49,599 nucleotides of DNA from contig JAKALS010000005.1 of assembly GCA_021813145.1 (NCBI GenBank), positions 74,022-123,620 of the forward strand. The letters are read 5' to 3'. This stretch comes from a bacterium. GTDB lineage: Bacteria; Patescibacteriota; Microgenomatia; Levybacterales; UBA12049. Both the position numbers and the translations under genes were made by a program. The notes beneath the pieces were generated by a model that made no database searches, was not told where the DNA came from, and saw only the letters and a program-made list of their open reading frames with translations. This document shows, piece after piece, positions 1 through 49,599 of this stretch. Within the stretch, counting starts at the first letter, position 1. Each line of letters opens with the position of its first letter.

Positions 1-209
1 ACGGCGCTTATGCCTTCTGTCGTAGAAAGTTTCAAAAAATAATTCTTGTTATCTCTTTTAAGTATTGCGACTGCATGTCTTTTTTCCTGCCAGATTTTTT
101 CGACAGAAAAATTTTTCTCAAAAAATTTCCTAATTTTTTCAAGATCCAGATTGCGTCCCTGCCGGTAGTCAAGAAGTTTTCCATTCACGTTAACTTCAAA
201 AGCTTTCAT
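1..209 (-). CDS. hypothetical protein, N-terminal part only (gene runs off the left edge)
   Basis: A reverse-strand ATG (207-209) opens the frame MKAFEVNVNGKLLDYRQGRNLDLEKIRKFFEKNFSVEKIWQEKRHAVAILKRDNKNYFLKLSTTEGISA.., which is still open at position 1. It is absent from the ORF track because its stop is outside the window. No family recognised. Confidence 0.4.
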   Translation of the reverse strand, partial: MKAFEVNVNGKLLDYRQGRNLDLEKIRKFFEKNFSVEKIWQEKRHAVAILKRDNKNYFLKLSTTEGISA

Positions 210-280
210 TAAGTAAATTATAGCAATAAATGAGTCATACCGGCCTGGTGTTGAATTTAAGAATATGCTACGATTGATGT

Positions 281-562
281 ATGAACTGTACGCCTACGGA
301 ATTGGGTTGTATTCCTAATGATCCGGTTGGATTTGTATCCAAATTTTACGGGATAGGTTTAAGCGCAATAGCCGGGGTAGCTCTGATTTTTTTGATATAC
401 GGGGGATATACTATTCTTTCTTCGCAGGGGAATCCTCAGAGTTTAAATAAAGGGAAAAGCTATATTATGTATGCAATTATAGGCATATTGTTTGCTGTTT
501 TGGGATTTGTGTTTATCCAAATAATAGCCGTTAACGTTTTGGGAATTCCGGGTTTTAAGTAG
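281..562 (+). CDS. TrbC/VirB2-like (T4SS-type) pilin-like small membrane protein
   Basis: 93 aa. A Cys-containing head (CTPTELGCIPNDP) is followed by two hydrophobic helices (IGLSAIAGVALIFLIYGGYTIL and YIMYAIIGILFAVLGFVFIQIIAV) separated by the polar loop SSQGNPQSLNKGK. This is the layout of T4SS pilins common in CPR genomes. An in-frame TGA at 275-277 leaves no room for a signal peptide. Confidence 0.45.
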   Translation: MNCTPTELGCIPNDPVGFVSKFYGIGLSAIAGVALIFLIYGGYTILSSQGNPQSLNKGKSYIMYAIIGILFAVLGFVFIQIIAVNVLGIPGFK

Positions 563-565
563 AAT

Positions 566-2896
566 ATGAAACTGCCCTTTCGATTAAGAATCAGAAAGTA
601 TGAATTAAGAATTACGAATTCAAAAAAAATTCTTCTGGTTTTTGCTTTAATTCTCGCTTCTTTATTTTTTGTCCATGCCTCCCATGCCTTTGCGCAAGCC
701 GCACCGAGTCCTTCTTCTGTCCCGGCCGACGGTACATGGGTGCAGGATCCGGATGTAACTTTTGTAGGTAAAGTAGGAGCAAGGGCAGGTTCTTTTCTGG
801 ATTGGACTCTGCAAAATTACAACTGGTCTTTTGTTTCCGGGGGCCAAAATCCGCTGGCTTCATTTTGGGTGACAATCAGGAATATCGTTTATGCCTTTCT
901 TATTCTTTTTATCCTGATTACGGCATTTATTTTAATAGTTACAAGAGGTAAGAGTGTCACGATTATGCGGTTTATTCCGAGATTTATCCTTGTGATTTTG
1001 CTTATTACTTTTTCCTTCGCCCTTACCCAGTTTATTTATCAGATTATCGATATAATCCAGGGGTTTTTCCTTGTAAACCCCGACCCTAGTACCGTGGCCG
1101 CCCACCCTTATATATGGCAGGGAAACCTTTTATATATAGGTTTTGATTACCAGAATTTTATAGGGTACAGAAGATACGGGCTCCCTTTTGACGAATCCGC
1201 TTTTATTTCCCTTCTTCTGGTAAAGCTTACCGCCATTACTTATTACGTTATGGTCGGAGTTTTGCTCCTTCGAAAAATAATACTCTGGTTTTTTATAATT
1301 ATTTCTCCGATTTTCCCTTTGCTTTTACTGCACTCTCCGATAAGAAATACCGCAAAAATATGGATAGGAGAATTTTTCAGGTGGCTTTTATATGCTCCTC
1401 TTTTTTCGATATTTCTTTCAGGCCTTGTTTATATTTGGAGAAGCGGAATTCCGCTTAAATTTAATTTTGATAATTCGGTTGTTTACCCGACGGCAATAAA
1501 TATTTTACTCGGCGGTCCGGGTCAGACTCTTTCGATGAATAACAGCGTAAATAACGCCAATACGTTTGCCCTTTATGTGGTAGCGCTTCTTATGCTTTGG
1601 GTAGTCATTATTCTGCCGTTTTTACTTTTGCAGATTTTCCTCGATTACATGGGTTCGATATCTTTGGGTGAAAATAATTGGGTCAAGCAGCTTGTAACTT
1701 CCGGCTCGTCATTTGTCGGACGGGGACAACCCCCGGCTCCTGCCCCTTTGCCTTCGCAGCCTGCAGGAATAGCCAGAAGCATTCCTTTTACGGCAAAAGT
1801 GGAAATACCGGAAATACGCTCCGAGAATCTTTCTTCAAGTCTTGCCAATTTACACTCTGTTTCGCAAAGCAGCGAAATTCTGCAGCTTACAAATCTTTCT
1901 ATTCCCACAATGAGAGATATTGCAAAGTATGAGACTTCCGCTATTTCCTCGGATATATCAAGACATCAGGAAATTGCAAAAATGCACGAAACCCTGGAAA
2001 GAATTGCGAATCCGGCCGTAATGGGAGGAATGGATAAGCAGAAGTACGCAATCGTTAAAGACAAATTAATGCAGGAGCAGCAAAAGGGAAATCCCGTTGC
2101 GACTTCCATACTTTCGGCCGCAAATACCGTTTCATCATCGTCTACTACCTCCATTCTCTCCAAAGAGCAGGATACGACAAAATTAAATACGGCGCTTACG
2201 CATATAGCAAATCCCGATTTTGCGGATCCTCTGGAAAAACAGAAGCTTCTTACCATTAAACAGCATCTTGAAGACGCCGAAAAAACAGGTGACCCTCTCG
2301 CAACATCCATACTCTCTTCCGTTAGAAAAGGGAAGGCAGACGCGGATCTTAAGGAAAAACTTAAAGAAGCAAAAGACAAAGGCAATTCGCTTGCCGCAAT
2401 GATTCTGGCAGAAGCGGGCATAGCGGACCTAAAGAAAGCCTCCGCCGGCTCGTTCCCGGTTGTAAACAGGGTGCAGTCCGTAAATCTTGACGATTACGAG
2501 GCCGTAAAGAAGATGTGGGTTGAAAATTACCAGAAACTCGAACCTCCAAAAGCATTGGGCAAAGACAGAAGCAGGAAAGAATGGCTAACCGCCGATGTCT
2601 CAAGAATCAACGAAACTATTAATCTTCTCGTCTCTTCCGACCCTCAAAATGTAAAGAAAGGAATGGAATCGGTAGGGACAATCCTTCCGTTTCTCTTGAT
2701 AGGAGGATTTTCCCAGACGGAGGTAATAGCTTATCTTAAGGCAAAACTGGAAGCGGCAAAAGAAGTTTTGTCTTCCATCTCAAACAAAGAAGAGGAAGAA
2801 GACACAGCTTTAGATAAAAACAATAAAAAGGAAGAAAAACCCAAGGAAATGCAGGAGCAGGAGGAAACTGGGCAAGATTTGGGAGGGAATAATTGA
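566..2896 (+). CDS. polytopic membrane protein with repeat-containing hydrophilic tail (VirB6/TrbL-like by position and topology only)
   Basis: 776 aa. Signal-like N-terminus (LILASLFFVHASHAFA/QAAP), about six hydrophobic helices in the first ~360 residues, then a ~400-aa charged tail. The tail holds three copies of a ~45-aa repeat (IANP..[DE]KQK....K..L....K.G[ND]P.ATSILS). It starts 3 nt after the pilin-like gene. Confidence 0.35.
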   Translation: MKLPFRLRIRKYELRITNSKKILLVFALILASLFFVHASHAFAQAAPSPSSVPADGTWVQDPDVTFVGKVGARAGSFLDWTLQNYNWSFVSGGQNPLASFWVTIRNIVYAFLILFILITAFILIVTRGKSVTIMRFIPRFILVILLITFSFALTQFIYQIIDIIQGFFLVNPDPSTVAAHPYIWQGNLLYIGFDYQNFIGYRRYGLPFDESAFISLLLVKLTAITYYVMVGVLLLRKIILWFFIIISPIFPLLLLHSPIRNTAKIWIGEFFRWLLYAPLFSIFLSGLVYIWRSGIPLKFNFDNSVVYPTAINILLGGPGQTLSMNNSVNNANTFALYVVALLMLWVVIILPFLLLQIFLDYMGSISLGENNWVKQLVTSGSSFVGRGQPPAPAPLPSQPAGIARSIPFTAKVEIPEIRSENLSSSLANLHSVSQSSEILQLTNLSIPTMRDIAKYETSAISSDISRHQEIAKMHETLERIANPAVMGGMDKQKYAIVKDKLMQEQQKGNPVATSILSAANTVSSSSTTSILSKEQDTTKLNTALTHIANPDFADPLEKQKLLTIKQHLEDAEKTGDPLATSILSSVRKGKADADLKEKLKEAKDKGNSLAAMILAEAGIADLKKASAGSFPVVNRVQSVNLDDYEAVKKMWVENYQKLEPPKALGKDRSRKEWLTADVSRINETINLLVSSDPQNVKKGMESVGTILPFLLIGGFSQTEVIAYLKAKLEAAKEVLSSISNKEEEEDTALDKNNKKEEKPKEMQEQEETGQDLGGNN

Positions 2897-2916
2897 TATA
2901 ATTATTTAAACTGCCT

Positions 2917-5445
2917 ATGCTTGGAAATCTATTTACTACAAAAAAATATGTCGGCGAAGAAGCACCCCCTGTTTTAAATAATCAGCCTGTTCAACAACCC
3001 CCACAAATACAACAACAGGAAAAAGACATTGTAGGCTCTTCCATGACTCCCGTGACCCGCCAGGATTTATCGGTTCTTTCGCATCTTGACACAAGGGCTT
3101 CCGCCGTTTTGTCGCAAGCCGAAAAAGAGGCAAAAAGAATCAAGCAGTCGTTGATAGAACCCGAGCAGATTTTAATAGGTCTTACTTTTGACGGCGAAAT
3201 ATTTTCCCTGCTTTCCAAATTTTCGGTAAATGTCGCGGCTTTGTCGTCGGAAATAAGTTCAAAAGAAAAAACGGGAACTTTTGAAGGGAGTCCGACTTTA
3301 AGTGAAATATCAAAACAGATTTTTGAAAAAGCTTATTCGATGGTAAAAGAAAGGGGAGTCGAATTCGTAAGCCCCGAGGATTTGCTGGTCGCGCTTTTCG
3401 AGCAGAATGTTTCGGTTTCCTCGCTTCTGCGGTCTCAGGGTATTGAGAAAGATAAGATAGAAGCGGAACTGACAAAGTCCACAAGCTTTGTCTACGGAAA
3501 AAAATCCGCTCTTGAGACATACGGATTAGACTTAACCGAAGAGGCAAAAAACGGCGGACTGGACCCGATAACGGGAAGAGACAGGGAGGTCGAAAGAGTA
3601 GTCCACATACTTTTAAGAAGAAGTAAAAATAACCCGATTATCATAGGAGAGGCGGGAGTAGGCAAAACTGCAATAGTAGAAGGATTGGCCCAGGAAATAG
3701 TTACCGGAAAAGCCCCAAAAGATTTACAGAACAAAAAAATAATACAGCTTGATTTGTCGTCTATGGTTGCGGGAGCGTCTCATCGGGGGGAATTTGAGGA
3801 AAGGCTAAGGAGCGTAATAAAAGAAACCCAGGCGGCCGGAAATGTGATACTTTTTATAGACGAAATACATACATTAATAGGGGCCGGCGATACGGAGGGT
3901 GCTTTGGACGCTTCGAACATCATAAAACCCTTTTTAGCAAGAGGACAACTTCAATTAATAGGGACTACAACGACAATGGAGTATAGAAAGCATTTTGAAA
4001 AAGACAAAGCATTCGAGAGAAGGTTCCAGCCGGTAACCGTCGACGAGCCGGACGAAGAAACTGCAGTTTTGATGCTTAACGTCTTAAAACAAAAATACGA
4101 AAATTTCCATAAAGTTGTAATAACGCCGGAGGCGATAAGCGCGTCGGTGAAACTTTCCAAAAGATATATCGGAGAAAGATATCTCCCGGACAAGGCCGTA
4201 GACTTACTCGACGAAGCAGCCGCAGAGGTGAGACTGGAAGACCAGAACGGGAAAAGGGCAAATAATAACGTTACCGAAGAAGACGTCCAAAAAATAGTAT
4301 CAAGCTGGACCGGGATTCCAATAACAAAACTCACCGAAAACGAGAGCGAAAAGCTCCTGCACCTGGAAGATCTTATCCATAAAAGGCTGATAGACCAGGA
4401 AGTTGCGGTTTCGACCGTAGCCGAGGCGGTAAGAAGAGGAAGAATAGGCCTTTCAAATGCCAACAGGCCGATTGCCTCGTTTATTTTCTTAGGCCCTACC
4501 GGTGTGGGAAAAACGGAGCTGGCAAAAACCCTCGCATCGATACTTTTCGGAAAAGAAGAGGCGATGATAAGGCTTGATATGAGCGAATACATGGAAAAGC
4601 ACGAAGTCGCAAAATTAATAGGAGCCCCTCCCGGATATGTAGGTTACGAAGAAGGCGGGCAACTGACCGAAGCGGTAAGGGCAAAGCCTTACTCGATAGT
4701 TCTTTTGGACGAGGTTGAAAAAGCACACCCCGACGTATTTAATATTTTACTCCAGCTTTTGGAAGACGGGAGGCTTACCGATAACAAGGGAAACACTGTC
4801 TCATTCAAAAATACGATCGTTATAGCAACTTCAAATATTGGAAGCGCTTTAATCCAGCAGCAGCTTTCCCAAGCTTTTGCCCAGGCGCCGGGAGAATCGC
4901 AGGAAGAATTGGAAAAGAAGAAATTCGATGATCTGTCAAAAATTCTTGTGGGAGAGCTCAGGAAGTTTTTCAGGCCGGAACTTTTAAACAGATTTGACGG
5001 GGTGGTGATTTTTGAGCCCCTGGCCCAAAAAGATATGGTTGAAGTCGCAAAACTTCAGGCGGAAGGAACGAGGAAGCTTTTGTTAGCCCAGGATATCGAC
5101 ATGGAACTTTCACAAAACGCACTTTCACAGCTTGCAAAAGAAGGCTACGATCCCGTCTACGGGGCAAGGCCTCTAAGAAGGCTGATACAAACGGGGATAG
5201 AAAATCCGATAGCCGTTCTTATAATCAATAAAACTTTCCAAAAAGGGGATAAGATTCTCGTCGACTACGACGCGGCAAAAGACGAATTTACGTTTACAAA
5301 ATCGGTACAGGTAGCGCCTCAGGAATTACCCCAAAATAACGGAGTAGAGCAACCGGTAATAAAAGAAGTTCCTCCGCCTTATCAGGATCCCGTTCAACCG
5401 GACGGAACGCAAATGCAGCCGCAAAATTCCCAAAATTCTTTATGA
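2917..5445 (+). CDS. Clp/Hsp100-family double-ring AAA+ ATPase lacking the coiled-coil M-domain
   Basis: 842 aa with a Clp_N-like repeat. D1 has Walker A GEAGVGKTAIVEGLAQ and Walker B ILFIDEIHTL. D2 has Walker A GPTGVGKTELAKTLA, Walker B IVLLDEVEKAH and sensor-2 GARPLRR. The D1-D2 junction is short (LDEAAAEVRLEDQNGKRANNNVTEEDVQKIVSSWTGIP). There are Q/P-rich N- and C-terminal extensions. Confidence 0.9.
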   Translation: MLGNLFTTKKYVGEEAPPVLNNQPVQQPPQIQQQEKDIVGSSMTPVTRQDLSVLSHLDTRASAVLSQAEKEAKRIKQSLIEPEQILIGLTFDGEIFSLLSKFSVNVAALSSEISSKEKTGTFEGSPTLSEISKQIFEKAYSMVKERGVEFVSPEDLLVALFEQNVSVSSLLRSQGIEKDKIEAELTKSTSFVYGKKSALETYGLDLTEEAKNGGLDPITGRDREVERVVHILLRRSKNNPIIIGEAGVGKTAIVEGLAQEIVTGKAPKDLQNKKIIQLDLSSMVAGASHRGEFEERLRSVIKETQAAGNVILFIDEIHTLIGAGDTEGALDASNIIKPFLARGQLQLIGTTTTMEYRKHFEKDKAFERRFQPVTVDEPDEETAVLMLNVLKQKYENFHKVVITPEAISASVKLSKRYIGERYLPDKAVDLLDEAAAEVRLEDQNGKRANNNVTEEDVQKIVSSWTGIPITKLTENESEKLLHLEDLIHKRLIDQEVAVSTVAEAVRRGRIGLSNANRPIASFIFLGPTGVGKTELAKTLASILFGKEEAMIRLDMSEYMEKHEVAKLIGAPPGYVGYEEGGQLTEAVRAKPYSIVLLDEVEKAHPDVFNILLQLLEDGRLTDNKGNTVSFKNTIVIATSNIGSALIQQQLSQAFAQAPGESQEELEKKKFDDLSKILVGELRKFFRPELLNRFDGVVIFEPLAQKDMVEVAKLQAEGTRKLLLAQDIDMELSQNALSQLAKEGYDPVYGARPLRRLIQTGIENPIAVLIINKTFQKGDKILVDYDAAKDEFTFTKSVQVAPQELPQNNGVEQPVIKEVPPPYQDPVQPDGTQMQPQNSQNSL

Positions 5446-7304
5446 ACCTTAAAAAGTTCAAAAATTTTTTAATTAAACGGAAAACTTATTTTATTTTGGG
5501 GATAATAATTTTTATTCTTTTTGTTGTTTCTTCGGCTTTTCTAATAAATACTCTTAAAACAAAAGAAACGGCAGACAAAACTTGGCAGATAGAAGTTAAC
5601 TACAGCCACAGCAAAAAAAAATTTTCGCTATCAAAAATAAGCCTTATAAACGGGAAATACATTCCGGATCAAAGAGCGGCTTTATATTCCCCTTACAATC
5701 TAAAAGTTTTTGATAATAGCGGAAAAGAAATCTTTTCCGAGAAGGTTAATCTTTCCCAGGAGATACTCTACGATTATTTCAACAGCGCTTCGGCGAGCTC
5801 TTCTTTTACGAATGATGTTAAATCGGTATTTTTTGTTCCTTTCGGTGCAGATTCCTCGAAAATAATTATCTACAAAGGCAATACGGATATCCTGGAAATA
5901 AATCTTCCCAAAAAAACCTCTTACGGTTTTACTCCTAAGGCATATGCCCAAACCGCCAGTATTTCCTGCGGCCCCGTAACTACGGTTTTTATAAACGATA
6001 ATTATACAAATACCAATCAGTTTAAATCGGATGTTTCTTATCTTGAAAATCTATACAACACGACCCCTCCTTATAACGTAAGCCCGAGTATTTTCGATTT
6101 TAAAGAAGTGGACCAGGCGCAAAACTTCGGCTGTGCAACTTCGGGGATAAAATGGTGTATAGAAAATAAGATTTCCAATATAAAAACAGCGGGTCTTGCC
6201 TCTTATCCTTCCGCGCAAAAATTTATAGTATTGGTAAATAACCCCAATGCTTTGTCGGTTGACGGGGGGCTCGCTGGCCTTGTCAACGGAGTGGGGGGAG
6301 ATACGATAATCTATACGAATTTTATATACCCGGGTCCTACGGGCGCAAAGCCCTTTGCCGCCGCTTCCCATGAGCTTGAAGGACACGCAGTCGGTTACCT
6401 TTGGGACAGATACGTTTCAAGCGATCCCAATTATTCTTCGATACCCGCCGGGTTTCCGCAAAGCAACTGCTCGACGGGTCCCCAGGGTGAAAGTTTCTGG
6501 CCCCAGGCGGGTTCAACGGGAGTTTACAAAGGGTGCGCGAACGGCAGCCAGTACGCTCCGTATCCTTTAACCTGCCGGTCGCAAACTCCCGCTTTAATAA
6601 GCGGAGGGACAAACAATACGATAATGAGTGCGATAGGTTGTTCGCCGAATGAGTTCGACCCGGTCGAGCAGGCGTGGATTAAAAATAATATTCTTCCTTA
6701 TTACAAACCCTGTTCGGGAGGACCTGTCCAGACAATTTCTCCAAGTCCCGTTCCGACAACTTCCCCTTCTTTGACTCCCTCGCCGACTGGTTCTCCGACT
6801 CCTGTTCCCGTTGTGCATTCCATAAACGGAAATGCTTTTGTCGATTCGAACAACAACGGCCAAAAAGACAGCAACGAACAAAATTTTCAAGGTCTTACGG
6901 TCACACTTTCCGGCCCCTATTCCGGTTCTTTGGTAACAGACTCTTCGGGAAATTATTCATTTAGTAACGTCCCCGAAGGACAATACACGATAAGCGCTAA
7001 TGATTCTTATTATCATATTAGCTTTGGCTCCCATACATTTACGGTAACCGCAAACACCCTGGCGTTTACAATAAATTTTCCCATTCCTCCTTCGGCGTTG
7101 AATACCCCAACGGCCGAACCCACGCTGGTTTCTCCCTCTCCAACACAAAGTCCCGCGCCTTTCCCGACTATCCAGGCAACAGAGGTGACTCCCACTCCTG
7201 CTCCTATTCCTTCGGCCGCAAGTTATACCTGTGTTTTTGATCCTTCATGTCAAACGGGGCAAAGCTCCATCCAGATATGTCCTTTAAAATGCACTCCGAA
7301 TTAA
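5442..7304 (+). CDS. membrane-anchored secreted protein with M64-like (atypical) and Cna-B/SdrD-like domains
   Basis: 620 aa, with an ATGA overlap onto the upstream gene. TM anchor YFILGIIIFILFVVSSAFLI. The segment FIVLVNNP..VDGGLAG..(x)..SHELEGHAVGYLWDRY is reminiscent of Peptidase_M64 but reads HExxxH. PT/SP linkers (PSPVPTTSPSLTPSPTGSPTPVP). Cna-B-like signature DSNNNGQKDSNEQNFQGLTVTLSG..SGNYSFSNVPEGQYT. Confidence 0.5.
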   Translation: MNLKKFKNFLIKRKTYFILGIIIFILFVVSSAFLINTLKTKETADKTWQIEVNYSHSKKKFSLSKISLINGKYIPDQRAALYSPYNLKVFDNSGKEIFSEKVNLSQEILYDYFNSASASSSFTNDVKSVFFVPFGADSSKIIIYKGNTDILEINLPKKTSYGFTPKAYAQTASISCGPVTTVFINDNYTNTNQFKSDVSYLENLYNTTPPYNVSPSIFDFKEVDQAQNFGCATSGIKWCIENKISNIKTAGLASYPSAQKFIVLVNNPNALSVDGGLAGLVNGVGGDTIIYTNFIYPGPTGAKPFAAASHELEGHAVGYLWDRYVSSDPNYSSIPAGFPQSNCSTGPQGESFWPQAGSTGVYKGCANGSQYAPYPLTCRSQTPALISGGTNNTIMSAIGCSPNEFDPVEQAWIKNNILPYYKPCSGGPVQTISPSPVPTTSPSLTPSPTGSPTPVPVVHSINGNAFVDSNNNGQKDSNEQNFQGLTVTLSGPYSGSLVTDSSGNYSFSNVPEGQYTISANDSYYHISFGSHTFTVTANTLAFTINFPIPPSALNTPTAEPTLVSPSPTQSPAPFPTIQATEVTPTPAPIPSAASYTCVFDPSCQTGQSSIQICPLKCTPN

Positions 7305-7390
7305 AATTCAGAATTTGACGCTAGGTAACAAATCTTTTACACTTAAACTAACTGCCCCTCCTTCGCCAAGGCTCCGGAAGGGCAAGCCGT

Positions 7391-7717
7391 ATGGGATTAC
7401 TTTTATTGCCTTTTGAATTTTTAAAATTCTGGTTTTTTGAAGCACCTTTTTCGCTCATTTCTTTTTTCGTATCCCTGAACAAGGCGTTTTTACAGCTTTT
7501 TTCGCTGCCTCTTCTTATAAGAACGTATTTTAAGCCCTGGAAAAACGAATACAGGCAGGGACTCGTGGGGTTTTCCATAGGCATGGGGATGTTTATTAAA
7601 AGTTTCGTAATAATTGCCGACTTGGCGCTTTTGCTGCTTCTTTTATGCGTTGAAGTTTTTTTATTTTTTGCATTTTTAGTCTGGCCGTTGGGGACTGTTT
7701 ATATTCTTTTTATCTGA
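7391..7717 (+). CDS. small hydrophobic membrane protein
   Basis: 108 aa, almost entirely hydrophobic helices (FSLISFFVSL.., FVIIADLALLLLLLCVEVFLFFAFLVWPLGTVYILFI). Its stop is 1 nt before the next gene. Confidence 0.5.
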   Translation: MGLLLLPFEFLKFWFFEAPFSLISFFVSLNKAFLQLFSLPLLIRTYFKPWKNEYRQGLVGFSIGMGMFIKSFVIIADLALLLLLLCVEVFLFFAFLVWPLGTVYILFI

Positions 7718-7718
7718 T

Positions 7719-10094
7719 ATGGAAAAGTACGCCAAAATTTATAATTTTTACGAGAACCTTTTTGCAAGAGTTTTAAGATATTTAATAATAATTCTCTTAT
7801 CTGTTTTTGTAAGTTTTTCGTTTATTAACCATACTTTCCCCAAATTAGAACTTTTCCTCCTTTCCGTTTTTATAATGTTTGAAATTTTTCTGGAGCTTAA
7901 GATTGCAAGGATAAATCCGAAAATAAATGTGTTTTCGGCAAAAAAACCCCTGGATTCCTTTACCCTTGCGGCAATGGCTTCCTTTGGAAAAAGCAGTTCC
8001 AAAGCAATCGTAAAAGGACTACTTAAAAAGCAGCAGATTTTATTTATGTTGAAAAAAGCCGACATAAAAGAGAAAGAAATGGAGTTTATAGATATAGATA
8101 AAAAGGAACTTTCCGAGTATTCTCTGGAATTGGCAAAAACGCTTAAAGGTGAATACGTCACCACGATGGATATTTTTGCAGCTTATATAATACTTTCTGA
8201 GGATAAGACAAAGCTTCTTTTCAACAAAAACCTCAAAAAAGACGAGTTCCTGCACATTCTTTATTGGGCAAGGACGGGTTTTGCTTACGAGGAAATAAAA
8301 AAACCCATAAGGGCAAACTTTTCGGGGCAGGGAATAGCGGAAGACTGGGTTTTCGGATGGACTATAGAAACGAAAAAATACATGAACGACATAACTGCGC
8401 AGGCGCTTTCAAAAAAACCGATGTTTTTGGGACGGGGCGAAGAATTGGCGCAAACGCTTGAAGCTTTATATAAGGGAGACGGGGTAATTTTAGTCGGAGA
8501 GCCCGGATGCGGAAAGGAATCGATAGTGGAGACCATTGCATATCAGAGTTTTGACGGAACACTCGCAGGTAATCTTTATCACCAGAGATTTTTTCAGCTT
8601 ATGGTAGATTCTTTTCTGGCAGGAGCGCAAAATCAGGGAGAATTTGAAGAAAGGCTTGATGCGGTAATAGCCGAAATCGCACACGCGGGAGACGTAATAG
8701 TATATGTCCCGGATTTCGAGGCGATTCTGGGCGGTTCCACTTTCGGAATAGATTTATCGGGCGCAATAATTCCGTATGTCCAAAAAGGAGTACTCAGAAT
8801 GATAGGAAGCGTAACCCCGCAGGTATACAAAAAATTTGTGGAGCCCAGAACCACTCTTTTGGACGTTTTTAAGGGAATAAAGTTCGACGAGCCTTCAAAA
8901 GACGTCGCGCTTTTAATGCTCTTTAAAAAGGCGTTTGAAATAGAGCAAAAATATAAACTGGCCCTCACCTACAGAGCCGTTATAGCAGCTTACGATTATT
9001 CTTCGAAGTACAGCAAGGAAAAAGTTCTTCCGGGAAGCGCTGTCGACCTTTTGGACGACACTTCAAATTCGGTAAGGCTTAGCGGAGGAAAAACGGTAGA
9101 AGAACAGGATGTTGTCCTTGAAGTGGAGCGAAAAACGAAAATTCCCGTAGGCGCCCCGAAAAAAGAGGAAAAAGAACTGCTTTTAAATCTTGAGCAAGAG
9201 CTGCACGAAAGAATAATAGGCCAAGACGAGGCTGTTTCTTCGGTTTCGGAGAGCATGAGAAGGCTAAGAACGGGGCTTTCAGAGAGTAAAAAACCCGTTT
9301 CCTTCCTGTTTTTGGGGCCGACGGGGGTCGGTAAAACAGAAACCGCAAAAGCCCTTTCCTTTATTTATTTTAAGTCGGAAGAGGCGATGCTAAGATTCGA
9401 CATGAGCGAATACAAAGGGGAGGAAGGCATAAAAAGGCTTTTGGGTTCGGCTCCCGGAGAAGGCGACGAAAGGGGAGAAATAGAAAAAGTTTACGACAAT
9501 CCTTTTTCGCTTATCCTTTTGGACGAATTCGAAAAAGCGGACCCAAAGATTTTGGATTTATTCCTCCAGGTGCTTGACGACGGCAGGCTTACCGATAACA
9601 AAGGTAAAACTATCTCTTTTTCAAGCGCAATAATTATTGCAACTTCCAATGCGGGATCAGAGTTTATAAGGGAAGAAGTCCAAAAAGGAACGGTGATCGA
9701 TAAAAAATTCAAAACTTCTCTTTTGGATTATTTGCAAAAACAGGGCTTATTCAAACCGGAACTTTTAAACAGGTTTGATGACATAATAACGTTTAAACCT
9801 TTGGATAGAGACGAGGTTTTGGAAATTTCAAAACTCATGCTTTCAAAAGTCGTAAAGACAATGGAGGAAAAAGATATAGACGTCGATTTTGATAATAAGA
9901 TAATGGAAAAAATAGCAAACGAAGGATTCGACAAGGAATTCGGGGCAAGGCCTTTAAGAAGATACATTCAGGATAACATCGAAGATTTAATGGCGCAAAA
10001 AATTTTAAAGGACGAAATAAAAAGAGGAGATAAAATTACTGTTACAACGGACTCTTCAAATAATCTTTTAATCGAATCCCAAAATTCTTCTTAG
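7719..10094 (+). CDS. membrane-anchored Clp/Hsp100 paralogue with degenerate first AAA+ module
   Basis: 791 aa with two N-terminal TM helices (YLIIILLSVFVSFSFI and LELFLLSVFIMFEIFL). D1 Walker A reads GEPGCGKES (8496-8522) and D1 Walker B reads VYVPDFEAI, with Phe where the catalytic Glu should be (8712-8717). D2 is intact (GPTGVGKTETAKAL, LILLDEFEKAD, GARPLRR). No M-domain. Confidence 0.85.
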   Translation: MEKYAKIYNFYENLFARVLRYLIIILLSVFVSFSFINHTFPKLELFLLSVFIMFEIFLELKIARINPKINVFSAKKPLDSFTLAAMASFGKSSSKAIVKGLLKKQQILFMLKKADIKEKEMEFIDIDKKELSEYSLELAKTLKGEYVTTMDIFAAYIILSEDKTKLLFNKNLKKDEFLHILYWARTGFAYEEIKKPIRANFSGQGIAEDWVFGWTIETKKYMNDITAQALSKKPMFLGRGEELAQTLEALYKGDGVILVGEPGCGKESIVETIAYQSFDGTLAGNLYHQRFFQLMVDSFLAGAQNQGEFEERLDAVIAEIAHAGDVIVYVPDFEAILGGSTFGIDLSGAIIPYVQKGVLRMIGSVTPQVYKKFVEPRTTLLDVFKGIKFDEPSKDVALLMLFKKAFEIEQKYKLALTYRAVIAAYDYSSKYSKEKVLPGSAVDLLDDTSNSVRLSGGKTVEEQDVVLEVERKTKIPVGAPKKEEKELLLNLEQELHERIIGQDEAVSSVSESMRRLRTGLSESKKPVSFLFLGPTGVGKTETAKALSFIYFKSEEAMLRFDMSEYKGEEGIKRLLGSAPGEGDERGEIEKVYDNPFSLILLDEFEKADPKILDLFLQVLDDGRLTDNKGKTISFSSAIIIATSNAGSEFIREEVQKGTVIDKKFKTSLLDYLQKQGLFKPELLNRFDDIITFKPLDRDEVLEISKLMLSKVVKTMEEKDIDVDFDNKIMEKIANEGFDKEFGARPLRRYIQDNIEDLMAQKILKDEIKRGDKITVTTDSSNNLLIESQNSS

Positions 10095-10616
10095 TTTCGG
10101 GTCATTTAGTATCCTTTCAAAGGCTTCTTCATGCACTTCGACAGGATTTGACCTGTCGACCTGTCTTTCTCGTGCCGGTTTTCTTGCGGTCTGTGAAAGT
10201 TCCTGATTTACCCGCTCGTTTGCGGTAGCGCTTCTTCGGGTGTTGGTATATTCTCTTTGGGGCTTATGGCCGTCTTCCTGCCTCCAGAGCATCCAGCTTT
10301 CGTGTACGGCTCCAAAAACAGTCTCAAGTTTTTCAAAAAACCTTGTTCCTTCCCGTACGTCCTCGGAGGGTCCTTTTTGCGATGCCCATTTGGCTCGTGC
10401 CGCAAGAGCCACATAATTTTTAGTATCGCTTCTGTCTAAAAGTGAGGTTAATTTTGCCCTTAAGGGAGTTCCCGTTCTGGCGTCAAGGGTAATAACTATT
10501 CCGTAATTTCCGTATGTTCCGTCAAATTCGGTTCTGATTTTTGCTTCCAACCCCTTTGTAAAATCGGGCATTCTGTCGAATAACGGAACTTGGTTGCCGT
10601 TGAGCCTTTCTGACAT
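10068..10616 (-). CDS. hypothetical protein
   Basis: 182-aa ORF with no competing long frame. Its 3' end overlaps the convergent Hsp100 paralogue by 27 nt. No motif recognised, apart from a weak resemblance of GIVITLDARTGTPLRA..ALAARAKWA to GlcG/DUF336-type proteins. Confidence 0.45.
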   Translation of the reverse strand: MSERLNGNQVPLFDRMPDFTKGLEAKIRTEFDGTYGNYGIVITLDARTGTPLRAKLTSLLDRSDTKNYVALAARAKWASQKGPSEDVREGTRFFEKLETVFGAVHESWMLWRQEDGHKPQREYTNTRRSATANERVNQELSQTARKPARERQVDRSNPVEVHEEAFERILNDPKLRRILGFD

Positions 10617-10656
10617 TTAGGGAATTATAACTTTTATAAATTAAAATTTCAAACCG

Positions 10657-10685
10657 TTGAGCTTTGAATTCAAATCTGGTATACT
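10657..10685 (+). promoter_or_regulatory. sigma70-type promoter of nusA (TTGAGC-17-TGgTATACT)
   Basis: -35 TTGAGC at 10657-10662, a 17-nt spacer, and an extended -10 TGgTATACT ending at 10685, 10 nt before the ATG at 10696. The TTG listed as the ORF start is this -35 box. Confidence 0.5.
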
Positions 10686-10695
10686 TAGACGCATT

Positions 10696-11877
10696 ATGCC
10701 GGCAATACAAAGAAGTGAATTTGCGCTAGCGCTAAACCAGGTCTCTATGGAGAGAGGCATCGACCCGAACGTGGTTTTGGAAACGGTACAGAATGCAATT
10801 CTGGCAGCTTATCGAAAAGACCACCCCGGGATAGAAGTAGAAGAATACAGGGCCGAACTTGATCCCAATTCGGGAGAAGCAAAAATTTTCCATGAAGACG
10901 AGGATGTTACGCCTCCGGGATTTGGCAGAATAGCGGCACAAACGGCAAAACAGGTAATTCTCCAAAAAATCAGGGAAAAAGAAAAAGAAGCAATAATTAC
11001 GGATTACAAGCTTAAAATCGGTACCATCGTAAACGGAATGGTTTTAAGATTTGCGGGCCCCAATATTATTGTTGATGTGGGAAAAACAGAAGCAATTATG
11101 CCTCCGTCCGAGCAAATCCCAAATGAAAAATACCATTTAAATCAAAGACTCGTGGTGTACCTTTCGCAAATACAGGAAGGGCCGAAGGGGGAAGAGGTAA
11201 TAGTTTCAAGGACGGATAACGGACTTCTGGAAGGCCTTTTCAGAAGAGAGGTCCCGGAAGTTGCCCAAGGTTCCGTAGAAATAAAACAGATTGTAAGGGA
11301 GCCCGGAAACCGAAGCAAAGTTGCGGTTTATTCAACGCAGTCGGGAATTGACCCCGTCGGAAGTTGCGTCGGTCAGAAAGGAGTAAGGGTTCAGGCAATA
11401 ATTCAGGAATTCAACGGAATTGAAAAAATAGATATCATTCAATGGCAGGAAGATGCAAAAAGCTACATCGCCCAGTCTCTTTCTCCGGCAAAAGACATAA
11501 AAGTTGATATAGACGAAAAAGAGAAAACCGCAAAAGTAACTGTTCCCGAAGAGGAACTTTCCCTGGCCATCGGAAAAGACGGACAAAACGTAAGACTTGC
11601 CTCAAAACTGACTGGATACAGAATAGAAATAGAAGGTAAACCCGCAGAAAAAACGGAAACTCCTGAATCCGAAAAAGCCAAAGACGCAAAAGAGATCAAA
11701 GAAGCGGCCCAAACCGTAAGTGAGGAGGCAAATCCTCCTGCGGCAAAAGAGGAAGCTGAAACAGTAAAATCCGGCGAAGAACCCGGAGAGGCTTCTGCTC
11801 CTTTGGAAGCGGCAGGGACTTTGGATAAAGAGGCGGCAAAATCCGAAGAAGCCGAACAGACAAGTAATAAAAGCTGA
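10696..11877 (+). CDS. nusA: transcription termination/antitermination factor NusA
   Basis: The N-terminal domain MPAIQRSEFALALNQVSMERGIDPNVVLETVQNAILAAYRK, an S1-like segment (GTIVNGMVLRF..IIVDVGKTEAIMP) and KH segments (GIDPVGSCVGQKGVRVQAI and LSLAIGKDGQNVRLASKLTGYRIEI) are all present. It ends in an acidic low-complexity tail. I prefer the ATG at 10696 over the track start at 10657. Confidence 0.93.
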   Translation: MPAIQRSEFALALNQVSMERGIDPNVVLETVQNAILAAYRKDHPGIEVEEYRAELDPNSGEAKIFHEDEDVTPPGFGRIAAQTAKQVILQKIREKEKEAIITDYKLKIGTIVNGMVLRFAGPNIIVDVGKTEAIMPPSEQIPNEKYHLNQRLVVYLSQIQEGPKGEEVIVSRTDNGLLEGLFRREVPEVAQGSVEIKQIVREPGNRSKVAVYSTQSGIDPVGSCVGQKGVRVQAIIQEFNGIEKIDIIQWQEDAKSYIAQSLSPAKDIKVDIDEKEKTAKVTVPEEELSLAIGKDGQNVRLASKLTGYRIEIEGKPAEKTETPESEKAKDAKEIKEAAQTVSEEANPPAAKEEAETVKSGEEPGEASAPLEAAGTLDKEAAKSEEAEQTSNKS

Positions 11878-11914
11878 ATATGAAATGTAGCTTGTCTTTA
11901 AACATTATAACTTT

Positions 11915-13411
11915 ATGGCTAAGAAATCTGAAGAAAAAACTGATGACAAGATTCTAGATTTTCCTCCCGTTGTAGCGGTTTTGGGACACGTTGACCACGG
12001 AAAAACAACTCTTCTCGATACTATCCGAAAAACAAATATAGCTTTGCGTGAGCACGGGGGAATCACCCAAAAAATCGGAGCTTCGGCTGTCGAGGTAGAG
12101 CACGAAGGAAAGAAAAGAAGAATAACTTTTATAGATACTCCCGGTCACGAAGCATTTTCTTTAATGAGGGGAAGAGGCGTACAAGCGGCAGATATAGGGA
12201 TTCTTGTAGTATCCTCCGTTGACGGTGTTATGCCCCAGACAAGAGAAAGCATTCAACTTTTAAAGGCTTCCAAAATTCCCTTTATTGTTGCCCTTACAAA
12301 ATCAGACGACCAGAATAAAAATCCCGAAAAAGCAAAACAACAGCTTTTAAAAGAAGAGGTTCTTCTGGAAAATTACGGAGGAGATATTCCCGTAATCGAG
12401 GTTTCCGCAAAAACGAACACGAATATACACGAACTTTTGGAGCTTATTCTCTTGGTTTTTGACGTAAAAAAAGATTCGGGTTTTTATAATTTTTCCTCCG
12501 CCAATCCTTTTTCCGCAATAGTAATAGAGTCTAAGCTCGATCCTAAATCCGGGCCGAGGGCTTCGATGATTATAAAAAACGGAGTCGTAAACCTTAAAGA
12601 TGAAATAGTTTGTGAAGATGTTTCGGGAAGAGTAAGGACAATAATAAACGATTTGGGCCAAAGGCTCGAAAAAGCAACGGTTGGAGATGCGGTGGAAATC
12701 CTGGGATTTGAAAAAGTTCCCAAAGTCGGAGGAATCGTACAAAAAAGTTCCGAATTAAAAGTTCAAAATTTTGAAACAAAGACAACAGAACCTGAGCAAA
12801 TAAGTCAGGTGCCGGAGGGACAGTTTATAGGTTCAAATGCCGATGAGGACATGTTGACGGTTGTAATTTGCGCTGACACGCAGGGTTCTTTGGAGGCGAT
12901 ACAAAACCAGATGCCCGAAGGGATAAGAATAGTTCTCGCAAAAACGGGAGACGTCGAAAGTTCTGATGTGCTATTTGCAAAATCCGTAGGTGCAATAATT
13001 TTGGGTTTTAATGTAAAAATAAAACCCGAAGTATTAAAACTTGCCTCGACCGAAAAAGTTCTTGTCAAGAATTACACCATAATCTATGAGATGGTAGACG
13101 AAATAAGGGATTTCCTTGAAGGTAAAATAGCTTCCCTGCAGGAAGAGGTATACGGAACCGCAAAGATACTCGCGAGTTTCCCTTTTGAAAAAACAAAGGT
13201 AATGGGGATTTCTGTTACGGATGGAAGGATTGCAAGGGGAGACAGAATAAGGCTTATAAGAGGCGAAGAAACGCTGGGCGAAAGCACGGTTTCTTCAGTG
13301 AGACAGGGAAAAGAAACAGTCTCTAAGGTTGAAAAAGGCCAGGAGGCGGGTATTATAGTATCTCCGTTCCTTGACTTTACTATAGGAGATATGTTAATAT
13401 CCCATCGCTAA
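11915..13411 (+). CDS. infB: translation initiation factor IF-2 (short form, G domain close to the N-terminus)
   Basis: G1 VVAVLGHVDHGKTTLLD, G3 DTPGHEAF, G4 TKSD. It lies directly downstream of nusA. At 498 aa the long N-terminal region of typical bacterial IF-2 is absent. Confidence 0.92.
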   Translation: MAKKSEEKTDDKILDFPPVVAVLGHVDHGKTTLLDTIRKTNIALREHGGITQKIGASAVEVEHEGKKRRITFIDTPGHEAFSLMRGRGVQAADIGILVVSSVDGVMPQTRESIQLLKASKIPFIVALTKSDDQNKNPEKAKQQLLKEEVLLENYGGDIPVIEVSAKTNTNIHELLELILLVFDVKKDSGFYNFSSANPFSAIVIESKLDPKSGPRASMIIKNGVVNLKDEIVCEDVSGRVRTIINDLGQRLEKATVGDAVEILGFEKVPKVGGIVQKSSELKVQNFETKTTEPEQISQVPEGQFIGSNADEDMLTVVICADTQGSLEAIQNQMPEGIRIVLAKTGDVESSDVLFAKSVGAIILGFNVKIKPEVLKLASTEKVLVKNYTIIYEMVDEIRDFLEGKIASLQEEVYGTAKILASFPFEKTKVMGISVTDGRIARGDRIRLIRGEETLGESTVSSVRQGKETVSKVEKGQEAGIIVSPFLDFTIGDMLISHR

Positions 13412-13419
13412 TAATTATT

Positions 13420-14358
13420 ATGGACAATTTAACCTTAAGACAAATAACGGAGGCCATAGAAAAGAATAAAACTATAGGTATTGTTACCGCAAAAAATCCT
13501 TCGGTTGACGATATGGCTGCTGCGCTTTCTTTATACCTTTCCCTGAAAAACGCCGGAAAAGACGTAACGATAGCAACACCCGAAAATCCTCTCGTTGAAG
13601 TATCATCTCTTGTCGGAATAGACAAGGTCCAGACATCCTTAAACAGTGCAGCGGGAGACCTGGTAGTTTCTTTCCCTTATGAAGAAGGCGAAATAGACAA
13701 AGTCTCTTATACGCTTGATAACGGATACTTGAATATTGTTGTAAAGGCAGGAGAAAAAGGTCTCTCTTTTAAAGATGAGGAAGTGCAGTTTACGAGAGGG
13801 GCAAAAGGAGTCCCAACGCTTCTGTTTACGGTGGGTGTCCAGAGACTGTCGGATGTTGCAAAACTTTTCGACGTCGCCGACTTAAAGGACACTATGGTAA
13901 TAAATATAGACAATGAAGCGGACAACCAGGGATTCGGAGATATCGTAATGGTTTATCCCATGCTTTCTTCGCTTTCGGAACAGATAACAAATCTTCTTTT
14001 GGCAGTCAATCTTAAAATAGACCCCGATACCGCACAAAATCTTATGTACGGAATTTCAGACGGTACAAATAATTTCCAGAATCCCAAGACAAGCGCCCTT
14101 GCATTCGAGATGGCCGGAATTCTTATGCGAAACGGTGCAATAAGAGTAAATACCAGCAGGAAAGAGGAAAAAAATGTAGATCCTTTCTTTAAGCCCCAAC
14201 AGCAAAGACAACAGCAGCAGTCTCAACAGCAAAGACAACAAGAGCTGCAGTCGGAGTTAAAAAAACAGGAAAATAGAGCGCAAAACAAAGACGATGACGA
14301 TAGTCCCCCTGACGATTGGCTTGCCCCCAAGATATATAAAGGGTCCACCAACTTTTAA
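13420..14358 (+). CDS. DHH/NrnA-like protein with degenerate catalytic motifs and a poly-Q tail
   Basis: It occupies the operon slot usually held by rbfA/nrnA/truB. The N-terminus IGIVTAKNPSVDDMAAALSLYLSLKNAGKDVTIAT parallels NrnA motif I but lacks the His and first Asp. NIDNEADN replaces the DHH motif. The C-terminus is QQQRQQQQSQQQRQQELQ. Confidence 0.5.
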   Translation: MDNLTLRQITEAIEKNKTIGIVTAKNPSVDDMAAALSLYLSLKNAGKDVTIATPENPLVEVSSLVGIDKVQTSLNSAAGDLVVSFPYEEGEIDKVSYTLDNGYLNIVVKAGEKGLSFKDEEVQFTRGAKGVPTLLFTVGVQRLSDVAKLFDVADLKDTMVINIDNEADNQGFGDIVMVYPMLSSLSEQITNLLLAVNLKIDPDTAQNLMYGISDGTNNFQNPKTSALAFEMAGILMRNGAIRVNTSRKEEKNVDPFFKPQQQRQQQQSQQQRQQELQSELKKQENRAQNKDDDDSPPDDWLAPKIYKGSTNF

Positions 14359-14364
14359 TGACCG

Positions 14365-14393
14365 TTGATAATGTTAAAAGAAACTGGTATAAT
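14365..14393 (+). promoter_or_regulatory. sigma70-type promoter of rpsO-pnp (TTGATA-17-TGgTATAAT)
   Basis: -35 TTGATA at 14365-14370, a 17-nt spacer, and an extended -10 TGgTATAAT at 14385-14393. It lies 34 nt upstream of the rpsO ATG. Confidence 0.6.
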
Positions 14394-14427
14394 AGTCAGG
14401 TTAATTAAAAGCAAGAATTAGAAATTT

Positions 14428-14697
14428 ATGCCGCTTAGTACTTCGGAAAAACAAAATATAATTAAAGAATTTCAAACTGTCAAAGGTGATACGGGAAGTC
14501 CCGAGGTGCAAATTGCGCTTTTAACAACAAGGATTACCCGCTTGACGGAACATCTTAAAGAACATATTCACGACACCCACAGCCGAAGAGGACTGTTGTC
14601 TATGATAGCAAAAAGGAGAAGGCTTTTAAATTTTCTGGGAAAGGTGGATAAAAAAAGAGCCTCGGAAATATCCAAAAAAATTGGATTAAAGGACTAA
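14428..14697 (+). CDS. rpsO: 30S ribosomal protein S15
   Basis: 89 aa with GDTGSPEVQIALLTTRITRLTEHLKEHIHDTHSRRGLLSMIAKRRRLLNFL. It sits immediately upstream of pnp, as is usual. Confidence 0.95.
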   Translation: MPLSTSEKQNIIKEFQTVKGDTGSPEVQIALLTTRITRLTEHLKEHIHDTHSRRGLLSMIAKRRRLLNFLGKVDKKRASEISKKIGLKD

Positions 14698-14698
14698 G

Positions 14699-17008
14699 TT
14701 GATGGAAAAAACCTCAGTAGAATTGGAATTAGCAGGGAAAAAATTAACCCTGGAAACAGGTGAATTGGCCGAACAAGCCACTGCATCTATTTTAGCAAGA
14801 CTCGGAGACACCGTAGTTCTTGTTACCGTGGTTGAGGGAGGGCCAACAGAGCTTGATTATTTCCCTCTTTCGGTAGATTATGTCGAAAGACTTTATGCCG
14901 GAGGAAAAATAAAAGGTTCAAGATGGGTAAAAAGAGAAGGAAGGCCTTCCGATGAAGCAATACTTGCCGGAAGACTTATAGACAGAAGCATAAGACCATT
15001 GTTTCCCAAAGCTTTTAAAAACGAAGTCCAGGTAATAGTAACGGTTCTTTCCGTAGACGGAGAAAACGAACCCGATATATTGGCAATAAATGCGGTTTCC
15101 GCAGCTTTGGCAATTTCAAGAATCCCATGGAACGGTCCTATCGGAGCGGTAAGAATGGGATATGTAAAAGAAAACGGAAACGCAGCGGAATATCTGGTAA
15201 ACCCCGGAGGACCGGAGGCGGAATTTTCTGAACTGGATATAGTCGTTTCCCAGTCGAAAGATAAAACGGTAATGATAGAAGCCGGAGCTTTGCAGGTTAA
15301 AGAAGAAGTACTTGCAGAGTCTATTAAAAGAGCCCATAAAGAAACCCAATCGATAATTTCCCTAATAGAAGACCTCGCTAAAAAAGTTGGACAGAAAAAA
15401 CTTGAAGTCCCCGAAGAACATCTTTTGCACGAAGTGGAAGCGTTAATTAATAAAACCTACAAGGAAGACGTAGACTCGCTCATAAAATCAAGAGTAAATA
15501 AAGAATCCGGCGGAGACGAAATGGACGTTTTGGTTTCCAAGATTTACGAGGAAGAAAAACTTAAAAACCCCGACAGCGTAATAGACAAAAAAGTCATAGT
15601 AAAGGCGATAGAGAAAGTAATGTACAAAATGATTCGCTCAAATGTTTTGGAGAAGAAAAAGAGGGCGGACGGAAGAAAAATGGACGAGATAAGGCCTATT
15701 CAGATGAGAGTCGGAATTTTACCAAGGACACACGGAAGCGCCCTGTTTCAAAGAGGAATAACACAGGCACTTTCCATCGTTACTTTGGGAAGCCCTAGGA
15801 TGGAACAGCTTATAGAATCCGCGGAAGGCGAAGAAACAAAAAGATATATTCATCATTACAGCGGGCTTCCATATTCTTTCGGCCAGACGGGAAGAGTCGG
15901 AACGCCTTCAAGAAGGGAAATAGGGCACGGGGCATTGGCGGAAAGAGCATTGGTTCCGGTAATTCCAAGTCAGGATGTTTTTCCTTATACGATAAGAGTT
16001 GTATCGGAAGTACTTTCCCAGAACGGTTCGAGTTCTATGGCCTCGACGTGCGGTTCGACTCTTGCCTTAATGGATGCGGGAGTTCCTATTAAAAAACCTG
16101 TTGCCGGGATTTCCATAGGAATGATGTCCGACGATGAGAAATATGAACTTTTAACGGACATAATAGGCCTTGAAGATTTTTCCGGGGACATGGACTTTAA
16201 GGTTGCGGGAACCGACGAGGGCATAACGGCAATCCAGCTCGACGTTAAAATTCCGGGACTTGAGGATGAACAGATAGAAAAAATTCTTGAAAGGGCAAAA
16301 GAAGCAAGGCTTCAAATTCTCGAGAAAATGCACCAGGTATTGCCCGAACCCCGAAAAAATCTTTCGCAGTATGCTCCGAAGATTGAAGTTATAAAAATCC
16401 CGGTTGAAAAGATCGGAGAACTTATAGGACCGGGCGGAAAAACCATTAAAAATATAATAGCAACAACGGGCGCGACGGTAGACGTAGAAGACGACGGAAC
16501 AGTTTCGGTTTCGGGAACAACCGACGAGTCTTTGCAGGCGGCAATGGACTGGGTTAAAGGTCTTACAAGAGAAGTAACGATTGGTGAAAGTTTTGAAGGC
16601 GAAGTAAAAAGAATTCTTCCTTTCGGTGCATTTGTAGAATTTTTGCCCGGGAAAGAAGGAATGGTCCATGTATCGAAGATGTCCACGGAATTTGTAAACA
16701 ATCCCAACGATGTAGTTTCCATTGGGCAAAAAGTAAAAGTAAGGGTTGTCGAAATAGACGACCAGGGCAGAATTAATCTTTCGATGCTTCCGGAAGGAGC
16801 ACAGTCCGAAGGCCGAAACAGGGGAGGTTCGAATGAGGGTGGAGAAAGAAGAAGCGGAGGTTTTCATGACCGAAGAGACACACGGGTAAGATCCGAGCAT
16901 CCGCTTTCCCAGCAGTTAAGAAGAGAAAGAGGTACAGTGGACTGGAGAAACAAAGGACAAAGACCATCCTACGGAAACAGAGACAGAGACAGGAAACCAC
17001 GATATTAA
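14699..17008 (+). CDS. pnp: polyribonucleotide nucleotidyltransferase (PNPase) with RG-rich C-terminal extension
   Basis: Two RNase PH-like halves (RPLFPK.., RADGRKMDEIRPI.., FQRGITQAL), a KH segment (IGELIGPGGKTIKNI) and an S1 segment (GESFEGEVKRILPFGAFVEF.PGKEGMVHVS). The track start at 14699 is TTG, and ATG at 14702 is equally possible. The tail is NRGGSNEGGERRSGGFHDRRD... Confidence 0.95.
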   Translation: MMEKTSVELELAGKKLTLETGELAEQATASILARLGDTVVLVTVVEGGPTELDYFPLSVDYVERLYAGGKIKGSRWVKREGRPSDEAILAGRLIDRSIRPLFPKAFKNEVQVIVTVLSVDGENEPDILAINAVSAALAISRIPWNGPIGAVRMGYVKENGNAAEYLVNPGGPEAEFSELDIVVSQSKDKTVMIEAGALQVKEEVLAESIKRAHKETQSIISLIEDLAKKVGQKKLEVPEEHLLHEVEALINKTYKEDVDSLIKSRVNKESGGDEMDVLVSKIYEEEKLKNPDSVIDKKVIVKAIEKVMYKMIRSNVLEKKKRADGRKMDEIRPIQMRVGILPRTHGSALFQRGITQALSIVTLGSPRMEQLIESAEGEETKRYIHHYSGLPYSFGQTGRVGTPSRREIGHGALAERALVPVIPSQDVFPYTIRVVSEVLSQNGSSSMASTCGSTLALMDAGVPIKKPVAGISIGMMSDDEKYELLTDIIGLEDFSGDMDFKVAGTDEGITAIQLDVKIPGLEDEQIEKILERAKEARLQILEKMHQVLPEPRKNLSQYAPKIEVIKIPVEKIGELIGPGGKTIKNIIATTGATVDVEDDGTVSVSGTTDESLQAAMDWVKGLTREVTIGESFEGEVKRILPFGAFVEFLPGKEGMVHVSKMSTEFVNNPNDVVSIGQKVKVRVVEIDDQGRINLSMLPEGAQSEGRNRGGSNEGGERRSGGFHDRRDTRVRSEHPLSQQLRRERGTVDWRNKGQRPSYGNRDRDRKPRY

Positions 17009-17119
17009 ATTTGAAATTTTCCACTTTCCATTCTTCATTTAATTCAAAAATTTAGAAATTGAAAATTGAACGGTGGATGATAAATGATAAATGGAAAATC
17101 TTTATGGTATTATTAAGAT

Positions 17120-18181
17120 ATGGATTCTGCCCTTTCTTTGGATACACAGATACAAAAACTTCAGGAAAAAATTAAGACCGCAAATTTACCACCGGAGCTT
17201 TTGGAAAAAATAAACGGAATGATAGGACTTTTGTCCGCAAGCCTTAAACAGGGAGGAGGAACCTTTGTAACCTACGAAAGTATTTCTTCTTATATAGACT
17301 GGGTCTTATCTCTTCCTTTTAACAAGGAAACAACAGACCTTTTGGATTTAAATACGGCAAAGCAGGTGTTGGATAAAAACCATTACGGATTGGAAAGCGT
17401 TAAAAATATAATTTTGGAATATATGGCATCAATAATATTAAGCATAAAAAGTAACCCGGAGGATAAAGTCATTAGGGCACCCATTCTTTGCCTGATAGGG
17501 CTTGTGGGTACCGGAAAAACTACACTTGCTTCCTCTATTGCACAGGCTCTGGGGAGAAAATTCGAAAGGATCCCGTTTGGAGGAATGGGAGATGCCCGCG
17601 CTTTAAGAGGACAATCAAGGGCATTTGCCGACGCGGAACCCGGCCTTATTATTAAAAAAATTGTCGAGGCAGGGAGCAAAAATCCCGTAATACTTTTGGA
17701 CGAGTTGGACAGGGTAACCGAGTCTGCAAGGTCCGACATAATGGGGGTTTTGGTAGAACTTTTGGATCCCGAACAAAACAGAGCTTTTACGGACCACTAT
17801 ATAGATTATCCCTTTGACCTTTCGCACGTTCTTTTTATTGCAACTGCAAATAATACGACAAATATATCTACGGCGGTTTTAGACAGGCTCGAGATTGTAC
17901 AGATGCCTTCCTACACGGACGCCGAAAAAGAAACAATCGCAAAAAGTTATCTGTTCCCTAAGATCAGGCAAAGTACCGGTCTTTCGGATAACCAGATAAC
18001 AATAGACGATACGCTTTGGCCTGCTATAATAAGGCCATTGGGATTTGATTCGGGTATTAGAAGTTTGGAAAGGACAATCCAGGGAATTTGCAGAAAATCC
18101 GCAAGGTTAATAGTCGAGGGCAAATCTCCCAACGGAGTACGCATTACAAACGAAAATATAAAACAGTTTATACCGACATAA
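17120..18181 (+). CDS. Lon-type AAA+ module without N-terminal substrate domain and without protease domain
   Basis: 353 aa. YIDWVLSLPFNKET..LDKNHYGLESVKNIILEYMA is the Lon pre-AAA helix. Walker A is GLVGTGKTTLASSIAQALGRKF and Walker B is VILLDELDRV. GIRSLERTIQGICRK is the Lon alpha-subdomain. The ORF stops there, and rnj starts 1 nt later. Confidence 0.8.
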   Translation: MDSALSLDTQIQKLQEKIKTANLPPELLEKINGMIGLLSASLKQGGGTFVTYESISSYIDWVLSLPFNKETTDLLDLNTAKQVLDKNHYGLESVKNIILEYMASIILSIKSNPEDKVIRAPILCLIGLVGTGKTTLASSIAQALGRKFERIPFGGMGDARALRGQSRAFADAEPGLIIKKIVEAGSKNPVILLDELDRVTESARSDIMGVLVELLDPEQNRAFTDHYIDYPFDLSHVLFIATANNTTNISTAVLDRLEIVQMPSYTDAEKETIAKSYLFPKIRQSTGLSDNQITIDDTLWPAIIRPLGFDSGIRSLERTIQGICRKSARLIVEGKSPNGVRITNENIKQFIPT

Positions 18182-18182
18182 T

Positions 18183-19844
18183 ATGGAAAAAATAACATTT
18201 ACGCCTTTGGGGGGAATCTCCGACGTTACGAAAAATATGTACCTTTACGAATATAAGGACGAGATTTTAGTGGTCGACTGCGGAATAGGCTTTGCGGACG
18301 AAACAATGGTAGGGGTAGACCTTTTGCTTCCCGATATTGCCTATTTATTAAAAAGATTAAATGAAGGCGCAAAAATTTCGGGAATGCTTTTAACCCACGG
18401 GCACGAAGACCATATTGGAGCTTTGCCTTTTATTCTTCCCCAGCTCCCGCAGTTTCCCATATACGCTACTCCCTTAACCGCTGCTTTGGCAAACGAAAAA
18501 CTGAAAGAATTCCAGGTACAAAACAGGGTAAAAGCGGTCGAATTTAACGGAGGCAAAATAGAACTGGGAAGTTTTTCCGCTTCTTTTATAAGAATTACTC
18601 ATTCCGTTCCCGACAGTTCAAATATTTTTATAAGGACTCCTCTTGGAAATTTTTACCACGGAAGCGATTTTAAATTTGATCTTACGCCCGCCGACGGCAA
18701 AAAAACCGAATTCGACAAAATAGTCGAGTTTTCAAAAGAAGGAGTTTTATGCCTGATGTCCGATTGTCTTAGGGCCGAAAAACAGGGATACACACCGTCC
18801 GAACTTTCTCTTTCCGAAAGCTTTGAAAGGGAAATTCAAAAAGCAAAAGGGAAAGTTATAATAACGACTTATTCATCCAATATTTCAAGATTAAACCAGG
18901 CAATAAAAGCGGCTTCCAAGTACGGAAGAAAAGTATGCTTTGTAGGGCGTTCCCTTTATAAAGTAAGAGATGTGGCCAGAGACTTGGGCTACATGAAAAT
19001 AGACAAAGGAATGGAAATATCCGTGGAACAGCTTAAAAACTACAAAGACAGCGATATTGTCCTTATTGTTGCCGGAAGCCAGGGGCAGGAAAATTCGGCC
19101 CTTTCAAGAATAGTGAACGACGAAAGTGACGAAATAAAAATAAGGCCTAACGATGTGGTAATTTTTTCTTCCGATCCTATACCCGGGAACGAGGTTCTTG
19201 TAAATAACGTCGTAGACGCAATTTCAAAAAAAGGTGCGAGAGTTGTTTATTCGGAGGTTTCCGGAGAATTTCATGTGTCGGGCCATGCCGCTTCAAACGA
19301 TTTAATGTTGCTAATGAACCTTGTAGATCCAAAAAAAGTTCTTCCCATAGGGGGAACCTACAGGCAGATGGTCGCATATAAAGATCTTGCAAGAAAGCAG
19401 GGATTTGAAGATAAGGACATCCTTTTGATAGACGACGGTTTGCAGGTAAATTTTTCAAACAACGATTCTTCGCTGGGGAAAAAAGTAAGCCTTAAAAATA
19501 TATACGTGGACCAGGTTTCAGGGGAAGAAGTTGAGCAGTATGTATTAGTGGACAGGAAAAAGATAGCAAAAGAAGGTATAGTCGTAATAATGGCAGAAAT
19601 AGATTCGGAAACAGGAAAAGTTGCAGGAGCTCCCACAATTATTGCAAGAGGATTTTCTTCGCAGGATAGCTCGCTTCTGAATAAAAATCTTACAAAAGAA
19701 CTCCAGAATAATTTTTATAGCAAAAAAGAAAGAATAAGAGATTGGATTTACGTAAGAAAATTAGTTGCCCAGATAGCGGAAAAGAGCATTTTTAAAACCC
19801 TTCATAAAAGGCCTCTTGTTCTGCCGGTAGTTATCGAAATCTGA
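18183..19844 (+). CDS. rnj: ribonuclease J (metallo-beta-lactamase/beta-CASP)
   Basis: The pattern LVVDCGIGF..LLTHGHEDHIGALPF, beta-CASP-like middle region, HVSGHA and a C-terminal domain is present. The 553-aa length is typical. Confidence 0.9.
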   Translation: MEKITFTPLGGISDVTKNMYLYEYKDEILVVDCGIGFADETMVGVDLLLPDIAYLLKRLNEGAKISGMLLTHGHEDHIGALPFILPQLPQFPIYATPLTAALANEKLKEFQVQNRVKAVEFNGGKIELGSFSASFIRITHSVPDSSNIFIRTPLGNFYHGSDFKFDLTPADGKKTEFDKIVEFSKEGVLCLMSDCLRAEKQGYTPSELSLSESFEREIQKAKGKVIITTYSSNISRLNQAIKAASKYGRKVCFVGRSLYKVRDVARDLGYMKIDKGMEISVEQLKNYKDSDIVLIVAGSQGQENSALSRIVNDESDEIKIRPNDVVIFSSDPIPGNEVLVNNVVDAISKKGARVVYSEVSGEFHVSGHAASNDLMLLMNLVDPKKVLPIGGTYRQMVAYKDLARKQGFEDKDILLIDDGLQVNFSNNDSSLGKKVSLKNIYVDQVSGEEVEQYVLVDRKKIAKEGIVVIMAEIDSETGKVAGAPTIIARGFSSQDSSLLNKNLTKELQNNFYSKKERIRDWIYVRKLVAQIAEKSIFKTLHKRPLVLPVVIEI

Positions 19845-19898
19845 GATAAATAAAATTAATTGTTGTGATTTACCGGACAATTTTGTAAAATCCCTCTT

Positions 19899-20483
19899 AT
19901 GTCCATTGAGGCATTTTTTGAGAGTCATCCTGCCGACGAATCTTTTGCGGAAGGAGTCAGTTGGCCCCCTAAAGACAGGGTTTCTCCAATAAAACATCTT
20001 TCGGGAATTTTAATAAACGAGGGCGCCGAAGGACTATCGGGAATAGGTAACAAATATTTTACAGCCGTTAAAACAAGGAATATGGACGTTTTGGAAGGGA
20101 TAAAAATTCCTTTTGCCGCAAATACGGCATCGATTTATACCGGAGTCACCTTGTTATCGATAGAGGATATCTTAAGTAACAAGGAGTTTGACCAGAGAGT
20201 ATTTAATTCCAGGCTTGAAATGGCTTTTGGAAAAACCGACCTTAGGGCAACTACCTTTGAAAATCCATATTGCGATTATTTAACAAGACGTGAATATATG
20301 CATATGGTAAGAGGGGCAATGGCAGATAAAACCCTCGCTTCTTTTTTTATTACGGAATTAGAACTTTTACCTTCAAGCCTTAATGAATTTTTACAAAAAA
20401 CAAAAGTTATAGAGCCTATCGTGGAACTCGTATTACCCGATTATGTCGAAAGAGCAAAGCTTCTTATTTCCCCGAACTTGTAG
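19899..20483 (+). CDS. hypothetical protein
   Basis: 194-aa ORF preceded by TTGTGA-17-TAAAAT, which ends 7 nt before the ATG. No family recognised. Confidence 0.5.
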   Translation: MSIEAFFESHPADESFAEGVSWPPKDRVSPIKHLSGILINEGAEGLSGIGNKYFTAVKTRNMDVLEGIKIPFAANTASIYTGVTLLSIEDILSNKEFDQRVFNSRLEMAFGKTDLRATTFENPYCDYLTRREYMHMVRGAMADKTLASFFITELELLPSSLNEFLQKTKVIEPIVELVLPDYVERAKLLISPNL

Positions 20484-20513
20484 TCCTAGCCTTAAGAATA
20501 TATAATATGGTGT

Positions 20514-22640
20514 ATGCCAAGAAGAAAGCATTATCGAAAACATAAATTCAAACTTAAGCTTAAAAAAGAAACAATTTATTCGATATTTGCCTTCGGACTT
20601 TTACTCTCCGGACTCTTATTGTTATTGTCTTTTTCAAAAAGCGGGGATTCCATGGTATACGTAAACGGGGAAATGGAAAGATACTTCGGGGTATTTTCAT
20701 TCCTTTTCCCGGTTGCTTTAATTTTTTTCGGCTTCTTATTTTTAAGGCTTAAAATGTTCCTTTCGAAACCCAACGTAGCAATAGGCTTTCTTTTGTTTTT
20801 CCTTTCATTATTGGGGGTTGCGAGGGCAGGAATAATAGGAGAACAGCTTTATCTTCTTATTGCCGACATTTTGGGGAATATAGGCGCAAGGCTTGTTTAC
20901 ATTGCCGGAATTTTAATAGGACTTGTTGTGTTTTTTGATACCTCTGTTGATGAGATTTTTGAAATTCTTACCCATCTTAAAGAAAACCTGGGAAGATTCG
21001 TCCCTTCAAAACTTTTTTCATTCTTCAAGAATAAAAAAGAGCCTGCTTTTGCAACAAAACAGATGAAAATAAAAGGCATGGATAAAGAATTTTCCAGCAA
21101 CACGCCTGCGATAAGAGATTTACCGATTAACGCACCTCCTCCTATTAAAAAAGAGCCTCTCATTCCCGATAAGCTGGTTGTAAACACGGTAGGCGCCGGA
21201 GGAATATGGGAATACCCGCCGCTTTCGCTTTTATCCGACTCTTCCAGCCAAAAGGCGGACAGGGGAGATATTAAAAAGATTGCCGCAACTATAGAAAGGA
21301 CCTTGCAGTCATTCGGAATAGGCGCAAAAGTTGTCGAAGTGAATCTTGGACCTGCCGTAACCCAGTATGCTTTGGAAATTGCCCTCGGGACAAAAGTATC
21401 GAAGATTACTTCTCTGGCAAACGACCTTGCCCTTGCTACGGAAGCTCCCACCGGCCAGATAAGGATTGAGGCGCCTATTCCGGGGAGAAATCTGGTAGGG
21501 ATAGAAATACCGAATAGAAGCCTTGAGGTGGTAACCCTAAAAACGATGCTTTCCTCGGACGTCATGAGAAAAGCTAAATCAAAACTTACGGTTTCTATGG
21601 GACTGGATGTTTCGGGAAATCCGGTCGTTGCCGATATAGGGAAAATGCCTCACGTATTAATAGCCGGAACTACAGGTTCCGGAAAATCGGTAATGATTAA
21701 CTCCTTTATTTCTTCCCTGCTTTTCAGGGCGTCTCCCGACGAGGTAAAGTTAATTCTCATAGATCCTAAGAGAGTAGAACTTACCGGTTATAACGGAATT
21801 CCGCATCTTATGACGCCAGTAATAGTCGAGGTAGAAAAAATATTGGCTTCTTTAAAATGGGCTATGGATCAGATGGACCAGAGGTACAAAATTTTTGCGG
21901 AAAACGGGGTAAGAAATATAGAAGGCTATAACGAGCTCGCGGGTTTCCAGACACTTCCTTATATTGTGATATTCATAGACGAACTCGCAGACCTTATGGC
22001 ATTTGCGCCTGTTGAAGTCGAAGATGCCATAGCAAGACTTGCCCAAATGGCAAGGGCAACGGGAATTCACCTTGTCGTCTCGACACAGAGGCCTTCGGTA
22101 GATGTTATAACGGGCCTTATAAAAGCCAATATCCCAACCCGAATTGCCTTTAACGTTTCGTCAATGATTGACTCGAGGGTTATAATTGATACTCCGGGTG
22201 CGGAAAAGCTTTTGGGCAGAGGAGATATGCTTTATATCCCTCCGGACCAGGCAAAGCCGACAAGGATACAGGGCGCTTTTGTTTCCGAAAAAGAGGTCAA
22301 AAGACTCGTCGACTACTTAAAATCAAAAGCTCCCGAAATCCAGTATACGGAAGAGGTAACCGAGACTCCCCTCGTTCTTAAGAAAGGAAACGCTTCTTCG
22401 ACGGGAAGCGATGGGAGAGACGACTTGTTTACAGAGGCAATAAGGATAGTATGTCAGTATGACAGAGCATCCGCTTCGCTTCTGCAAAGAAGATTATCGA
22501 TAGGTTATTCAAGAGCAGCCCGCATTTTGGACCAGCTTGAAGAGGCTCAGGTTGTAAGTCATGCGGAGGGCTCGAAACCCAGGGATGTTTTGGTCAGAAA
22601 TGCAGAGGAACTTATCCAAAATCTGGGAGAGACCCAGTAA
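20514..22640 (+). CDS. ftsK: DNA translocase FtsK/SpoIIIE
   Basis: N-terminal TM helices, Walker A HVLIAGTTGSGKSV, Walker B IVIFIDELADL, GIHLVVSTQRPS, and a gamma wHTH domain (ASASLLQRRLSIGYSRAARILDQLEEAQVV). Confidence 0.95.
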   Translation: MPRRKHYRKHKFKLKLKKETIYSIFAFGLLLSGLLLLLSFSKSGDSMVYVNGEMERYFGVFSFLFPVALIFFGFLFLRLKMFLSKPNVAIGFLLFFLSLLGVARAGIIGEQLYLLIADILGNIGARLVYIAGILIGLVVFFDTSVDEIFEILTHLKENLGRFVPSKLFSFFKNKKEPAFATKQMKIKGMDKEFSSNTPAIRDLPINAPPPIKKEPLIPDKLVVNTVGAGGIWEYPPLSLLSDSSSQKADRGDIKKIAATIERTLQSFGIGAKVVEVNLGPAVTQYALEIALGTKVSKITSLANDLALATEAPTGQIRIEAPIPGRNLVGIEIPNRSLEVVTLKTMLSSDVMRKAKSKLTVSMGLDVSGNPVVADIGKMPHVLIAGTTGSGKSVMINSFISSLLFRASPDEVKLILIDPKRVELTGYNGIPHLMTPVIVEVEKILASLKWAMDQMDQRYKIFAENGVRNIEGYNELAGFQTLPYIVIFIDELADLMAFAPVEVEDAIARLAQMARATGIHLVVSTQRPSVDVITGLIKANIPTRIAFNVSSMIDSRVIIDTPGAEKLLGRGDMLYIPPDQAKPTRIQGAFVSEKEVKRLVDYLKSKAPEIQYTEEVTETPLVLKKGNASSTGSDGRDDLFTEAIRIVCQYDRASASLLQRRLSIGYSRAARILDQLEEAQVVSHAEGSKPRDVLVRNAEELIQNLGETQ

Positions 22641-22662
22641 ACCATCAAAAGCCTCATAATTT

Positions 22663-23304
22663 ATGATTAAGGTAGGACAAAAATTCCAGGAGGCAAGGAT
22701 CGCCAAAGACCTTACCCTTGAAGACGTTTCAAAAAGCACGAAAATAAAAAAACAGTTTCTCGAAGCCATAGAAAAGGGCGAATATGAAAAACTGCCTTCG
22801 GTAACTTATGCTCAGGGGTTTGTAAGGAATTACGCAAGATTTTTGGAAATGCCCGAGGCTGAAACCCTGGCGCTTTTTAGAAGGGAATTTGATGAGGAAA
22901 AATCTCTAAAAGTTTTGCCTTCCGGTTTTGCCAAAACAAAAGAATTCCCGGTTTCGAGATTTAAGGTAAAACAAACAATAATTTTCGGTCTTCTTATCTG
23001 CTTTGTAATTCTTGCGTATATTATTTTCCAGTATAGGGGAGCTTTGGTAAACCCTTCGCTTACCGTTTCTTCTCCTTTGGAGAATTCGCAGATCGACTCT
23101 TCGGTAGTAACCGTTACAGGAAAAACCGACCCGAATGCAACGGTTTACGTTTCCAACTATCAGGTAACCGTCGATAATAACGGAGTATTTTCCAAAGTAA
23201 TCAACGTTTTTCCGGGAAAAACAACATTAACGGTAACCGCCGTTAATCCCTTCGGAAAACAAACCACAATAAAAAGAGATATAGAGGTAAAGCCCGGCTC
23301 CTGA
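22663..23304 (+). CDS. RodZ-like HTH (XRE-type) membrane protein
   Basis: VGQKFQEARIAKDLTLEDVSKSTKIKKQFLEAIEKGEYEKLPSVTYAQGFVRNYARFLEM is the RodZ N-terminal pattern. It is followed by one TM helix and an extracytoplasmic beta-rich domain. Confidence 0.75.
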   Translation: MIKVGQKFQEARIAKDLTLEDVSKSTKIKKQFLEAIEKGEYEKLPSVTYAQGFVRNYARFLEMPEAETLALFRREFDEEKSLKVLPSGFAKTKEFPVSRFKVKQTIIFGLLICFVILAYIIFQYRGALVNPSLTVSSPLENSQIDSSVVTVTGKTDPNATVYVSNYQVTVDNNGVFSKVINVFPGKTTLTVTAVNPFGKQTTIKRDIEVKPGS

Positions 23305-23359
23305 CGGACTATTGTTATCTCTTGACACAGGGGCCTTTTTAAGATAAGTTATCTATACC

Positions 23360-23629
23360 ATGATAGACCCTGCCCAAGCTACACTTTTTTTAGTAATTAT
23401 AGTTTTGACTATATTACTCCTCGTTTTGGGCATACAGGTGTATTTTATCCTGAGAGAACTTAGAAAAACGCTTGCCAAAGTGAACAAAGTTTTGGACGAT
23501 ACAAGCCTAATAACGGAAAGCGTTTCTAAGCCTATATCAAACCTGTCATCCCTTACGATGGGATTAAAAACAGGGGCCACAATCGCAAAAATTTTCGGTG
23601 CGGGAAAAAAGCACAAAAAAGAGGAGTAA
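23360..23629 (+). CDS. DUF948-like small membrane protein
   Basis: 89 aa. An N-terminal TM helix (LFLVIIVLTILLLVLGIQVYFIL) is followed by an amphipathic segment. It pairs with a YtxH-like gene 3 nt downstream, as in Firmicutes. Confidence 0.4.
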   Translation: MIDPAQATLFLVIIVLTILLLVLGIQVYFILRELRKTLAKVNKVLDDTSLITESVSKPISNLSSLTMGLKTGATIAKIFGAGKKHKKEE

Positions 23630-23632
23630 CTT

Positions 23633-23959
23633 ATGGCTGAAGGAAGATTTTCAAACGGATTTTTACTCGGTCTTGTAATCGGAGGAGGCCTTGTGTTTTT
23701 ATTGGGCACCGATTCGGGCAAAAGGATTTTAAAAACAATTTCGGAAGAAGGCTTGGAAAGCCTGACGACATTTTTAGAGGATTTGGATATTGAAGACTTG
23801 GAAGAAGAAATCCCCGACGAAGTCGAGGAAGCCCGGGAGTTAAGCAAAGAACCGAATCCCGAAAAAGTGGAAGAGATTCAGCAAGTAAAGGCCGAGGAAA
23901 AAACCGGGACAGAAACAGATGCAAAACCCGCAAAAAAAAGATTCTTCAGAAAGAAATAA
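23633..23959 (+). CDS. YtxH-like protein
   Basis: The N-terminus GFLLGLVIGGGLVFLLGTDSGKRILK matches the YtxH glycine-zipper pattern. The tail is acidic. Confidence 0.5.
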   Translation: MAEGRFSNGFLLGLVIGGGLVFLLGTDSGKRILKTISEEGLESLTTFLEDLDIEDLEEEIPDEVEEARELSKEPNPEKVEEIQQVKAEEKTGTETDAKPAKKRFFRKK

Positions 23960-24019
23960 TTTTATTCTCCGTTTATTCTTTTAATTTTACAGTTTCCAAT
24001 CAATGGCAAACGGGGAAAA

Positions 24020-24985
24020 TTATTGGCCGTATTTCTGAATATTGGCGTTGTGGCCCTGGATAGTTGTTGCGAAATGCAGGTGTCCCTGTTTATCCGCAAA
24101 AAAGTAGAGGTAGTTGGTATTTGCCGGGTTAAGAGCCGCTTCTATTGAGGAAAGTCCCGGGTTCGAGATGGGGGTAGGAGGAAGGCCGGTATTTAGCCTC
24201 GTATTATACGGCGAATTAATCGCAAGGTCGTTTGCGGTCAAATCCTGTTTCCACCAGGTCTTCTCCGAAGGTTGGTATCCCAATGCGTACATTACGGTCG
24301 GGTCGGAACCTAAAGGCATCCCGAGCTTTAGCCTGTTTATAAAAACCGAGGCAACCAGGGGACGGTCCTGGGCATACTTTGCTTCTTTTTCTATTATCGA
24401 AGCTATTATTATCGTTTGAGCTTTTGTAAGACTTGTTGTTTGTAAGTTTTTTACGCTGTCATATTTTTTATCGAAGTTAGCTCTCATCGTATCTATGACC
24501 GTCTGAACGGTTGCGTCTTTTGGAAAAAGATAAGTGTCCGGGAAAAGATAACCTTCATTCGAGTCAAGTTCCGCCCTCCAAGAATTGTTATAATTCGGAA
24601 GTTTTCCGCTTAAAAGCGAAGCTATCTCTTCCGCCCTTAAGCCTTCGGGAACGGTTATCCATACGTCCAAAGTTCCGTGTGTTAAATCCTCTGCGATCTG
24701 AGGAGCAGTCATCGACGGATTAATTTTAAAATCTCCGGCCTGAATTTGCTTATCCAGTCCGTTTATTCTTGTATAGAGGAAAAATACAATAGGGTCTTTT
24801 ATGAGGCCTTTGGAACTTAAGCTGTTTGCGATTTCGCGTACTCCTTCGCCCTTATTTACCGTAAATATTACGGGAGCCGTACTTGAACTTGCAGCCGATA
24901 AACCCCTTTGCCACCAGATAAATGTTCCTACGACTATTATCGCCAAAAGTATCAATACTACCCAAAGTCTTTTCATATTGATCAA
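24020..24985 (-). CDS. mltG: endolytic murein transglycosylase MltG (YceG-like)
   Basis: N-terminal TM helix, IASIIEKEA, VASVFINRLKLGMPLGSDPTVMY, SPYNTRLNTGLPPTPISNPG and YLYFFADKQGHLHFATT. Confidence 0.9.
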   Translation of the reverse strand: MINMKRLWVVLILLAIIVVGTFIWWQRGLSAASSSTAPVIFTVNKGEGVREIANSLSSKGLIKDPIVFFLYTRINGLDKQIQAGDFKINPSMTAPQIAEDLTHGTLDVWITVPEGLRAEEIASLLSGKLPNYNNSWRAELDSNEGYLFPDTYLFPKDATVQTVIDTMRANFDKKYDSVKNLQTTSLTKAQTIIIASIIEKEAKYAQDRPLVASVFINRLKLGMPLGSDPTVMYALGYQPSEKTWWKQDLTANDLAINSPYNTRLNTGLPPTPISNPGLSSIEAALNPANTNYLYFFADKQGHLHFATTIQGHNANIQKYGQ

Positions 24986-26253
24986 TATTCCATGACGGGA
25001 AAATTTTTTAAGGTGTCTTTCCCTTCCTTTAAATTATACACGCTTTCACTGTAAAGTGTATACAGAACATCTCCTCTTTTAACTTTGTCTTTTAACTTTG
25101 AGTTAAGGAAAATTCCCGCTCCTTTTTGACCGGGAGCACCCAAAATCCTTGCCACTATTGTTATGTTTTTGCTGTTCAGAGTTTTTACTTCGCCGTTTCT
25201 TTCCGCTTTGACTTCAAAAGAATGCTTTCCGGGTCTTAATTTTTCGCTGTCCAGATCCGGGTTTCCGCCTTGTGCCTTTACTATTTCTTTAAATTTTTCG
25301 AACGCTTTTTGGCTTTTTAGCATATGTGTCGCCAGCCCGAAGGAATTTCCATAGTTCTTTTTTATTTCTTCCTGGAGTTTTTTGGGCGAGTCCTTAAGGC
25401 ATATTTCCAGTAAAGTTCCCGCAAGGTTAATGCTTCTGATTTCCAAATCCAAAGGCCTGTTGTCTTTCTGCTGTAGAACCCTTAAAGATTCTCTCATTTC
25501 CAGGACCGGTCCTATTCCGCGTCCTGCGGGCTCATCGGTTTTATGGATTAAAACTCTTATTTTTATGCCGAATTTCTTCGCAAGAAACGCGAATTTTTCT
25601 TTAAGAATTTCTGCATCTTTTATGGAATGAACTTTTACCATCTGTCCCCAGGGAAGGTCTATTACTACGTGATTTGAGCCAAAAGCTATCTTTTTGGCCA
25701 TTATGGAAACGAGTATTTTGTCGTAGCTTTCGAAAAGAAGCGGTTTTTCTACCTGTATCAGTATGTCGTCGGCCGGGGCGAGTTTAAAGCTTCCTCCCCA
25801 GACTATGCAGCCGTTTGTTTTTTTTACAACTTCGTATATCCTATCCCTCGGCAAATCGACGGGAGCTAATATTTCCATGTCGTCTGCCGTGCCGTCGGGA
25901 GTAGTTATTGCCCTTGAGCTGCTTTTGGGTATCTTAAAACCCGAGGCTGCAACTATCGAAACAACAATAGGCGTAGTTCTTGTTCCCGGGACTCCACCTA
26001 TGCTGTGTTTATCGGCGACTATTCCCTTAAAATGGAGTTTTTCTCCCGTTTCGACCATCGCTTTTGTAAGGTAAAAAAGTTCTTCGTTGGTAAAGCCGTT
26101 AGAATATCCGGAGGCGGCAAAATAGGTGGTCAAAACGTCTCCCAATTTTTCTTCCGAGATCTGGTCCATTATTGCGTATATCTCTTTATAGGAGAGCCTT
26201 TTTCCCAATAACTTTTTTCTGATTGCGCTTAACGCGAGATTTTTTTCTTCCAT
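24982..26253 (-). CDS. pyrimidine-nucleoside/AMP phosphorylase family protein (DeoA-like)
   Basis: 423 aa with a glycosyltransferase family-3 fold pattern. DKHSIGGVPGTRTTPIVVSIVAASG matches, from memory, the archaeal AMP-phosphorylase-type HSIGGVPG rather than the thymidine-phosphorylase HSTGGVGD. Its last 4 nt overlap the start of mltG (24982-24985). Confidence 0.8.
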   Translation of the reverse strand: MEEKNLALSAIRKKLLGKRLSYKEIYAIMDQISEEKLGDVLTTYFAASGYSNGFTNEELFYLTKAMVETGEKLHFKGIVADKHSIGGVPGTRTTPIVVSIVAASGFKIPKSSSRAITTPDGTADDMEILAPVDLPRDRIYEVVKKTNGCIVWGGSFKLAPADDILIQVEKPLLFESYDKILVSIMAKKIAFGSNHVVIDLPWGQMVKVHSIKDAEILKEKFAFLAKKFGIKIRVLIHKTDEPAGRGIGPVLEMRESLRVLQQKDNRPLDLEIRSINLAGTLLEICLKDSPKKLQEEIKKNYGNSFGLATHMLKSQKAFEKFKEIVKAQGGNPDLDSEKLRPGKHSFEVKAERNGEVKTLNSKNITIVARILGAPGQKGAGIFLNSKLKDKVKRGDVLYTLYSESVYNLKEGKDTLKNFPVMEY

Positions 26254-26257
26254 AAAT

Positions 26258-26392
26258 TTAGGATTCCCTCAGCTGTTTTATGGCAAGCGAAACGGTACTC
26301 TTAAGAAGGGAGAGAAGGAAATAAAAAGTACCGTTTATAATCCTGTAAACAGTAGGCCAGATTTGTGCCAAATATTGTTTTAATCTTTCCAT
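26258..26392 (-). CDS. possible 44-aa single-TM protein (below the ORF-track cutoff)
   Basis: The frame is MERLKQYLAQIWPTVYRIINGTFYFLLSLLKSTVSLAIKQLRES. It fits exactly between the sortase stop (2 nt away) and the phosphorylase start (4 nt away). Confidence 0.35.
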   Translation of the reverse strand: MERLKQYLAQIWPTVYRIINGTFYFLLSLLKSTVSLAIKQLRES

Positions 26393-26394
26393 AT

Positions 26395-27123
26395 TTAACT
26401 TTGCGTAAGCCTTGAGCGTATAACAAGCCTTTTCCAGGTTGTTCCCGGAGGAGTGCAGGTTATAAGCGTTAAAAGGTTCTGGTTGTAATCCTGTTCAAGC
26501 ACCGAAGTATCGTTGGGGCTGACAACGGTAATGTTGTAAATGGTATATTTGTAAGTTGCCCCCGACACGGTTACATATATATTATCTCCTACTTGGAGTT
26601 CGTATGCACGGGCAAAAATAGTTTTGTAATTGTTCTGGTTGAAAAGCCAGGGAAGAGTCGAATGGCCGAATACTACGGCATTTCCTTTTTCCGGAGGGAT
26701 TGTAGTGCCGCCAAAATTCACGAGATGTTTTGCCAAATCGTCGTCGGTTGCCGAAACTACCGCGTTTGTAATATTCAGTTTTGGAATAGACATGTAATAG
26801 CTGTCAACAATAGGGGTGCCCTTTTGATATTTATATCCGGGGAACCAGTTGTCAGCATTGTTATAATCAACTCCCGAAAAATTCTGGGAAGCCTGGGATA
26901 TGAGGCTTTGTATGGTATCGGCGTTTACGACAGTAGCCTTTGGTATGGGAACCGCTATGTTGTCCTGCGCAAAAACGGGGGCAAAATATATCTGCCAGGA
27001 AACAAGGGGGAAAAATACATAGCTTGCTATCCCTAAACCGGAAACTACCAAAAAAAGACTGAAGAGTCTTGCGAGCAATTTTAATTTTTTGCCCGAGGCC
27101 TTTTTATAATAATATTTACCCAT
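26395..27123 (-). CDS. sortase family transpeptidase
   Basis: N-terminal TM anchor, catalytic His (VVFGHSTLPW), TLITCTPPGT (TLxTC Cys motif) and a downstream Arg (LVIRSRL). It overlaps the upstream gene by 8 nt. Confidence 0.85.
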   Translation of the reverse strand: MGKYYYKKASGKKLKLLARLFSLFLVVSGLGIASYVFFPLVSWQIYFAPVFAQDNIAVPIPKATVVNADTIQSLISQASQNFSGVDYNNADNWFPGYKYQKGTPIVDSYYMSIPKLNITNAVVSATDDDLAKHLVNFGGTTIPPEKGNAVVFGHSTLPWLFNQNNYKTIFARAYELQVGDNIYVTVSGATYKYTIYNITVVSPNDTSVLEQDYNQNLLTLITCTPPGTTWKRLVIRSRLTQS

Positions 27124-29497
27124 TAATGTTTATGGAAATTGTTATGTTTTTAGGATTTTTGGGCAGAATTTTTGGAAGAAGAGGGATGGACGGAGATATC
27201 TTAACGCTCACGCTCGAGACGTGGGGTATTTGCATGAGAATGCTTTGCGCTTTTGAAAAGGATTGTCCCGAGATCTCTTTGGAAAGAGTCAACTGGTCTA
27301 TTTTGGGAAGAAGGTAAGCCTGAATATTAAGATTTGCGTCCACATTTGAAGAATCCTGTCCTTTTACGCTTTTTACATTAACATTTAAATTGTCTTGATT
27401 TATGGTGATGTTATTGTTGTTGAACAGGTTAAGGGCAAGGTTTACCATGTCATTTTTGTTGTAGGAAACAGCCTGGTAGGTTACCGTTCCGGTCAGGGTT
27501 ACCTGGTTTGCCTGGTCGCCGACGTTTTTGTCAAAGCTTTTACTTGTTACGTCTTCGGAAAAAAACCCGGGCAAAAGCTGACTGTCTCCGGAAACCTTTC
27601 CCGTTATGTCGCTTTTTGCTTTGTCTTCCAATTTTTTAGGAAGATCTGATAAGAGTTTATCGACGTCATCCTGCGAAACAACCGTAATATTTTTTGTAGT
27701 TCCTCCCGAAAAAGGATTATCGTTTTTTGCCGCAACCGAAGGATCGTTCCCTATATTAAAGACGGTATCCGAAGGAAGGTTATAATTGCTGCCGAAAGTA
27801 GCTGCCGTTACGTTAACATCTTGGGTTGCCGGTTTTGTTCCCGAGAACGGATCACCGGATGCGGATGCGAGGGAAACTCCGTTATCGAGCGTAAATTTAA
27901 GTCCGTTGGAAGACACAATTGTTGTCCCGGCCGGATAACTAACCGAGTTGCTTGAGTTGTTAAAGACGGTAACGGTCCCTTTTGCCTGGTTGCCCGTCTG
28001 TTTATTTCCCGTCGCGTTTGCGGTATCGGTACCGTTCTCGTTTACCGAAACAAACTGTGCGGCAACGACGTTATTCGCTACATCTGTAGGAGAGTCGGTT
28101 GAAAAGGTTACCGTATCGTCTTTTTGGGAGACATCCGGTTGAATATTTAAAACTACGCTAGCTTTAGATGTAAAAAGAAAAAGTACAAAAAGAACGATTA
28201 TAAGAATGATGATTCCCGCAGGAACCGCAAGAAAGATACCTTTTGTTTTTGCATATTTTTTAATAAAGGGCAAATTTATCTTTTTAAAGTCTATCCTTTT
28301 TAAGGAGGCCAAAAAAGCGGGTATTGTTTTTTTAACAAGGGGAATCACTTCGGAAAATCTCGAAGCCGTCTCCCGCCTTTCATCGTTTAGCATGAGCTTT
28401 TGCGGTATTTCTTCTATCGCTTCCGCCGCAGGTTCTTCATTTCCAAATCCCTCAAGCGAATCGGATTCCAGTTTTTCGTTCTTGGTTTCGGGTTCTTTGT
28501 TTACCGACTGCTCGTTGTCTATTGATTTTCCTATATCTTCGTTTTCCAAAAATCCGAAAAACTCCGGGGATGCTGCTTCGCTTACATCTTCAACCTTTTC
28601 CTCAAAAGGGTTTCCGGTTACCGCTTCCGTCTCTTCGGTTACAGGTTCTTCCGCCGGAAGCACCGGTTCTTCGACTTTTAGCCCCTGATCTTCGGACGGT
28701 TCAAATTTCGTTACCTCCCCTTCCTCTTTTTTAATATATCCCGTTATAATACTCAGGCTCATTTGCGCACCGGTTCCCAGAAGCATCGCATTCGCCTCAA
28801 ATTCCGGGCTTAGATTAACTATTTGCGGGAGGTGCAAAAAGGGAAGACTTTTACTCCATTGGTGGCCGGTTAATTCCTGGATTGTGTCTTCGGAAGCGTT
28901 AAATACTATTATTTTTGAAGGAAGAATTTCCGGCGATTCAAAGTGTTTTAAGAGGGTGTCAATTGTGTAGGGAACATTTTCGTGTATTTCCGAGCTTTTT
29001 GTTTCGATCACTTTCCCGGCTTTTACAAGGGAAATACTTATGTATCTTTTTCCTATGTCGGCAAGTATTGCGGTAATGGGTGCGCCTTCTTCTTTTTGGA
29101 CAAGGCTTGTGACCGCTTCGTTTAGGACAAGAAATCCTATTGGCGTAAGAACAAGCTCGTCGGATGCTTTTTTCAGTTTATCCAGATACTCTTTTTTTAT
29201 CTTGTTGTCTTCTATCCACGAACCCTTAAGCCCGAATATTGCTTTTTGGGTTTCTATATTATCGGGTAGAGCTTCCTCGGCTCCGGAGATTGCCTTATCA
29301 AGGGTGTTTAAAAAGTCTTCGGTGGATGCATTTTCTACCGAATCGGGGAATTCTTCCTGGTGCTCGGAAATTATTTTTAGGTTTCTTTCCTGTTGCTCGA
29401 GTATGACCGCGACGGCTTTTTCATTCCTAAGGACCAGGGCCAGGTAGTATTCCGGCTTTTCTTTTTTATCCAAAAAAGAAGGTTTGGGTAGTTTCAT
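27116..29497 (-). CDS. large bitopic membrane protein (cytoplasmic N-domain, acidic linker, TM, extracytoplasmic beta-rich domain)
   Basis: 793 aa. The N-terminal ~260 aa is vaguely FtsA/PilM-like in pattern (YYLALVLRNEKAVAVILEQ..ILADIGKRYISISLV). This is followed by an acidic linker, a TM helix GIFLAVPAGIIILIIVLFVLFLF, and a C-terminal T/S/N-rich domain (GTVTVFNNSSNSVSYPAGTTIVSSNGLKFTL, reminiscent of baseplate-J-like annotations in CPR). It is in an operon with the sortase. Confidence 0.35.
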   Translation of the reverse strand: MKLPKPSFLDKKEKPEYYLALVLRNEKAVAVILEQQERNLKIISEHQEEFPDSVENASTEDFLNTLDKAISGAEEALPDNIETQKAIFGLKGSWIEDNKIKKEYLDKLKKASDELVLTPIGFLVLNEAVTSLVQKEEGAPITAILADIGKRYISISLVKAGKVIETKSSEIHENVPYTIDTLLKHFESPEILPSKIIVFNASEDTIQELTGHQWSKSLPFLHLPQIVNLSPEFEANAMLLGTGAQMSLSIITGYIKKEEGEVTKFEPSEDQGLKVEEPVLPAEEPVTEETEAVTGNPFEEKVEDVSEAASPEFFGFLENEDIGKSIDNEQSVNKEPETKNEKLESDSLEGFGNEEPAAEAIEEIPQKLMLNDERRETASRFSEVIPLVKKTIPAFLASLKRIDFKKINLPFIKKYAKTKGIFLAVPAGIIILIIVLFVLFLFTSKASVVLNIQPDVSQKDDTVTFSTDSPTDVANNVVAAQFVSVNENGTDTANATGNKQTGNQAKGTVTVFNNSSNSVSYPAGTTIVSSNGLKFTLDNGVSLASASGDPFSGTKPATQDVNVTAATFGSNYNLPSDTVFNIGNDPSVAAKNDNPFSGGTTKNITVVSQDDVDKLLSDLPKKLEDKAKSDITGKVSGDSQLLPGFFSEDVTSKSFDKNVGDQANQVTLTGTVTYQAVSYNKNDMVNLALNLFNNNNITINQDNLNVNVKSVKGQDSSNVDANLNIQAYLLPKIDQLTLSKEISGQSFSKAQSILMQIPHVSSVSVKISPSIPLLPKILPKNPKNITISINING

Positions 29498-29499
29498 AA

Positions 29500-31335
29500 T
29501 TATTCGCCCACAACGGCATAAATTCTGCGCTGTCCGTTACCTATATTTTCCTGTTTTATTATCTTAAACCTTTTTAGCCTCGATGTAAAATCCACGTGCG
29601 GCCCTCCGCAGAATTCGACAGAGTAATAGTTTCCGCCGGCCTGTTCCCCTACGAAATAGACTTTTACGTCGTTTCCGTATTTTTCGTCAAAAAGTCCTAT
29701 TGCCCCGGTTTCTTTTGCTTTATCAAGAGGCATTATTTCAAAATGTACGGGCAGGTTTTCCTTTATTTTTCCGTTAACCGTATCTTCGAGTTTTTTTATC
29801 TCTTCGTCGGTTAATTTCCTGTCAAAGTTAAAATCAAACCTTAATCTTTCCGTTGTAATATTGCTTCCCGTCTGGTGCAAGTCCTGCCCGAACATATCCC
29901 GCAATGCCTTATGCAAAAGATGTGTTGCCGTATGACCCATTACCGTTTTTTCCTGTGTGTCGGCAAGCCCGCCTTTGAATTTTTTCTGTGAGCCCGCTCT
30001 TGAAAGCTTTTGGTGTTCTTGCATTAAGCTTGCGAACTGCTGTTCGTCAAAAACGTATCCCAGACTTCTAATCTGGGTCGGGGAGAGGCCATGACTTTGG
30101 TAAATGTCAAAAGCGTCCTTTGCCGGTATTTCTTTTACTCCGTTTACTTCTTTTCCCGGAAATTTTTTCTCCAAAACAGCATGAGCCTGTTTTAACGTCT
30201 CTCTATACTTATTTATTTCATTTAAAATAATCAGCTTTATATTTTCAAAATTATCCGCCAATTCATTATCTGTATTTTTATACTGTTCTATTATTGAGCC
30301 AATGATTGAATTTACGGGAAGATTAATTTCTTCAAATTCCCTAAGTTCGTTTATATTGTCAAATGCTCTTCTAATTAATCTTCTTAAAATATAACCCTGT
30401 TCTTTGTTTGATGGCACGATTTTGGAATTAACTATAAAAACTGAAGCGGCAAAATGGTCTGCGATTATTTGCATCGCTCTTTTATTTTCCTTATATTTTT
30501 TTTCTGTAATTCTTTCTATCTCTTTTATTATTGGAGCAAACAAGGATGTTTCGAATATGTCGGGTTGATCTTCAACAGCTGCCAAAAGTCTTTCCGCACC
30601 GCCCCCAAAGTCTACATTTTTCTGAGGTAATTCCTTAAATCCGTCCCCCGTTTTTAAGTACTGCATAAATACCGAATTTGCAATTTCCATATATTTTCCG
30701 CATTCGCATAAAACCGGAGAATCTCCTTCGCATTCATCTTTGTGTTCTATGTTGTCAAAACGGTAGTACACTTCGGTATCTGGCCCTCCCGGTTCACCTA
30801 CGGGCATATTTTTCGGAACGCCGCTTCGTGACCACCAGTTTTTGTCAACACCTGCAAAAAATATTCTATTTTCCTGGACAGAGCCGAATGAATTCTTCAG
30901 TACTTCATTCCATATGTCAAAAGCTTCGCTATCCTTAGGTACCGAGCCGTCATCCGTTCCTGCGAATACGGTTATATAAAGCTTTTCTTTCGAAATTTTG
31001 AGTTCTTCTGTCAGAAATTCCCACAGCCAGGGGATTTCTTCTTTTTTAAAATAGTTTCCCAAAGACCAGTTCCCAAGCATCCTGAAAAATGTTTCATGCC
31101 TGCTGTCTCCGACCTCGTCTATATCAACGGCCCTGAAGCAGTTTTGTACATCTACAAGTTTTTGTCCCTGGGGATGTTTTTCCCCCAAAAGATAGGGGAT
31201 TAAGGGTTGCATTCCCGAAGATGTAAAAAGAGTTGTCGGATCGTTTTCGGGGACAAGAGGAGAATTTGCTATGGGTTTATGCCCTCTTTCTTCGAAGAAT
31301 TTAATATATTTTTGAATTATTTCCTGAATAGTCAT
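29500..31335 (-). CDS. alaS: alanine--tRNA ligase, compact form (no C-Ala domain)
   Basis: FFEERGHKPIANSPLVPENDPTTLFTSSGMQPL, FRMLGNWSLGNYFK, DFGGGAERL, and the editing-domain motifs HTATHLLHKALR and CGGPHV. The ORF ends right after the editing domain, at 611 aa. Confidence 0.9.
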   Translation of the reverse strand: MTIQEIIQKYIKFFEERGHKPIANSPLVPENDPTTLFTSSGMQPLIPYLLGEKHPQGQKLVDVQNCFRAVDIDEVGDSRHETFFRMLGNWSLGNYFKKEEIPWLWEFLTEELKISKEKLYITVFAGTDDGSVPKDSEAFDIWNEVLKNSFGSVQENRIFFAGVDKNWWSRSGVPKNMPVGEPGGPDTEVYYRFDNIEHKDECEGDSPVLCECGKYMEIANSVFMQYLKTGDGFKELPQKNVDFGGGAERLLAAVEDQPDIFETSLFAPIIKEIERITEKKYKENKRAMQIIADHFAASVFIVNSKIVPSNKEQGYILRRLIRRAFDNINELREFEEINLPVNSIIGSIIEQYKNTDNELADNFENIKLIILNEINKYRETLKQAHAVLEKKFPGKEVNGVKEIPAKDAFDIYQSHGLSPTQIRSLGYVFDEQQFASLMQEHQKLSRAGSQKKFKGGLADTQEKTVMGHTATHLLHKALRDMFGQDLHQTGSNITTERLRFDFNFDRKLTDEEIKKLEDTVNGKIKENLPVHFEIMPLDKAKETGAIGLFDEKYGNDVKVYFVGEQAGGNYYSVEFCGGPHVDFTSRLKRFKIIKQENIGNGQRRIYAVVGE

Positions 31336-31451
31336 TACTTTTTAACCCTGGGATTTACAAGCTTTATAACCTGCTTGCAAAGCTAAGCTAATTATAGCAG
31401 AGAAGGCTAGTATCTGGTATTCGGTGTTTGGTGTTTGTGAAATACAAAATT

Positions 31452-31661
31452 CTACGATAATTCCGGGGAGAATTGAAGATTATCGTAATATTCTTTCGCC
31501 GACCAACCCTGGTTAGCACTGTCAAATACTTCAATTTCCCGGGCCGGTTGAATTGATTGCGGTGTTTCGGTAGATGGGGATACGTTTCTAATCTCGATAT
31601 CCGAAGTACCGATAGGCAACCCGATTTCTAAATTTTCTTTATTCATAATACTCACCCCCAA
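31452..31661 (-). CDS. hypothetical small protein
   Basis: 69-aa ORF in an otherwise empty gap. No motif recognised. Confidence 0.3.
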   Translation of the reverse strand: MGVSIMNKENLEIGLPIGTSDIEIRNVSPSTETPQSIQPAREIEVFDSANQGWSAKEYYDNLQFSPELS

Positions 31662-31722
31662 TAAATAAACAGAGAATGAAGATTCTATAATTGTTTTCTG
31701 AAATTATCCTGAGGCGGTTTAT

Positions 31723-32124
31723 CTAGTGCGGATTGGGTTTATACGCCGGTTCGGGCCAGTTATAGGGGTTTCTGATGTATTCGGCAATTCCCAATACACT
31801 TCCCACAAATTCTTCATTATCTTTTACCTGTTCTTCCGACCATAATTCAACTGCCGAATGCAGAGCTTCAAAAATATTTCCGTCCACCTGGTAAGCACTT
31901 TCCAATACTTCTCCGTTTTTCTCGGTTTCTCTTCTGAGAATAAGTGCGTATTTTATTCCTAAGCTGGGATTTGTTGAGGGGATTAAAGAGGTTATCTCTA
32001 CAGAGTCCGGTGCTCCGTCTGCGATAAAATCGGCAAGACGGTTTACGTTTTTTTCAATGCTGTCTTCTATTACCGTTTCTTCTTCCGAAATTTCCCAAAG
32101 CCCGGTTTCAAGTCTGCTTGCCAT
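31723..32124 (-). CDS. hypothetical acidic protein
   Basis: 133-aa ORF with no competing frame. No motif recognised. Confidence 0.45.
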   Translation of the reverse strand: MASRLETGLWEISEEETVIEDSIEKNVNRLADFIADGAPDSVEITSLIPSTNPSLGIKYALILRRETEKNGEVLESAYQVDGNIFEALHSAVELWSEEQVKDNEEFVGSVLGIAEYIRNPYNWPEPAYKPNPH

Positions 32125-32220
32125 TTAGACTAAAATAGCAATACAAACGGCAATAGTCAATAATTAATTGGTTCACGGTTTGGCAGTTTATGATTTATAG
32201 ACTTTATAACTTATGAGCAG

Positions 32221-34461
32221 TTAGGGGGTAGTTGTCGGTGTAGGGCTCGGTAGTATGGAAGGGATTACCGAAGGAGAAGGACCAGCTGTTCCCCTGGGAG
32301 TAGCGGATGGTTTTATTGAAGGACTCGGTGATGTCTTCGGACTTGGAGTCGGACTTGCTTTTGGACTTGCGCTTGCGGAAGGGCTGGGGCTTATGGAAGA
32401 GCTCGGCGAAGGTGAAGGACTCTTAGACGGAGAAGGCGAGGGAGAGGGGGAAGACGAGGGGGACGGAGAAGGCGAGGGGGAGGGAGTTGTAACCGTTATG
32501 CCGGGAACGGGGACCTGTCTTGGAGCCAAATTACTGTAGGGAGCGGGAGTTTTGGGAGGGGGAGTAAATCCGAAAATTATTATTCCGGCTCCTAGGGCAA
32601 GCATTGCAAGAAGAACCCACATTGCGGCAGAACTTTCCGTTATTCCCGTTCCCGCCTGGGCGGGGGCTCTTTGGGGAGGAGTATATTCGCTTGTGCTAAT
32701 AAGACTGTAGACGGGTGCGGAAAAAAACAATCCTCCCTGCCAAACTAGCAAAATTGCCAGGGTAAAAATAAGAAGGCTTTGCCTGAAGAATATAAAACCG
32801 AAAGCCGCCGCAAAACAGATTATTGCTATCAGCATTTCCGATTCGGTTGACCTTATCGCGCTTAAAATTTTTAATTTGGGGTTTGCTTTTTGCGTCCTTA
32901 AAAAAACTCCGTTTCGCTGTATCAGACCCTGGACACTGCCAAGTGTAATTGCCCATCCGAAACTGAAAAAGTTAGACATTGCGGAAATAGAATCCCTTGT
33001 ACTAAGCCCTAAGGCATTTTTTAATACCCATACGAATCTCCAAAGACCCGTAAACAAGAGTACGGTAGGGATAAGAATGAGGGGAGTCCTAAAAGGAATA
33101 AATCCCTGGATCTGTGGATAAAGGCTTAATATTCCTCCTAAAATCAGGAAAAATGCAAAAAATAAATTCAAAAGGTCGTTGTACCACTGCAGGCCTCCGG
33201 CAAGGTAATAATATTTCTGTGCAAATGTAAGTTTATTTGAAGGGTCTACCATGCCGGACCAGGGGAGAAGTGCTTCCCAGTGTTTTTTTAATATCTGTAT
33301 TCCTCCGAAACACCACCTGAACCGCTGCTTTTTAAATTCGTCGAAAGTTAAAGGCATCAAACCTCTTCCGTAGCTTTTATCAATATACAAAGATTGGTAA
33401 CCGAGTTTTAAAATCCTTAGGCTTGCCTCGGCGTCTTCGGTAATACACCATTCGTCCCAGCCTCCGATTTCTAAAAGCACGGACTTTCTTAAAAGTCCCA
33501 TTGTTCCCGCAAAAATTATTGCATTCCTTTCGTTTCTAGACTGCATGGAAACGCTGAAAAAATATTTGTATCCAAGGTAAGCCGCCCTAAAAAATGAATT
33601 GGCTGCGCTTCTTCTGTAGTCCTGCGGAGTTTGGACAAAAGCAATTTTTTCGTCATGAAAAAAGGGAATAAGGTCTTTTAAAAAATTCGGTTTTACTTCG
33701 TAGTCGGAATCTATAACTCCTATAACCTCGGCATCTTTTGAGGTTTGGGACAGGGCAAAATTTAATGCCCCTGACTTGTATCCCGGCCAGTCGGACAAAT
33801 GGAAAAATTTGAATCTGTCGCCCAAACGTTTGCAGGCCTCTTCCAAAGGCTGCCAGGTTTCTTTTTGGGGAGTGTTGTTGTCTATTACTATGATTTCGTA
33901 ATTTTCGTAGTCAAGCTTTGCCAGAGTCTCAAGGGTTCTTATTACTATATCGGCAGGCTCGTTATAGCAGGGAAGGTGAAGGGAAACTTTCGGAGCGTAA
34001 GTTGTTCTTGAAAGCTCTCTTACTTTTCTTCGCCAGCGGGACCTGCAAAGAGTATCCAAAGCTTCAAATGCGTATGAAAGCGTTAAAAAAAGCGCAAACG
34101 TTTCTATAAGGAAAAATATAAGGGCCAGGGTATACCCCAATACATTTGCGGTTGCAAAAGCCGTAATTCCGAAGGAGTAGACAAGATAAATAACTATAAG
34201 GGTAAAAAGGTGTGTCCATGCCGCTTTAGCCAGAAAATTCCAGTCGGGTAAAAGCAAAATCCATACAACCCCCTCTATTGCTATAAGTCCGTAGAGGATA
34301 TATTCGTTTTTGACAAAAAAAGCTCCTATTCCTATTGTTATTAGAAGCCACAAAAGAGAAATAACAGGACTTGAAATCCGTGTTTTTACACCAAAAAGTA
34401 CAAGAGGCACAAAACTTACAACAAACAATATGGCAGATAGGTATAAAGCATCGGTTAACAT
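32221..34461 (-). CDS. processive family-2 glycosyltransferase (cellulose/chitin/PNAG-synthase-like) with SP-repeat tail
   Basis: N-terminal TM helices, a GT2 core (VSLHLPCYNEP, IIVIDNNT, VIDSDY, ITEDAE), the QxxRW motif QRFRWCFGG, C-terminal TM helices, and a tail PSPSPSPSPSSSPSPSPSPSKSPSPSPSSS... Confidence 0.85.
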   Translation of the reverse strand: MLTDALYLSAILFVVSFVPLVLFGVKTRISSPVISLLWLLITIGIGAFFVKNEYILYGLIAIEGVVWILLLPDWNFLAKAAWTHLFTLIVIYLVYSFGITAFATANVLGYTLALIFFLIETFALFLTLSYAFEALDTLCRSRWRRKVRELSRTTYAPKVSLHLPCYNEPADIVIRTLETLAKLDYENYEIIVIDNNTPQKETWQPLEEACKRLGDRFKFFHLSDWPGYKSGALNFALSQTSKDAEVIGVIDSDYEVKPNFLKDLIPFFHDEKIAFVQTPQDYRRSAANSFFRAAYLGYKYFFSVSMQSRNERNAIIFAGTMGLLRKSVLLEIGGWDEWCITEDAEASLRILKLGYQSLYIDKSYGRGLMPLTFDEFKKQRFRWCFGGIQILKKHWEALLPWSGMVDPSNKLTFAQKYYYLAGGLQWYNDLLNLFFAFFLILGGILSLYPQIQGFIPFRTPLILIPTVLLFTGLWRFVWVLKNALGLSTRDSISAMSNFFSFGWAITLGSVQGLIQRNGVFLRTQKANPKLKILSAIRSTESEMLIAIICFAAAFGFIFFRQSLLIFTLAILLVWQGGLFFSAPVYSLISTSEYTPPQRAPAQAGTGITESSAAMWVLLAMLALGAGIIIFGFTPPPKTPAPYSNLAPRQVPVPGITVTTPSPSPSPSPSSSPSPSPSPSKSPSPSPSSSISPSPSASASPKASPTPSPKTSPSPSIKPSATPRGTAGPSPSVIPSILPSPTPTTTP

Positions 34462-34465
34462 ATTT

Positions 34466-34831
34466 TTAACTAAAAATTAAGTGAATTAAAAATAAAGCAA
34501 AAAATATTGCGCCAAAAAGGAAAAGTATTAAAGATACATATAAATAGTTTTTGGAATGTATCAAATCCTGGGTACTAAGTCCTCGGCTTCTAATAAGGCT
34601 TTCGTTTTTTAGAAAAACCAAAGGGGCAAAAATTATAGTCAGGATACCTCCCAAGCTGAGGCCGAAGAAGGCGAGTTTTAACCAGCTTACGGAAAATTTG
34701 CCTCCGACAGGGTAGGGCACGGGCGTACCTTCCCTCTTTTTAGGGATATTTAAAACTTCGCCTGAAGCGGATTTGACTGTATAGTAATCGTTTGTTTGCG
34801 ACAGGTAAGTTAAATCGTCCATTAATAGCAC
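34466..34831 (-). CDS. small membrane protein, first gene of the GT2 operon
   Basis: 121 aa with two hydrophobic helices. Its stop is 4 nt before the GT2 start. Confidence 0.5.
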   Translation of the reverse strand: MLLMDDLTYLSQTNDYYTVKSASGEVLNIPKKREGTPVPYPVGGKFSVSWLKLAFFGLSLGGILTIIFAPLVFLKNESLIRSRGLSTQDLIHSKNYLYVSLILFLFGAIFFALFLIHLIFS

Positions 34832-35053
34832 TCTACAATAGCATTCTTAAAGTTGTGTAATTTTAATGTAAGGATTTGATGATTAGAGTGTATTTTTGTT
34901 ACAATTACGCAATGAAAAAGTTCAGGCTATGGTGGATTGCAATTCCTTTATAAATGTTCGGCCTAAGGACAAAAATACGAGCAATGAAATTCAAGATCTG
35001 GATTTGAGAAAAAAGTTCGAAGATTTAATAAAATATTTTTTCGGGAACATATT

Positions 35054-35320
35054 ATGAAAAACAAACAGATTTTAGGAGCACTAGCTTTAGATTTAAAAAG
35101 AGTTGCTATCGCATACTTTAGGGGATCTAACGGTATGGCTGAAAGATTTTTAACAGAGGCGCTTAAGAGAAAAAGTGAATTAGACGATAAAAACCTGAAG
35201 CCTTATTTGGTTAATTTCTTAAACATGATTGAAAGTCTTAAAAAAGAAAAACGAGGTAGAGCCGCTGACAGCGCTCTATTATATAGTACGATTTTTCAAA
35301 ACGCTTCAGCATCATTATAG
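35054..35320 (+). CDS. hypothetical helical protein
   Basis: 88-aa ORF. A 42-aa frame (34929-35057, MVDCNSFINVRPKDKNTSNEIQDLDLRKKFEDLIKYFFGNIL) ends in an ATGA overlap with its start codon. Confidence 0.4.
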   Translation: MKNKQILGALALDLKRVAIAYFRGSNGMAERFLTEALKRKSELDDKNLKPYLVNFLNMIESLKKEKRGRAADSALLYSTIFQNASASL

Positions 35321-35390
35321 TACTAATTCATACCCTTTTTCCTGATGTCTATCTCCAATATAATCTAAAATTCACTCTTGAGTCGTCAAG

Positions 35391-35415
35391 TTTACAGTTC
35401 ACAGTATACTGTAAA
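35391..35415. promoter_or_regulatory. nested palindromes (operator-like): TTTACAGT..ACTGTAAA around the perfect 12-mer ACAGTATACTGT
   Basis: ACAGTATACTGT at 35401-35412 is self-complementary. The outer arms are TTTACAGT (35391-35398) and ACTGTAAA (35408-35415). Related GTATAC-centred words recur at 35454-35464 and at 41903-41929. Confidence 0.5.
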
Positions 35416-35445
35416 CAATGTCAATACCCTTATTCGCAAAGCAAA
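35398..35445 (+). repeat. 48-bp direct repeat, copy A (40/48 identical to 41910-41957)
   Basis: TTCACAGTATACTGTAAACAATGTCAATACCCTTATTCGCAAAGCAAA aligned by hand to copy B. It contains a reverse-strand TTGACA box and hairpin family member H1. Confidence 0.8.
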
Positions 35446-35457
35446 GAATTTAAAGTG
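35433..35457. repeat. hairpin-repeat family member H1 (degenerate right arm)
   Basis: TTCGCAAAGCAAAGAATTTAAAGTG. The left arm and loop match the family, but the right arm has decayed. Confidence 0.5.
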
Positions 35458-35497
35458 TATACTACAACAATAACTTGACAGGCTTTGTATCTCTTAC

Positions 35498-35535
35498 TTG
35501 ACACCCTGTGATAACTGTTGTAAAATAATTACAAC
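35498..35535 (+). promoter_or_regulatory. promoter and operator of the XRE-ImmA-exonuclease cassette
   Basis: -35 TTGACA at 35498-35503, a 17-nt spacer, and -10 TAAAAT at 35521-35526. The inverted repeat GTTGTAA-AATAA-TTACAAC (35517-35535) covers the -10 and ends at the ATG (35536). A second TTGACA lies at 35475-35480. Confidence 0.6.
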
Positions 35536-35907
35536 ATGAAATTTGGAGATTATTTCAGACAATTACGGATAGCTAGGGAAATGACTCTTCGAGGATATTG
35601 TGAGCGATTTGGGCAAGACCCATCAAATATTAGTAGACTGGAGAATGGCAAACTAAATCCTCCTAAAGACGTTGGGAAATTGAAAGGTTATGCTATTTCT
35701 CTTGGATTAAAAGAAAATACAAAGGAATGGATTAATTTTTTTGATTTGGCATATCAAGCCAACAAAGAACTTCCCAAAGAAATTAAAGAGGAAGTCCCTG
35801 AAGTAATTGCCTTATTACCGGCATTTTTAAGAACGGGGAATAATAAGAAAATAAATAAAGAAAAGGTTAAAAAACTTATTAAATTTCTGGAAAAAGGCGG
35901 AGAGTAA
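35536..35907 (+). CDS. XRE-family HTH transcriptional regulator
   Basis: FGDYFRQLRIAREMTLRGYCERFGQDPSNISRLENGKLNPP is the HTH_3 pattern. 123 aa. Confidence 0.85.
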   Translation: MKFGDYFRQLRIAREMTLRGYCERFGQDPSNISRLENGKLNPPKDVGKLKGYAISLGLKENTKEWINFFDLAYQANKELPKEIKEEVPEVIALLPAFLRTGNNKKINKEKVKKLIKFLEKGGE

Positions 35908-35908
35908 T

Positions 35909-36502
35909 ATGACTGTTTCTCCGGCTAAACCTCTTACTTATAAACAGATAATTAAAATCGCGGAAGGTTTCTTAAAAGAACACTACTCTTCATTAAGGAT
36001 TCCAATTCCGATTGAGGAAATAATTGAATTGGAATTAGGAATTAAGATAACCGCTTACAATGGTCTTAAGAAAAATTTCGATATCGACGGATTTTTATCC
36101 GGTGATTGTAGTGAGATAGTAATCGACAACGGTGTTTTTATAAAATTTAAAGAAAGAGCTAGATTTACTTTGGCACATGAATTAGGTCATAGTGTTCTTC
36201 ATAGAGAACTATATGAGCACTTGAATTTTAAAACTCCTGAAGATGTAGTAAATTTTCAGGATGCAATTTCTGAAGAAAATTATGGGTGGTATGAGTATCA
36301 GGCAAATGTTTTTGCTGCCGGACTCCTTGTTCCTTCAGAAATTCTGAAAATAGAATACGATCTTGCTGTTAAGGAAATAAAGAAAATAAATAAAGAAGAG
36401 GAATTTATTGTTCCCTATTTAGAATCTTTGTTAAATAAATTTGAGGTTTCAAGTTATGTTTTGATTCAGAGATTAAGAAAAGAACACTTATTAGGCTCTT
36501 AG
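35909..36502 (+). CDS. ImmA/IrrE-family (COG2856, M78) zinc metallopeptidase
   Basis: The HEXXH motif sits in RFTLAHELGHSVLH, with a downstream EYQANVFAAGLLVP. The gene starts 1 nt after the XRE stop, and a GGAG lies 8 nt upstream. Confidence 0.85.
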   Translation: MTVSPAKPLTYKQIIKIAEGFLKEHYSSLRIPIPIEEIIELELGIKITAYNGLKKNFDIDGFLSGDCSEIVIDNGVFIKFKERARFTLAHELGHSVLHRELYEHLNFKTPEDVVNFQDAISEENYGWYEYQANVFAAGLLVPSEILKIEYDLAVKEIKKINKEEEFIVPYLESLLNKFEVSSYVLIQRLRKEHLLGS

Positions 36503-36526
36503 TTTAAACATTTGGATTAAATTATA

Positions 36527-36976
36527 ATGGACGTAAGTGATGATTACAATTTGATATTCGTCGACTGTGAGGGATACGGCCCAGCTCCTACGCTTAATGA
36601 TGATCGAGCCTTTGAATTTGGAGCAGTTGATTTTAAATCAAAACAGTCATTTCACGGTTATGGCGCAACAAAAAAAACATTTATTAAGTTTAATAAATGG
36701 TTAAATCAATTTAAAGGCAGACTTATATTCGTAAGCGATAATCCAGCCTATGATTGGCAATTTATAAACTATTATTTCCATAAATTTCTTAGTGTAAATC
36801 CGTTTGGCCATTCAGCCAGGAGAATATCTGATTTCTACGCTGGTATGAACGGGGATTTCTTTGATTCGACCGGATGGAAGAAATGGAGAAAAACTCCACA
36901 TGATCACAATCCAGTTCACGATGCCCTTGGTAACGTGGAAGCCTTCACAAAAATTTTAGAGATGGGGAAAAAATAA
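36527..36976 (+). CDS. small DEDDh (DnaQ-like) 3'-5' exonuclease
   Basis: ExoI is IFVDCEGYG, ExoII is VSDNPAYDWQFINYYF, and ExoIII is HNPVHDALGN (H-x4-D). 149 aa, similar in layout to Rv2179c-type exoribonucleases. Confidence 0.7.
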   Translation: MDVSDDYNLIFVDCEGYGPAPTLNDDRAFEFGAVDFKSKQSFHGYGATKKTFIKFNKWLNQFKGRLIFVSDNPAYDWQFINYYFHKFLSVNPFGHSARRISDFYAGMNGDFFDSTGWKKWRKTPHDHNPVHDALGNVEAFTKILEMGKK

Positions 36977-37041
36977 AAACCTATGAAGCCAAAATCCAGA
37001 ATGATACTTTTCAAAGATCGCCGAAGCGTTCTTCAAAAAGC

Positions 37042-37065
37042 TTCGTAAAGCAAAAATTTTACGAC
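37042..37065. repeat. hairpin-repeat family member H2
   Basis: TTCGTAAAGCAAAAATTTTACGAC, with stem TCGTAAA/TTTACGA. It is followed by ATGGA, as is H3. Confidence 0.75.
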
Positions 37066-37085
37066 ATGGATTTTCCGAGCGATAC

Positions 37086-38267
37086 TTATAAATCGGTTGC
37101 TGAAATGGAGTTTATATTGTTATTGAAATCTAATGAAACGATATAGGCTTCTTTTAGGTTCAAGGGCTGTGATTTCCTTTTTAAATATTCCATATCACCA
37201 AGTGAAAAAGTAAGCTTAGCTTCCAAAGCAGTTTTTTCGTCAACGATAAAATCTATTTCGCTTTTTCCTTCCTTGTTATAGTAATGCAGGGTAAAATAAG
37301 GTCTTAGGTTTTGAAAAACGCTTTGCTCAAAAAGCTGCCCTAAAGATATTTTCCCAAGTATATTAGCAATGCCGCTGTCGCAAAGGAATAATTTTTTTCC
37401 TCCAGATGATTGACGGTCAATGCTTTTTGAAAACTTCGATAATAACGAAATAAAATATGTTTGTTCAAGGAAATATAGATAGTTATATACCGTTTCTCGC
37501 GATAGAGAAAGACTAGAAGCAAGCTTTGCAATTTCTATGCGTTGTCCTATACGTGGAACTAAAAGTAAAATTAAGTCTCTGAGTTTTGCCATATCTTTAA
37601 AATCGGCCAGATTTTTGGCATCTTTTTCAAAATACGAAGTAAAAATCTCCTCCAAAAGAATTTTTTTTCTTTCTCTGTTTTCCTCCAACACTATTGCGGG
37701 AAATCCGCCAAACTCAATATATTCGTTATAATACTTTTTGTATTGCTCGAAGTTTATTTTATTTTTGCCTTTTATCTTTTCCTCAAAAGTCGAAAAATAT
37801 TTTTTTTCTACCCCTTTAAAACGTAGGAATTCAGAAAAAGTTAGTGGATATAATTCGAGCACAACTTTCCTTCCGCTAAGTGATTCAGGGAAAAGGTTCT
37901 TAAGATAATAGCTGCTTGACCCGGTGAGCACGAATTTAATATCAAAATGGTCATATAGATACTTAATGGCGGTGCTGATAGTCGGTAAGTTCTGTATCTC
38001 ATCAATAAAAAGATATGCCTTTTCTTTATTAGTTATGCCATATTGAGCTAAATTATTCCAAATATTATCATAGTTTTCTTCCTCAAAAACATGTCTGTGC
38101 AAGGGATTTTCCAGGTCAAAGATCGCTTTATTTTTGGATACTATTGAATCAAAAAGGCGAACTAGAAGTGTGGTTTTACCGACTCTTCTCATACCCGTGA
38201 TTACGGTTACCTCCTTTTTATCGAGTTCCTGCTCAAGTTTTGGTAAAATATTTCTTGGGATAAACAT
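37086..38267 (-). CDS. AAA+ ATPase with C-terminal DUF4143 (COG1373-type)
   Basis: Walker A VITGMRRVGKTTLL, Walker B YLFIDEIQNLP, and a C-terminal SEIDFIVDEK..LEAK PD-(D/E)xK-like segment typical of DUF4143. Confidence 0.8.
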   Translation of the reverse strand: MFIPRNILPKLEQELDKKEVTVITGMRRVGKTTLLVRLFDSIVSKNKAIFDLENPLHRHVFEEENYDNIWNNLAQYGITNKEKAYLFIDEIQNLPTISTAIKYLYDHFDIKFVLTGSSSYYLKNLFPESLSGRKVVLELYPLTFSEFLRFKGVEKKYFSTFEEKIKGKNKINFEQYKKYYNEYIEFGGFPAIVLEENRERKKILLEEIFTSYFEKDAKNLADFKDMAKLRDLILLLVPRIGQRIEIAKLASSLSLSRETVYNYLYFLEQTYFISLLSKFSKSIDRQSSGGKKLFLCDSGIANILGKISLGQLFEQSVFQNLRPYFTLHYYNKEGKSEIDFIVDEKTALEAKLTFSLGDMEYLKRKSQPLNLKEAYIVSLDFNNNINSISATDL

Positions 38268-38275
38268 CTACTTAC

Positions 38276-38304
38276 ATCTTACATATACGGGGGGTGTTTG
38301 TCAA
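38276..38304 (-). promoter_or_regulatory. promoter of the AAA-DUF4143 gene (TTGACA-17-TAAGAT)
   Basis: On the reverse strand, TTGACA is at 38299-38304 and TAAGAT at 38276-38281. The -10 ends 8 nt before the ATG (38265-38267). Confidence 0.5.
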
Positions 38305-38371
38305 GTGCCATTTGACACTCTCGGTATTCTAGCCTCAAATATTATGCAGATAAAAGTTTCAATCTCGTTTA

Positions 38372-38395
38372 GCCGCAAACCAAGGTTTTTGCGAC
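38372..38395. repeat. hairpin-repeat family member H3
   Basis: GCCGCAAACCAAGGTTTTTGCGAC, with stem CGCAAA/TTTGCG. The loop CAAGGTTTTT is shared with H5, and the 3' flank ATGGA is shared with H2. Confidence 0.75.
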
Positions 38396-38419
38396 ATGGA
38401 ACACTTATGCAGCCAGATT

Positions 38420-39472
38420 TTATATTTTCTTGTATCTTATTGCAGAACCTTCGCCTATTCTTTCTATCTTTTTCATCTCAATAAGCTTTGTCAATACCTG
38501 ATTGACTGTAGGTCTGGCAACATGGGCTTTTTGTGCTATTTCATTGGGACTAGCTTCATTTACGGTTTGCAAATATTCCCATACAGATAATTGTTTTGGG
38601 GAAAGAAGTGCCTCAATGTTTTCGGCAGTCAAAAGTCCGATTGCCATCTGCGATTGCATCGTAATAATAGAAAGGAAGAAAGTTAACCAAGCAGTAATAT
38701 CAGGGTTTTTTGCATTGAATGTTTTCTGGCTTTGTCTAAGGGCAAGGTAGTACTCCGGTTTATTATCTTCGATCAGTTTTTCGTGTGAAACATAGGGCAT
38801 ATACAAATAGCCTTGTTGTAACAGAAGCATGTTTGTTAAAATGCGCGACAATCTACCGTTTCCGTCTTGGAACGGGTGGATATTTAGAAATTCGACAATA
38901 AAGTTGCCGATGACGAAAAGCGGATGGTATTTCCTTTCTTCAAGAGTTTGTATCGTCCAATCTGTAAGCTCCTTCATTTTTATCGGGGTTAGGTAGGCTG
39001 GAGTAGTGTCAAAAAGGATACCTACCGAATTTCCAGCCTCATCGATCATTTCTACCTTATTTTCAGTATGTTTATAGTCGCCTCTGTGTAACTCGTCTTT
39101 TTCAACGTATTTGAGAAGTTCTTTATGGAAATGTTTTATAAGGCTCTCGTTAAAATGTAAATCTTCCCAGGTGTCAAAAACGTTTTGAAGTAACTCATAG
39201 TAACCTTTTACTTCCTGTTTATCTCTGTTGCTGAATTTTTGAACCGATATGCCACGAAGCATCTTTTCGATGTCTTCATCAGACATTTTAGCTCCCTCGA
39301 TACGTGTTGATGCCCCCGAAGACGTAACGAGTACGGAACGCTTAAGCCTCCCAAGTGTTTGCGGGCTCAAATTAGATCCGGCAATCCATCTGCCTTTTAA
39401 CTCTTCAATTTGGGCAATTTCTGCCAAAATTTCATGGGTAATGTTTTTTAGTCTCAGATCAAAATCTGTCAT
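38420..39472 (-). CDS. Fic-family protein (class-II-like) with C-terminal winged HTH
   Basis: Fic motif HPFQDGNGRLSRILTN. The N-terminal inhibitory-helix motif is STRIEG, i.e. (S/T)xxxE(G/N). The C-terminal wHTH is EASPNEIAQKAHVARPTVNQVLTKLIEMKKIERIG. Confidence 0.85.
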   Translation of the reverse strand: MTDFDLRLKNITHEILAEIAQIEELKGRWIAGSNLSPQTLGRLKRSVLVTSSGASTRIEGAKMSDEDIEKMLRGISVQKFSNRDKQEVKGYYELLQNVFDTWEDLHFNESLIKHFHKELLKYVEKDELHRGDYKHTENKVEMIDEAGNSVGILFDTTPAYLTPIKMKELTDWTIQTLEERKYHPLFVIGNFIVEFLNIHPFQDGNGRLSRILTNMLLLQQGYLYMPYVSHEKLIEDNKPEYYLALRQSQKTFNAKNPDITAWLTFFLSIITMQSQMAIGLLTAENIEALLSPKQLSVWEYLQTVNEASPNEIAQKAHVARPTVNQVLTKLIEMKKIERIGEGSAIRYKKI

Positions 39473-39480
39473 ACGCTTGA

Positions 39481-39510
39481 TATATATAAGATTATATAAG
39501 GTTATATAAG
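39481..39510. repeat. three tandem 10-bp units (TATATATAAG ATTATATAAG GTTATATAAG)
   Basis: Read directly from the sequence. The units overlap the -10 of the reverse-strand Fic promoter. Confidence 0.8.
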
Positions 39511-39519
39511 ATAAGTCAA
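39491..39519 (-). promoter_or_regulatory. promoter of the first Fic gene (TTGACT-17-TATAAT)
   Basis: On the reverse strand, TTGACT is at 39514-39519 and TATAAT at 39491-39496, separated by a 17-nt spacer. The ATG lies 18 nt downstream of the -10. Confidence 0.55.
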
Positions 39520-39530
39520 GAGTATTGCCT

Positions 39531-39554
39531 GTCGAAAATCAAAAGTTGTGCGAC
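39531..39554. repeat. hairpin-repeat family member H4
   Basis: GTCGAAAATCAAAAGTTGTGCGAC. The right half TTGTGCGAC is identical to H6. It lies 11 nt beyond the Fic -35. Confidence 0.7.
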
Positions 39555-39725
39555 TCTGACAGATAATAGTTTCACTAAACCGTACATTTTTACTGCTTTC
39601 TGAACGTAAAAGATTATTTACGTAGAGAGATACGACTTCTATCGCAGAAGAAATTAAAACTCGAATAACAATAGGCTTCTATTCCATATAACTTAATTAA
39701 AGCAGGATCTTACCCGTCTGATATA

Positions 39726-39798
39726 TGACAACTTTCTTTACAACAATAAATTGATACTTGACAACGTAGTTTACAACTATATCTAGAAAGTTGACAAC
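39726..39798 (+). promoter_or_regulatory. iteron-like array: TGACAAC-N5-TTACAAC units with 33-bp period
   Basis: TGACAAC occurs at 39726, 39759 and 39792, and TTTACAAC at 39737 and 39770. The last TGACAAC doubles as the -35 of the downstream promoter. Confidence 0.6.
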
Positions 39799-39819
39799 TA
39801 TAATTTTTTCAGATATAAT
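39791..39819 (+). promoter_or_regulatory. consensus sigma70 promoter (TTGACA-17-TATAAT), leaderless geometry
   Basis: TTGACA at 39791-39796, a 17-nt spacer, and TATAAT at 39814-39819. The ATG at 39826 is only 6 nt downstream. Confidence 0.7.
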
Positions 39820-39825
39820 ACTTGT

Positions 39826-40854
39826 ATGGAAATTAATGATTTGATTCTCGATATAGCTAATAAGAATAAGACTTTCAAAACCGCCGATGTTGTGAAGCGG
39901 CTGGGTGGAAGATATACGAGACAATATATAAGCTCCAAAATCAGCAAAATGGTTAAAGATAAATTGCTTTTAAAAGGCGGAAGTACGTCTGGTGCTTTTT
40001 ATGCGTTGCCTTCAAATTCCGATCAAGTATTTGAGAACATAAGGCTAAGATTTTTGAGAGACTCGGTAGAGGAACATAGGGTATTCAATAATATTAGAGA
40101 TAGATACAAGTTAATTCAAGAGCTCCCCGAAAACGTTTCTAGCTTACTTTTTTATGGATTTACGGAGATGTTGAATAATGCAATCGAGCATTCTGAATCG
40201 AAGTATGTTGAAATTGAGGTGTTCATAGATAATAAAAATTTAACATTTGTTATTAACGATTTTGGAGTTGGTGTATTTCGTAACGTTATGGAAAAAAGGG
40301 GCTTAAAATCGGAGCTAGAAGCCATGCAAGATTTACTGAAGGGAAAAACAACTACGCAGCCTCATTCCCACACCGGAGAAGGTATATTTTTTACTTCTAA
40401 AGTTGCTGATTTATTTGAGTTAGATAGCTATGGTTTCAAAATGAGAGTGGATAATATAGTGGAAGACATTTTTTTTCAGGAAACCAAAGAAATAAAGAAA
40501 GGGACCAGGGTAACATTTTCAATTGCTATCAACTCGAAAAAACACCTTAATGATGTGTTTGGAAAATATGTAACTGAACCAGGAGAAGTGGGTTTTGATA
40601 AAACAGAAATATTAGTAAGACTATTTATCCAAGGGAATGTGTATATTTCCCGCTCTCAAGCGAGGAGAATATTAACCGGTCTTGATAAGTATAAAACAGT
40701 TGTTTTGGATTTTGATAAAGTTACGACCGTAGGACAAGCATTTGCGGATGAGATATTTAGAGTGTTCCAACAAAGGTATCCTGAGATAAAAATTGAGCCT
40801 ATTAATACTTCAGATCCAGTGAAGTTTATGATAGATAGGGTTGAGAAGCCTTGA
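39826..40854 (+). CDS. wHTH - GHKL (RsbW/SpoIIAB-like) ATPase - STAS-like (DUF4325) fusion protein
   Basis: N-terminal wHTH (FKTADVVKRLGGRYTRQYISSKISKMVKDKLLLK). N box EMLNNAIEHS, G1 box INDFGVGV, G2 box HTGEGIFFTSK. The C-terminal VVLDFDKVTTVGQAFADEIFRVF is the DUF4325/STAS-like pattern. Confidence 0.7.
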   Translation: MEINDLILDIANKNKTFKTADVVKRLGGRYTRQYISSKISKMVKDKLLLKGGSTSGAFYALPSNSDQVFENIRLRFLRDSVEEHRVFNNIRDRYKLIQELPENVSSLLFYGFTEMLNNAIEHSESKYVEIEVFIDNKNLTFVINDFGVGVFRNVMEKRGLKSELEAMQDLLKGKTTTQPHSHTGEGIFFTSKVADLFELDSYGFKMRVDNIVEDIFFQETKEIKKGTRVTFSIAINSKKHLNDVFGKYVTEPGEVGFDKTEILVRLFIQGNVYISRSQARRILTGLDKYKTVVLDFDKVTTVGQAFADEIFRVFQQRYPEIKIEPINTSDPVKFMIDRVEKP

Positions 40855-40896
40855 TTTCTTTATCTACCGCACTGGGAACTATTTTTTCCTTTTTTT

Positions 40897-40920
40897 GTCG
40901 TAATACAAGGTTTTTACGAC
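40897..40920. repeat. hairpin-repeat family member H5
   Basis: GTCGTAATACAAGGTTTTTACGAC, with stem GTCGTAA/TTACGAC. It lies between two convergent genes. Confidence 0.8.
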
Positions 40921-40925
40921 GTAAA

Positions 40926-41900
40926 CTAAATTTCGCTGATAATATCAAATCCCTTAAAGCTTCCGGTTATCGCCAATCCAATTATTTCTCCGTTTACCAA
41001 GTTTTTATCCTTAATTTTTTTTGCTGTTTCGTTCATTGTTGCGCCGGATCCTACAGCATCATCTATAAGAAGAACATTTGTATACTTTTTTTTATCATCT
41101 ATTATGATTGTTCTTTTTGCATTCTCAACCCTGTCCTCAAGTTTTGAAAGAGTCTTCTGGGGTACAATTATTTCCGTTTTTATTTTAGTTACGGACACAG
41201 CCCTTGTTGGGAGGTCGAGCTGCTTTTCCAACTCCTTCATGAACTGGATTTCTCTCTTTACGGTTGGAGGAACAAAAAGTATGCCGTCAATCTTATTTTC
41301 TTTTATGACCCCTAGTATTTCAGGACGGATTTGATTTATAAGTCGACTAATTAGTCCCACGTTCTGGCTTTGTTTGGCATATAAAAGCATTTGCCCAAGT
41401 TTAGTTTTTCCGAATCTTTCTATGCTATAAAAGTCAAGATAATAAAGCTTATCAAGATAGACGTCCTTAAATGTATTTTTCATTTTTGGCATTCCGTTTA
41501 TGAGGCCGTTTTTCTTAAATTTATCAAACTTGTTGATTGTGGAAATATATTCTCTTGCAGTTTTTGTTGGATCCTGATTGGTTTTTTCGCACCAGGCAAG
41601 AAATCCTTCCCATCCCTGTCGTTCTTCACCAGTGGGGGAGATATACAAGTACCTATCATTTATTAAGTTAACGTTTGCCTTATCAAATAATACCGGTTTG
41701 GATATTTTTTTAGATGCTAGTGAGTAATATACCTTAGGCGGTTTGCCGACTTTCTCCAGTTTGCTTTCGTCAATTAGTTTATTAAGCTGTCTATGTACAG
41801 AGGCTCGGGTTATACCGAGTACTCCGGTAAGCTCATGTACACTCACCTGATTATGTAACTTGATATACTCCAAAATTTTACCTCTAGTATTAGTAATCAT
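40926..41900 (-). CDS. wHTH - ComF-like phosphoribosyltransferase (PRTase) domain protein
   Basis: N-terminal wHTH (ILEYIKLHNQVSVHELTGVLGITRASVHRQLNKLIDESKLEKVG). The C-terminal PRPP-binding loop is VLLIDDAVGSGATMNETAKKI, preceded by ILFVPPTVKREIQF, as in the ComFC/amidophosphoribosyltransferase family. Confidence 0.7.
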   Translation of the reverse strand: MITNTRGKILEYIKLHNQVSVHELTGVLGITRASVHRQLNKLIDESKLEKVGKPPKVYYSLASKKISKPVLFDKANVNLINDRYLYISPTGEERQGWEGFLAWCEKTNQDPTKTAREYISTINKFDKFKKNGLINGMPKMKNTFKDVYLDKLYYLDFYSIERFGKTKLGQMLLYAKQSQNVGLISRLINQIRPEILGVIKENKIDGILFVPPTVKREIQFMKELEKQLDLPTRAVSVTKIKTEIIVPQKTLSKLEDRVENAKRTIIIDDKKKYTNVLLIDDAVGSGATMNETAKKIKDKNLVNGEIIGLAITGSFKGFDIISEI

Positions 41901-41907
41901 GGTATAC

Positions 41908-41936
41908 AGTATACAGTATAGTGTATACTATGTCAA
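41908..41936 (-). promoter_or_regulatory. promoter of the wHTH-PRTase gene (TTGACA-17-TATACT), leaderless geometry
   Basis: On the reverse strand, TTGACA is at 41931-41936 and TATACT at 41908-41913. The ATG (41898-41900) is 7 nt downstream. The promoter is embedded in GTATAC-rich repeats (ACAGTATAC x2 and AGTGTATACT). Confidence 0.6.
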
Positions 41937-41957
41937 TATCCCTATTCGCAAACCAAA
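41910..41957 (+). repeat. 48-bp direct repeat, copy B
   Basis: TATACAGTATAGTGTATACTATGTCAATATCCCTATTCGCAAACCAAA is 40/48 identical to 35398-35445, in the same orientation. Confidence 0.8.
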
Positions 41958-41968
41958 TCTTGTGCGAC
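41945..41968. repeat. hairpin-repeat family member H6
   Basis: TTCGCAAACCAAATCTTGTGCGAC. It lies 8 nt beyond the PRTase -35 box. Confidence 0.7.
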
Positions 41969-42058
41969 GCGGGAAGCTAATTTAATATATAACAAACACC
42001 ATGCAAAAGCCTTGAAAACTTAAACTAAAAGTTGTAATCTTGCCTCAGCAATATTGAT

Positions 42059-42679
42059 ATGGAGAATTTATTATTAATTTTTAACTTCTTAAATACCTAT
42101 ACAGGAGTTATTCAAGCGATTTTTATTATTCTTTTAGTTTTAATTACAGCATATTATGCCTTGCAGACTCGTTCTACCGTTAAGGCAATGGAAATTCAGA
42201 GAAAAGATAACATCTTGCCAATTGTAATATCAGAAGAATTAATTATTTCTAAAAAAACTTCTAAGGAGAACTGCATTGATGGGAAATTTAATAATATAGG
42301 CAGTGGTCCTGCATTTTCTATAAGAGTTAATTTTTTATCTATGGACACAGGTTATAAAATAGCGGAATCTAATGAAATCATAGATTATTTAGAGAAAGGA
42401 AGACGTAAAGCACATATACATATTTCAGCTAAGGATTGGAAAAAATTAAACTTCGAGACAATAAATGGACAACAGCTAGCAGGTATTTATGTTAGAGTAC
42501 ATTATCAGGATTATTACGGAAGGATTACTCATTCTCAAAGATGTTTTATTGTTGATAAAAAATCTAATAGCCTAGAGCCGATCGAAGGAAGTTTTGAATT
42601 TATGCATGTGGGCAAATTTGAAGGAACTTTTTATTCAATTAAAACATTTTTACGCTCTCCTTTCCAAAATTTCCCTTAG
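42059..42679 (+). CDS. membrane-anchored hypothetical protein
   Basis: 206 aa. An N-terminal TM helix (GVIQAIFIILLVLITAYYAL) is followed by a beta-rich domain (NNIGSGPAFSIRVNF). No family recognised. Confidence 0.5.
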   Translation: MENLLLIFNFLNTYTGVIQAIFIILLVLITAYYALQTRSTVKAMEIQRKDNILPIVISEELIISKKTSKENCIDGKFNNIGSGPAFSIRVNFLSMDTGYKIAESNEIIDYLEKGRRKAHIHISAKDWKKLNFETINGQQLAGIYVRVHYQDYYGRITHSQRCFIVDKKSNSLEPIEGSFEFMHVGKFEGTFYSIKTFLRSPFQNFP

Positions 42680-42752
42680 AATGGTGAGTTAGAAAGTCGA
42701 ACCATTATAATAGTGAGTGGCTTATCGAACTACAAAGTGCTATTAATAAGAT

Positions 42753-43103
42753 ATGGAAGAAAATGCTCCCGCACAACAACCAATACTCCCAAATCAACAG
42801 TCGCCAACGCCGGTAGTTATAGAAAATCAACCAGTAAAAACGGTAGCTAAGAAGCCTTTTAAAATAGGTTTAGGTGCAGTTTTAGGTATGATAGTTGGAA
42901 TTTTAGCCTTCTTAGCAGGAGTTGAGCAAATACCTGGAGGAGTATATTTTCTGAATGGAATTTTATTTCTCTTAGCAGGTATTACTGTCTTTCCGTTAGT
43001 GTCGTATGGATTGCAAACAACTTATAATATTGAATTATCTGGTCCACTTAAGTGGTTTCTATTCTTTATATTAATTCTTTTTGCTGCTTTTTATAAACAT
43101 TAA
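42753..43103 (+). CDS. small membrane protein with Q/P-rich N-terminus
   Basis: 116 aa with three hydrophobic helices. An extended -10 TGCTATTAA (42738-42746) ends 6 nt before the ATG. Confidence 0.5.
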   Translation: MEENAPAQQPILPNQQSPTPVVIENQPVKTVAKKPFKIGLGAVLGMIVGILAFLAGVEQIPGGVYFLNGILFLLAGITVFPLVSYGLQTTYNIELSGPLKWFLFFILILFAAFYKH

Positions 43104-43142
43104 TTGTAGAGTTTTCATCAAAGTGCTATTATCCAGTTAAAT

Positions 43143-44273
43143 ATGCAAAAGCTTCGAAAAATTTTCTTCGTTGTTGCAAGTGGTGGTCACGAAACTGAAA
43201 GACATTACATTGATACTATTGAAAGAAAAAGATCAATTGATGAAGCAGAAAAATTTTTAAGACCTCAAGAAATTGAGATTCTTAAAAACACATATCACAG
43301 TGGACCATTCGCAGTATGGGGCGCTGTACCCGGTTCGGGTAATTTAAGGACATGGGAAACGATGGAAGCTGGTGATTATGTATTAATTTATAAATCTGGA
43401 AGAATAATTTTTGCCGCAGAAGTTGCATTAAAAACCAGAAATCCTCAGATGGCAAAATATCTTTGGGGAGAAGACAACAATGGCAATACTTGGGAATATA
43501 TGTATTTTCTTATAAACACACAAGAAGCGGATGTAAGTATGTCTGTGTTAAATCCCTATCTCGGATATTCTGAAAATTATTTCCCCCGAGGATTTATGGC
43601 AATCGAACAAGAGAAGGCAAACGAGTTACTTAATCATTATGGGGATGTACTTTCCGCAATCACAACAATGCAACAGGGGAAAAGGCTGAAAAAAATTGCA
43701 GAAAAGGCGAAACAAGAAGCAGAAGAATTTAACGAGAGGATTGAAAGAGCACCAACAGAACATGACGAAATGCAGTGGAGATTAATAAGAATTGGTAAAA
43801 AAGCACATATAGATGTTTGGGTTCCGCAAAATGATCAAGGGAAAAGTTATCAAGGTCATAAGTTTAAAGATGATGTTTTGCACGATTTTCAAGAAACATT
43901 AGATGTCCCAAATTATATAAAAAATATTGACGTTGTTTGGAAGTTTGGACTTTCAATAAAATCTGCTTTTGAAATTGAACACTCAACCTCGGTATATTCA
44001 GGGATATTAAGGCTTTCTGATTTAAAAGCATTAACTCCAAATTCGATCTATCCAATGTTTATTGTTGCGGATAGAGACAGACGAAGTAAGGTTTTTGCAG
44101 AACTTAAAAGGCCAACTTTTAATAATCCATATCTTAATTTGGCAGATGCAATAGGATATTTGTCTTATGATAAAGTACGAGAAATTGACGAGAGTACAAA
44201 AGGCCAGAATGCAAATATATCAATTGATTTTTTGGTCCAACAAAGCGAAAAGATAAGCAAAAATGAAAATTAG
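43143..44273 (+). CDS. putative modification-dependent nuclease: PUA/EVE-like N-domain + PD-(D/E)xK-like C-domain
   Basis: The N-domain FAVWGAVPGSGNLRTWETMEAGDYVLIYKSGRIIFAAEV is an EVE/PUA-like pattern. The C-domain has EHDEMQWRLIRIGKKAHIDVWVP..IDVVWKFG..SAFEIEHSTSVYSGILRLSDL, a restriction-endonuclease-like core. Assigned from pattern memory only. Confidence 0.45.
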   Translation: MQKLRKIFFVVASGGHETERHYIDTIERKRSIDEAEKFLRPQEIEILKNTYHSGPFAVWGAVPGSGNLRTWETMEAGDYVLIYKSGRIIFAAEVALKTRNPQMAKYLWGEDNNGNTWEYMYFLINTQEADVSMSVLNPYLGYSENYFPRGFMAIEQEKANELLNHYGDVLSAITTMQQGKRLKKIAEKAKQEAEEFNERIERAPTEHDEMQWRLIRIGKKAHIDVWVPQNDQGKSYQGHKFKDDVLHDFQETLDVPNYIKNIDVVWKFGLSIKSAFEIEHSTSVYSGILRLSDLKALTPNSIYPMFIVADRDRRSKVFAELKRPTFNNPYLNLADAIGYLSYDKVREIDESTKGQNANISIDFLVQQSEKISKNEN

Positions 44274-44961
44274 AGACGCCATCCTCTCTTACCGCGAAAT
44301 GTGTGATTTGGAAAATGTCCAAACACTCCAGCGGGGAATGAACTTTAGATTAAATCCTCTTTATTCAGTAATTTTGATGTCTCAAAGAACGAACGCCCCC
44401 TATAAAGATAAAATTTATGATGATGGAATAACAATTGAATATGAAGGACATGACGTTTCTAAAAAGGATTATTTTCATAATCCAAAAACTGAAGATCAAG
44501 TAGAACTTTTGCCATCTGGAAATCTTACACAAAATGGAAGGTTTATAAATGCCGTTAAAGAATACAAAAAAGGAATGCAAAATCCCGAGCTTATAAAAGT
44601 TTACGAAAAAATTATGAACGGTGTTTGGTCGTTAAAGGGAATTTTTGAACTTGTTGACTATAAAGTAGTAAATGATGGACGTAGAAACGTTTTTCGTTTT
44701 ATTCTAAAGCTTACAAATTTAGGAAACGTTGAAAATAAAAAGCAAACAATAGAAATTTCGCAAACAAGAATTATCCCAACAGAAGTGAAGAAGGAGGTTT
44801 GGAAAAGGGATATGGGGAAATGTGTTTTATGTGGCTCAAAAGAAAATTTGCATTTTGATCATGATTTGCCTTATTCAAGAGGCGGCACAAGTTTATCTGC
44901 GAAAAATGTCAGATTACTGTGCATGAAACATAATCTTCAAAAATCCGACAAGATTGAATAA
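44263..44961 (+). CDS. HNH endonuclease with N-terminal reader-like domain (McrA-type architecture)
   Basis: C-terminal HNH: CVLCGSKENLHFDHDLPYSRGG..NVRLLCMKHNLQKSDK. The N-terminal ~170 aa (RGMNFRLNPLYSVILMSQRTNAPYKDKIYDDGITIEYEGHD) recalls the YS[LV][VI]L..Y.DD..G...Y.G segment of SRA/PUA-like readers. It overlaps the upstream gene by 11 nt. Confidence 0.7.
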   Translation: MKIRDAILSYREMCDLENVQTLQRGMNFRLNPLYSVILMSQRTNAPYKDKIYDDGITIEYEGHDVSKKDYFHNPKTEDQVELLPSGNLTQNGRFINAVKEYKKGMQNPELIKVYEKIMNGVWSLKGIFELVDYKVVNDGRRNVFRFILKLTNLGNVENKKQTIEISQTRIIPTEVKKEVWKRDMGKCVLCGSKENLHFDHDLPYSRGGTSLSAKNVRLLCMKHNLQKSDKIE

Positions 44962-45298
44962 TTTGACTTCTTCTCGATTTAACTCAGAACTATAGTTAGC
45001 CACAAAATTAGCAATCGTTTTATTTTACTGATTGTTTTTTCTAGAATTATGTTGTATAAATAATTGTCAATAAGGCGAAGGAAAAAGTGCCTGATGACAA
45101 CCTCAAATTGCCACCAATCTTAACCTTCGAAAATTAAATGAAAGAAGAGAAAGACAAAAATCCTTTTTCAGGTATATTTATTTTTTCCAAAGAAATTAAA
45201 AACGATGGAAAAATTCATGCCGAGGGAGAAAACATTATACGCATATAGAAACAGATAAATATTCAGGTAAGGGTGAGATAAGCGTAAAGTCAACTTCT

Positions 45299-45541
45299 TT
45301 GTTTGAAAAAAGAATAAAGCGAGGAAGTGAGAGCTGGAATTTTATTTACATGGTGTTAGGAGTATTGCTTGCAATTGAAATTTTTGTGCTCAGCATTTTA
45401 TCTTGGAATTTTTTGAGTAAAATTGTTGTATTTTTAATAATATTTACAATCTCATTATGGCTTTGTTTATTTAATGCTTGGTTTCAAAATAAATTAATTG
45501 GATTAAAAATAAAAATTGAGGAAGCATGGAAGAAAATATAA
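45299..45541 (+). CDS. small two-TM membrane protein
   Basis: 80 aa from the TTG at 45299, or 63 aa from the ATG at 45350. Helices are VLGVLLAIEIFVLSILSW and IVVFLIIFTISLWLCLF. Confidence 0.4.
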   Translation: MFEKRIKRGSESWNFIYMVLGVLLAIEIFVLSILSWNFLSKIVVFLIIFTISLWLCLFNAWFQNKLIGLKIKIEEAWKKI

Positions 45542-45553
45542 GGGAGGTGAAAC

Positions 45554-45856
45554 ATGATATTTTTATGGACTTGGGGAGGAATCTTCTTTGGTTATAGAAA
45601 AGACAACTATCTATGGACTCATGACGGAAAAAATGTGGGAAAATTTTATGATAACGAAGTTTATGATATGAATGGAGAATACTTGGGAGAAATAAGAAAT
45701 GAAAATAGACTAATAATAAACTTGAATAAAGGAAATTATAGAAAGCCTCCGTTTACTCCTTATGCAGATGTTATAGGGATTGTACCTTATGCAAATTATG
45801 TTGGATATGTAATGTATGTTGGGCATGAAGATTTTCATTTACCAGAAGATTTATAA
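45554..45856 (+). CDS. small beta-rich protein (4-fold beta-flower-like repeats)
   Basis: 100 aa with repeated aromatic-Gly hairpin units (WTHDGKNVGKFYDNEVYDMNGEYLGEI). A strong SD GGAGG at 45543-45547 lies 6 nt before the ATG. Confidence 0.35.
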   Translation: MIFLWTWGGIFFGYRKDNYLWTHDGKNVGKFYDNEVYDMNGEYLGEIRNENRLIINLNKGNYRKPPFTPYADVIGIVPYANYVGYVMYVGHEDFHLPEDL

Positions 45857-45875
45857 GTGGAGGGGGTGAAAACAT

Positions 45876-46172
45876 ATGGCTAAACAAATAATATGCGCCA
45901 ATAAACCAAGCGGAAATCTACATAATCCTCATGAAACTGTTACTGACTATGGTTGGCATGATGATATTACAAATACCAATGGAATATGGGATAGGCAGAC
46001 TATGGTTGATTGGGTCAATGCTGGAAATAGGGCATACGTGGGAAACAATGGAAAAGTGAGCGAATGCGCTGTTAGGGGGATTCCTCCAAGGCAATTTTTG
46101 CAGACACATGCAGATGGTTATTGGAACGATAACATTGTTAACTTACCGAATTGCATAGTGTCCAATATTTAG
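45876..46172 (+). CDS. DUF3892-like protein
   Basis: 98 aa. The pattern ..HETVTDYGW....W.RQTMVDWVNAGNRAYVG.NGKVSECAV....FLQTHADGYWNDNIVNLPNC matches my memory of DUF3892 (..T.aDg...DNLl.LP.C). An SD GGAGG lies at 45859-45863. Confidence 0.5.
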   Translation: MAKQIICANKPSGNLHNPHETVTDYGWHDDITNTNGIWDRQTMVDWVNAGNRAYVGNNGKVSECAVRGIPPRQFLQTHADGYWNDNIVNLPNCIVSNI

Positions 46173-46173
46173 A

Positions 46174-46902
46174 ATGAAGTGTTGCTTATGTTTGCAAGAG
46201 AAAAAACTTGTTGATGCCCATATTATTCCAAAATGGGCCTTCATGTATTTATATCCCGAATCGAAAGTTCAGCCTTTAATATTAATAGGTACAGAAGGGA
46301 ATAAGAAGAGCAGGGTTGGAGTTTATGACCCAAATATCCTTTGCAAGGAATGCGACGGATTTATAGGTATTTTTAATAATTATGGGAAAAAAGTATTTCT
46401 AGAAAAACAATTGGAAGATTCGCAATTTCAAGGCCTGGCTTATGTAATTAAAGATATTAAACCCGAGGAATTAAAAATATTTTTACTTTCAGTAATTTGG
46501 AGAGCTTCAATTTCAAAAAGAGAAGAAGTAAAGGCTATCAGTCTTGGCCCCTATGAAGATAAAATACACAATCTTCTCTTTAAAAAGAAAGAAAATAAAG
46601 ACATAACTCCAGACTTAAAAGAATTCTCAATTTTAATTTCTCGATTTGGGGAGGGTGGCTATCCTGATTTAACAAATAAAAATATTCAACTTCCTTTATT
46701 TACAAGAGTCGATGGTGTTAATTTTAATATTGTATATTTTCCCCGAGGTTTTAAAATTTATATAAAAACAGATAAAAGGCTAATCAGTGAACCATTTAAT
46801 AAATTAGAATTAAAAGACGGTGATCTTATTGTTTTAAAGTTAAAAAACTTTCAAGAGAGTAAAGAATTTTACCAAATGAGAAAATTTCTTAAGGATAAAT
46901 AG
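46174..46902 (+). CDS. Cys/His-rich protein, HNH_5-like putative nuclease
   Basis: 242 aa. CCLCLQEKKLVDAHIIPKW plus LCKECDGFIG resembles the CxxC..EHiiP..vCxxCN layout of the HNH_5 family. It starts 1 nt after the upstream stop. Confidence 0.3.
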   Translation: MKCCLCLQEKKLVDAHIIPKWAFMYLYPESKVQPLILIGTEGNKKSRVGVYDPNILCKECDGFIGIFNNYGKKVFLEKQLEDSQFQGLAYVIKDIKPEELKIFLLSVIWRASISKREEVKAISLGPYEDKIHNLLFKKKENKDITPDLKEFSILISRFGEGGYPDLTNKNIQLPLFTRVDGVNFNIVYFPRGFKIYIKTDKRLISEPFNKLELKDGDLIVLKLKNFQESKEFYQMRKFLKDK

Positions 46903-46937
46903 ATTGCCCTTAGGGTAGAAATAATCTCAAGCTCCGC

Positions 46938-46962
46938 GTCGCAAAATAGAGGATTTACGTCG
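46938..46962. repeat. hairpin-repeat family member H7 (degenerate)
   Basis: GTCGCAAAATAGAGGATTTACGTCG. The left arm and spacing are conserved, but the right arm is imperfect. Confidence 0.5.
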
Positions 46963-47022
46963 ATATATCTATGGATGTGCATAGACTATGCTATATAATA
47001 ATACTTTATACTACATTTATGC

Positions 47023-47051
47023 TTGACAAGTAGTGTTATATAGTATAAAAT
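47023..47051 (+). promoter_or_regulatory. promoter of the second Fic gene (TTGACA-17-TAAAAT), leaderless geometry
   Basis: TTGACA at 47023-47028 and TAAAAT at 47046-47051. The ATG at 47059 is 7 nt downstream. Confidence 0.55.
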
Positions 47052-47058
47052 AGTTTAA

Positions 47059-47994
47059 ATGGATAATAAATTACAATTATTAAAGACTAAAAAACAATGG
47101 TTAGAAAACTATAAACCATTTCCAAAAGAGATTGAAATAAATCTCCAGGAATGGTTTCGTATTGAATTAACGTATACATCTAATGCTATTGAAGGTAATA
47201 CTTTAACTCGTCAGGAAACTGCTTTAGTAGTCGATGAAGGATTAACAGTTGAGGGTAAAAGCTTAACTGAGCATCAGGAGGCAATAAATCATTCTTTGGC
47301 CTTAGATTATATTTATGCCCTGGCAAATCAAAAACAGAAGTTAAGTTTAAATGAAATATTAGAAATTCATAATATTATTCTTAATAAAATTGATGATTCT
47401 AATAAAGGTAGATTGCGAACGGTTTCAGTAAGACTTAAAGGATCTGAAACAATTTTGCCAAATCCACTAAAAGTTCCCGAATTAATGAATGATTTTGTTA
47501 TTTGGCTTCAGGATGAAGACCAGAATGATCCAATTAAATTTGCGATAGATGCACATTTTAAATTCGTCACTATTCATCCGTTTGTTGATGGGAATGGTAG
47601 GGTTGGACGATTATTAATGAATTTGTTATTAATAAGAGCAGGATATCCACCAGCAATTATTCGAAAAGAAGATAGAAATGAATACGTAAAATCTTTGGAA
47701 AAAGGTCAAACCAAAGAAGAAATGGATGATTATTATACTTTAATGATTAATGCTGTAGATAGATCGTTAGATATATATCTCGAAGCGTTAAATCCGAAGG
47801 AAGAAAATGTAAATGAAATTCAAGAAAAAAGGTTTCTTACTACTGATGAAGTTGCAAAATTACTACAGGTAGATCCGGAGAGTGTTAGGCGTTATGTAAG
47901 ACGCGGTGATTTAAAAGCAGTAAAATTAGGTGGTAAATTTATTAGAATTGAAAAAGTAGATTTAAATAAGTTCATCGAAAAACTCAAAAAATAA
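47059..47994 (+). CDS. Fic-family protein (class-II-like) with C-terminal excisionase/MerR-type HTH
   Basis: Fic motif HPFVDGNGRVGRLLMN and inhibitory motif SNAIEG. The C-terminal LTTDEVAKLLQVDPESVRRYVRRGDLKAVKLGGKFIRI is the HTH_17 pattern. Confidence 0.85.
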   Translation: MDNKLQLLKTKKQWLENYKPFPKEIEINLQEWFRIELTYTSNAIEGNTLTRQETALVVDEGLTVEGKSLTEHQEAINHSLALDYIYALANQKQKLSLNEILEIHNIILNKIDDSNKGRLRTVSVRLKGSETILPNPLKVPELMNDFVIWLQDEDQNDPIKFAIDAHFKFVTIHPFVDGNGRVGRLLMNLLLIRAGYPPAIIRKEDRNEYVKSLEKGQTKEEMDDYYTLMINAVDRSLDIYLEALNPKEENVNEIQEKRFLTTDEVAKLLQVDPESVRRYVRRGDLKAVKLGGKFIRIEKVDLNKFIEKLKK

Positions 47995-48009
47995 TTTAAT
48001 TTAGATCAT

Positions 48010-48033
48010 GTCGTAAAAACTAGGCTTTACGAC
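48010..48033. repeat. hairpin-repeat family member H8 (perfect 8-bp stem)
   Basis: GTCGTAAA-AACTAGGC-TTTACGAC, starting 16 nt after the Fic stop codon. Confidence 0.8.
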
Positions 48034-48301
48034 AAATTTGACTTACAGGGTTTAAAGGGATATGACTAGGGTATGGCAAAGATCAATGCACAGTGGCACA
48101 AAGAAAACAGGATGTCCGACTATTTAAAAAAGGCGGAAGGCACTACCCAATTACAACAAAGAGTAAAGTGGCATAAAGAACATTTAAAAAATTGCTCCTG
48201 CAGGACAGATATTCCCGCCTCTCTTAAAAAATACTTTGACTTCTAACGTTACAACTTTACAAACTTTATAACCTTATGAACTTAAGTGTTATACTATTCT
48301 T

Positions 48302-48772
48302 GTGAAGATAAAAAGTTTTAATACTTTGTTAACTTCTTTAATGCTCACCTTAGGGGCGGGGGTTGTCGGCTCTCTCTTTACAATAGACTCCATTAATGGC
48401 TGGTACGAAACCTTAAATAAACCTTTTTTTAACCCTCCGAATTTTATTTTCGGGCCAGTATGGACATTCCTTTTTATTCTAATGGGGATTTCCTTGTATC
48501 TTGTCCTTGTTAAAAAACCGAAAAATAATTCGGGAGTAAAAATATTCTGGGCACAGCTTATGCTGAATATTTTATGGTCCGTAATTTTTTTCTATTTACA
48601 TAATCCGTTGATTGCATTTTTAGAAATAATAATTCTTTGGATTTTTATTTTTCTTTCCATAAAATACTTTTACAAAATTTCCAAAAACGCAGCTTACCTT
48701 CTTATTCCTTATATGCTCTGGGTTACCTTTGCCGCATTTTTAAATCTTTCCATAGTTGTTTTGAACCACTAG
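48302..48772 (+). CDS. tspO: TspO/MBR-family tryptophan-rich sensory protein
   Basis: Five TM helices with WYETLNKPFFNPPNFIFGPVWTFLFILMGIS and PYMLWVTFAAFLN. GTG start. An extended -10 TGtTATACT (48287-48295) ends 6 nt upstream. Confidence 0.8.
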   Translation: MKIKSFNTLLTSLMLTLGAGVVGSLFTIDSINGWYETLNKPFFNPPNFIFGPVWTFLFILMGISLYLVLVKKPKNNSGVKIFWAQLMLNILWSVIFFYLHNPLIAFLEIIILWIFIFLSIKYFYKISKNAAYLLIPYMLWVTFAAFLNLSIVVLNH

Positions 48773-48818
48773 ACGCTTAGACATAAGATTTAAGATTTAG
48801 GACGGAAGAAGGGAGAGA

Positions 48819-49436
48819 TTAGATGAAAGAATTGAGTTTTGTGAGTTCGTGTTGGGAAAATCTTCCTCTTTTCAAATCGAATTCGAGTATTTGATGCCTT
48901 ATTCCGCTTTCATCAAGGGTTTTTAAAAATCCGTCGATTGTTTTTCCGTCCCAACCCTGATAGTAATTGTTATGTATTTTTTTTGGGTCTTCCTGGAAAA
49001 GGAATAAGAGGCCCTTATTTCCTTGTCTTGTAAAAATTCCCTCTATTATTTCGGTTCTATTCATTTTTAATTCTTCCCAGGCCTCCAAATCCCTAGTCGA
49101 GGGGATCAGGGACTCTTTAAGATTTCTTCCCAAAATAAGGGGGTGTCCGTGAATGAAAAGGAAAGTGTCGTCAAAAAATTCAACTCCGACGCTTAAAGAA
49201 TCATGCGCATTTTCTATGGAACCGATTTTTCTTGATTTATTGAGATGTGAAACAAAAGGAATTCCTTCAAAATTTGATACGGTAAAAGCGCTTTCGGAAA
49301 AATTGAACTGAAGAGGGTTAGACATTTCTATAAGATTTTCCAAAAAATCTGCCCTTTGAAATGTTTTTCGCAGAACCCCAGGGGTAGCCAAAGGTCGCTC
49401 GGCCGGTCTTAAACGTTCTTGTATAGCCATAGCCAC
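48819..49436 (-). CDS. hypothetical protein (weak JAB/MPN-like HxH...SxxD)
   Basis: 205-aa ORF. FIHGHPLILGRNLKESLIPSTRD loosely resembles a JAMM motif, but the spacing is atypical. Confidence 0.3.
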   Translation of the reverse strand: MAMAIQERLRPAERPLATPGVLRKTFQRADFLENLIEMSNPLQFNFSESAFTVSNFEGIPFVSHLNKSRKIGSIENAHDSLSVGVEFFDDTFLFIHGHPLILGRNLKESLIPSTRDLEAWEELKMNRTEIIEGIFTRQGNKGLLFLFQEDPKKIHNNYYQGWDGKTIDGFLKTLDESGIRHQILEFDLKRGRFSQHELTKLNSFI

Positions 49437-49484
49437 GAATATTACAACTTATAGTAATTTTTGTCAAATATCTGTGCTGGCACC

Positions 49485-49599
49485 CTAGATAGAGAACGGT
49501 CGTTCTCCTTTCTGTCTTTGGTACTCTTGTACAACCTGAAATGGAGTTTTGTAACCCAAAGACTGATGATATCTTTTAGTATTGTACTTGGTATTAAAC
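49485..49599 (-). mobile_element. 3' end of a DDE (rve-type, IS3/IS481-like) transposase gene; the element continues beyond the window
   Basis: The reverse-strand frame ..FNTKYNTKRYHQSLGYKTPFQVVQEYQRQKGERPFSI* contains the conserved integrase-core C-terminal signature YN..R.H.SLGY.TP. Confidence 0.65.

Follow-up and report, generated by a model that had tools for sequence, protein, structure and literature searches.

Palindromic sites between the defence and toxin-type gene cassettes of a CPR bacterium most likely serve as recombination sites

The genome of an ultra-small, Levybacteria-like CPR bacterium contains an island in which defence and toxin-type gene cassettes stand in a row with one conserved 24-26 bp palindromic site between them, which raises the question of what these sites do. 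No account of such sites in CPR bacteria was found in the literature. In this work, the island was analysed within a window of 49.6 kb, by which the whole stretch of DNA is meant. The GC content of the island is 0.30-0.375, compared with about 0.42 in the core. The eight sites described in a first-pass annotation are all present in the DNA at their positions, and the motif xTCGYAAA-N8-TTTRCGAC occurs as seven strong copies and one decayed copy, all of them intergenic and all in the island. When sites were scored as matches to GTCGYAAA-N8-TTTRCGAC with a cut-off of at least 14/16, seven reached it (37042, 38372, 39531, 40897, 41945, 46938, and 48010) and no others were found across the window; first-order Markov shuffles give a chance expectation of 0.007 sites for the island and 0.02 for the window. 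With a looser pattern, the observed count was never reached in dinucleotide shuffles. Intergenic gaps represent 14% of the island and contain all seven of the strong sites; of the ten gaps of at least 24 nt, seven hold one. The annotation's claim that the core lacks copies holds across 45 kb of neighbouring core DNA, and the core sequence that continues leftward from the window likewise lacks the motif over 10 kb. The sites are enriched and are present at every cassette boundary.

As had been proposed, the sites split the island into discrete units, whose gene content was confirmed by Pfam. Each unit has its own near-consensus promoter, and the stretch from the -35 box to the start codon contains an operator palindrome particular to that unit. 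The left array boundary is H1 (35433-35456, + strand; TTCGCAAA gcaaagaa TTTAAAGT), a decayed site that has kept the left arm and the spacer CAAA and lost the right arm. The 15 nt to its left, atgtcaataccctta, agree with the left flank of H6, which is the -35 region of the promoter of a phosphoribosyltransferase (PRTase) gene, so H1 is a relic junction; H1 and H6 have the left flank and left arm in common, and divergence begins within the site. Cassette A (35457-37041, + strand) encodes an XRE repressor (35536-35907), an ImmA/IrrE M78 peptidase (35909-36502), and a DEDDh-like exonuclease (36527-36976), with an 11/12 promoter match at 35498-35526. It is followed by H2 (37042-37065, + strand; TTCGTAAA gcaaaaat TTTACGAC) and by Cassette B (37066-38371, - strand), which encodes an AAA_14-DUF4143 ATPase (37086-38267) and has its promoter match at 38304-38276. 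After H3 (38372-38395, + strand; GCCGCAAA ccaaggtt TTTGCGAC), Cassette C (38396-39530, - strand) encodes a Fic protein with a C-terminal winged helix (38420-39472), and its 11/12 promoter (39519-39491) lies 12 nt from H4 (39531-39554, + strand; GTCGAAAA tcaaaagt TGTGCGAC). Cassette D (39555-40896, + strand) has a 12/12 promoter match (39791-39819) and encodes a GHKL ATPase with a DUF4325 (STAS-like) domain (39826-40854), homologues of which occur in other genomes as lone genes, at three different loci of the core. Between H5 (40897-40920, + strand; GTCGTAAT acaaggtt TTTACGAC) and H6 (41945-41968, + strand; TTCGCAAA ccaaatct TGTGCGAC), Cassette E (40921-41944, - strand) carries the gene of the winged-helix PRTase (40926-41900), with an 11/12 promoter (41936-41908) 9 nt from H6. 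Cassette F (41969-46937, + strand; Pfam and gene table) is a multi-gene block for a 206-aa membrane protein, a 116-aa protein, a 376-aa NmeDI_C-like protein, an HNH nuclease, small proteins, Bflower-like and DUF3892 proteins, and a 242-aa protein. A possible relic half-site, TTCGAAAA, was noticed in this block at 45126-45133, with ACCTCAAATTG just before it; with low confidence, it may divide Cassette F in two. H7 (46938-46961, no strand assigned; GTCGCAAA atagagga TTTACGTC) precedes Cassette G (46962-48009, + strand), which encodes a Fic protein with an HTH_17 domain (47059-47994) behind an 11/12 promoter match (47023-47051), and H8 (48010-48033, no strand assigned; GTCGTAAA aactaggc TTTACGAC) forms the right array boundary.

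The strings reported earlier as common to H3 and H5 (CAAGGTTTTT), to H4 and H6 (TTGTGCGAC), and to the DNA 3' of H2 and H3 (CGACATGGA) are all correct, and the 6-nt centre CAAGGT is common to H3 and H5. The single orientation proposed for all sites stands for H1-H6, whose spacers are of the type nCAAR; it does not extend with any confidence to H7, whose spacer lacks CAAR, or to H8, which is ambiguous. The spacer consensus fits H8 better on the reverse complement, and H8 with its flanks forms a perfect 9-bp palindrome, TGTCGTAAA...TTTACGACA. The sites lie between convergent gene ends (H2 and H5), between divergent promoters (H4 and H6), and between tandem units (H3 and H7), so that a boundary function alone fits all three placements.

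The decisive evidence comes from comparison with other genomes. The sister contigs L417 and L418, on both of which a 94%-identical PRTase gene is present, are 99.6-100% identical except for a 755-bp RelB-ParE cassette. In L418, this cassette lies between two identical direct copies of the 26-mer cGTCGTAAAaaccttggTTTGCGTCa; L417 has one copy, and divergence starts directly outside the 26-mer. The suggestion that the sites are points of recombination or insertion is thus borne out by a difference of one cassette exactly at a duplicated site, and the palindromes are therefore most likely recombination sites, belonging to a cassette system without an adjoining recombinase gene. Formally, the indel also fits slippage deletion or homologous recombination between the two identical 26-bp repeats. 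In L320, another Levybacteria genome, a PRTase homologue with 66% aa identity has both flanking sites, and its cassette neighbours (AbiEii, Doc-Phd, and IS110) differ from those in the window. In the PRTase cassette, the site 3' of the gene is of the CAAGG type, whereas the one next to the promoter is of the CAAA type. The CAAGG-type spacer is found 3' of the gene in the window, L320, L411, and L417, and the site in this place is retained in L411-413 and L417. In L411, the PRTase gene directly adjoins an XRE gene, with a half-site alone between them. Upstream of the GHKL-STAS gene of L423, the position homologous to H4 holds a collapsed site, GTCGTAAA-CT-TGTGCGAC, from which exactly six central bases were lost. 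One cassette is thus seen to be gained or lost at a duplicated site, and one to be re-used in other genomes. Many homologues of the cassette genes are found without any site. The strict motif has matches in only about a dozen CPR species representatives, with about a single copy in other CPR genomes, so at this stringency it does not represent a dif conserved throughout the CPR.

We hypothesize that the palindromes are duplex site-specific recombination cores for circular cassettes, served by a trans-acting recombinase that is most likely a host Xer-type enzyme; the probability of this reading is put at roughly 0.5. The core would comprise about 26-28 bp, with inverted arms (nn)GTCGYAAA(n) round an asymmetric centre that usually has CAAR on one side. 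A cassette would consist of one gene or small operon with its own promoter and one site, and its circle may insert into, or leave, any resident site, so that repeated insertions would build a cassette row with directly repeated sites between. The enzyme would be encoded outside the island and act in trans, as a host Xer-type tyrosine recombinase on dif-like sites of 11-6-11 geometry, and the one-sided CAAR would mark the side of first strand exchange. What we infer is that circles occur as intermediates, which recombinase acts and to which class it belongs, and where it cleaves. If the host Xer is the enzyme, the system is dif-module- or IMEX-like, and the array would work like IMEX and the Acinetobacter dif modules, serving defence and toxin genes as an integron would.

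The TCG-to-CGA spacing is that of a palindromic dif. Xer is also pointed to by a near-identical 27-28 bp site, (A/T)(C/T)GTCG(C/T)AAAACAAACATTGTGCGACGT, which occurs once per genome in Nomurabacteria, Kaiserbacteria, Saccharibacteria, and other Parcubacteria. The sign of the GC skew flips at the exact-spacer site in four of six loci and the skew is merely more negative in the other two, and of 12 loci only 3 have convergent genes as immediate neighbours, this terminus evidence coming mostly from loci of common gene order. Inside the island, the GC skew tracks gene direction and does not place the array at the replication terminus. The same 27 nt are carried by a 4.6-kb element with a rolling-circle Rep, in the manner of Xer-exploiting filamentous phages. 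An FtsK with a gamma domain is encoded in the genome of the window, and no recombinase gene is linked to the site in any CPR locus examined, which likewise points to Xer. Against an Xer enzyme, neither an Xer nor another recombinase gene was seen in the window (none adjoins the array by Pfam). Moreover, spacers of 7 or 9 nt at several sites would be poorly tolerated by a strictly spaced core, the centres differ between neighbouring sites, so exchange by a tyrosine recombinase would be limited, and the closest match among characterised sites is a serine-resolvase site and not an Xer site.

The Acinetobacter pdif modules and IMEX (such as CTXphi, TLC, and the gonococcal island) resemble the array in that short inverted-arm cores with a 6-bp centre bound the modules, the cargo is often toxin-antitoxin (TA) genes, and a host enzyme acts on modules that contain no recombinase, the array likewise having no recombinase gene. 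The array arm TTCGTA-AA is near the XerC arm ATTTCGTATAA (PMC13141974 Table 1). The dif modules are gained, lost, and shuffled at their sites, and these events use sites with identical centres (PMC13141974), which has its parallel in L418. As in the array, IMEX integration leaves directly repeated sites, some of them degenerate, and the small Rep-encoding element with a matching site is a further likeness to IMEX. On the other hand, pdif sites alternate between C/D and D/C orientation and have two different arms, whereas the array has near-identical arms and direct repeats from H1 to H6; some array spacers are of 7 or 9 nt; and the pdif modules are on Acinetobacter plasmids, whereas the array is chromosomal, in a CPR host, with a role of Xer that is proposed only. 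The earlier view that the site matches no canonical definition was too strong: its geometry is that of a dif-type core and its sequence is near res subsite I of the Tn3000 group.

Because of this close match, a serine recombinase is the main rival. The sites would then be kin to that subsite and serve as crossover sites of a small enzyme of the resolvase/invertase family encoded elsewhere, with cassettes exchanged at the central dinucleotide as Tn3-family transposons exchange their TA modules at res site I. We consider this unlikely. In the palindromes, an outer hexamer that contains GC is followed inward by an A-tract and then by the centre, and both this order and the length of 26 bp are typical of the core sites of serine recombinases; nearly all of the sites have AA or AG as their central dinucleotide. 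A complete-genome scan for the motif derived from the window brought up a large family of proteobacterial sites, TGTCGYAAAAC-N4-GTTTTRCGACA. In 28 of the 97 loci, a serine resolvase gene starts 109-135 nt away from the site, with more CGGAAAAC half-sites in between, and a resolvase match lies farther off in two more. The likeness is, however, partly forced by the search pattern, and only two of the four free positions match. Neither the window nor 22 CPR loci yielded a serine recombinase (tblastn E<10, Pfam). Wild-type resolvases require accessory subsites, and no accessory half-sites were found near the window sites or within 150 nt of any site. Resolvases and invertases also prefer intramolecular reactions over the integration of circles, and the loss of six central nucleotides in L423 is easier to reconcile with a 6-bp overlap than with a 2-bp stagger. 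The res subsites of Tn5501, Tn5393.1, and Tn4662a carry the proteobacterial sequences, and subsite I of this Tn3000 subgroup (Tn5501, Tn4662a, and Tn5393.1), TGTCG(T/C/G)AAAAC-N4-GTTTT(G/T/A)CGACA, has nearly the same core and spacing (PMC7157771 Table S2). TA genes are reported always to adjoin res site I, and TA modules to be swapped there (PMC7157771); in this subgroup the modules directly adjoin subsite I and are exchanged between elements by recombination there, as is proposed for the array cassettes. The transposon site, however, belongs to a set of three subsites next to a resolvase gene, with one resolution site per element, whereas the CPR sites are isolated, have no resolvase nearby, and form many-cassette arrays.

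It is very improbable that the sites act as folded single-stranded hairpins, read by a structure-specific enzyme such as an attC-type integrase or an HUH protein (Rep, RAYT, IS200/IS605, or IS91 type) nicking the CAAR loop. Such an enzyme would suit the conserved asymmetric loop nCAAR, could tolerate loops of 7-9 nt in some copies, and would accord with the mostly complementary Y/R position of the stem and with the identical site on the small element with an HUH rolling-circle Rep. However, the hairpins are weak (-0.2 to -7.2 kcal/mol), seven of eight are not better than shuffles (z<-2.2), and H8 alone is significantly stable (z = -5.1). Arm pairing and covariation do not exceed column shuffles, the asymmetry of A7 opposite G18 is conserved in 7 of 16 sites, and the arms are conserved as sequence and not as structure, over phylum-level CPR lineages and unlike attC. 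Weak folding together with the lack of arm covariation indicates duplex recognition of two inverted half-sites.

Like its idea of a hairpin-targeted system, the integron and REP/RAYT comparisons made in the annotation are not supported. Integron arrays, including sedentary chromosomal ones, share with the array small mobile units that each end in a site, one site orientation, defence and toxin cargo, and duplication of the site at both ends on insertion. However, the integron integrase (IntI), attI, and Pc are absent, the array sites are sequence-conserved and of 24-26 bp without extrahelical bases, compared with structure-conserved attC of 57-141 bp, they give no sign of single-strand folding, and the cassettes have their own promoters and point in either direction. 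REPs with RAYT and IS200/IS605 subterminal hairpins are, like the array sites, short palindromes between genes in which an asymmetric feature is conserved. REPs are abundant throughout genomes, whereas the motif has no copy in the 45 kb of core and, in its strict form, occurs about once in other CPR genomes. IntI, TnpA, RAYT, and Rep genes, or any HUH gene, were not found in the window, and IS200/IS605 insertion does not produce a whole-site duplication such as that in L418.

As terminators or operators the sites were rejected, with mixed placements and one of eight passing a lax terminator rule. More broadly, the palindromes are hardly likely to be shared regulatory or insulating elements between transcription units (bidirectional terminators, lineage-wide protein binding sites, or nucleoid boundary elements), with slippage or homologous recombination behind the cassette differences: H1, H4, H6, and L320a do have a -35 box 9-12 nt downstream, two sites lie between convergent genes, many homologues lack a site, and the L417/L418 indel is compatible with deletion between repeats, but neither terminator nor operator explains the convergent, divergent, and tandem placements together, each cassette already has a distinct operator palindrome, the core lacks the motif despite its many transcription-unit boundaries, and the flanking sites move with the cassette between genomes, with homology breaking within the site.

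In this work, the eight 24-nt palindromic sites H1 to H8 recorded by the first-pass annotation were confirmed on the window sequence, at 35433, 37042, 38372, 39531, 40897, 41945, 46938 and 48010. When scored as matches out of 16 to GTCGYAAA-N8-TTTRCGAC, two inverted arms around an 8-nt spacer, H2 to H8 (n = 7) reached 14-16, and nothing else in the window reached the value of at least 14 that defined a strong site; in first-order shuffles, the expected number is 0.007 for the island and 0.02 for the window. H1 has kept its left arm alone. All seven strong sites are intergenic, with intergenic DNA making up 14% of the island, and they occupy seven of the ten island gaps big enough for one. The earlier observation that core intergenic DNA holds no copy also stands, as no site scoring at least 14 was found in the window's 35 kb of core or in the 10 kb farther to the left. 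The GC content is 0.30-0.375 in the island vs about 0.42 in the core. The aligned sites measure 24-26 bp with a mean column identity of 82%, and some spacers are 7 or 9 nt long. Since the spacers of H1 to H6 all read nCAAR, these six lie in one orientation; the proposal that all eight do so is supported for these six, and H7 and H8, which are without the nCAAR pattern, may lie either way. The window forms one end of a metagenome contig of 123.6 kb, and the core genes found there include FtsK, RNase J, a short AlaRS, a sortase, NusA, IF-2 and ClpB-like ATPases. By exact look-ups, the copies of the contig in four to five samples were all identical and no cassette variation was seen. The array shows no replication-type GC-skew switch in the window, and ARAGORN found no tRNA or tmRNA in the window or near any site. 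The last 140 nt (49460-49599, minus strand) code for the C-terminal end of a DDE (rve-type) transposase (...YNTKRYHQSLGYKTPFQVVQEYQ...). The public contig stops 14 nt past the window, so that assembly was probably interrupted at a repeated IS, 1.5 kb from H8.

The gene content proposed for the units between the sites was borne out by Pfam. The array is headed by XRE, ImmA/IrrE and DEDDh-like exonuclease genes; the other units are an AAA_14-DUF4143 gene, a Fic gene with a winged helix, a GHKL ATPase with a STAS-like DUF4325 domain (GHKL-STAS), a winged-helix phosphoribosyltransferase (PRTase, 40926-41900), a 5-kb block including an NmeDI_C-like protein and an HNH nuclease, and a Fic gene with HTH_17. 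Three of the seven units are on the minus strand. The best sigma-70 matches of the island (10-12 of 12) are located at unit starts, 6-10 nt before the ATG, and near-consensus promoters of the form TTGACA-N17-TAnAAT are present at 35498-35535, 38276-38304, 39491-39519, 39791-39825, 41908-41936 and 47023-47058. As every unit start has its own sigma-70 match, each unit is a self-contained transcription unit. There is no Shine-Dalgarno sequence before the ATG at the cassette promoters, and the sequence suggests that the cassette mRNAs would be leaderless or near-leaderless. Each cassette also has its own, different palindrome, a putative operator, between the -35 box and the start codon. This is ACAGTATACTGT for the PRTase gene and a repeated TGACAAC(G/T)TAGTTTACAACT for the GHKL-STAS gene, the latter being conserved at three loci from other genomes (L423, L427 and L428). 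The Pfam match of the PRTase to PRTase-CE is sub-threshold (21 bits vs the curated cut-off of 27). The family is highly conserved, and its members abound in CPR genomes; it has 3521 relatives at E<=1e-20, the best 120 of the 3521 being 62-94% identical, and among the matches listed with an organism named, every named phylum belongs to the CPR/Patescibacteria group; two paralogues are found on a single 679-kb Levybacteria contig. A possible relic half-site, TTCGAAAA, is located at 45126-45133 within a 337-bp gap of the 5-kb block and, if real, would split this block into the former cassettes 42059-44961 (NmeDI_C-like protein and HNH nuclease) and 45299-46902.

Cassette gain or loss at a site between relatives, which had been set beforehand as a test, was seen by comparing the contigs L417 and L418 (one from an NCBI assembly, one from ENA), which are 99.6-100% identical and carry a 94% homologue of the PRTase. 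An insert of 755 bases, coding for RelB and ParE under a promoter of their own, lies in L418 between two identical direct copies of the 26-mer cGTCGTAAAaaccttggTTTGCGTCa, of which L417 has one copy, and the sequences diverge immediately outside it. In addition, the Levybacteria contig CAVRKE010000002 (L320) holds a 66% identical PRTase copy with two flanking sites arranged as H5/H6, a CAAGG-type centre in the 3' site and a CAAA-type centre in the promoter-side site, and with neighbours unlike those in the window, namely an AbiEii-like nucleotidyltransferase, a Doc-Phd pair and IS110. The 88% PRTase homologue of the loci L411-L413 retains the 3' site. Within the window, 35388-35440 is a copy of 41898-41952, the PRTase promoter/operator to the left of H6 (ACAGTATACTGT...ATGTCAATAyCCyTA-TTCGCAAA), and no gene follows the copy. 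H1 and H6 have in common the left arm and 15 nt of flank to the left of it, and their divergence begins inside the site. In L411, the XRE and PRTase units are directly adjacent with only a half-site between them. Thus, H1 is the relic of an earlier junction, and its flank is what is left of a PRTase cassette formerly beside the XRE cassette, as is still the case in L411-L413. Several PRTase and GHKL-STAS homologues stand alone in core contexts without sites, and the GHKL-STAS gene occurs at three different core loci in other genomes. At one of these loci, upstream of the GHKL-STAS homologue of L423 (9909-9926), there is a collapsed site, GTCGTAAA-CT-TGTGCGAC, which is the site of the locus L345 minus six central bases (CAAAGA) with unchanged flanks, and which may have arisen as a dead-end product when a 6-bp overlap was cleaved on either side. 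When sister genomes were sought in the genome collection by the flanking glycosyltransferase, the best match (77%; L001, an unclassified MAG) had a rearranged gene order and no sites, and the next relative was a Candidatus Levyibacteriota MAG at 60%; no sister locus above 56% identity was found in the metagenome collection. Together with the core gene content, the two glycosyltransferase relatives assign the window to the Candidate Phyla Radiation (CPR).

Scanned completely with KTCGYAAANCAARNNNTKTRCGAC, 185,579 species genomes yielded 97 loci, and the matches listed from the scan of the genome collection with GTCGYAAA-N8-TTTRCGAC were mostly chance single matches. Cassette-type sites beside defence genes occur in Levybacteria and in another Patescibacteria genome (L140, L320, L345). 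Nomurabacteria, Kaiserbacteria, Saccharibacteria and other Parcubacteria have a single near-invariant 27-28 bp site in non-coding DNA, GTCG(C/T)AAAACAAACATTGTGCGAC plus two bases on either side (L307 2222, L314 2525, L317 6741, L319 4972, L327 767, L375 2804 and L384 561; also L396, L405 and L362). Rfam returned no family match at this site or in the window. A NUDIX gene is located on one side of the site in five loci, four of which have a conserved 216-aa gene on the other side. The GC skew changes sign at the site in four of six exact-spacer loci and becomes just more negative in two, which is weak evidence for a replication terminus because these loci share gene order, and only L314, L405 and L140 show clear convergence of genes. 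The palindrome is a candidate for the chromosomal dif of these CPR lineages. Furthermore, a 4.6-kb putative viral contig (IMGVR_UViG_3300012942_000418, L408) encodes a rolling-circle Rep (G2P-like) and carries, at 4543-4566, a site within 27 nt identical to the chromosomal site of Saccharibacteria; its layout is the same as that of filamentous phages integrating at dif via the host Xer. The search for relatives of this element among viral contigs returned only itself, and a match to a phi29-like phage (L409) is probably due to chance.

Where the sites lie, the site duplication flanking the insert, the re-use of cassettes and the homology break inside the site together argue that site-specific recombination takes place at a simple core of no more than 26-28 bp, for which we estimate a probability of about 0.85. 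The size of the core is given by the 26-bp duplicated unit in L418 and the 27-28 bp block in Parcubacteria-type sites. The island, 45 kb of core DNA, the 20-kb regions around cassette homologues and all CPR loci examined yielded no recombinase gene, and therefore the enzyme should act in trans. An Xer-type tyrosine recombinase is favoured because the site has dif-core geometry and arms similar to the XerC arm ATTTCGTATAA (PMC13141974), the 22-nt spacing from TCG to CGA corresponding to two XerC-type arms and a 6-bp spacer. A trans-acting housekeeping enzyme would also explain why the gene is missing and why the site is conserved from one CPR class to another. Moreover, the single conserved CPR site and the Rep element look like dif and a dif-exploiting element, the sites are isolated cores without accessory half-sites, the conservation of CAAR on only one side of the centre is consistent with a first strand exchange that is one-sided, and the relic in L423 has lost exactly six central bases. 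Against Xer are the lack of an Xer gene in the 60 kb read, in which an FtsK with a gamma domain is present, the lack of a terminus-type skew switch at the array, the rarity of the strict motif among CPR genomes and the spacers of 7 or 9 nt; in addition, the best sequence match to a characterised site is to a serine-resolvase site.

For these reasons, the main rival is that a serine recombinase acts on the sites, which we consider unlikely. The arms and spacing match subsite I of Tn5501.12, Tn4662a and Tn5393.1, and the res subsites of Tn5501, Tn5393.1 and Tn4662a, where toxin-antitoxin (TA) modules are reported to be exchanged, include these sequences (PMC7157771). Proteobacterial transposons carry the site as TGTCGYAAAAC-N4-GTTTTRCGACA; a serine resolvase gene is located 109-135 nt from it in 28 loci, with further half-sites between site and resolvase and a TA pair on the opposite side, and farther away in two more. 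The Tn3000-group res subsite I is the closest in sequence, but the array is without its accessory subsites II/III and its resolvase. The density of half-sites is 0.46 per kb within 150 nt of the window sites vs 1.5 per kb elsewhere, and tblastn with the Tn3000-group TnpR gave no match in the window or in 22 CPR loci. In Alphaproteobacteria (L379, L403, L341, L387, L305 and L395), the site GTCG(C/T)AAA-(a/t)caaa(t/a)at-TGTGCGAC adjoins ParD-ParE, MazF, RelB and HicB modules, and no resolvase is present within the 8-kb loci, which suggests that core sites of this type are widely paired with TA modules outside Tn3 transposons too. Tn5053/Tn402-like transposons habitually target res sites, and a P. 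aeruginosa plasmid (NZ_OL780449, L407) fits this habit, with a TniA-TniB-TniQ module of this kind (2154-4083) inserted 60-90 nt from a Tn4662-type res subsite I, beside a RelE/ParE-HTH pair.

A single-strand hairpin mechanism, as proposed earlier, is improbable. Across 16 aligned sites, taken from the window and from seven further CPR contexts, the arms pair at 86.7% of positions, but column shuffles equal this in 190 of 500 cases and the covariation score is unremarkable (85 of 500). Folded as ssDNA, the sites give -0.2 to -7.2 kcal/mol, a clear win over shuffles only for H8, and A7 opposite G18, the asymmetry that gives the TGTGCGAC arm, is kept in 7 of the 16 sites. With weak folding, no covariation and a kept asymmetry, the arms are therefore two inverted half-sites conserved as sequence, which is the hallmark of recognition of duplex DNA by a dimeric protein and not of a folded strand. 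A purely regulatory role combined with slippage deletions has similarly little probability. As intrinsic terminators, which have a stable G+C-rich stem and then a T run, the sites were rejected, H8 alone passing a lax scan and H4/H6 lying between divergent promoters; as cassette operators they were rejected too, H2/H5 lying between convergent gene ends and the cassettes having their own different palindromes. The likeness to an integron is functional, yet all its defining tests failed. Pfam found no Phage_integrase or other recombinase domain in any of the island ORFs or in 20 core ORFs, and XRE-ImmA stands at the array head, where an integron would have integrase, attI and Pc. Integron attC sites are 57-141 bp long with R''-L''/L'-R' boxes and extrahelical bases and are conserved in structure, whereas the sites here are of 24-26 bp and conserved in sequence; integron cassettes are mostly promoterless, in one orientation and expressed from Pc, whereas the units here have their own promoters and differ in strand. 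The suggested REP/RAYT family is contradicted by the lack of dispersed copies in the core (35 kb and 10 kb) and by a single strict match in each of the other CPR genomes. Pfam searches of the window found no RAYT (IS200/IS605-like TnpA) gene. The centre AAACCAAGGTTTTT of H3 and L417 is identical to the hixL centre, but its symmetry axis is one base off, so the resemblance is regarded as coincidence.

Returning to Xer, the closest systems in architecture and behaviour are dif modules and IMEX arrays, although Xer dependence is here a prediction. Xer/dif sites, pdif modules and IMEX have a core of about 28 bp, with two 11-bp arms and a 6-8 bp centre, with which the core geometry here agrees; likewise, Xer/dif modules are gained and lost at their sites without their own recombinase, and the cassettes here behave in this way between L417 and L418 and in the PRTase contexts. 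The pdif modules alternate in C/D and D/C orientation, whereas H1 to H6 are direct and their arms near-identical, which fits IMEX-type tandem integration and not the pdif-module rule. The array is thus best classed with site-specific recombination cassette arrays, and it differs from integron, pdif and res in these features. We hypothesize that small circular cassettes, each equipped with a leaderless-type promoter of its own, would bring genes for defence, toxin-antitoxin systems and regulation, and that the housekeeping Xer would insert and excise them at 26-28 bp dif-like cores to give chromosomal cassette arrays. In other CPR classes, the single conserved site would be the chromosomal dif, used by small rolling-circle elements for attachment. 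That Levybacteria and their CPR relatives perform such integron-like gene capture by Xer at dif-like sites without a dedicated integrase, the conserved site being dif, is a tentative proposal, somewhat less likely than not.

The CPR/Patescibacteria have tiny genomes, and their gene acquisition and exchange are little understood; surveys report many genomic islands without giving a mechanism, and nothing of this sort is in the island survey (PMC12455944). No earlier description of such sites was found in the literature on dif/Xer in CPR or on integrons and recombinase islands in Patescibacteria. If the proposal is true, a recombinase-free cassette-edge site would give CPR bacteria a defined gene-capture mechanism and carry the dif-module/IMEX principle, known from Acinetobacter plasmids and Vibrio phages, over to the chromosomes of an uncultivated radiation. 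It would also allow mobile cassettes to be traced in metagenomes by a simple sequence tag, along with their cargo, such as the very widespread winged-helix-PRTase family. The likeness to the Tn3000-group res subsite I, where TA modules sit and swap, raises the separate question of whether a common logic or ancestry underlies the placing of addiction modules at crossover sites.

Similar palindromes, (A/G)TCGNAAA-N8-(A/T)TT(A/G)CGAC, are present in the methanogen Methanocella sp. MVRA01000001 (L086) at 4421, 4940 and 5828, in short gaps between small co-directional ORFs and in one case directly before an ATG; they may be an unrelated repeat family or an archaeal analogue. A second short motif, TAGCCTCAA, occurs at 38330-38338 in the window, at L140 263, L345 2124, L423 9894 and L320 2045 (minus strand), and also at L418 1052, L416 5985 and L414 7154/7273, with a weaker copy of this type, ACCTCAAATTG, at 45103-45113 in the window. 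In several genomes it precedes the site on the left by 6-9 nt, and it is also present at cassette starts and where an island boundary has no palindrome; it may serve the site as an accessory element or represent a cassette end.

Follow-up and report, generated by a model that had tools for sequence, protein, structure and literature searches.

ORF A and ORF B, two convergent genes in the 49.6-kb stretch of DNA that we analysed (the window), each encode a new arrangement of known domains behind an N-terminal wHTH, and their families, both large and uncharacterised, are each mobile on their own. Judged from their sequences and those of their homologues, they are probably independent, self-repressed single-gene modules, and the core of this reading, taken by itself, is highly probable. 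The two genes would be unrelated to each other, and chance would have placed them tail to tail in an accessory island of low GC within a patescibacterial genome (Microgenomates/Levybacteria-like). Patescibacteria, or CPR bacteria, have tiny genomes with few recognised defence or regulatory systems; both families are large and rigidly fixed in architecture, and neither has been described before.

Domain architecture of the two proteins

The coding features are as follows:

39826..40854, plus strand: ORF A, 342 aa, with a wHTH, a SpoIIAB/RsbW-like GHKL domain and a STAS-like DUF4325 domain
39826..40011, plus strand: wHTH of A, residues 1-62, with helices 3-13, 19-25 and 32-44 and a two-strand wing at 49-60
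40027..40575, plus strand: GHKL ATPase/kinase domain of A, residues 68-250, placed by profile, conservation, fold and hhalign
40600..40851, plus strand: STAS-like DUF4325 domain of A, residues 259-342, placed by profile, conservation and fold model
40926..41900, minus strand: ORF B, 324 aa, with a wHTH, a conserved alpha/beta 'hood' region and a ComF/PsyrT-class PRTase core
41715..41900, minus strand: MarR/ArsR-type wHTH of B, residues 1-62, placed by HTH profile, fold and helix-operator covariation
40929..41684, minus strand: residues 73-324 of B, homologous to the C-terminal domain of PsyrT

The three-part composition of A, which the earlier note had read from the DNA, was borne out by Pfam matches to DUF4325 (residues 279-333, E=1.5e-15) and to HATPase_c_2 (E=3.7e-6, right at the gathering score), and by the AF2 model (pLDDT 81), whose top Foldseek match is SpoIIAB (1l0o/1til; E 7e-6, TM 0.68-0.75), with RsbW/RsbV and STAS folds also among the matches. 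The N box (EMLNNAIEHS, including E114 and N118), the G1 box (D145-F-G-V-G) and the G2 box (G184-E-G-I-F-F) stand in register with E46, N50 and D81 of SpoIIAB in hhalign, and they are intact, as claimed, since 54 homologues all retain E114/N117/N118, D145xGxG and G184-E-G186; the lid stretch KGKTTTQPHSH is of low confidence. The wHTH of A gave no match in Pfam; it is assigned from the H-H-H-beta-beta topology of the AF2 model and from weak tblastn cross-hits, and its residues R32 and Q33 are invariant. In the STAS-like domain, an invariant stretch, T301-V-G303-Q304, marks the N-terminus of helix 304-317, placing T301 two residues ahead of the helix-capping G303. We can only infer from the model that the T301 position may be topologically equivalent to Ser58 of SpoIIAA, because hhalign of SpoIIAA against the A profile returned no alignment.

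For B, the assignment to a wHTH fused to a ComF-like PRTase with an intact PRPP loop also proved sound. HTH_24 matched at E=3e-5, the PADLOC profile for PsyrT matched residues 104-312 (E=1.5e-16; model positions 473-682 of 689), and the fold search ranked H. pylori ComF first (7p0h, E 4.9e-5, over 191 aligned columns), with ShosT (8zvb/8zvd) and PyrR also among its matches. PADLOC matches to ShosT (E 7e-4) and PRTase_III-A (E 4e-6) were weak, and the PRTase-CE and Pribosyltran profiles scored below their cut-offs. The PRPP loop reads LLIDD(280,281)AVGSGAT; the LLIDDAVGSGAT loop, DDAVGSGAT included, is invariant among homologues. Residues 73-324 also contain the motifs YLDFYSIERFGKTKLGQ, PPTVKRE, PQKTL and DR..N, and the recognition helix of the wHTH is TRASVHRQLNKLI. 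The wHTH domains of A and B had been called similar, a detail that is weak, as BLASTP found no similarity between them. Neither architecture is that of a named defence system, in agreement with the earlier note: A had no match in PADLOC, and B matched there through its PRTase part alone.

Sequence searches of PDB chains with A, B and the A profile yielded nothing significant, and a fold search of BFVD turned up no viral protein built like A. In PHROGs, A gave only a weak match of unknown function, and B gave wHTH matches.

Promoters, operators and probable autoregulation

The non-coding features are these:

39719..39825, plus strand: promoter/operator region of A, with a motif conserved upstream of 73 homologues
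41901..41942, minus strand: promoter/operator region of B, with a promoter motif and repeats
40855..40925, no strand: tail-to-tail spacer of 71 nt, with one imperfect inverted repeat (40892-40903 / 40914-40925)

Each gene has its own consensus-like leaderless promoter and its own type of repeat, TT(G/T)ACAAC for A and GTATAC for B, just as had been proposed. The promoter of A, TTGACA-17-TATAAT, agrees with the consensus at 12 of 12 positions (-35 at 39791-39796, -10 at 39814-39819), and the ATG follows 6 nt past the -10, so that the transcript should be leaderless. Upstream lie two 33-nt direct repeats (39719-39751 and 39752-39784) and four TT(G/T)ACAAC sites (at 39737, 39758, 39770 and 39791), the fourth of which includes the -35 TTGACA. 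The promoter of B, TTGACA-17-TATACT, agrees at 11 of 12 positions (-35 at 41936-41931, -10 at 41913-41908) and is leaderless too, with the ATG 7 nt past the -10; GTATAC repeats occupy 41902-41928, and GTATAC-based inverted and direct repeats, spanning 41898-41932, overlap the promoter spacer, the -10 and the start. Upstream of homologues, TAnnnT was found 4-9 nt ahead of the ATG in 42 of 51 cases for B and 36 of 73 for A, and SD-like sequences in 3 of 51 and 9 of 73, respectively.

The motif TT(G/T)ACAA(C/T) occurs upstream of A homologues at 3.12 copies per 100 nt, compared to 0.31 in shuffles; at least three copies of the A-type motif are present in 51 of the 73 loci, and three to four repeats are kept at promoters across phyla. 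In the B family, the operator half-site co-varies with the recognition helix of the wHTH over 102 loci, with the half-site GGAACT pairing with the helix RA[VI]RKQ in all 23 cases (23/23). Within the 49.6-kb window, operator clusters were found solely at the promoters of A and B themselves. These patterns give good support to the view that A and B are autoregulated via their N-terminal wHTH domains: each wHTH would bind the repeats overlapping its own leaderless, sigma-70-type promoter, and with its wHTH on repeats across its own promoter, each protein would repress itself. The output of A appears to be its own promoter, and the table of helix-operator covariation for B could serve as a ready-made recognition code for this wHTH family. 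Hairpin repeats had been noted between the two genes, of which the repeat itself was recovered as the one imperfect inverted repeat of the spacer, but not any stable hairpin: at z about -1.1 its stability falls short of significance, a T tract is lacking, and it is not a canonical terminator.

Distribution and genomic context

The earlier note had offered two readings, a sensor/effector pair or two autonomous single-gene systems, between which the genomic context discriminates. In a two-gene system, A would be a partner-switching protein that senses a cue and controls B as the PRTase effector; the adjacency of the genes in the window, their proximity at one other locus (L189) and their joint position inside a conflict-rich island speak for it. 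However, among the 85 A-family and 115 B-family loci that we compared, with about 2.6 Mb of flank, both genes occur together in just 1 of 200. At that locus, L189, they stand in tandem with a GIY-YIG-like ORF between them, as opposed to the convergent arrangement in the window, and the locus is a hotspot of mobile elements where Bro-N, ORF6N and PRiA4_ORF3 also occur. In the closest relatives, which are 94%, 88% and 81% identical, other genes adjoin and the partner is missing; A and B have also each retained a promoter of their own and an operator not shared with the other. A paired system is therefore extremely improbable, being already largely refuted, and as a sensor/effector pair effectively so; the reading as two autonomous systems holds, as neither A (85 loci) nor B (115 loci) has a conserved neighbour. 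Among DNA metagenome sequencing runs, the partial holders X5 and X6 were low-depth fragments of the A-B arrangement seen in the window and so have no bearing on independence.

At least 579 loci of the A family and 381 of the B family were found among 185,579 species genomes; the A family comprises 787 clusters at 50% identity (E <= 1e-30), the B family more than 3,500 proteins. Both are patchily distributed and extend to Omnitrophota, Planctomycetota, Melainabacteria and others, and one contig carries two B paralogues that differ in operator and helix type. The island in the window has a G+C content of 0.33, compared to 0.42 elsewhere, and also contains XRE+ImmA, PDC-S01, two Fic genes and REase-like+HNH; a Fic-wHTH gene adjoins at 38420-39472, and such a gene is found close to A in 9 of 84 loci. 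A tblastn search of 50,697 phage records found neither family. In plasmids, tblastn retrieved for A only a Nostoc homologue of 24% identity in an uninformative context, and for B weak ComF-like matches, one of them annotated as a ComF family protein. In the literature searched, three papers mention DUF4325, all in passing, and none PRTase-CE; a tie between phage defence and modules of the STAS or anti-sigma kind is likewise absent from it.

A defence role for A or B is not established. At 1e-10, 159 PADLOC families were matched by genes near the homologues (within two genes on either side) versus 220 by genes far from them (at least 6.5 kb away), so that the near genes were not the richer in defence families; the control is imperfect, being taken inside the same 10-kb flanks. 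RM, AbiE, Dpd and MADS matches near homologues were confined to 2-3 of 149 genes each, and housekeeping genes are common among the neighbours. We infer that A and B are most likely accessory genes of the conflict or addiction type in variable islands, and not housekeeping genes, while a conflict role as such is for both a tentative proposition, with the balance somewhat against it.

Possible functions and relation to known systems

As an independent, self-repressed module, A would bind ATP through its SpoIIAB-class GHKL domain, which may dock on the fused STAS-like domain and probably phosphorylate it, the invariant T301 being the candidate phosphoacceptor. An intramolecular or in-dimer partner switch could then toggle DNA binding, or free the kinase face for another target. 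A would thereby be the first partner-switching unit with kinase, antagonist and DNA-binding output in one chain, and would offer a compact system for the coupling of STAS-kinase switching to transcription. The ComF/PsyrT-class PRTase of B is predicted to bind PRPP, and could act as a tightly dosed effector, toxic or DNA-directed and comparable to PsyrT, ShosT and the retron PRTases, or else as a PRPP-sensing ligand domain; in both cases the fused wHTH would replace a separate antitoxin or regulator. B is the fourth case of a ComF-class PRTase joined to a DNA-binding module and as such bears on the substrate of these enzymes; it may also be an antitoxin-less, self-repressed addition to the toxic PsyrT/ShosT/retron PRTase class.

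PRTase domains of the class of B are toxic effectors whose toxicity requires PRPP binding (PMC11961720, PMC12961424), and ComFC-like PRTases have repeatedly been coupled to DNA-handling modules (PMC5512222). One possible, if rather unlikely, extension is that A and B represent a class of conflict modules, undescribed but widespread in CPR, in which a single self-repressed protein could serve immunity or addiction. In such modules, the STAS domain fused to the kinase of A could restrain it as a pseudo-substrate until released by a cue from phage or stress, and the wHTH might tether the PRTase of B to DNA, where it might act on the DNA or on DNA-bound nucleotides; with its dose set by the fused repressor, B would do without a separate antitoxin, and the Fic-wHTH gene next to A would follow this design as its third member.

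PRTase folds are also known as sensing or regulatory domains, with PurR and PyrR of B. subtilis as precedents, and A and B could be ordinary transcription factors, A gated by ATP or phosphorylation and acting on a distant regulon, B a PurR-like repressor whose PRTase fold would do no more than sense PRPP or nucleotides. The predicted binding of both proteins at their own promoters, PyrR among the fold matches of B, and the common housekeeping neighbours in place of any visible defence enrichment are consistent with this. Against it stand the lack of a second operator cluster within 49.6 kb and of a conserved context or target operon, as well as the patchy cross-phylum spread, the low-GC island and the paralogues with orthogonal operators in one genome; moreover, the PRTase of B is nearest to the PsyrT/ComF class, with PurR absent from its top 50 fold matches and no PuR_N match in the profile search. 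We therefore give ordinary regulators only a minor share of the probability. Far less probable is that B is the ComFC competence protein of this lineage, serving DNA uptake, as could be read from its best PDB fold match, the plasmid match annotated as ComF and the weak match to TIGR00201 comF (E 8e-6). That match reaches 25.9 bits against a cut-off of 233.55; the wHTH stands where the zinc finger would be, and a 4-Cys zinc finger is precluded because B has a single Cys in the whole protein. The neighbour survey found no linkage of B to com genes, and B is present in only 381 of the 185,579 species genomes, with two copies on one of the contigs.

Viewed as independent single-gene modules, A and B each resemble several known systems in part. 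A shares with SpoIIAB-SpoIIAA and RsbW-RsbV the fold of a GHKL Ser/Thr kinase, its N, G1 and G2 boxes included. Its partner domain matches STAS and RsbV folds, and the conserved hydroxyl residue T301 would, on the predicted topology, mark the start of helix 2 as in SpoIIAA. Unlike these pairs, it joins kinase and STAS in one chain behind a wHTH; its STAS domain is of the DUF4325 type and not alignable in sequence to SpoIIAA, and it has no linked sigma factor or PP2C phosphatase, neither family being among the top neighbour Pfam families.

B shares with the toxins PsyrT (RqlH) and ShosT the PRTase domain, with an intact PRPP loop, but has a wHTH in place of the N-terminal RecQ-like helicase of PsyrT and the pyrophosphatase of ShosT. 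Unlike PsyrTA and ShosTA, it has no DprA-like antitoxin or other conserved neighbour, with no DprA family among the top neighbour families of homologues; unlike retron type III-A, it has no adjoining conserved RT in its loci and matches PRTase_III-A only weakly. ComFC has the closest solved fold (7p0h), but B lacks its zinc finger and com context and remains far under the TIGR00201 cut-off. In design B resembles PurR and PyrR, which combine a nucleic-acid-binding function with a PRPP- or nucleotide-binding PRTase fold; unlike PurR, it has no PuR_N domain, and the neighbour survey found no pur context or other purine or pyrimidine operon beside it. Promoter-proximal repeats are shared by A and B with SoFic-type Fic-wHTH proteins and with the autoregulated antitoxins of type II/IV TA systems (such as AbiEi), from which they differ in having other enzymatic domains and no separate toxin or antitoxin partner. 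The SoFic type is, like A and B, a solo enzyme-plus-wHTH gene, and the Fic-wHTH gene next door is laid out in the same way.

Domain architecture of the two proteins

The two genes lie tail to tail, separated by a 71-nt spacer:

39826-40854, forward strand: ORF A, 342 aa, winged helix-turn-helix (wHTH), SpoIIAB/RsbW-like GHKL and STAS-like DUF4325 domains
40926-41900, reverse strand: ORF B, 324 aa, wHTH and ComF/PsyrT-class phosphoribosyltransferase (PRTase)

The three-part build of ORF A proposed in the earlier note is borne out. Residues 279-333 match the STAS-like Pfam family DUF4325 (E 1.5e-15), and HATPase_c_2 just reaches its gathering score. An AlphaFold model from an alignment of 54 homologues (pLDDT 81) predicts a winged helix (H-H-H-beta-beta) for residues 1-62, a middle alpha/beta domain with SpoIIAB (E 7e-6, TM 0.68-0.75) and RsbW as top PDB matches, and a C-terminal domain matching RsbV-sized chains and eukaryotic STAS domains. 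The N box (E114, N118), the G1 box (D145xGxG), the G2 box (G184-E-G186) and T301-V-G303-Q304 are invariant across the 54 homologues, and a profile alignment with SpoIIAB (E 0.0055) pairs E114/N118 with E46/N50 and D145 with the G1 aspartate. From its place two residues ahead of the glycine capping helix 2 in the model, T301 is a candidate counterpart of Ser58, the phospho-acceptor of SpoIIAA; no sequence alignment of the STAS domain to SpoIIAA was obtained, and the phospho-switch in A is putative. Searched against 1.84 billion representative sequences, the A profile matched 2,875 proteins with E <= 1e-3, of which 787 have E <= 1e-30; the best 150 of the 2,875 are nearly all 335-355 aa long and match end to end.

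ORF B begins with a MarR/ArsR-type wHTH (HTH_24 E 3e-5; MarR fold matches). [quoted passage not shown] Fold searches return H. pylori ComF first (E 4.9e-5), then PyrR, purine PRTases and ShosT. The PRPP loop, LLIDDAVGSGAT, is invariant among homologues, and the wHTH-PRTase assignment holds. An identity as ComFC itself was rejected (TIGR00201, 25.9 bits against a cut-off of 233.55), and the single cysteine of ORF B leaves it without a zinc finger. The two wHTHs had been called similar: those of the window share no detectable similarity, but a few A homologues have a wHTH that the B one matches weakly by tblastn.

Independence and self-regulation of A and B

The earlier note left a choice between a sensor/effector pair and two autonomous single-gene systems. 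A scan of 185,579 genomes, each standing for a species, yielded 381 loci of the B family and at least 579 of the A family. In a sample of 85 A loci and 115 B loci, taken with flanks of up to 10 kb on either side (about 2.6 Mb of flanking sequence), a tblastn search placed the two genes together in one locus only, L189. There B, a small GIY-YIG-like ORF and A follow each other on a single strand, and A and B each retain their own promoter and operators; Bro-N, ORF6N and PRiA4_ORF3 domains in the neighbouring genes mark L189 as a mobile-element hotspot. By eye, the small ORF (L189 5337-5560) resembles a UPF0213-type GIY-YIG nuclease. Relatives of B with 94% and 88% identity, and one of A with 81%, have 3' neighbours entirely different from those in the window. 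Clustering of all flanking ORFs left both genes without a conserved partner. The gene most often seen near A, a Fic-wHTH gene, lies within 10 kb in 9/84 loci, its side and orientation varying (directly adjacent in about five); for B it is a GT4 glycosyltransferase, present in 11/55. Comparison of gene neighbourhoods thus shows A and B as independent genes rather than a pair, and the single-gene alternative stands, each gene having its own promoter and operators.

The leaderless promoters with distinct repeats described earlier were recovered. That of A (TTGACA-17-TATAAT, 12/12) ends 6 nt before the ATG and that of B (TTGACA-17-TATACT, 11/12) ends 7 nt before it. Sites of the form TT(G/T)ACAAC lie within two 33-nt direct repeats at the A promoter:

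39737, 39758 and 39770: TT(G/T)ACAAC sites
39791: fourth site, including the -35 hexamer

Upstream of 73 A homologues, drawn from several phyla, the motif density is 3.12 per 100 nt (0.31 in shuffled sequence), and 51 of the 73 regions have at least three copies; B upstream regions hold at most one strict copy. At B, GTATAC-based repeats overlie the spacer, the -10 and the gene start. The B layout stays the same over 102 loci: an inverted repeat, its proximal arm repeated once more in direct orientation, lies right up against the ATG. The half-site varies by subfamily, tracking the wHTH recognition helix:

B half-sites and recognition helices
GGAACT: R-A-(V/I)-R-K-Q (23/23)
TGAAC, TCAAC: (V/L)-F-K
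GTAAAC: V-H-R or V-S-K
GTATAC: (S/A)-(V/T)-H-R-Q

This covariation is our strongest evidence that B would read its own promoter. Within the window, operator clusters of either type occur only at the promoters of A and B themselves, and the operator data together show autoregulation of both genes, presumably through their own wHTHs. Of the B homologues 42/51, and of the A homologues 36/73, carry TAnnnT at 4-9 nt upstream of the ATG, and few of either family have an SD-like sequence; the genes appear mostly leaderless. The 'hairpin repeats' reported between A and B dissolve into one imperfect inverted repeat with non-significant folding energy (z -1.05 and -1.24) and no T tract.

One Levybacteria contig (CAVRKE010000002.1) carries two B paralogues 255 kb apart (loci L008 and L154), whose half-sites differ (GTTTAT-type and GGAACT-type) and whose recognition helices differ to match. 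This suggests insulated copies in one cell, the pattern expected of insulated modules.

The island and a possible role in conflict

Over the final 15 kb of the window, which includes both genes, G+C is about 0.33 (0.30-0.35), compared with about 0.42 before; the low stretch runs from about 34000 to the end and starts just past a glycosyltransferase gene (32221-34461). No tRNA gene was found in the window. For both proteins the closest relatives are patescibacterial, most of them from Levybacteria and other Microgenomates, and the locus itself is present in mine-drainage metagenomes. Its neighbours are:

35536-35907: XRE-type HTH
35909-36502: ImmA/IrrE M78 peptidase
36527-36976: 149-aa protein, no hits
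37086-38267, reverse strand: AAA_14 + DUF4143 ATPase (PADLOC candidate PDC-S01, E 8e-67)
38420-39540, reverse strand: Fic with C-terminal wHTH, upstream neighbour of A (PADLOC SoFic, E 2e-41)
39519-39491, reverse strand: Fic-wHTH promoter, TTGACT-17-TATAAT
39483-39512: three TATATAAG direct repeats, 10-nt spacing, overlapping that promoter
43143-44961: REase-like and HNH gene pair, 11-nt overlap
47059-47994: second Fic protein, fused to HTH_17 (Fic E 1.8e-24)

Since the Fic-wHTH promoter has its own repeats, Fic-wHTH, A and B form three consecutive enzyme-plus-wHTH genes with private promoter repeats. The 376-aa REase-like protein resembles type II REases in its C-terminal region (PADLOC E 9e-12) and has an N-terminus matching phrog_14240; the HNH endonuclease has 232 aa, and no methyltransferase was seen beside the pair. 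The AAA_14-DUF4143 family also occurs near A or B in about five other loci.

The defence role raised earlier fares unevenly. In its favour, the island is conflict-rich (XRE with ImmA/IrrE, PDC-S01, two Fic, REase-like with HNH), and in ShosTA, PsyrTA and retrons PRTases of the class to which B belongs act as toxic effectors, ShosT toxicity requiring PRPP binding (PMC11961720, PMC12961424); by analogy, B may have a catalytic or toxic role. However, ORF A matches nothing in PADLOC, and 149 genes lying at most two positions from homologues matched fewer PADLOC families than 150 genes from 6.5 kb outwards (159 versus 220), a control that is imperfect because both sets come from the same flanks. 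The near set is very mixed: it spans 186 Pfam families, each occurring at most five times, and includes housekeeping genes. Neither family was found in 50,697 phage records, and a fold search of BFVD returned no viral protein built like ORF A. A conflict role for A and B is putative and rather doubtful. Two near neighbours of A or B homologues strongly match PADLOC PsyrT (E 8e-55) and DpdF (E 5e-84), and are probably SFII helicases; placed beside a B gene, either one would mimic a split PsyrT.

Relation to known systems

From sequence comparison, A and B are probably two independent, self-repressed, single-gene accessory modules. Source annotations call the proteins 'DUF4325 domain-containing protein', 'anti-sigma regulatory factor' or 'hypothetical protein'. 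Our literature search found no description of a wHTH-PRTase or HTH-GHKL-STAS fusion and mentions of DUF4325 in three papers, all in passing, one as a prophage accessory gene; in another, a VapC-like PIN clade is noted as transcriptionally coupled to DUF4325 genes. Nearby, the layout at 35536-36976 resembles both the mobile-element regulators ImmR/ImmA and antitoxin systems with a Zn-peptidase, for example RosmerTA. An earlier comparative study found ComFC-like PRTases repeatedly coupled to DNA-handling partners (PMC5512222), a pattern that the wHTH of B fits. Both proteins are new arrangements of known parts: in A, a partner-switching kinase and a STAS domain, and in B, a PRTase of the PsyrT/ComF class.
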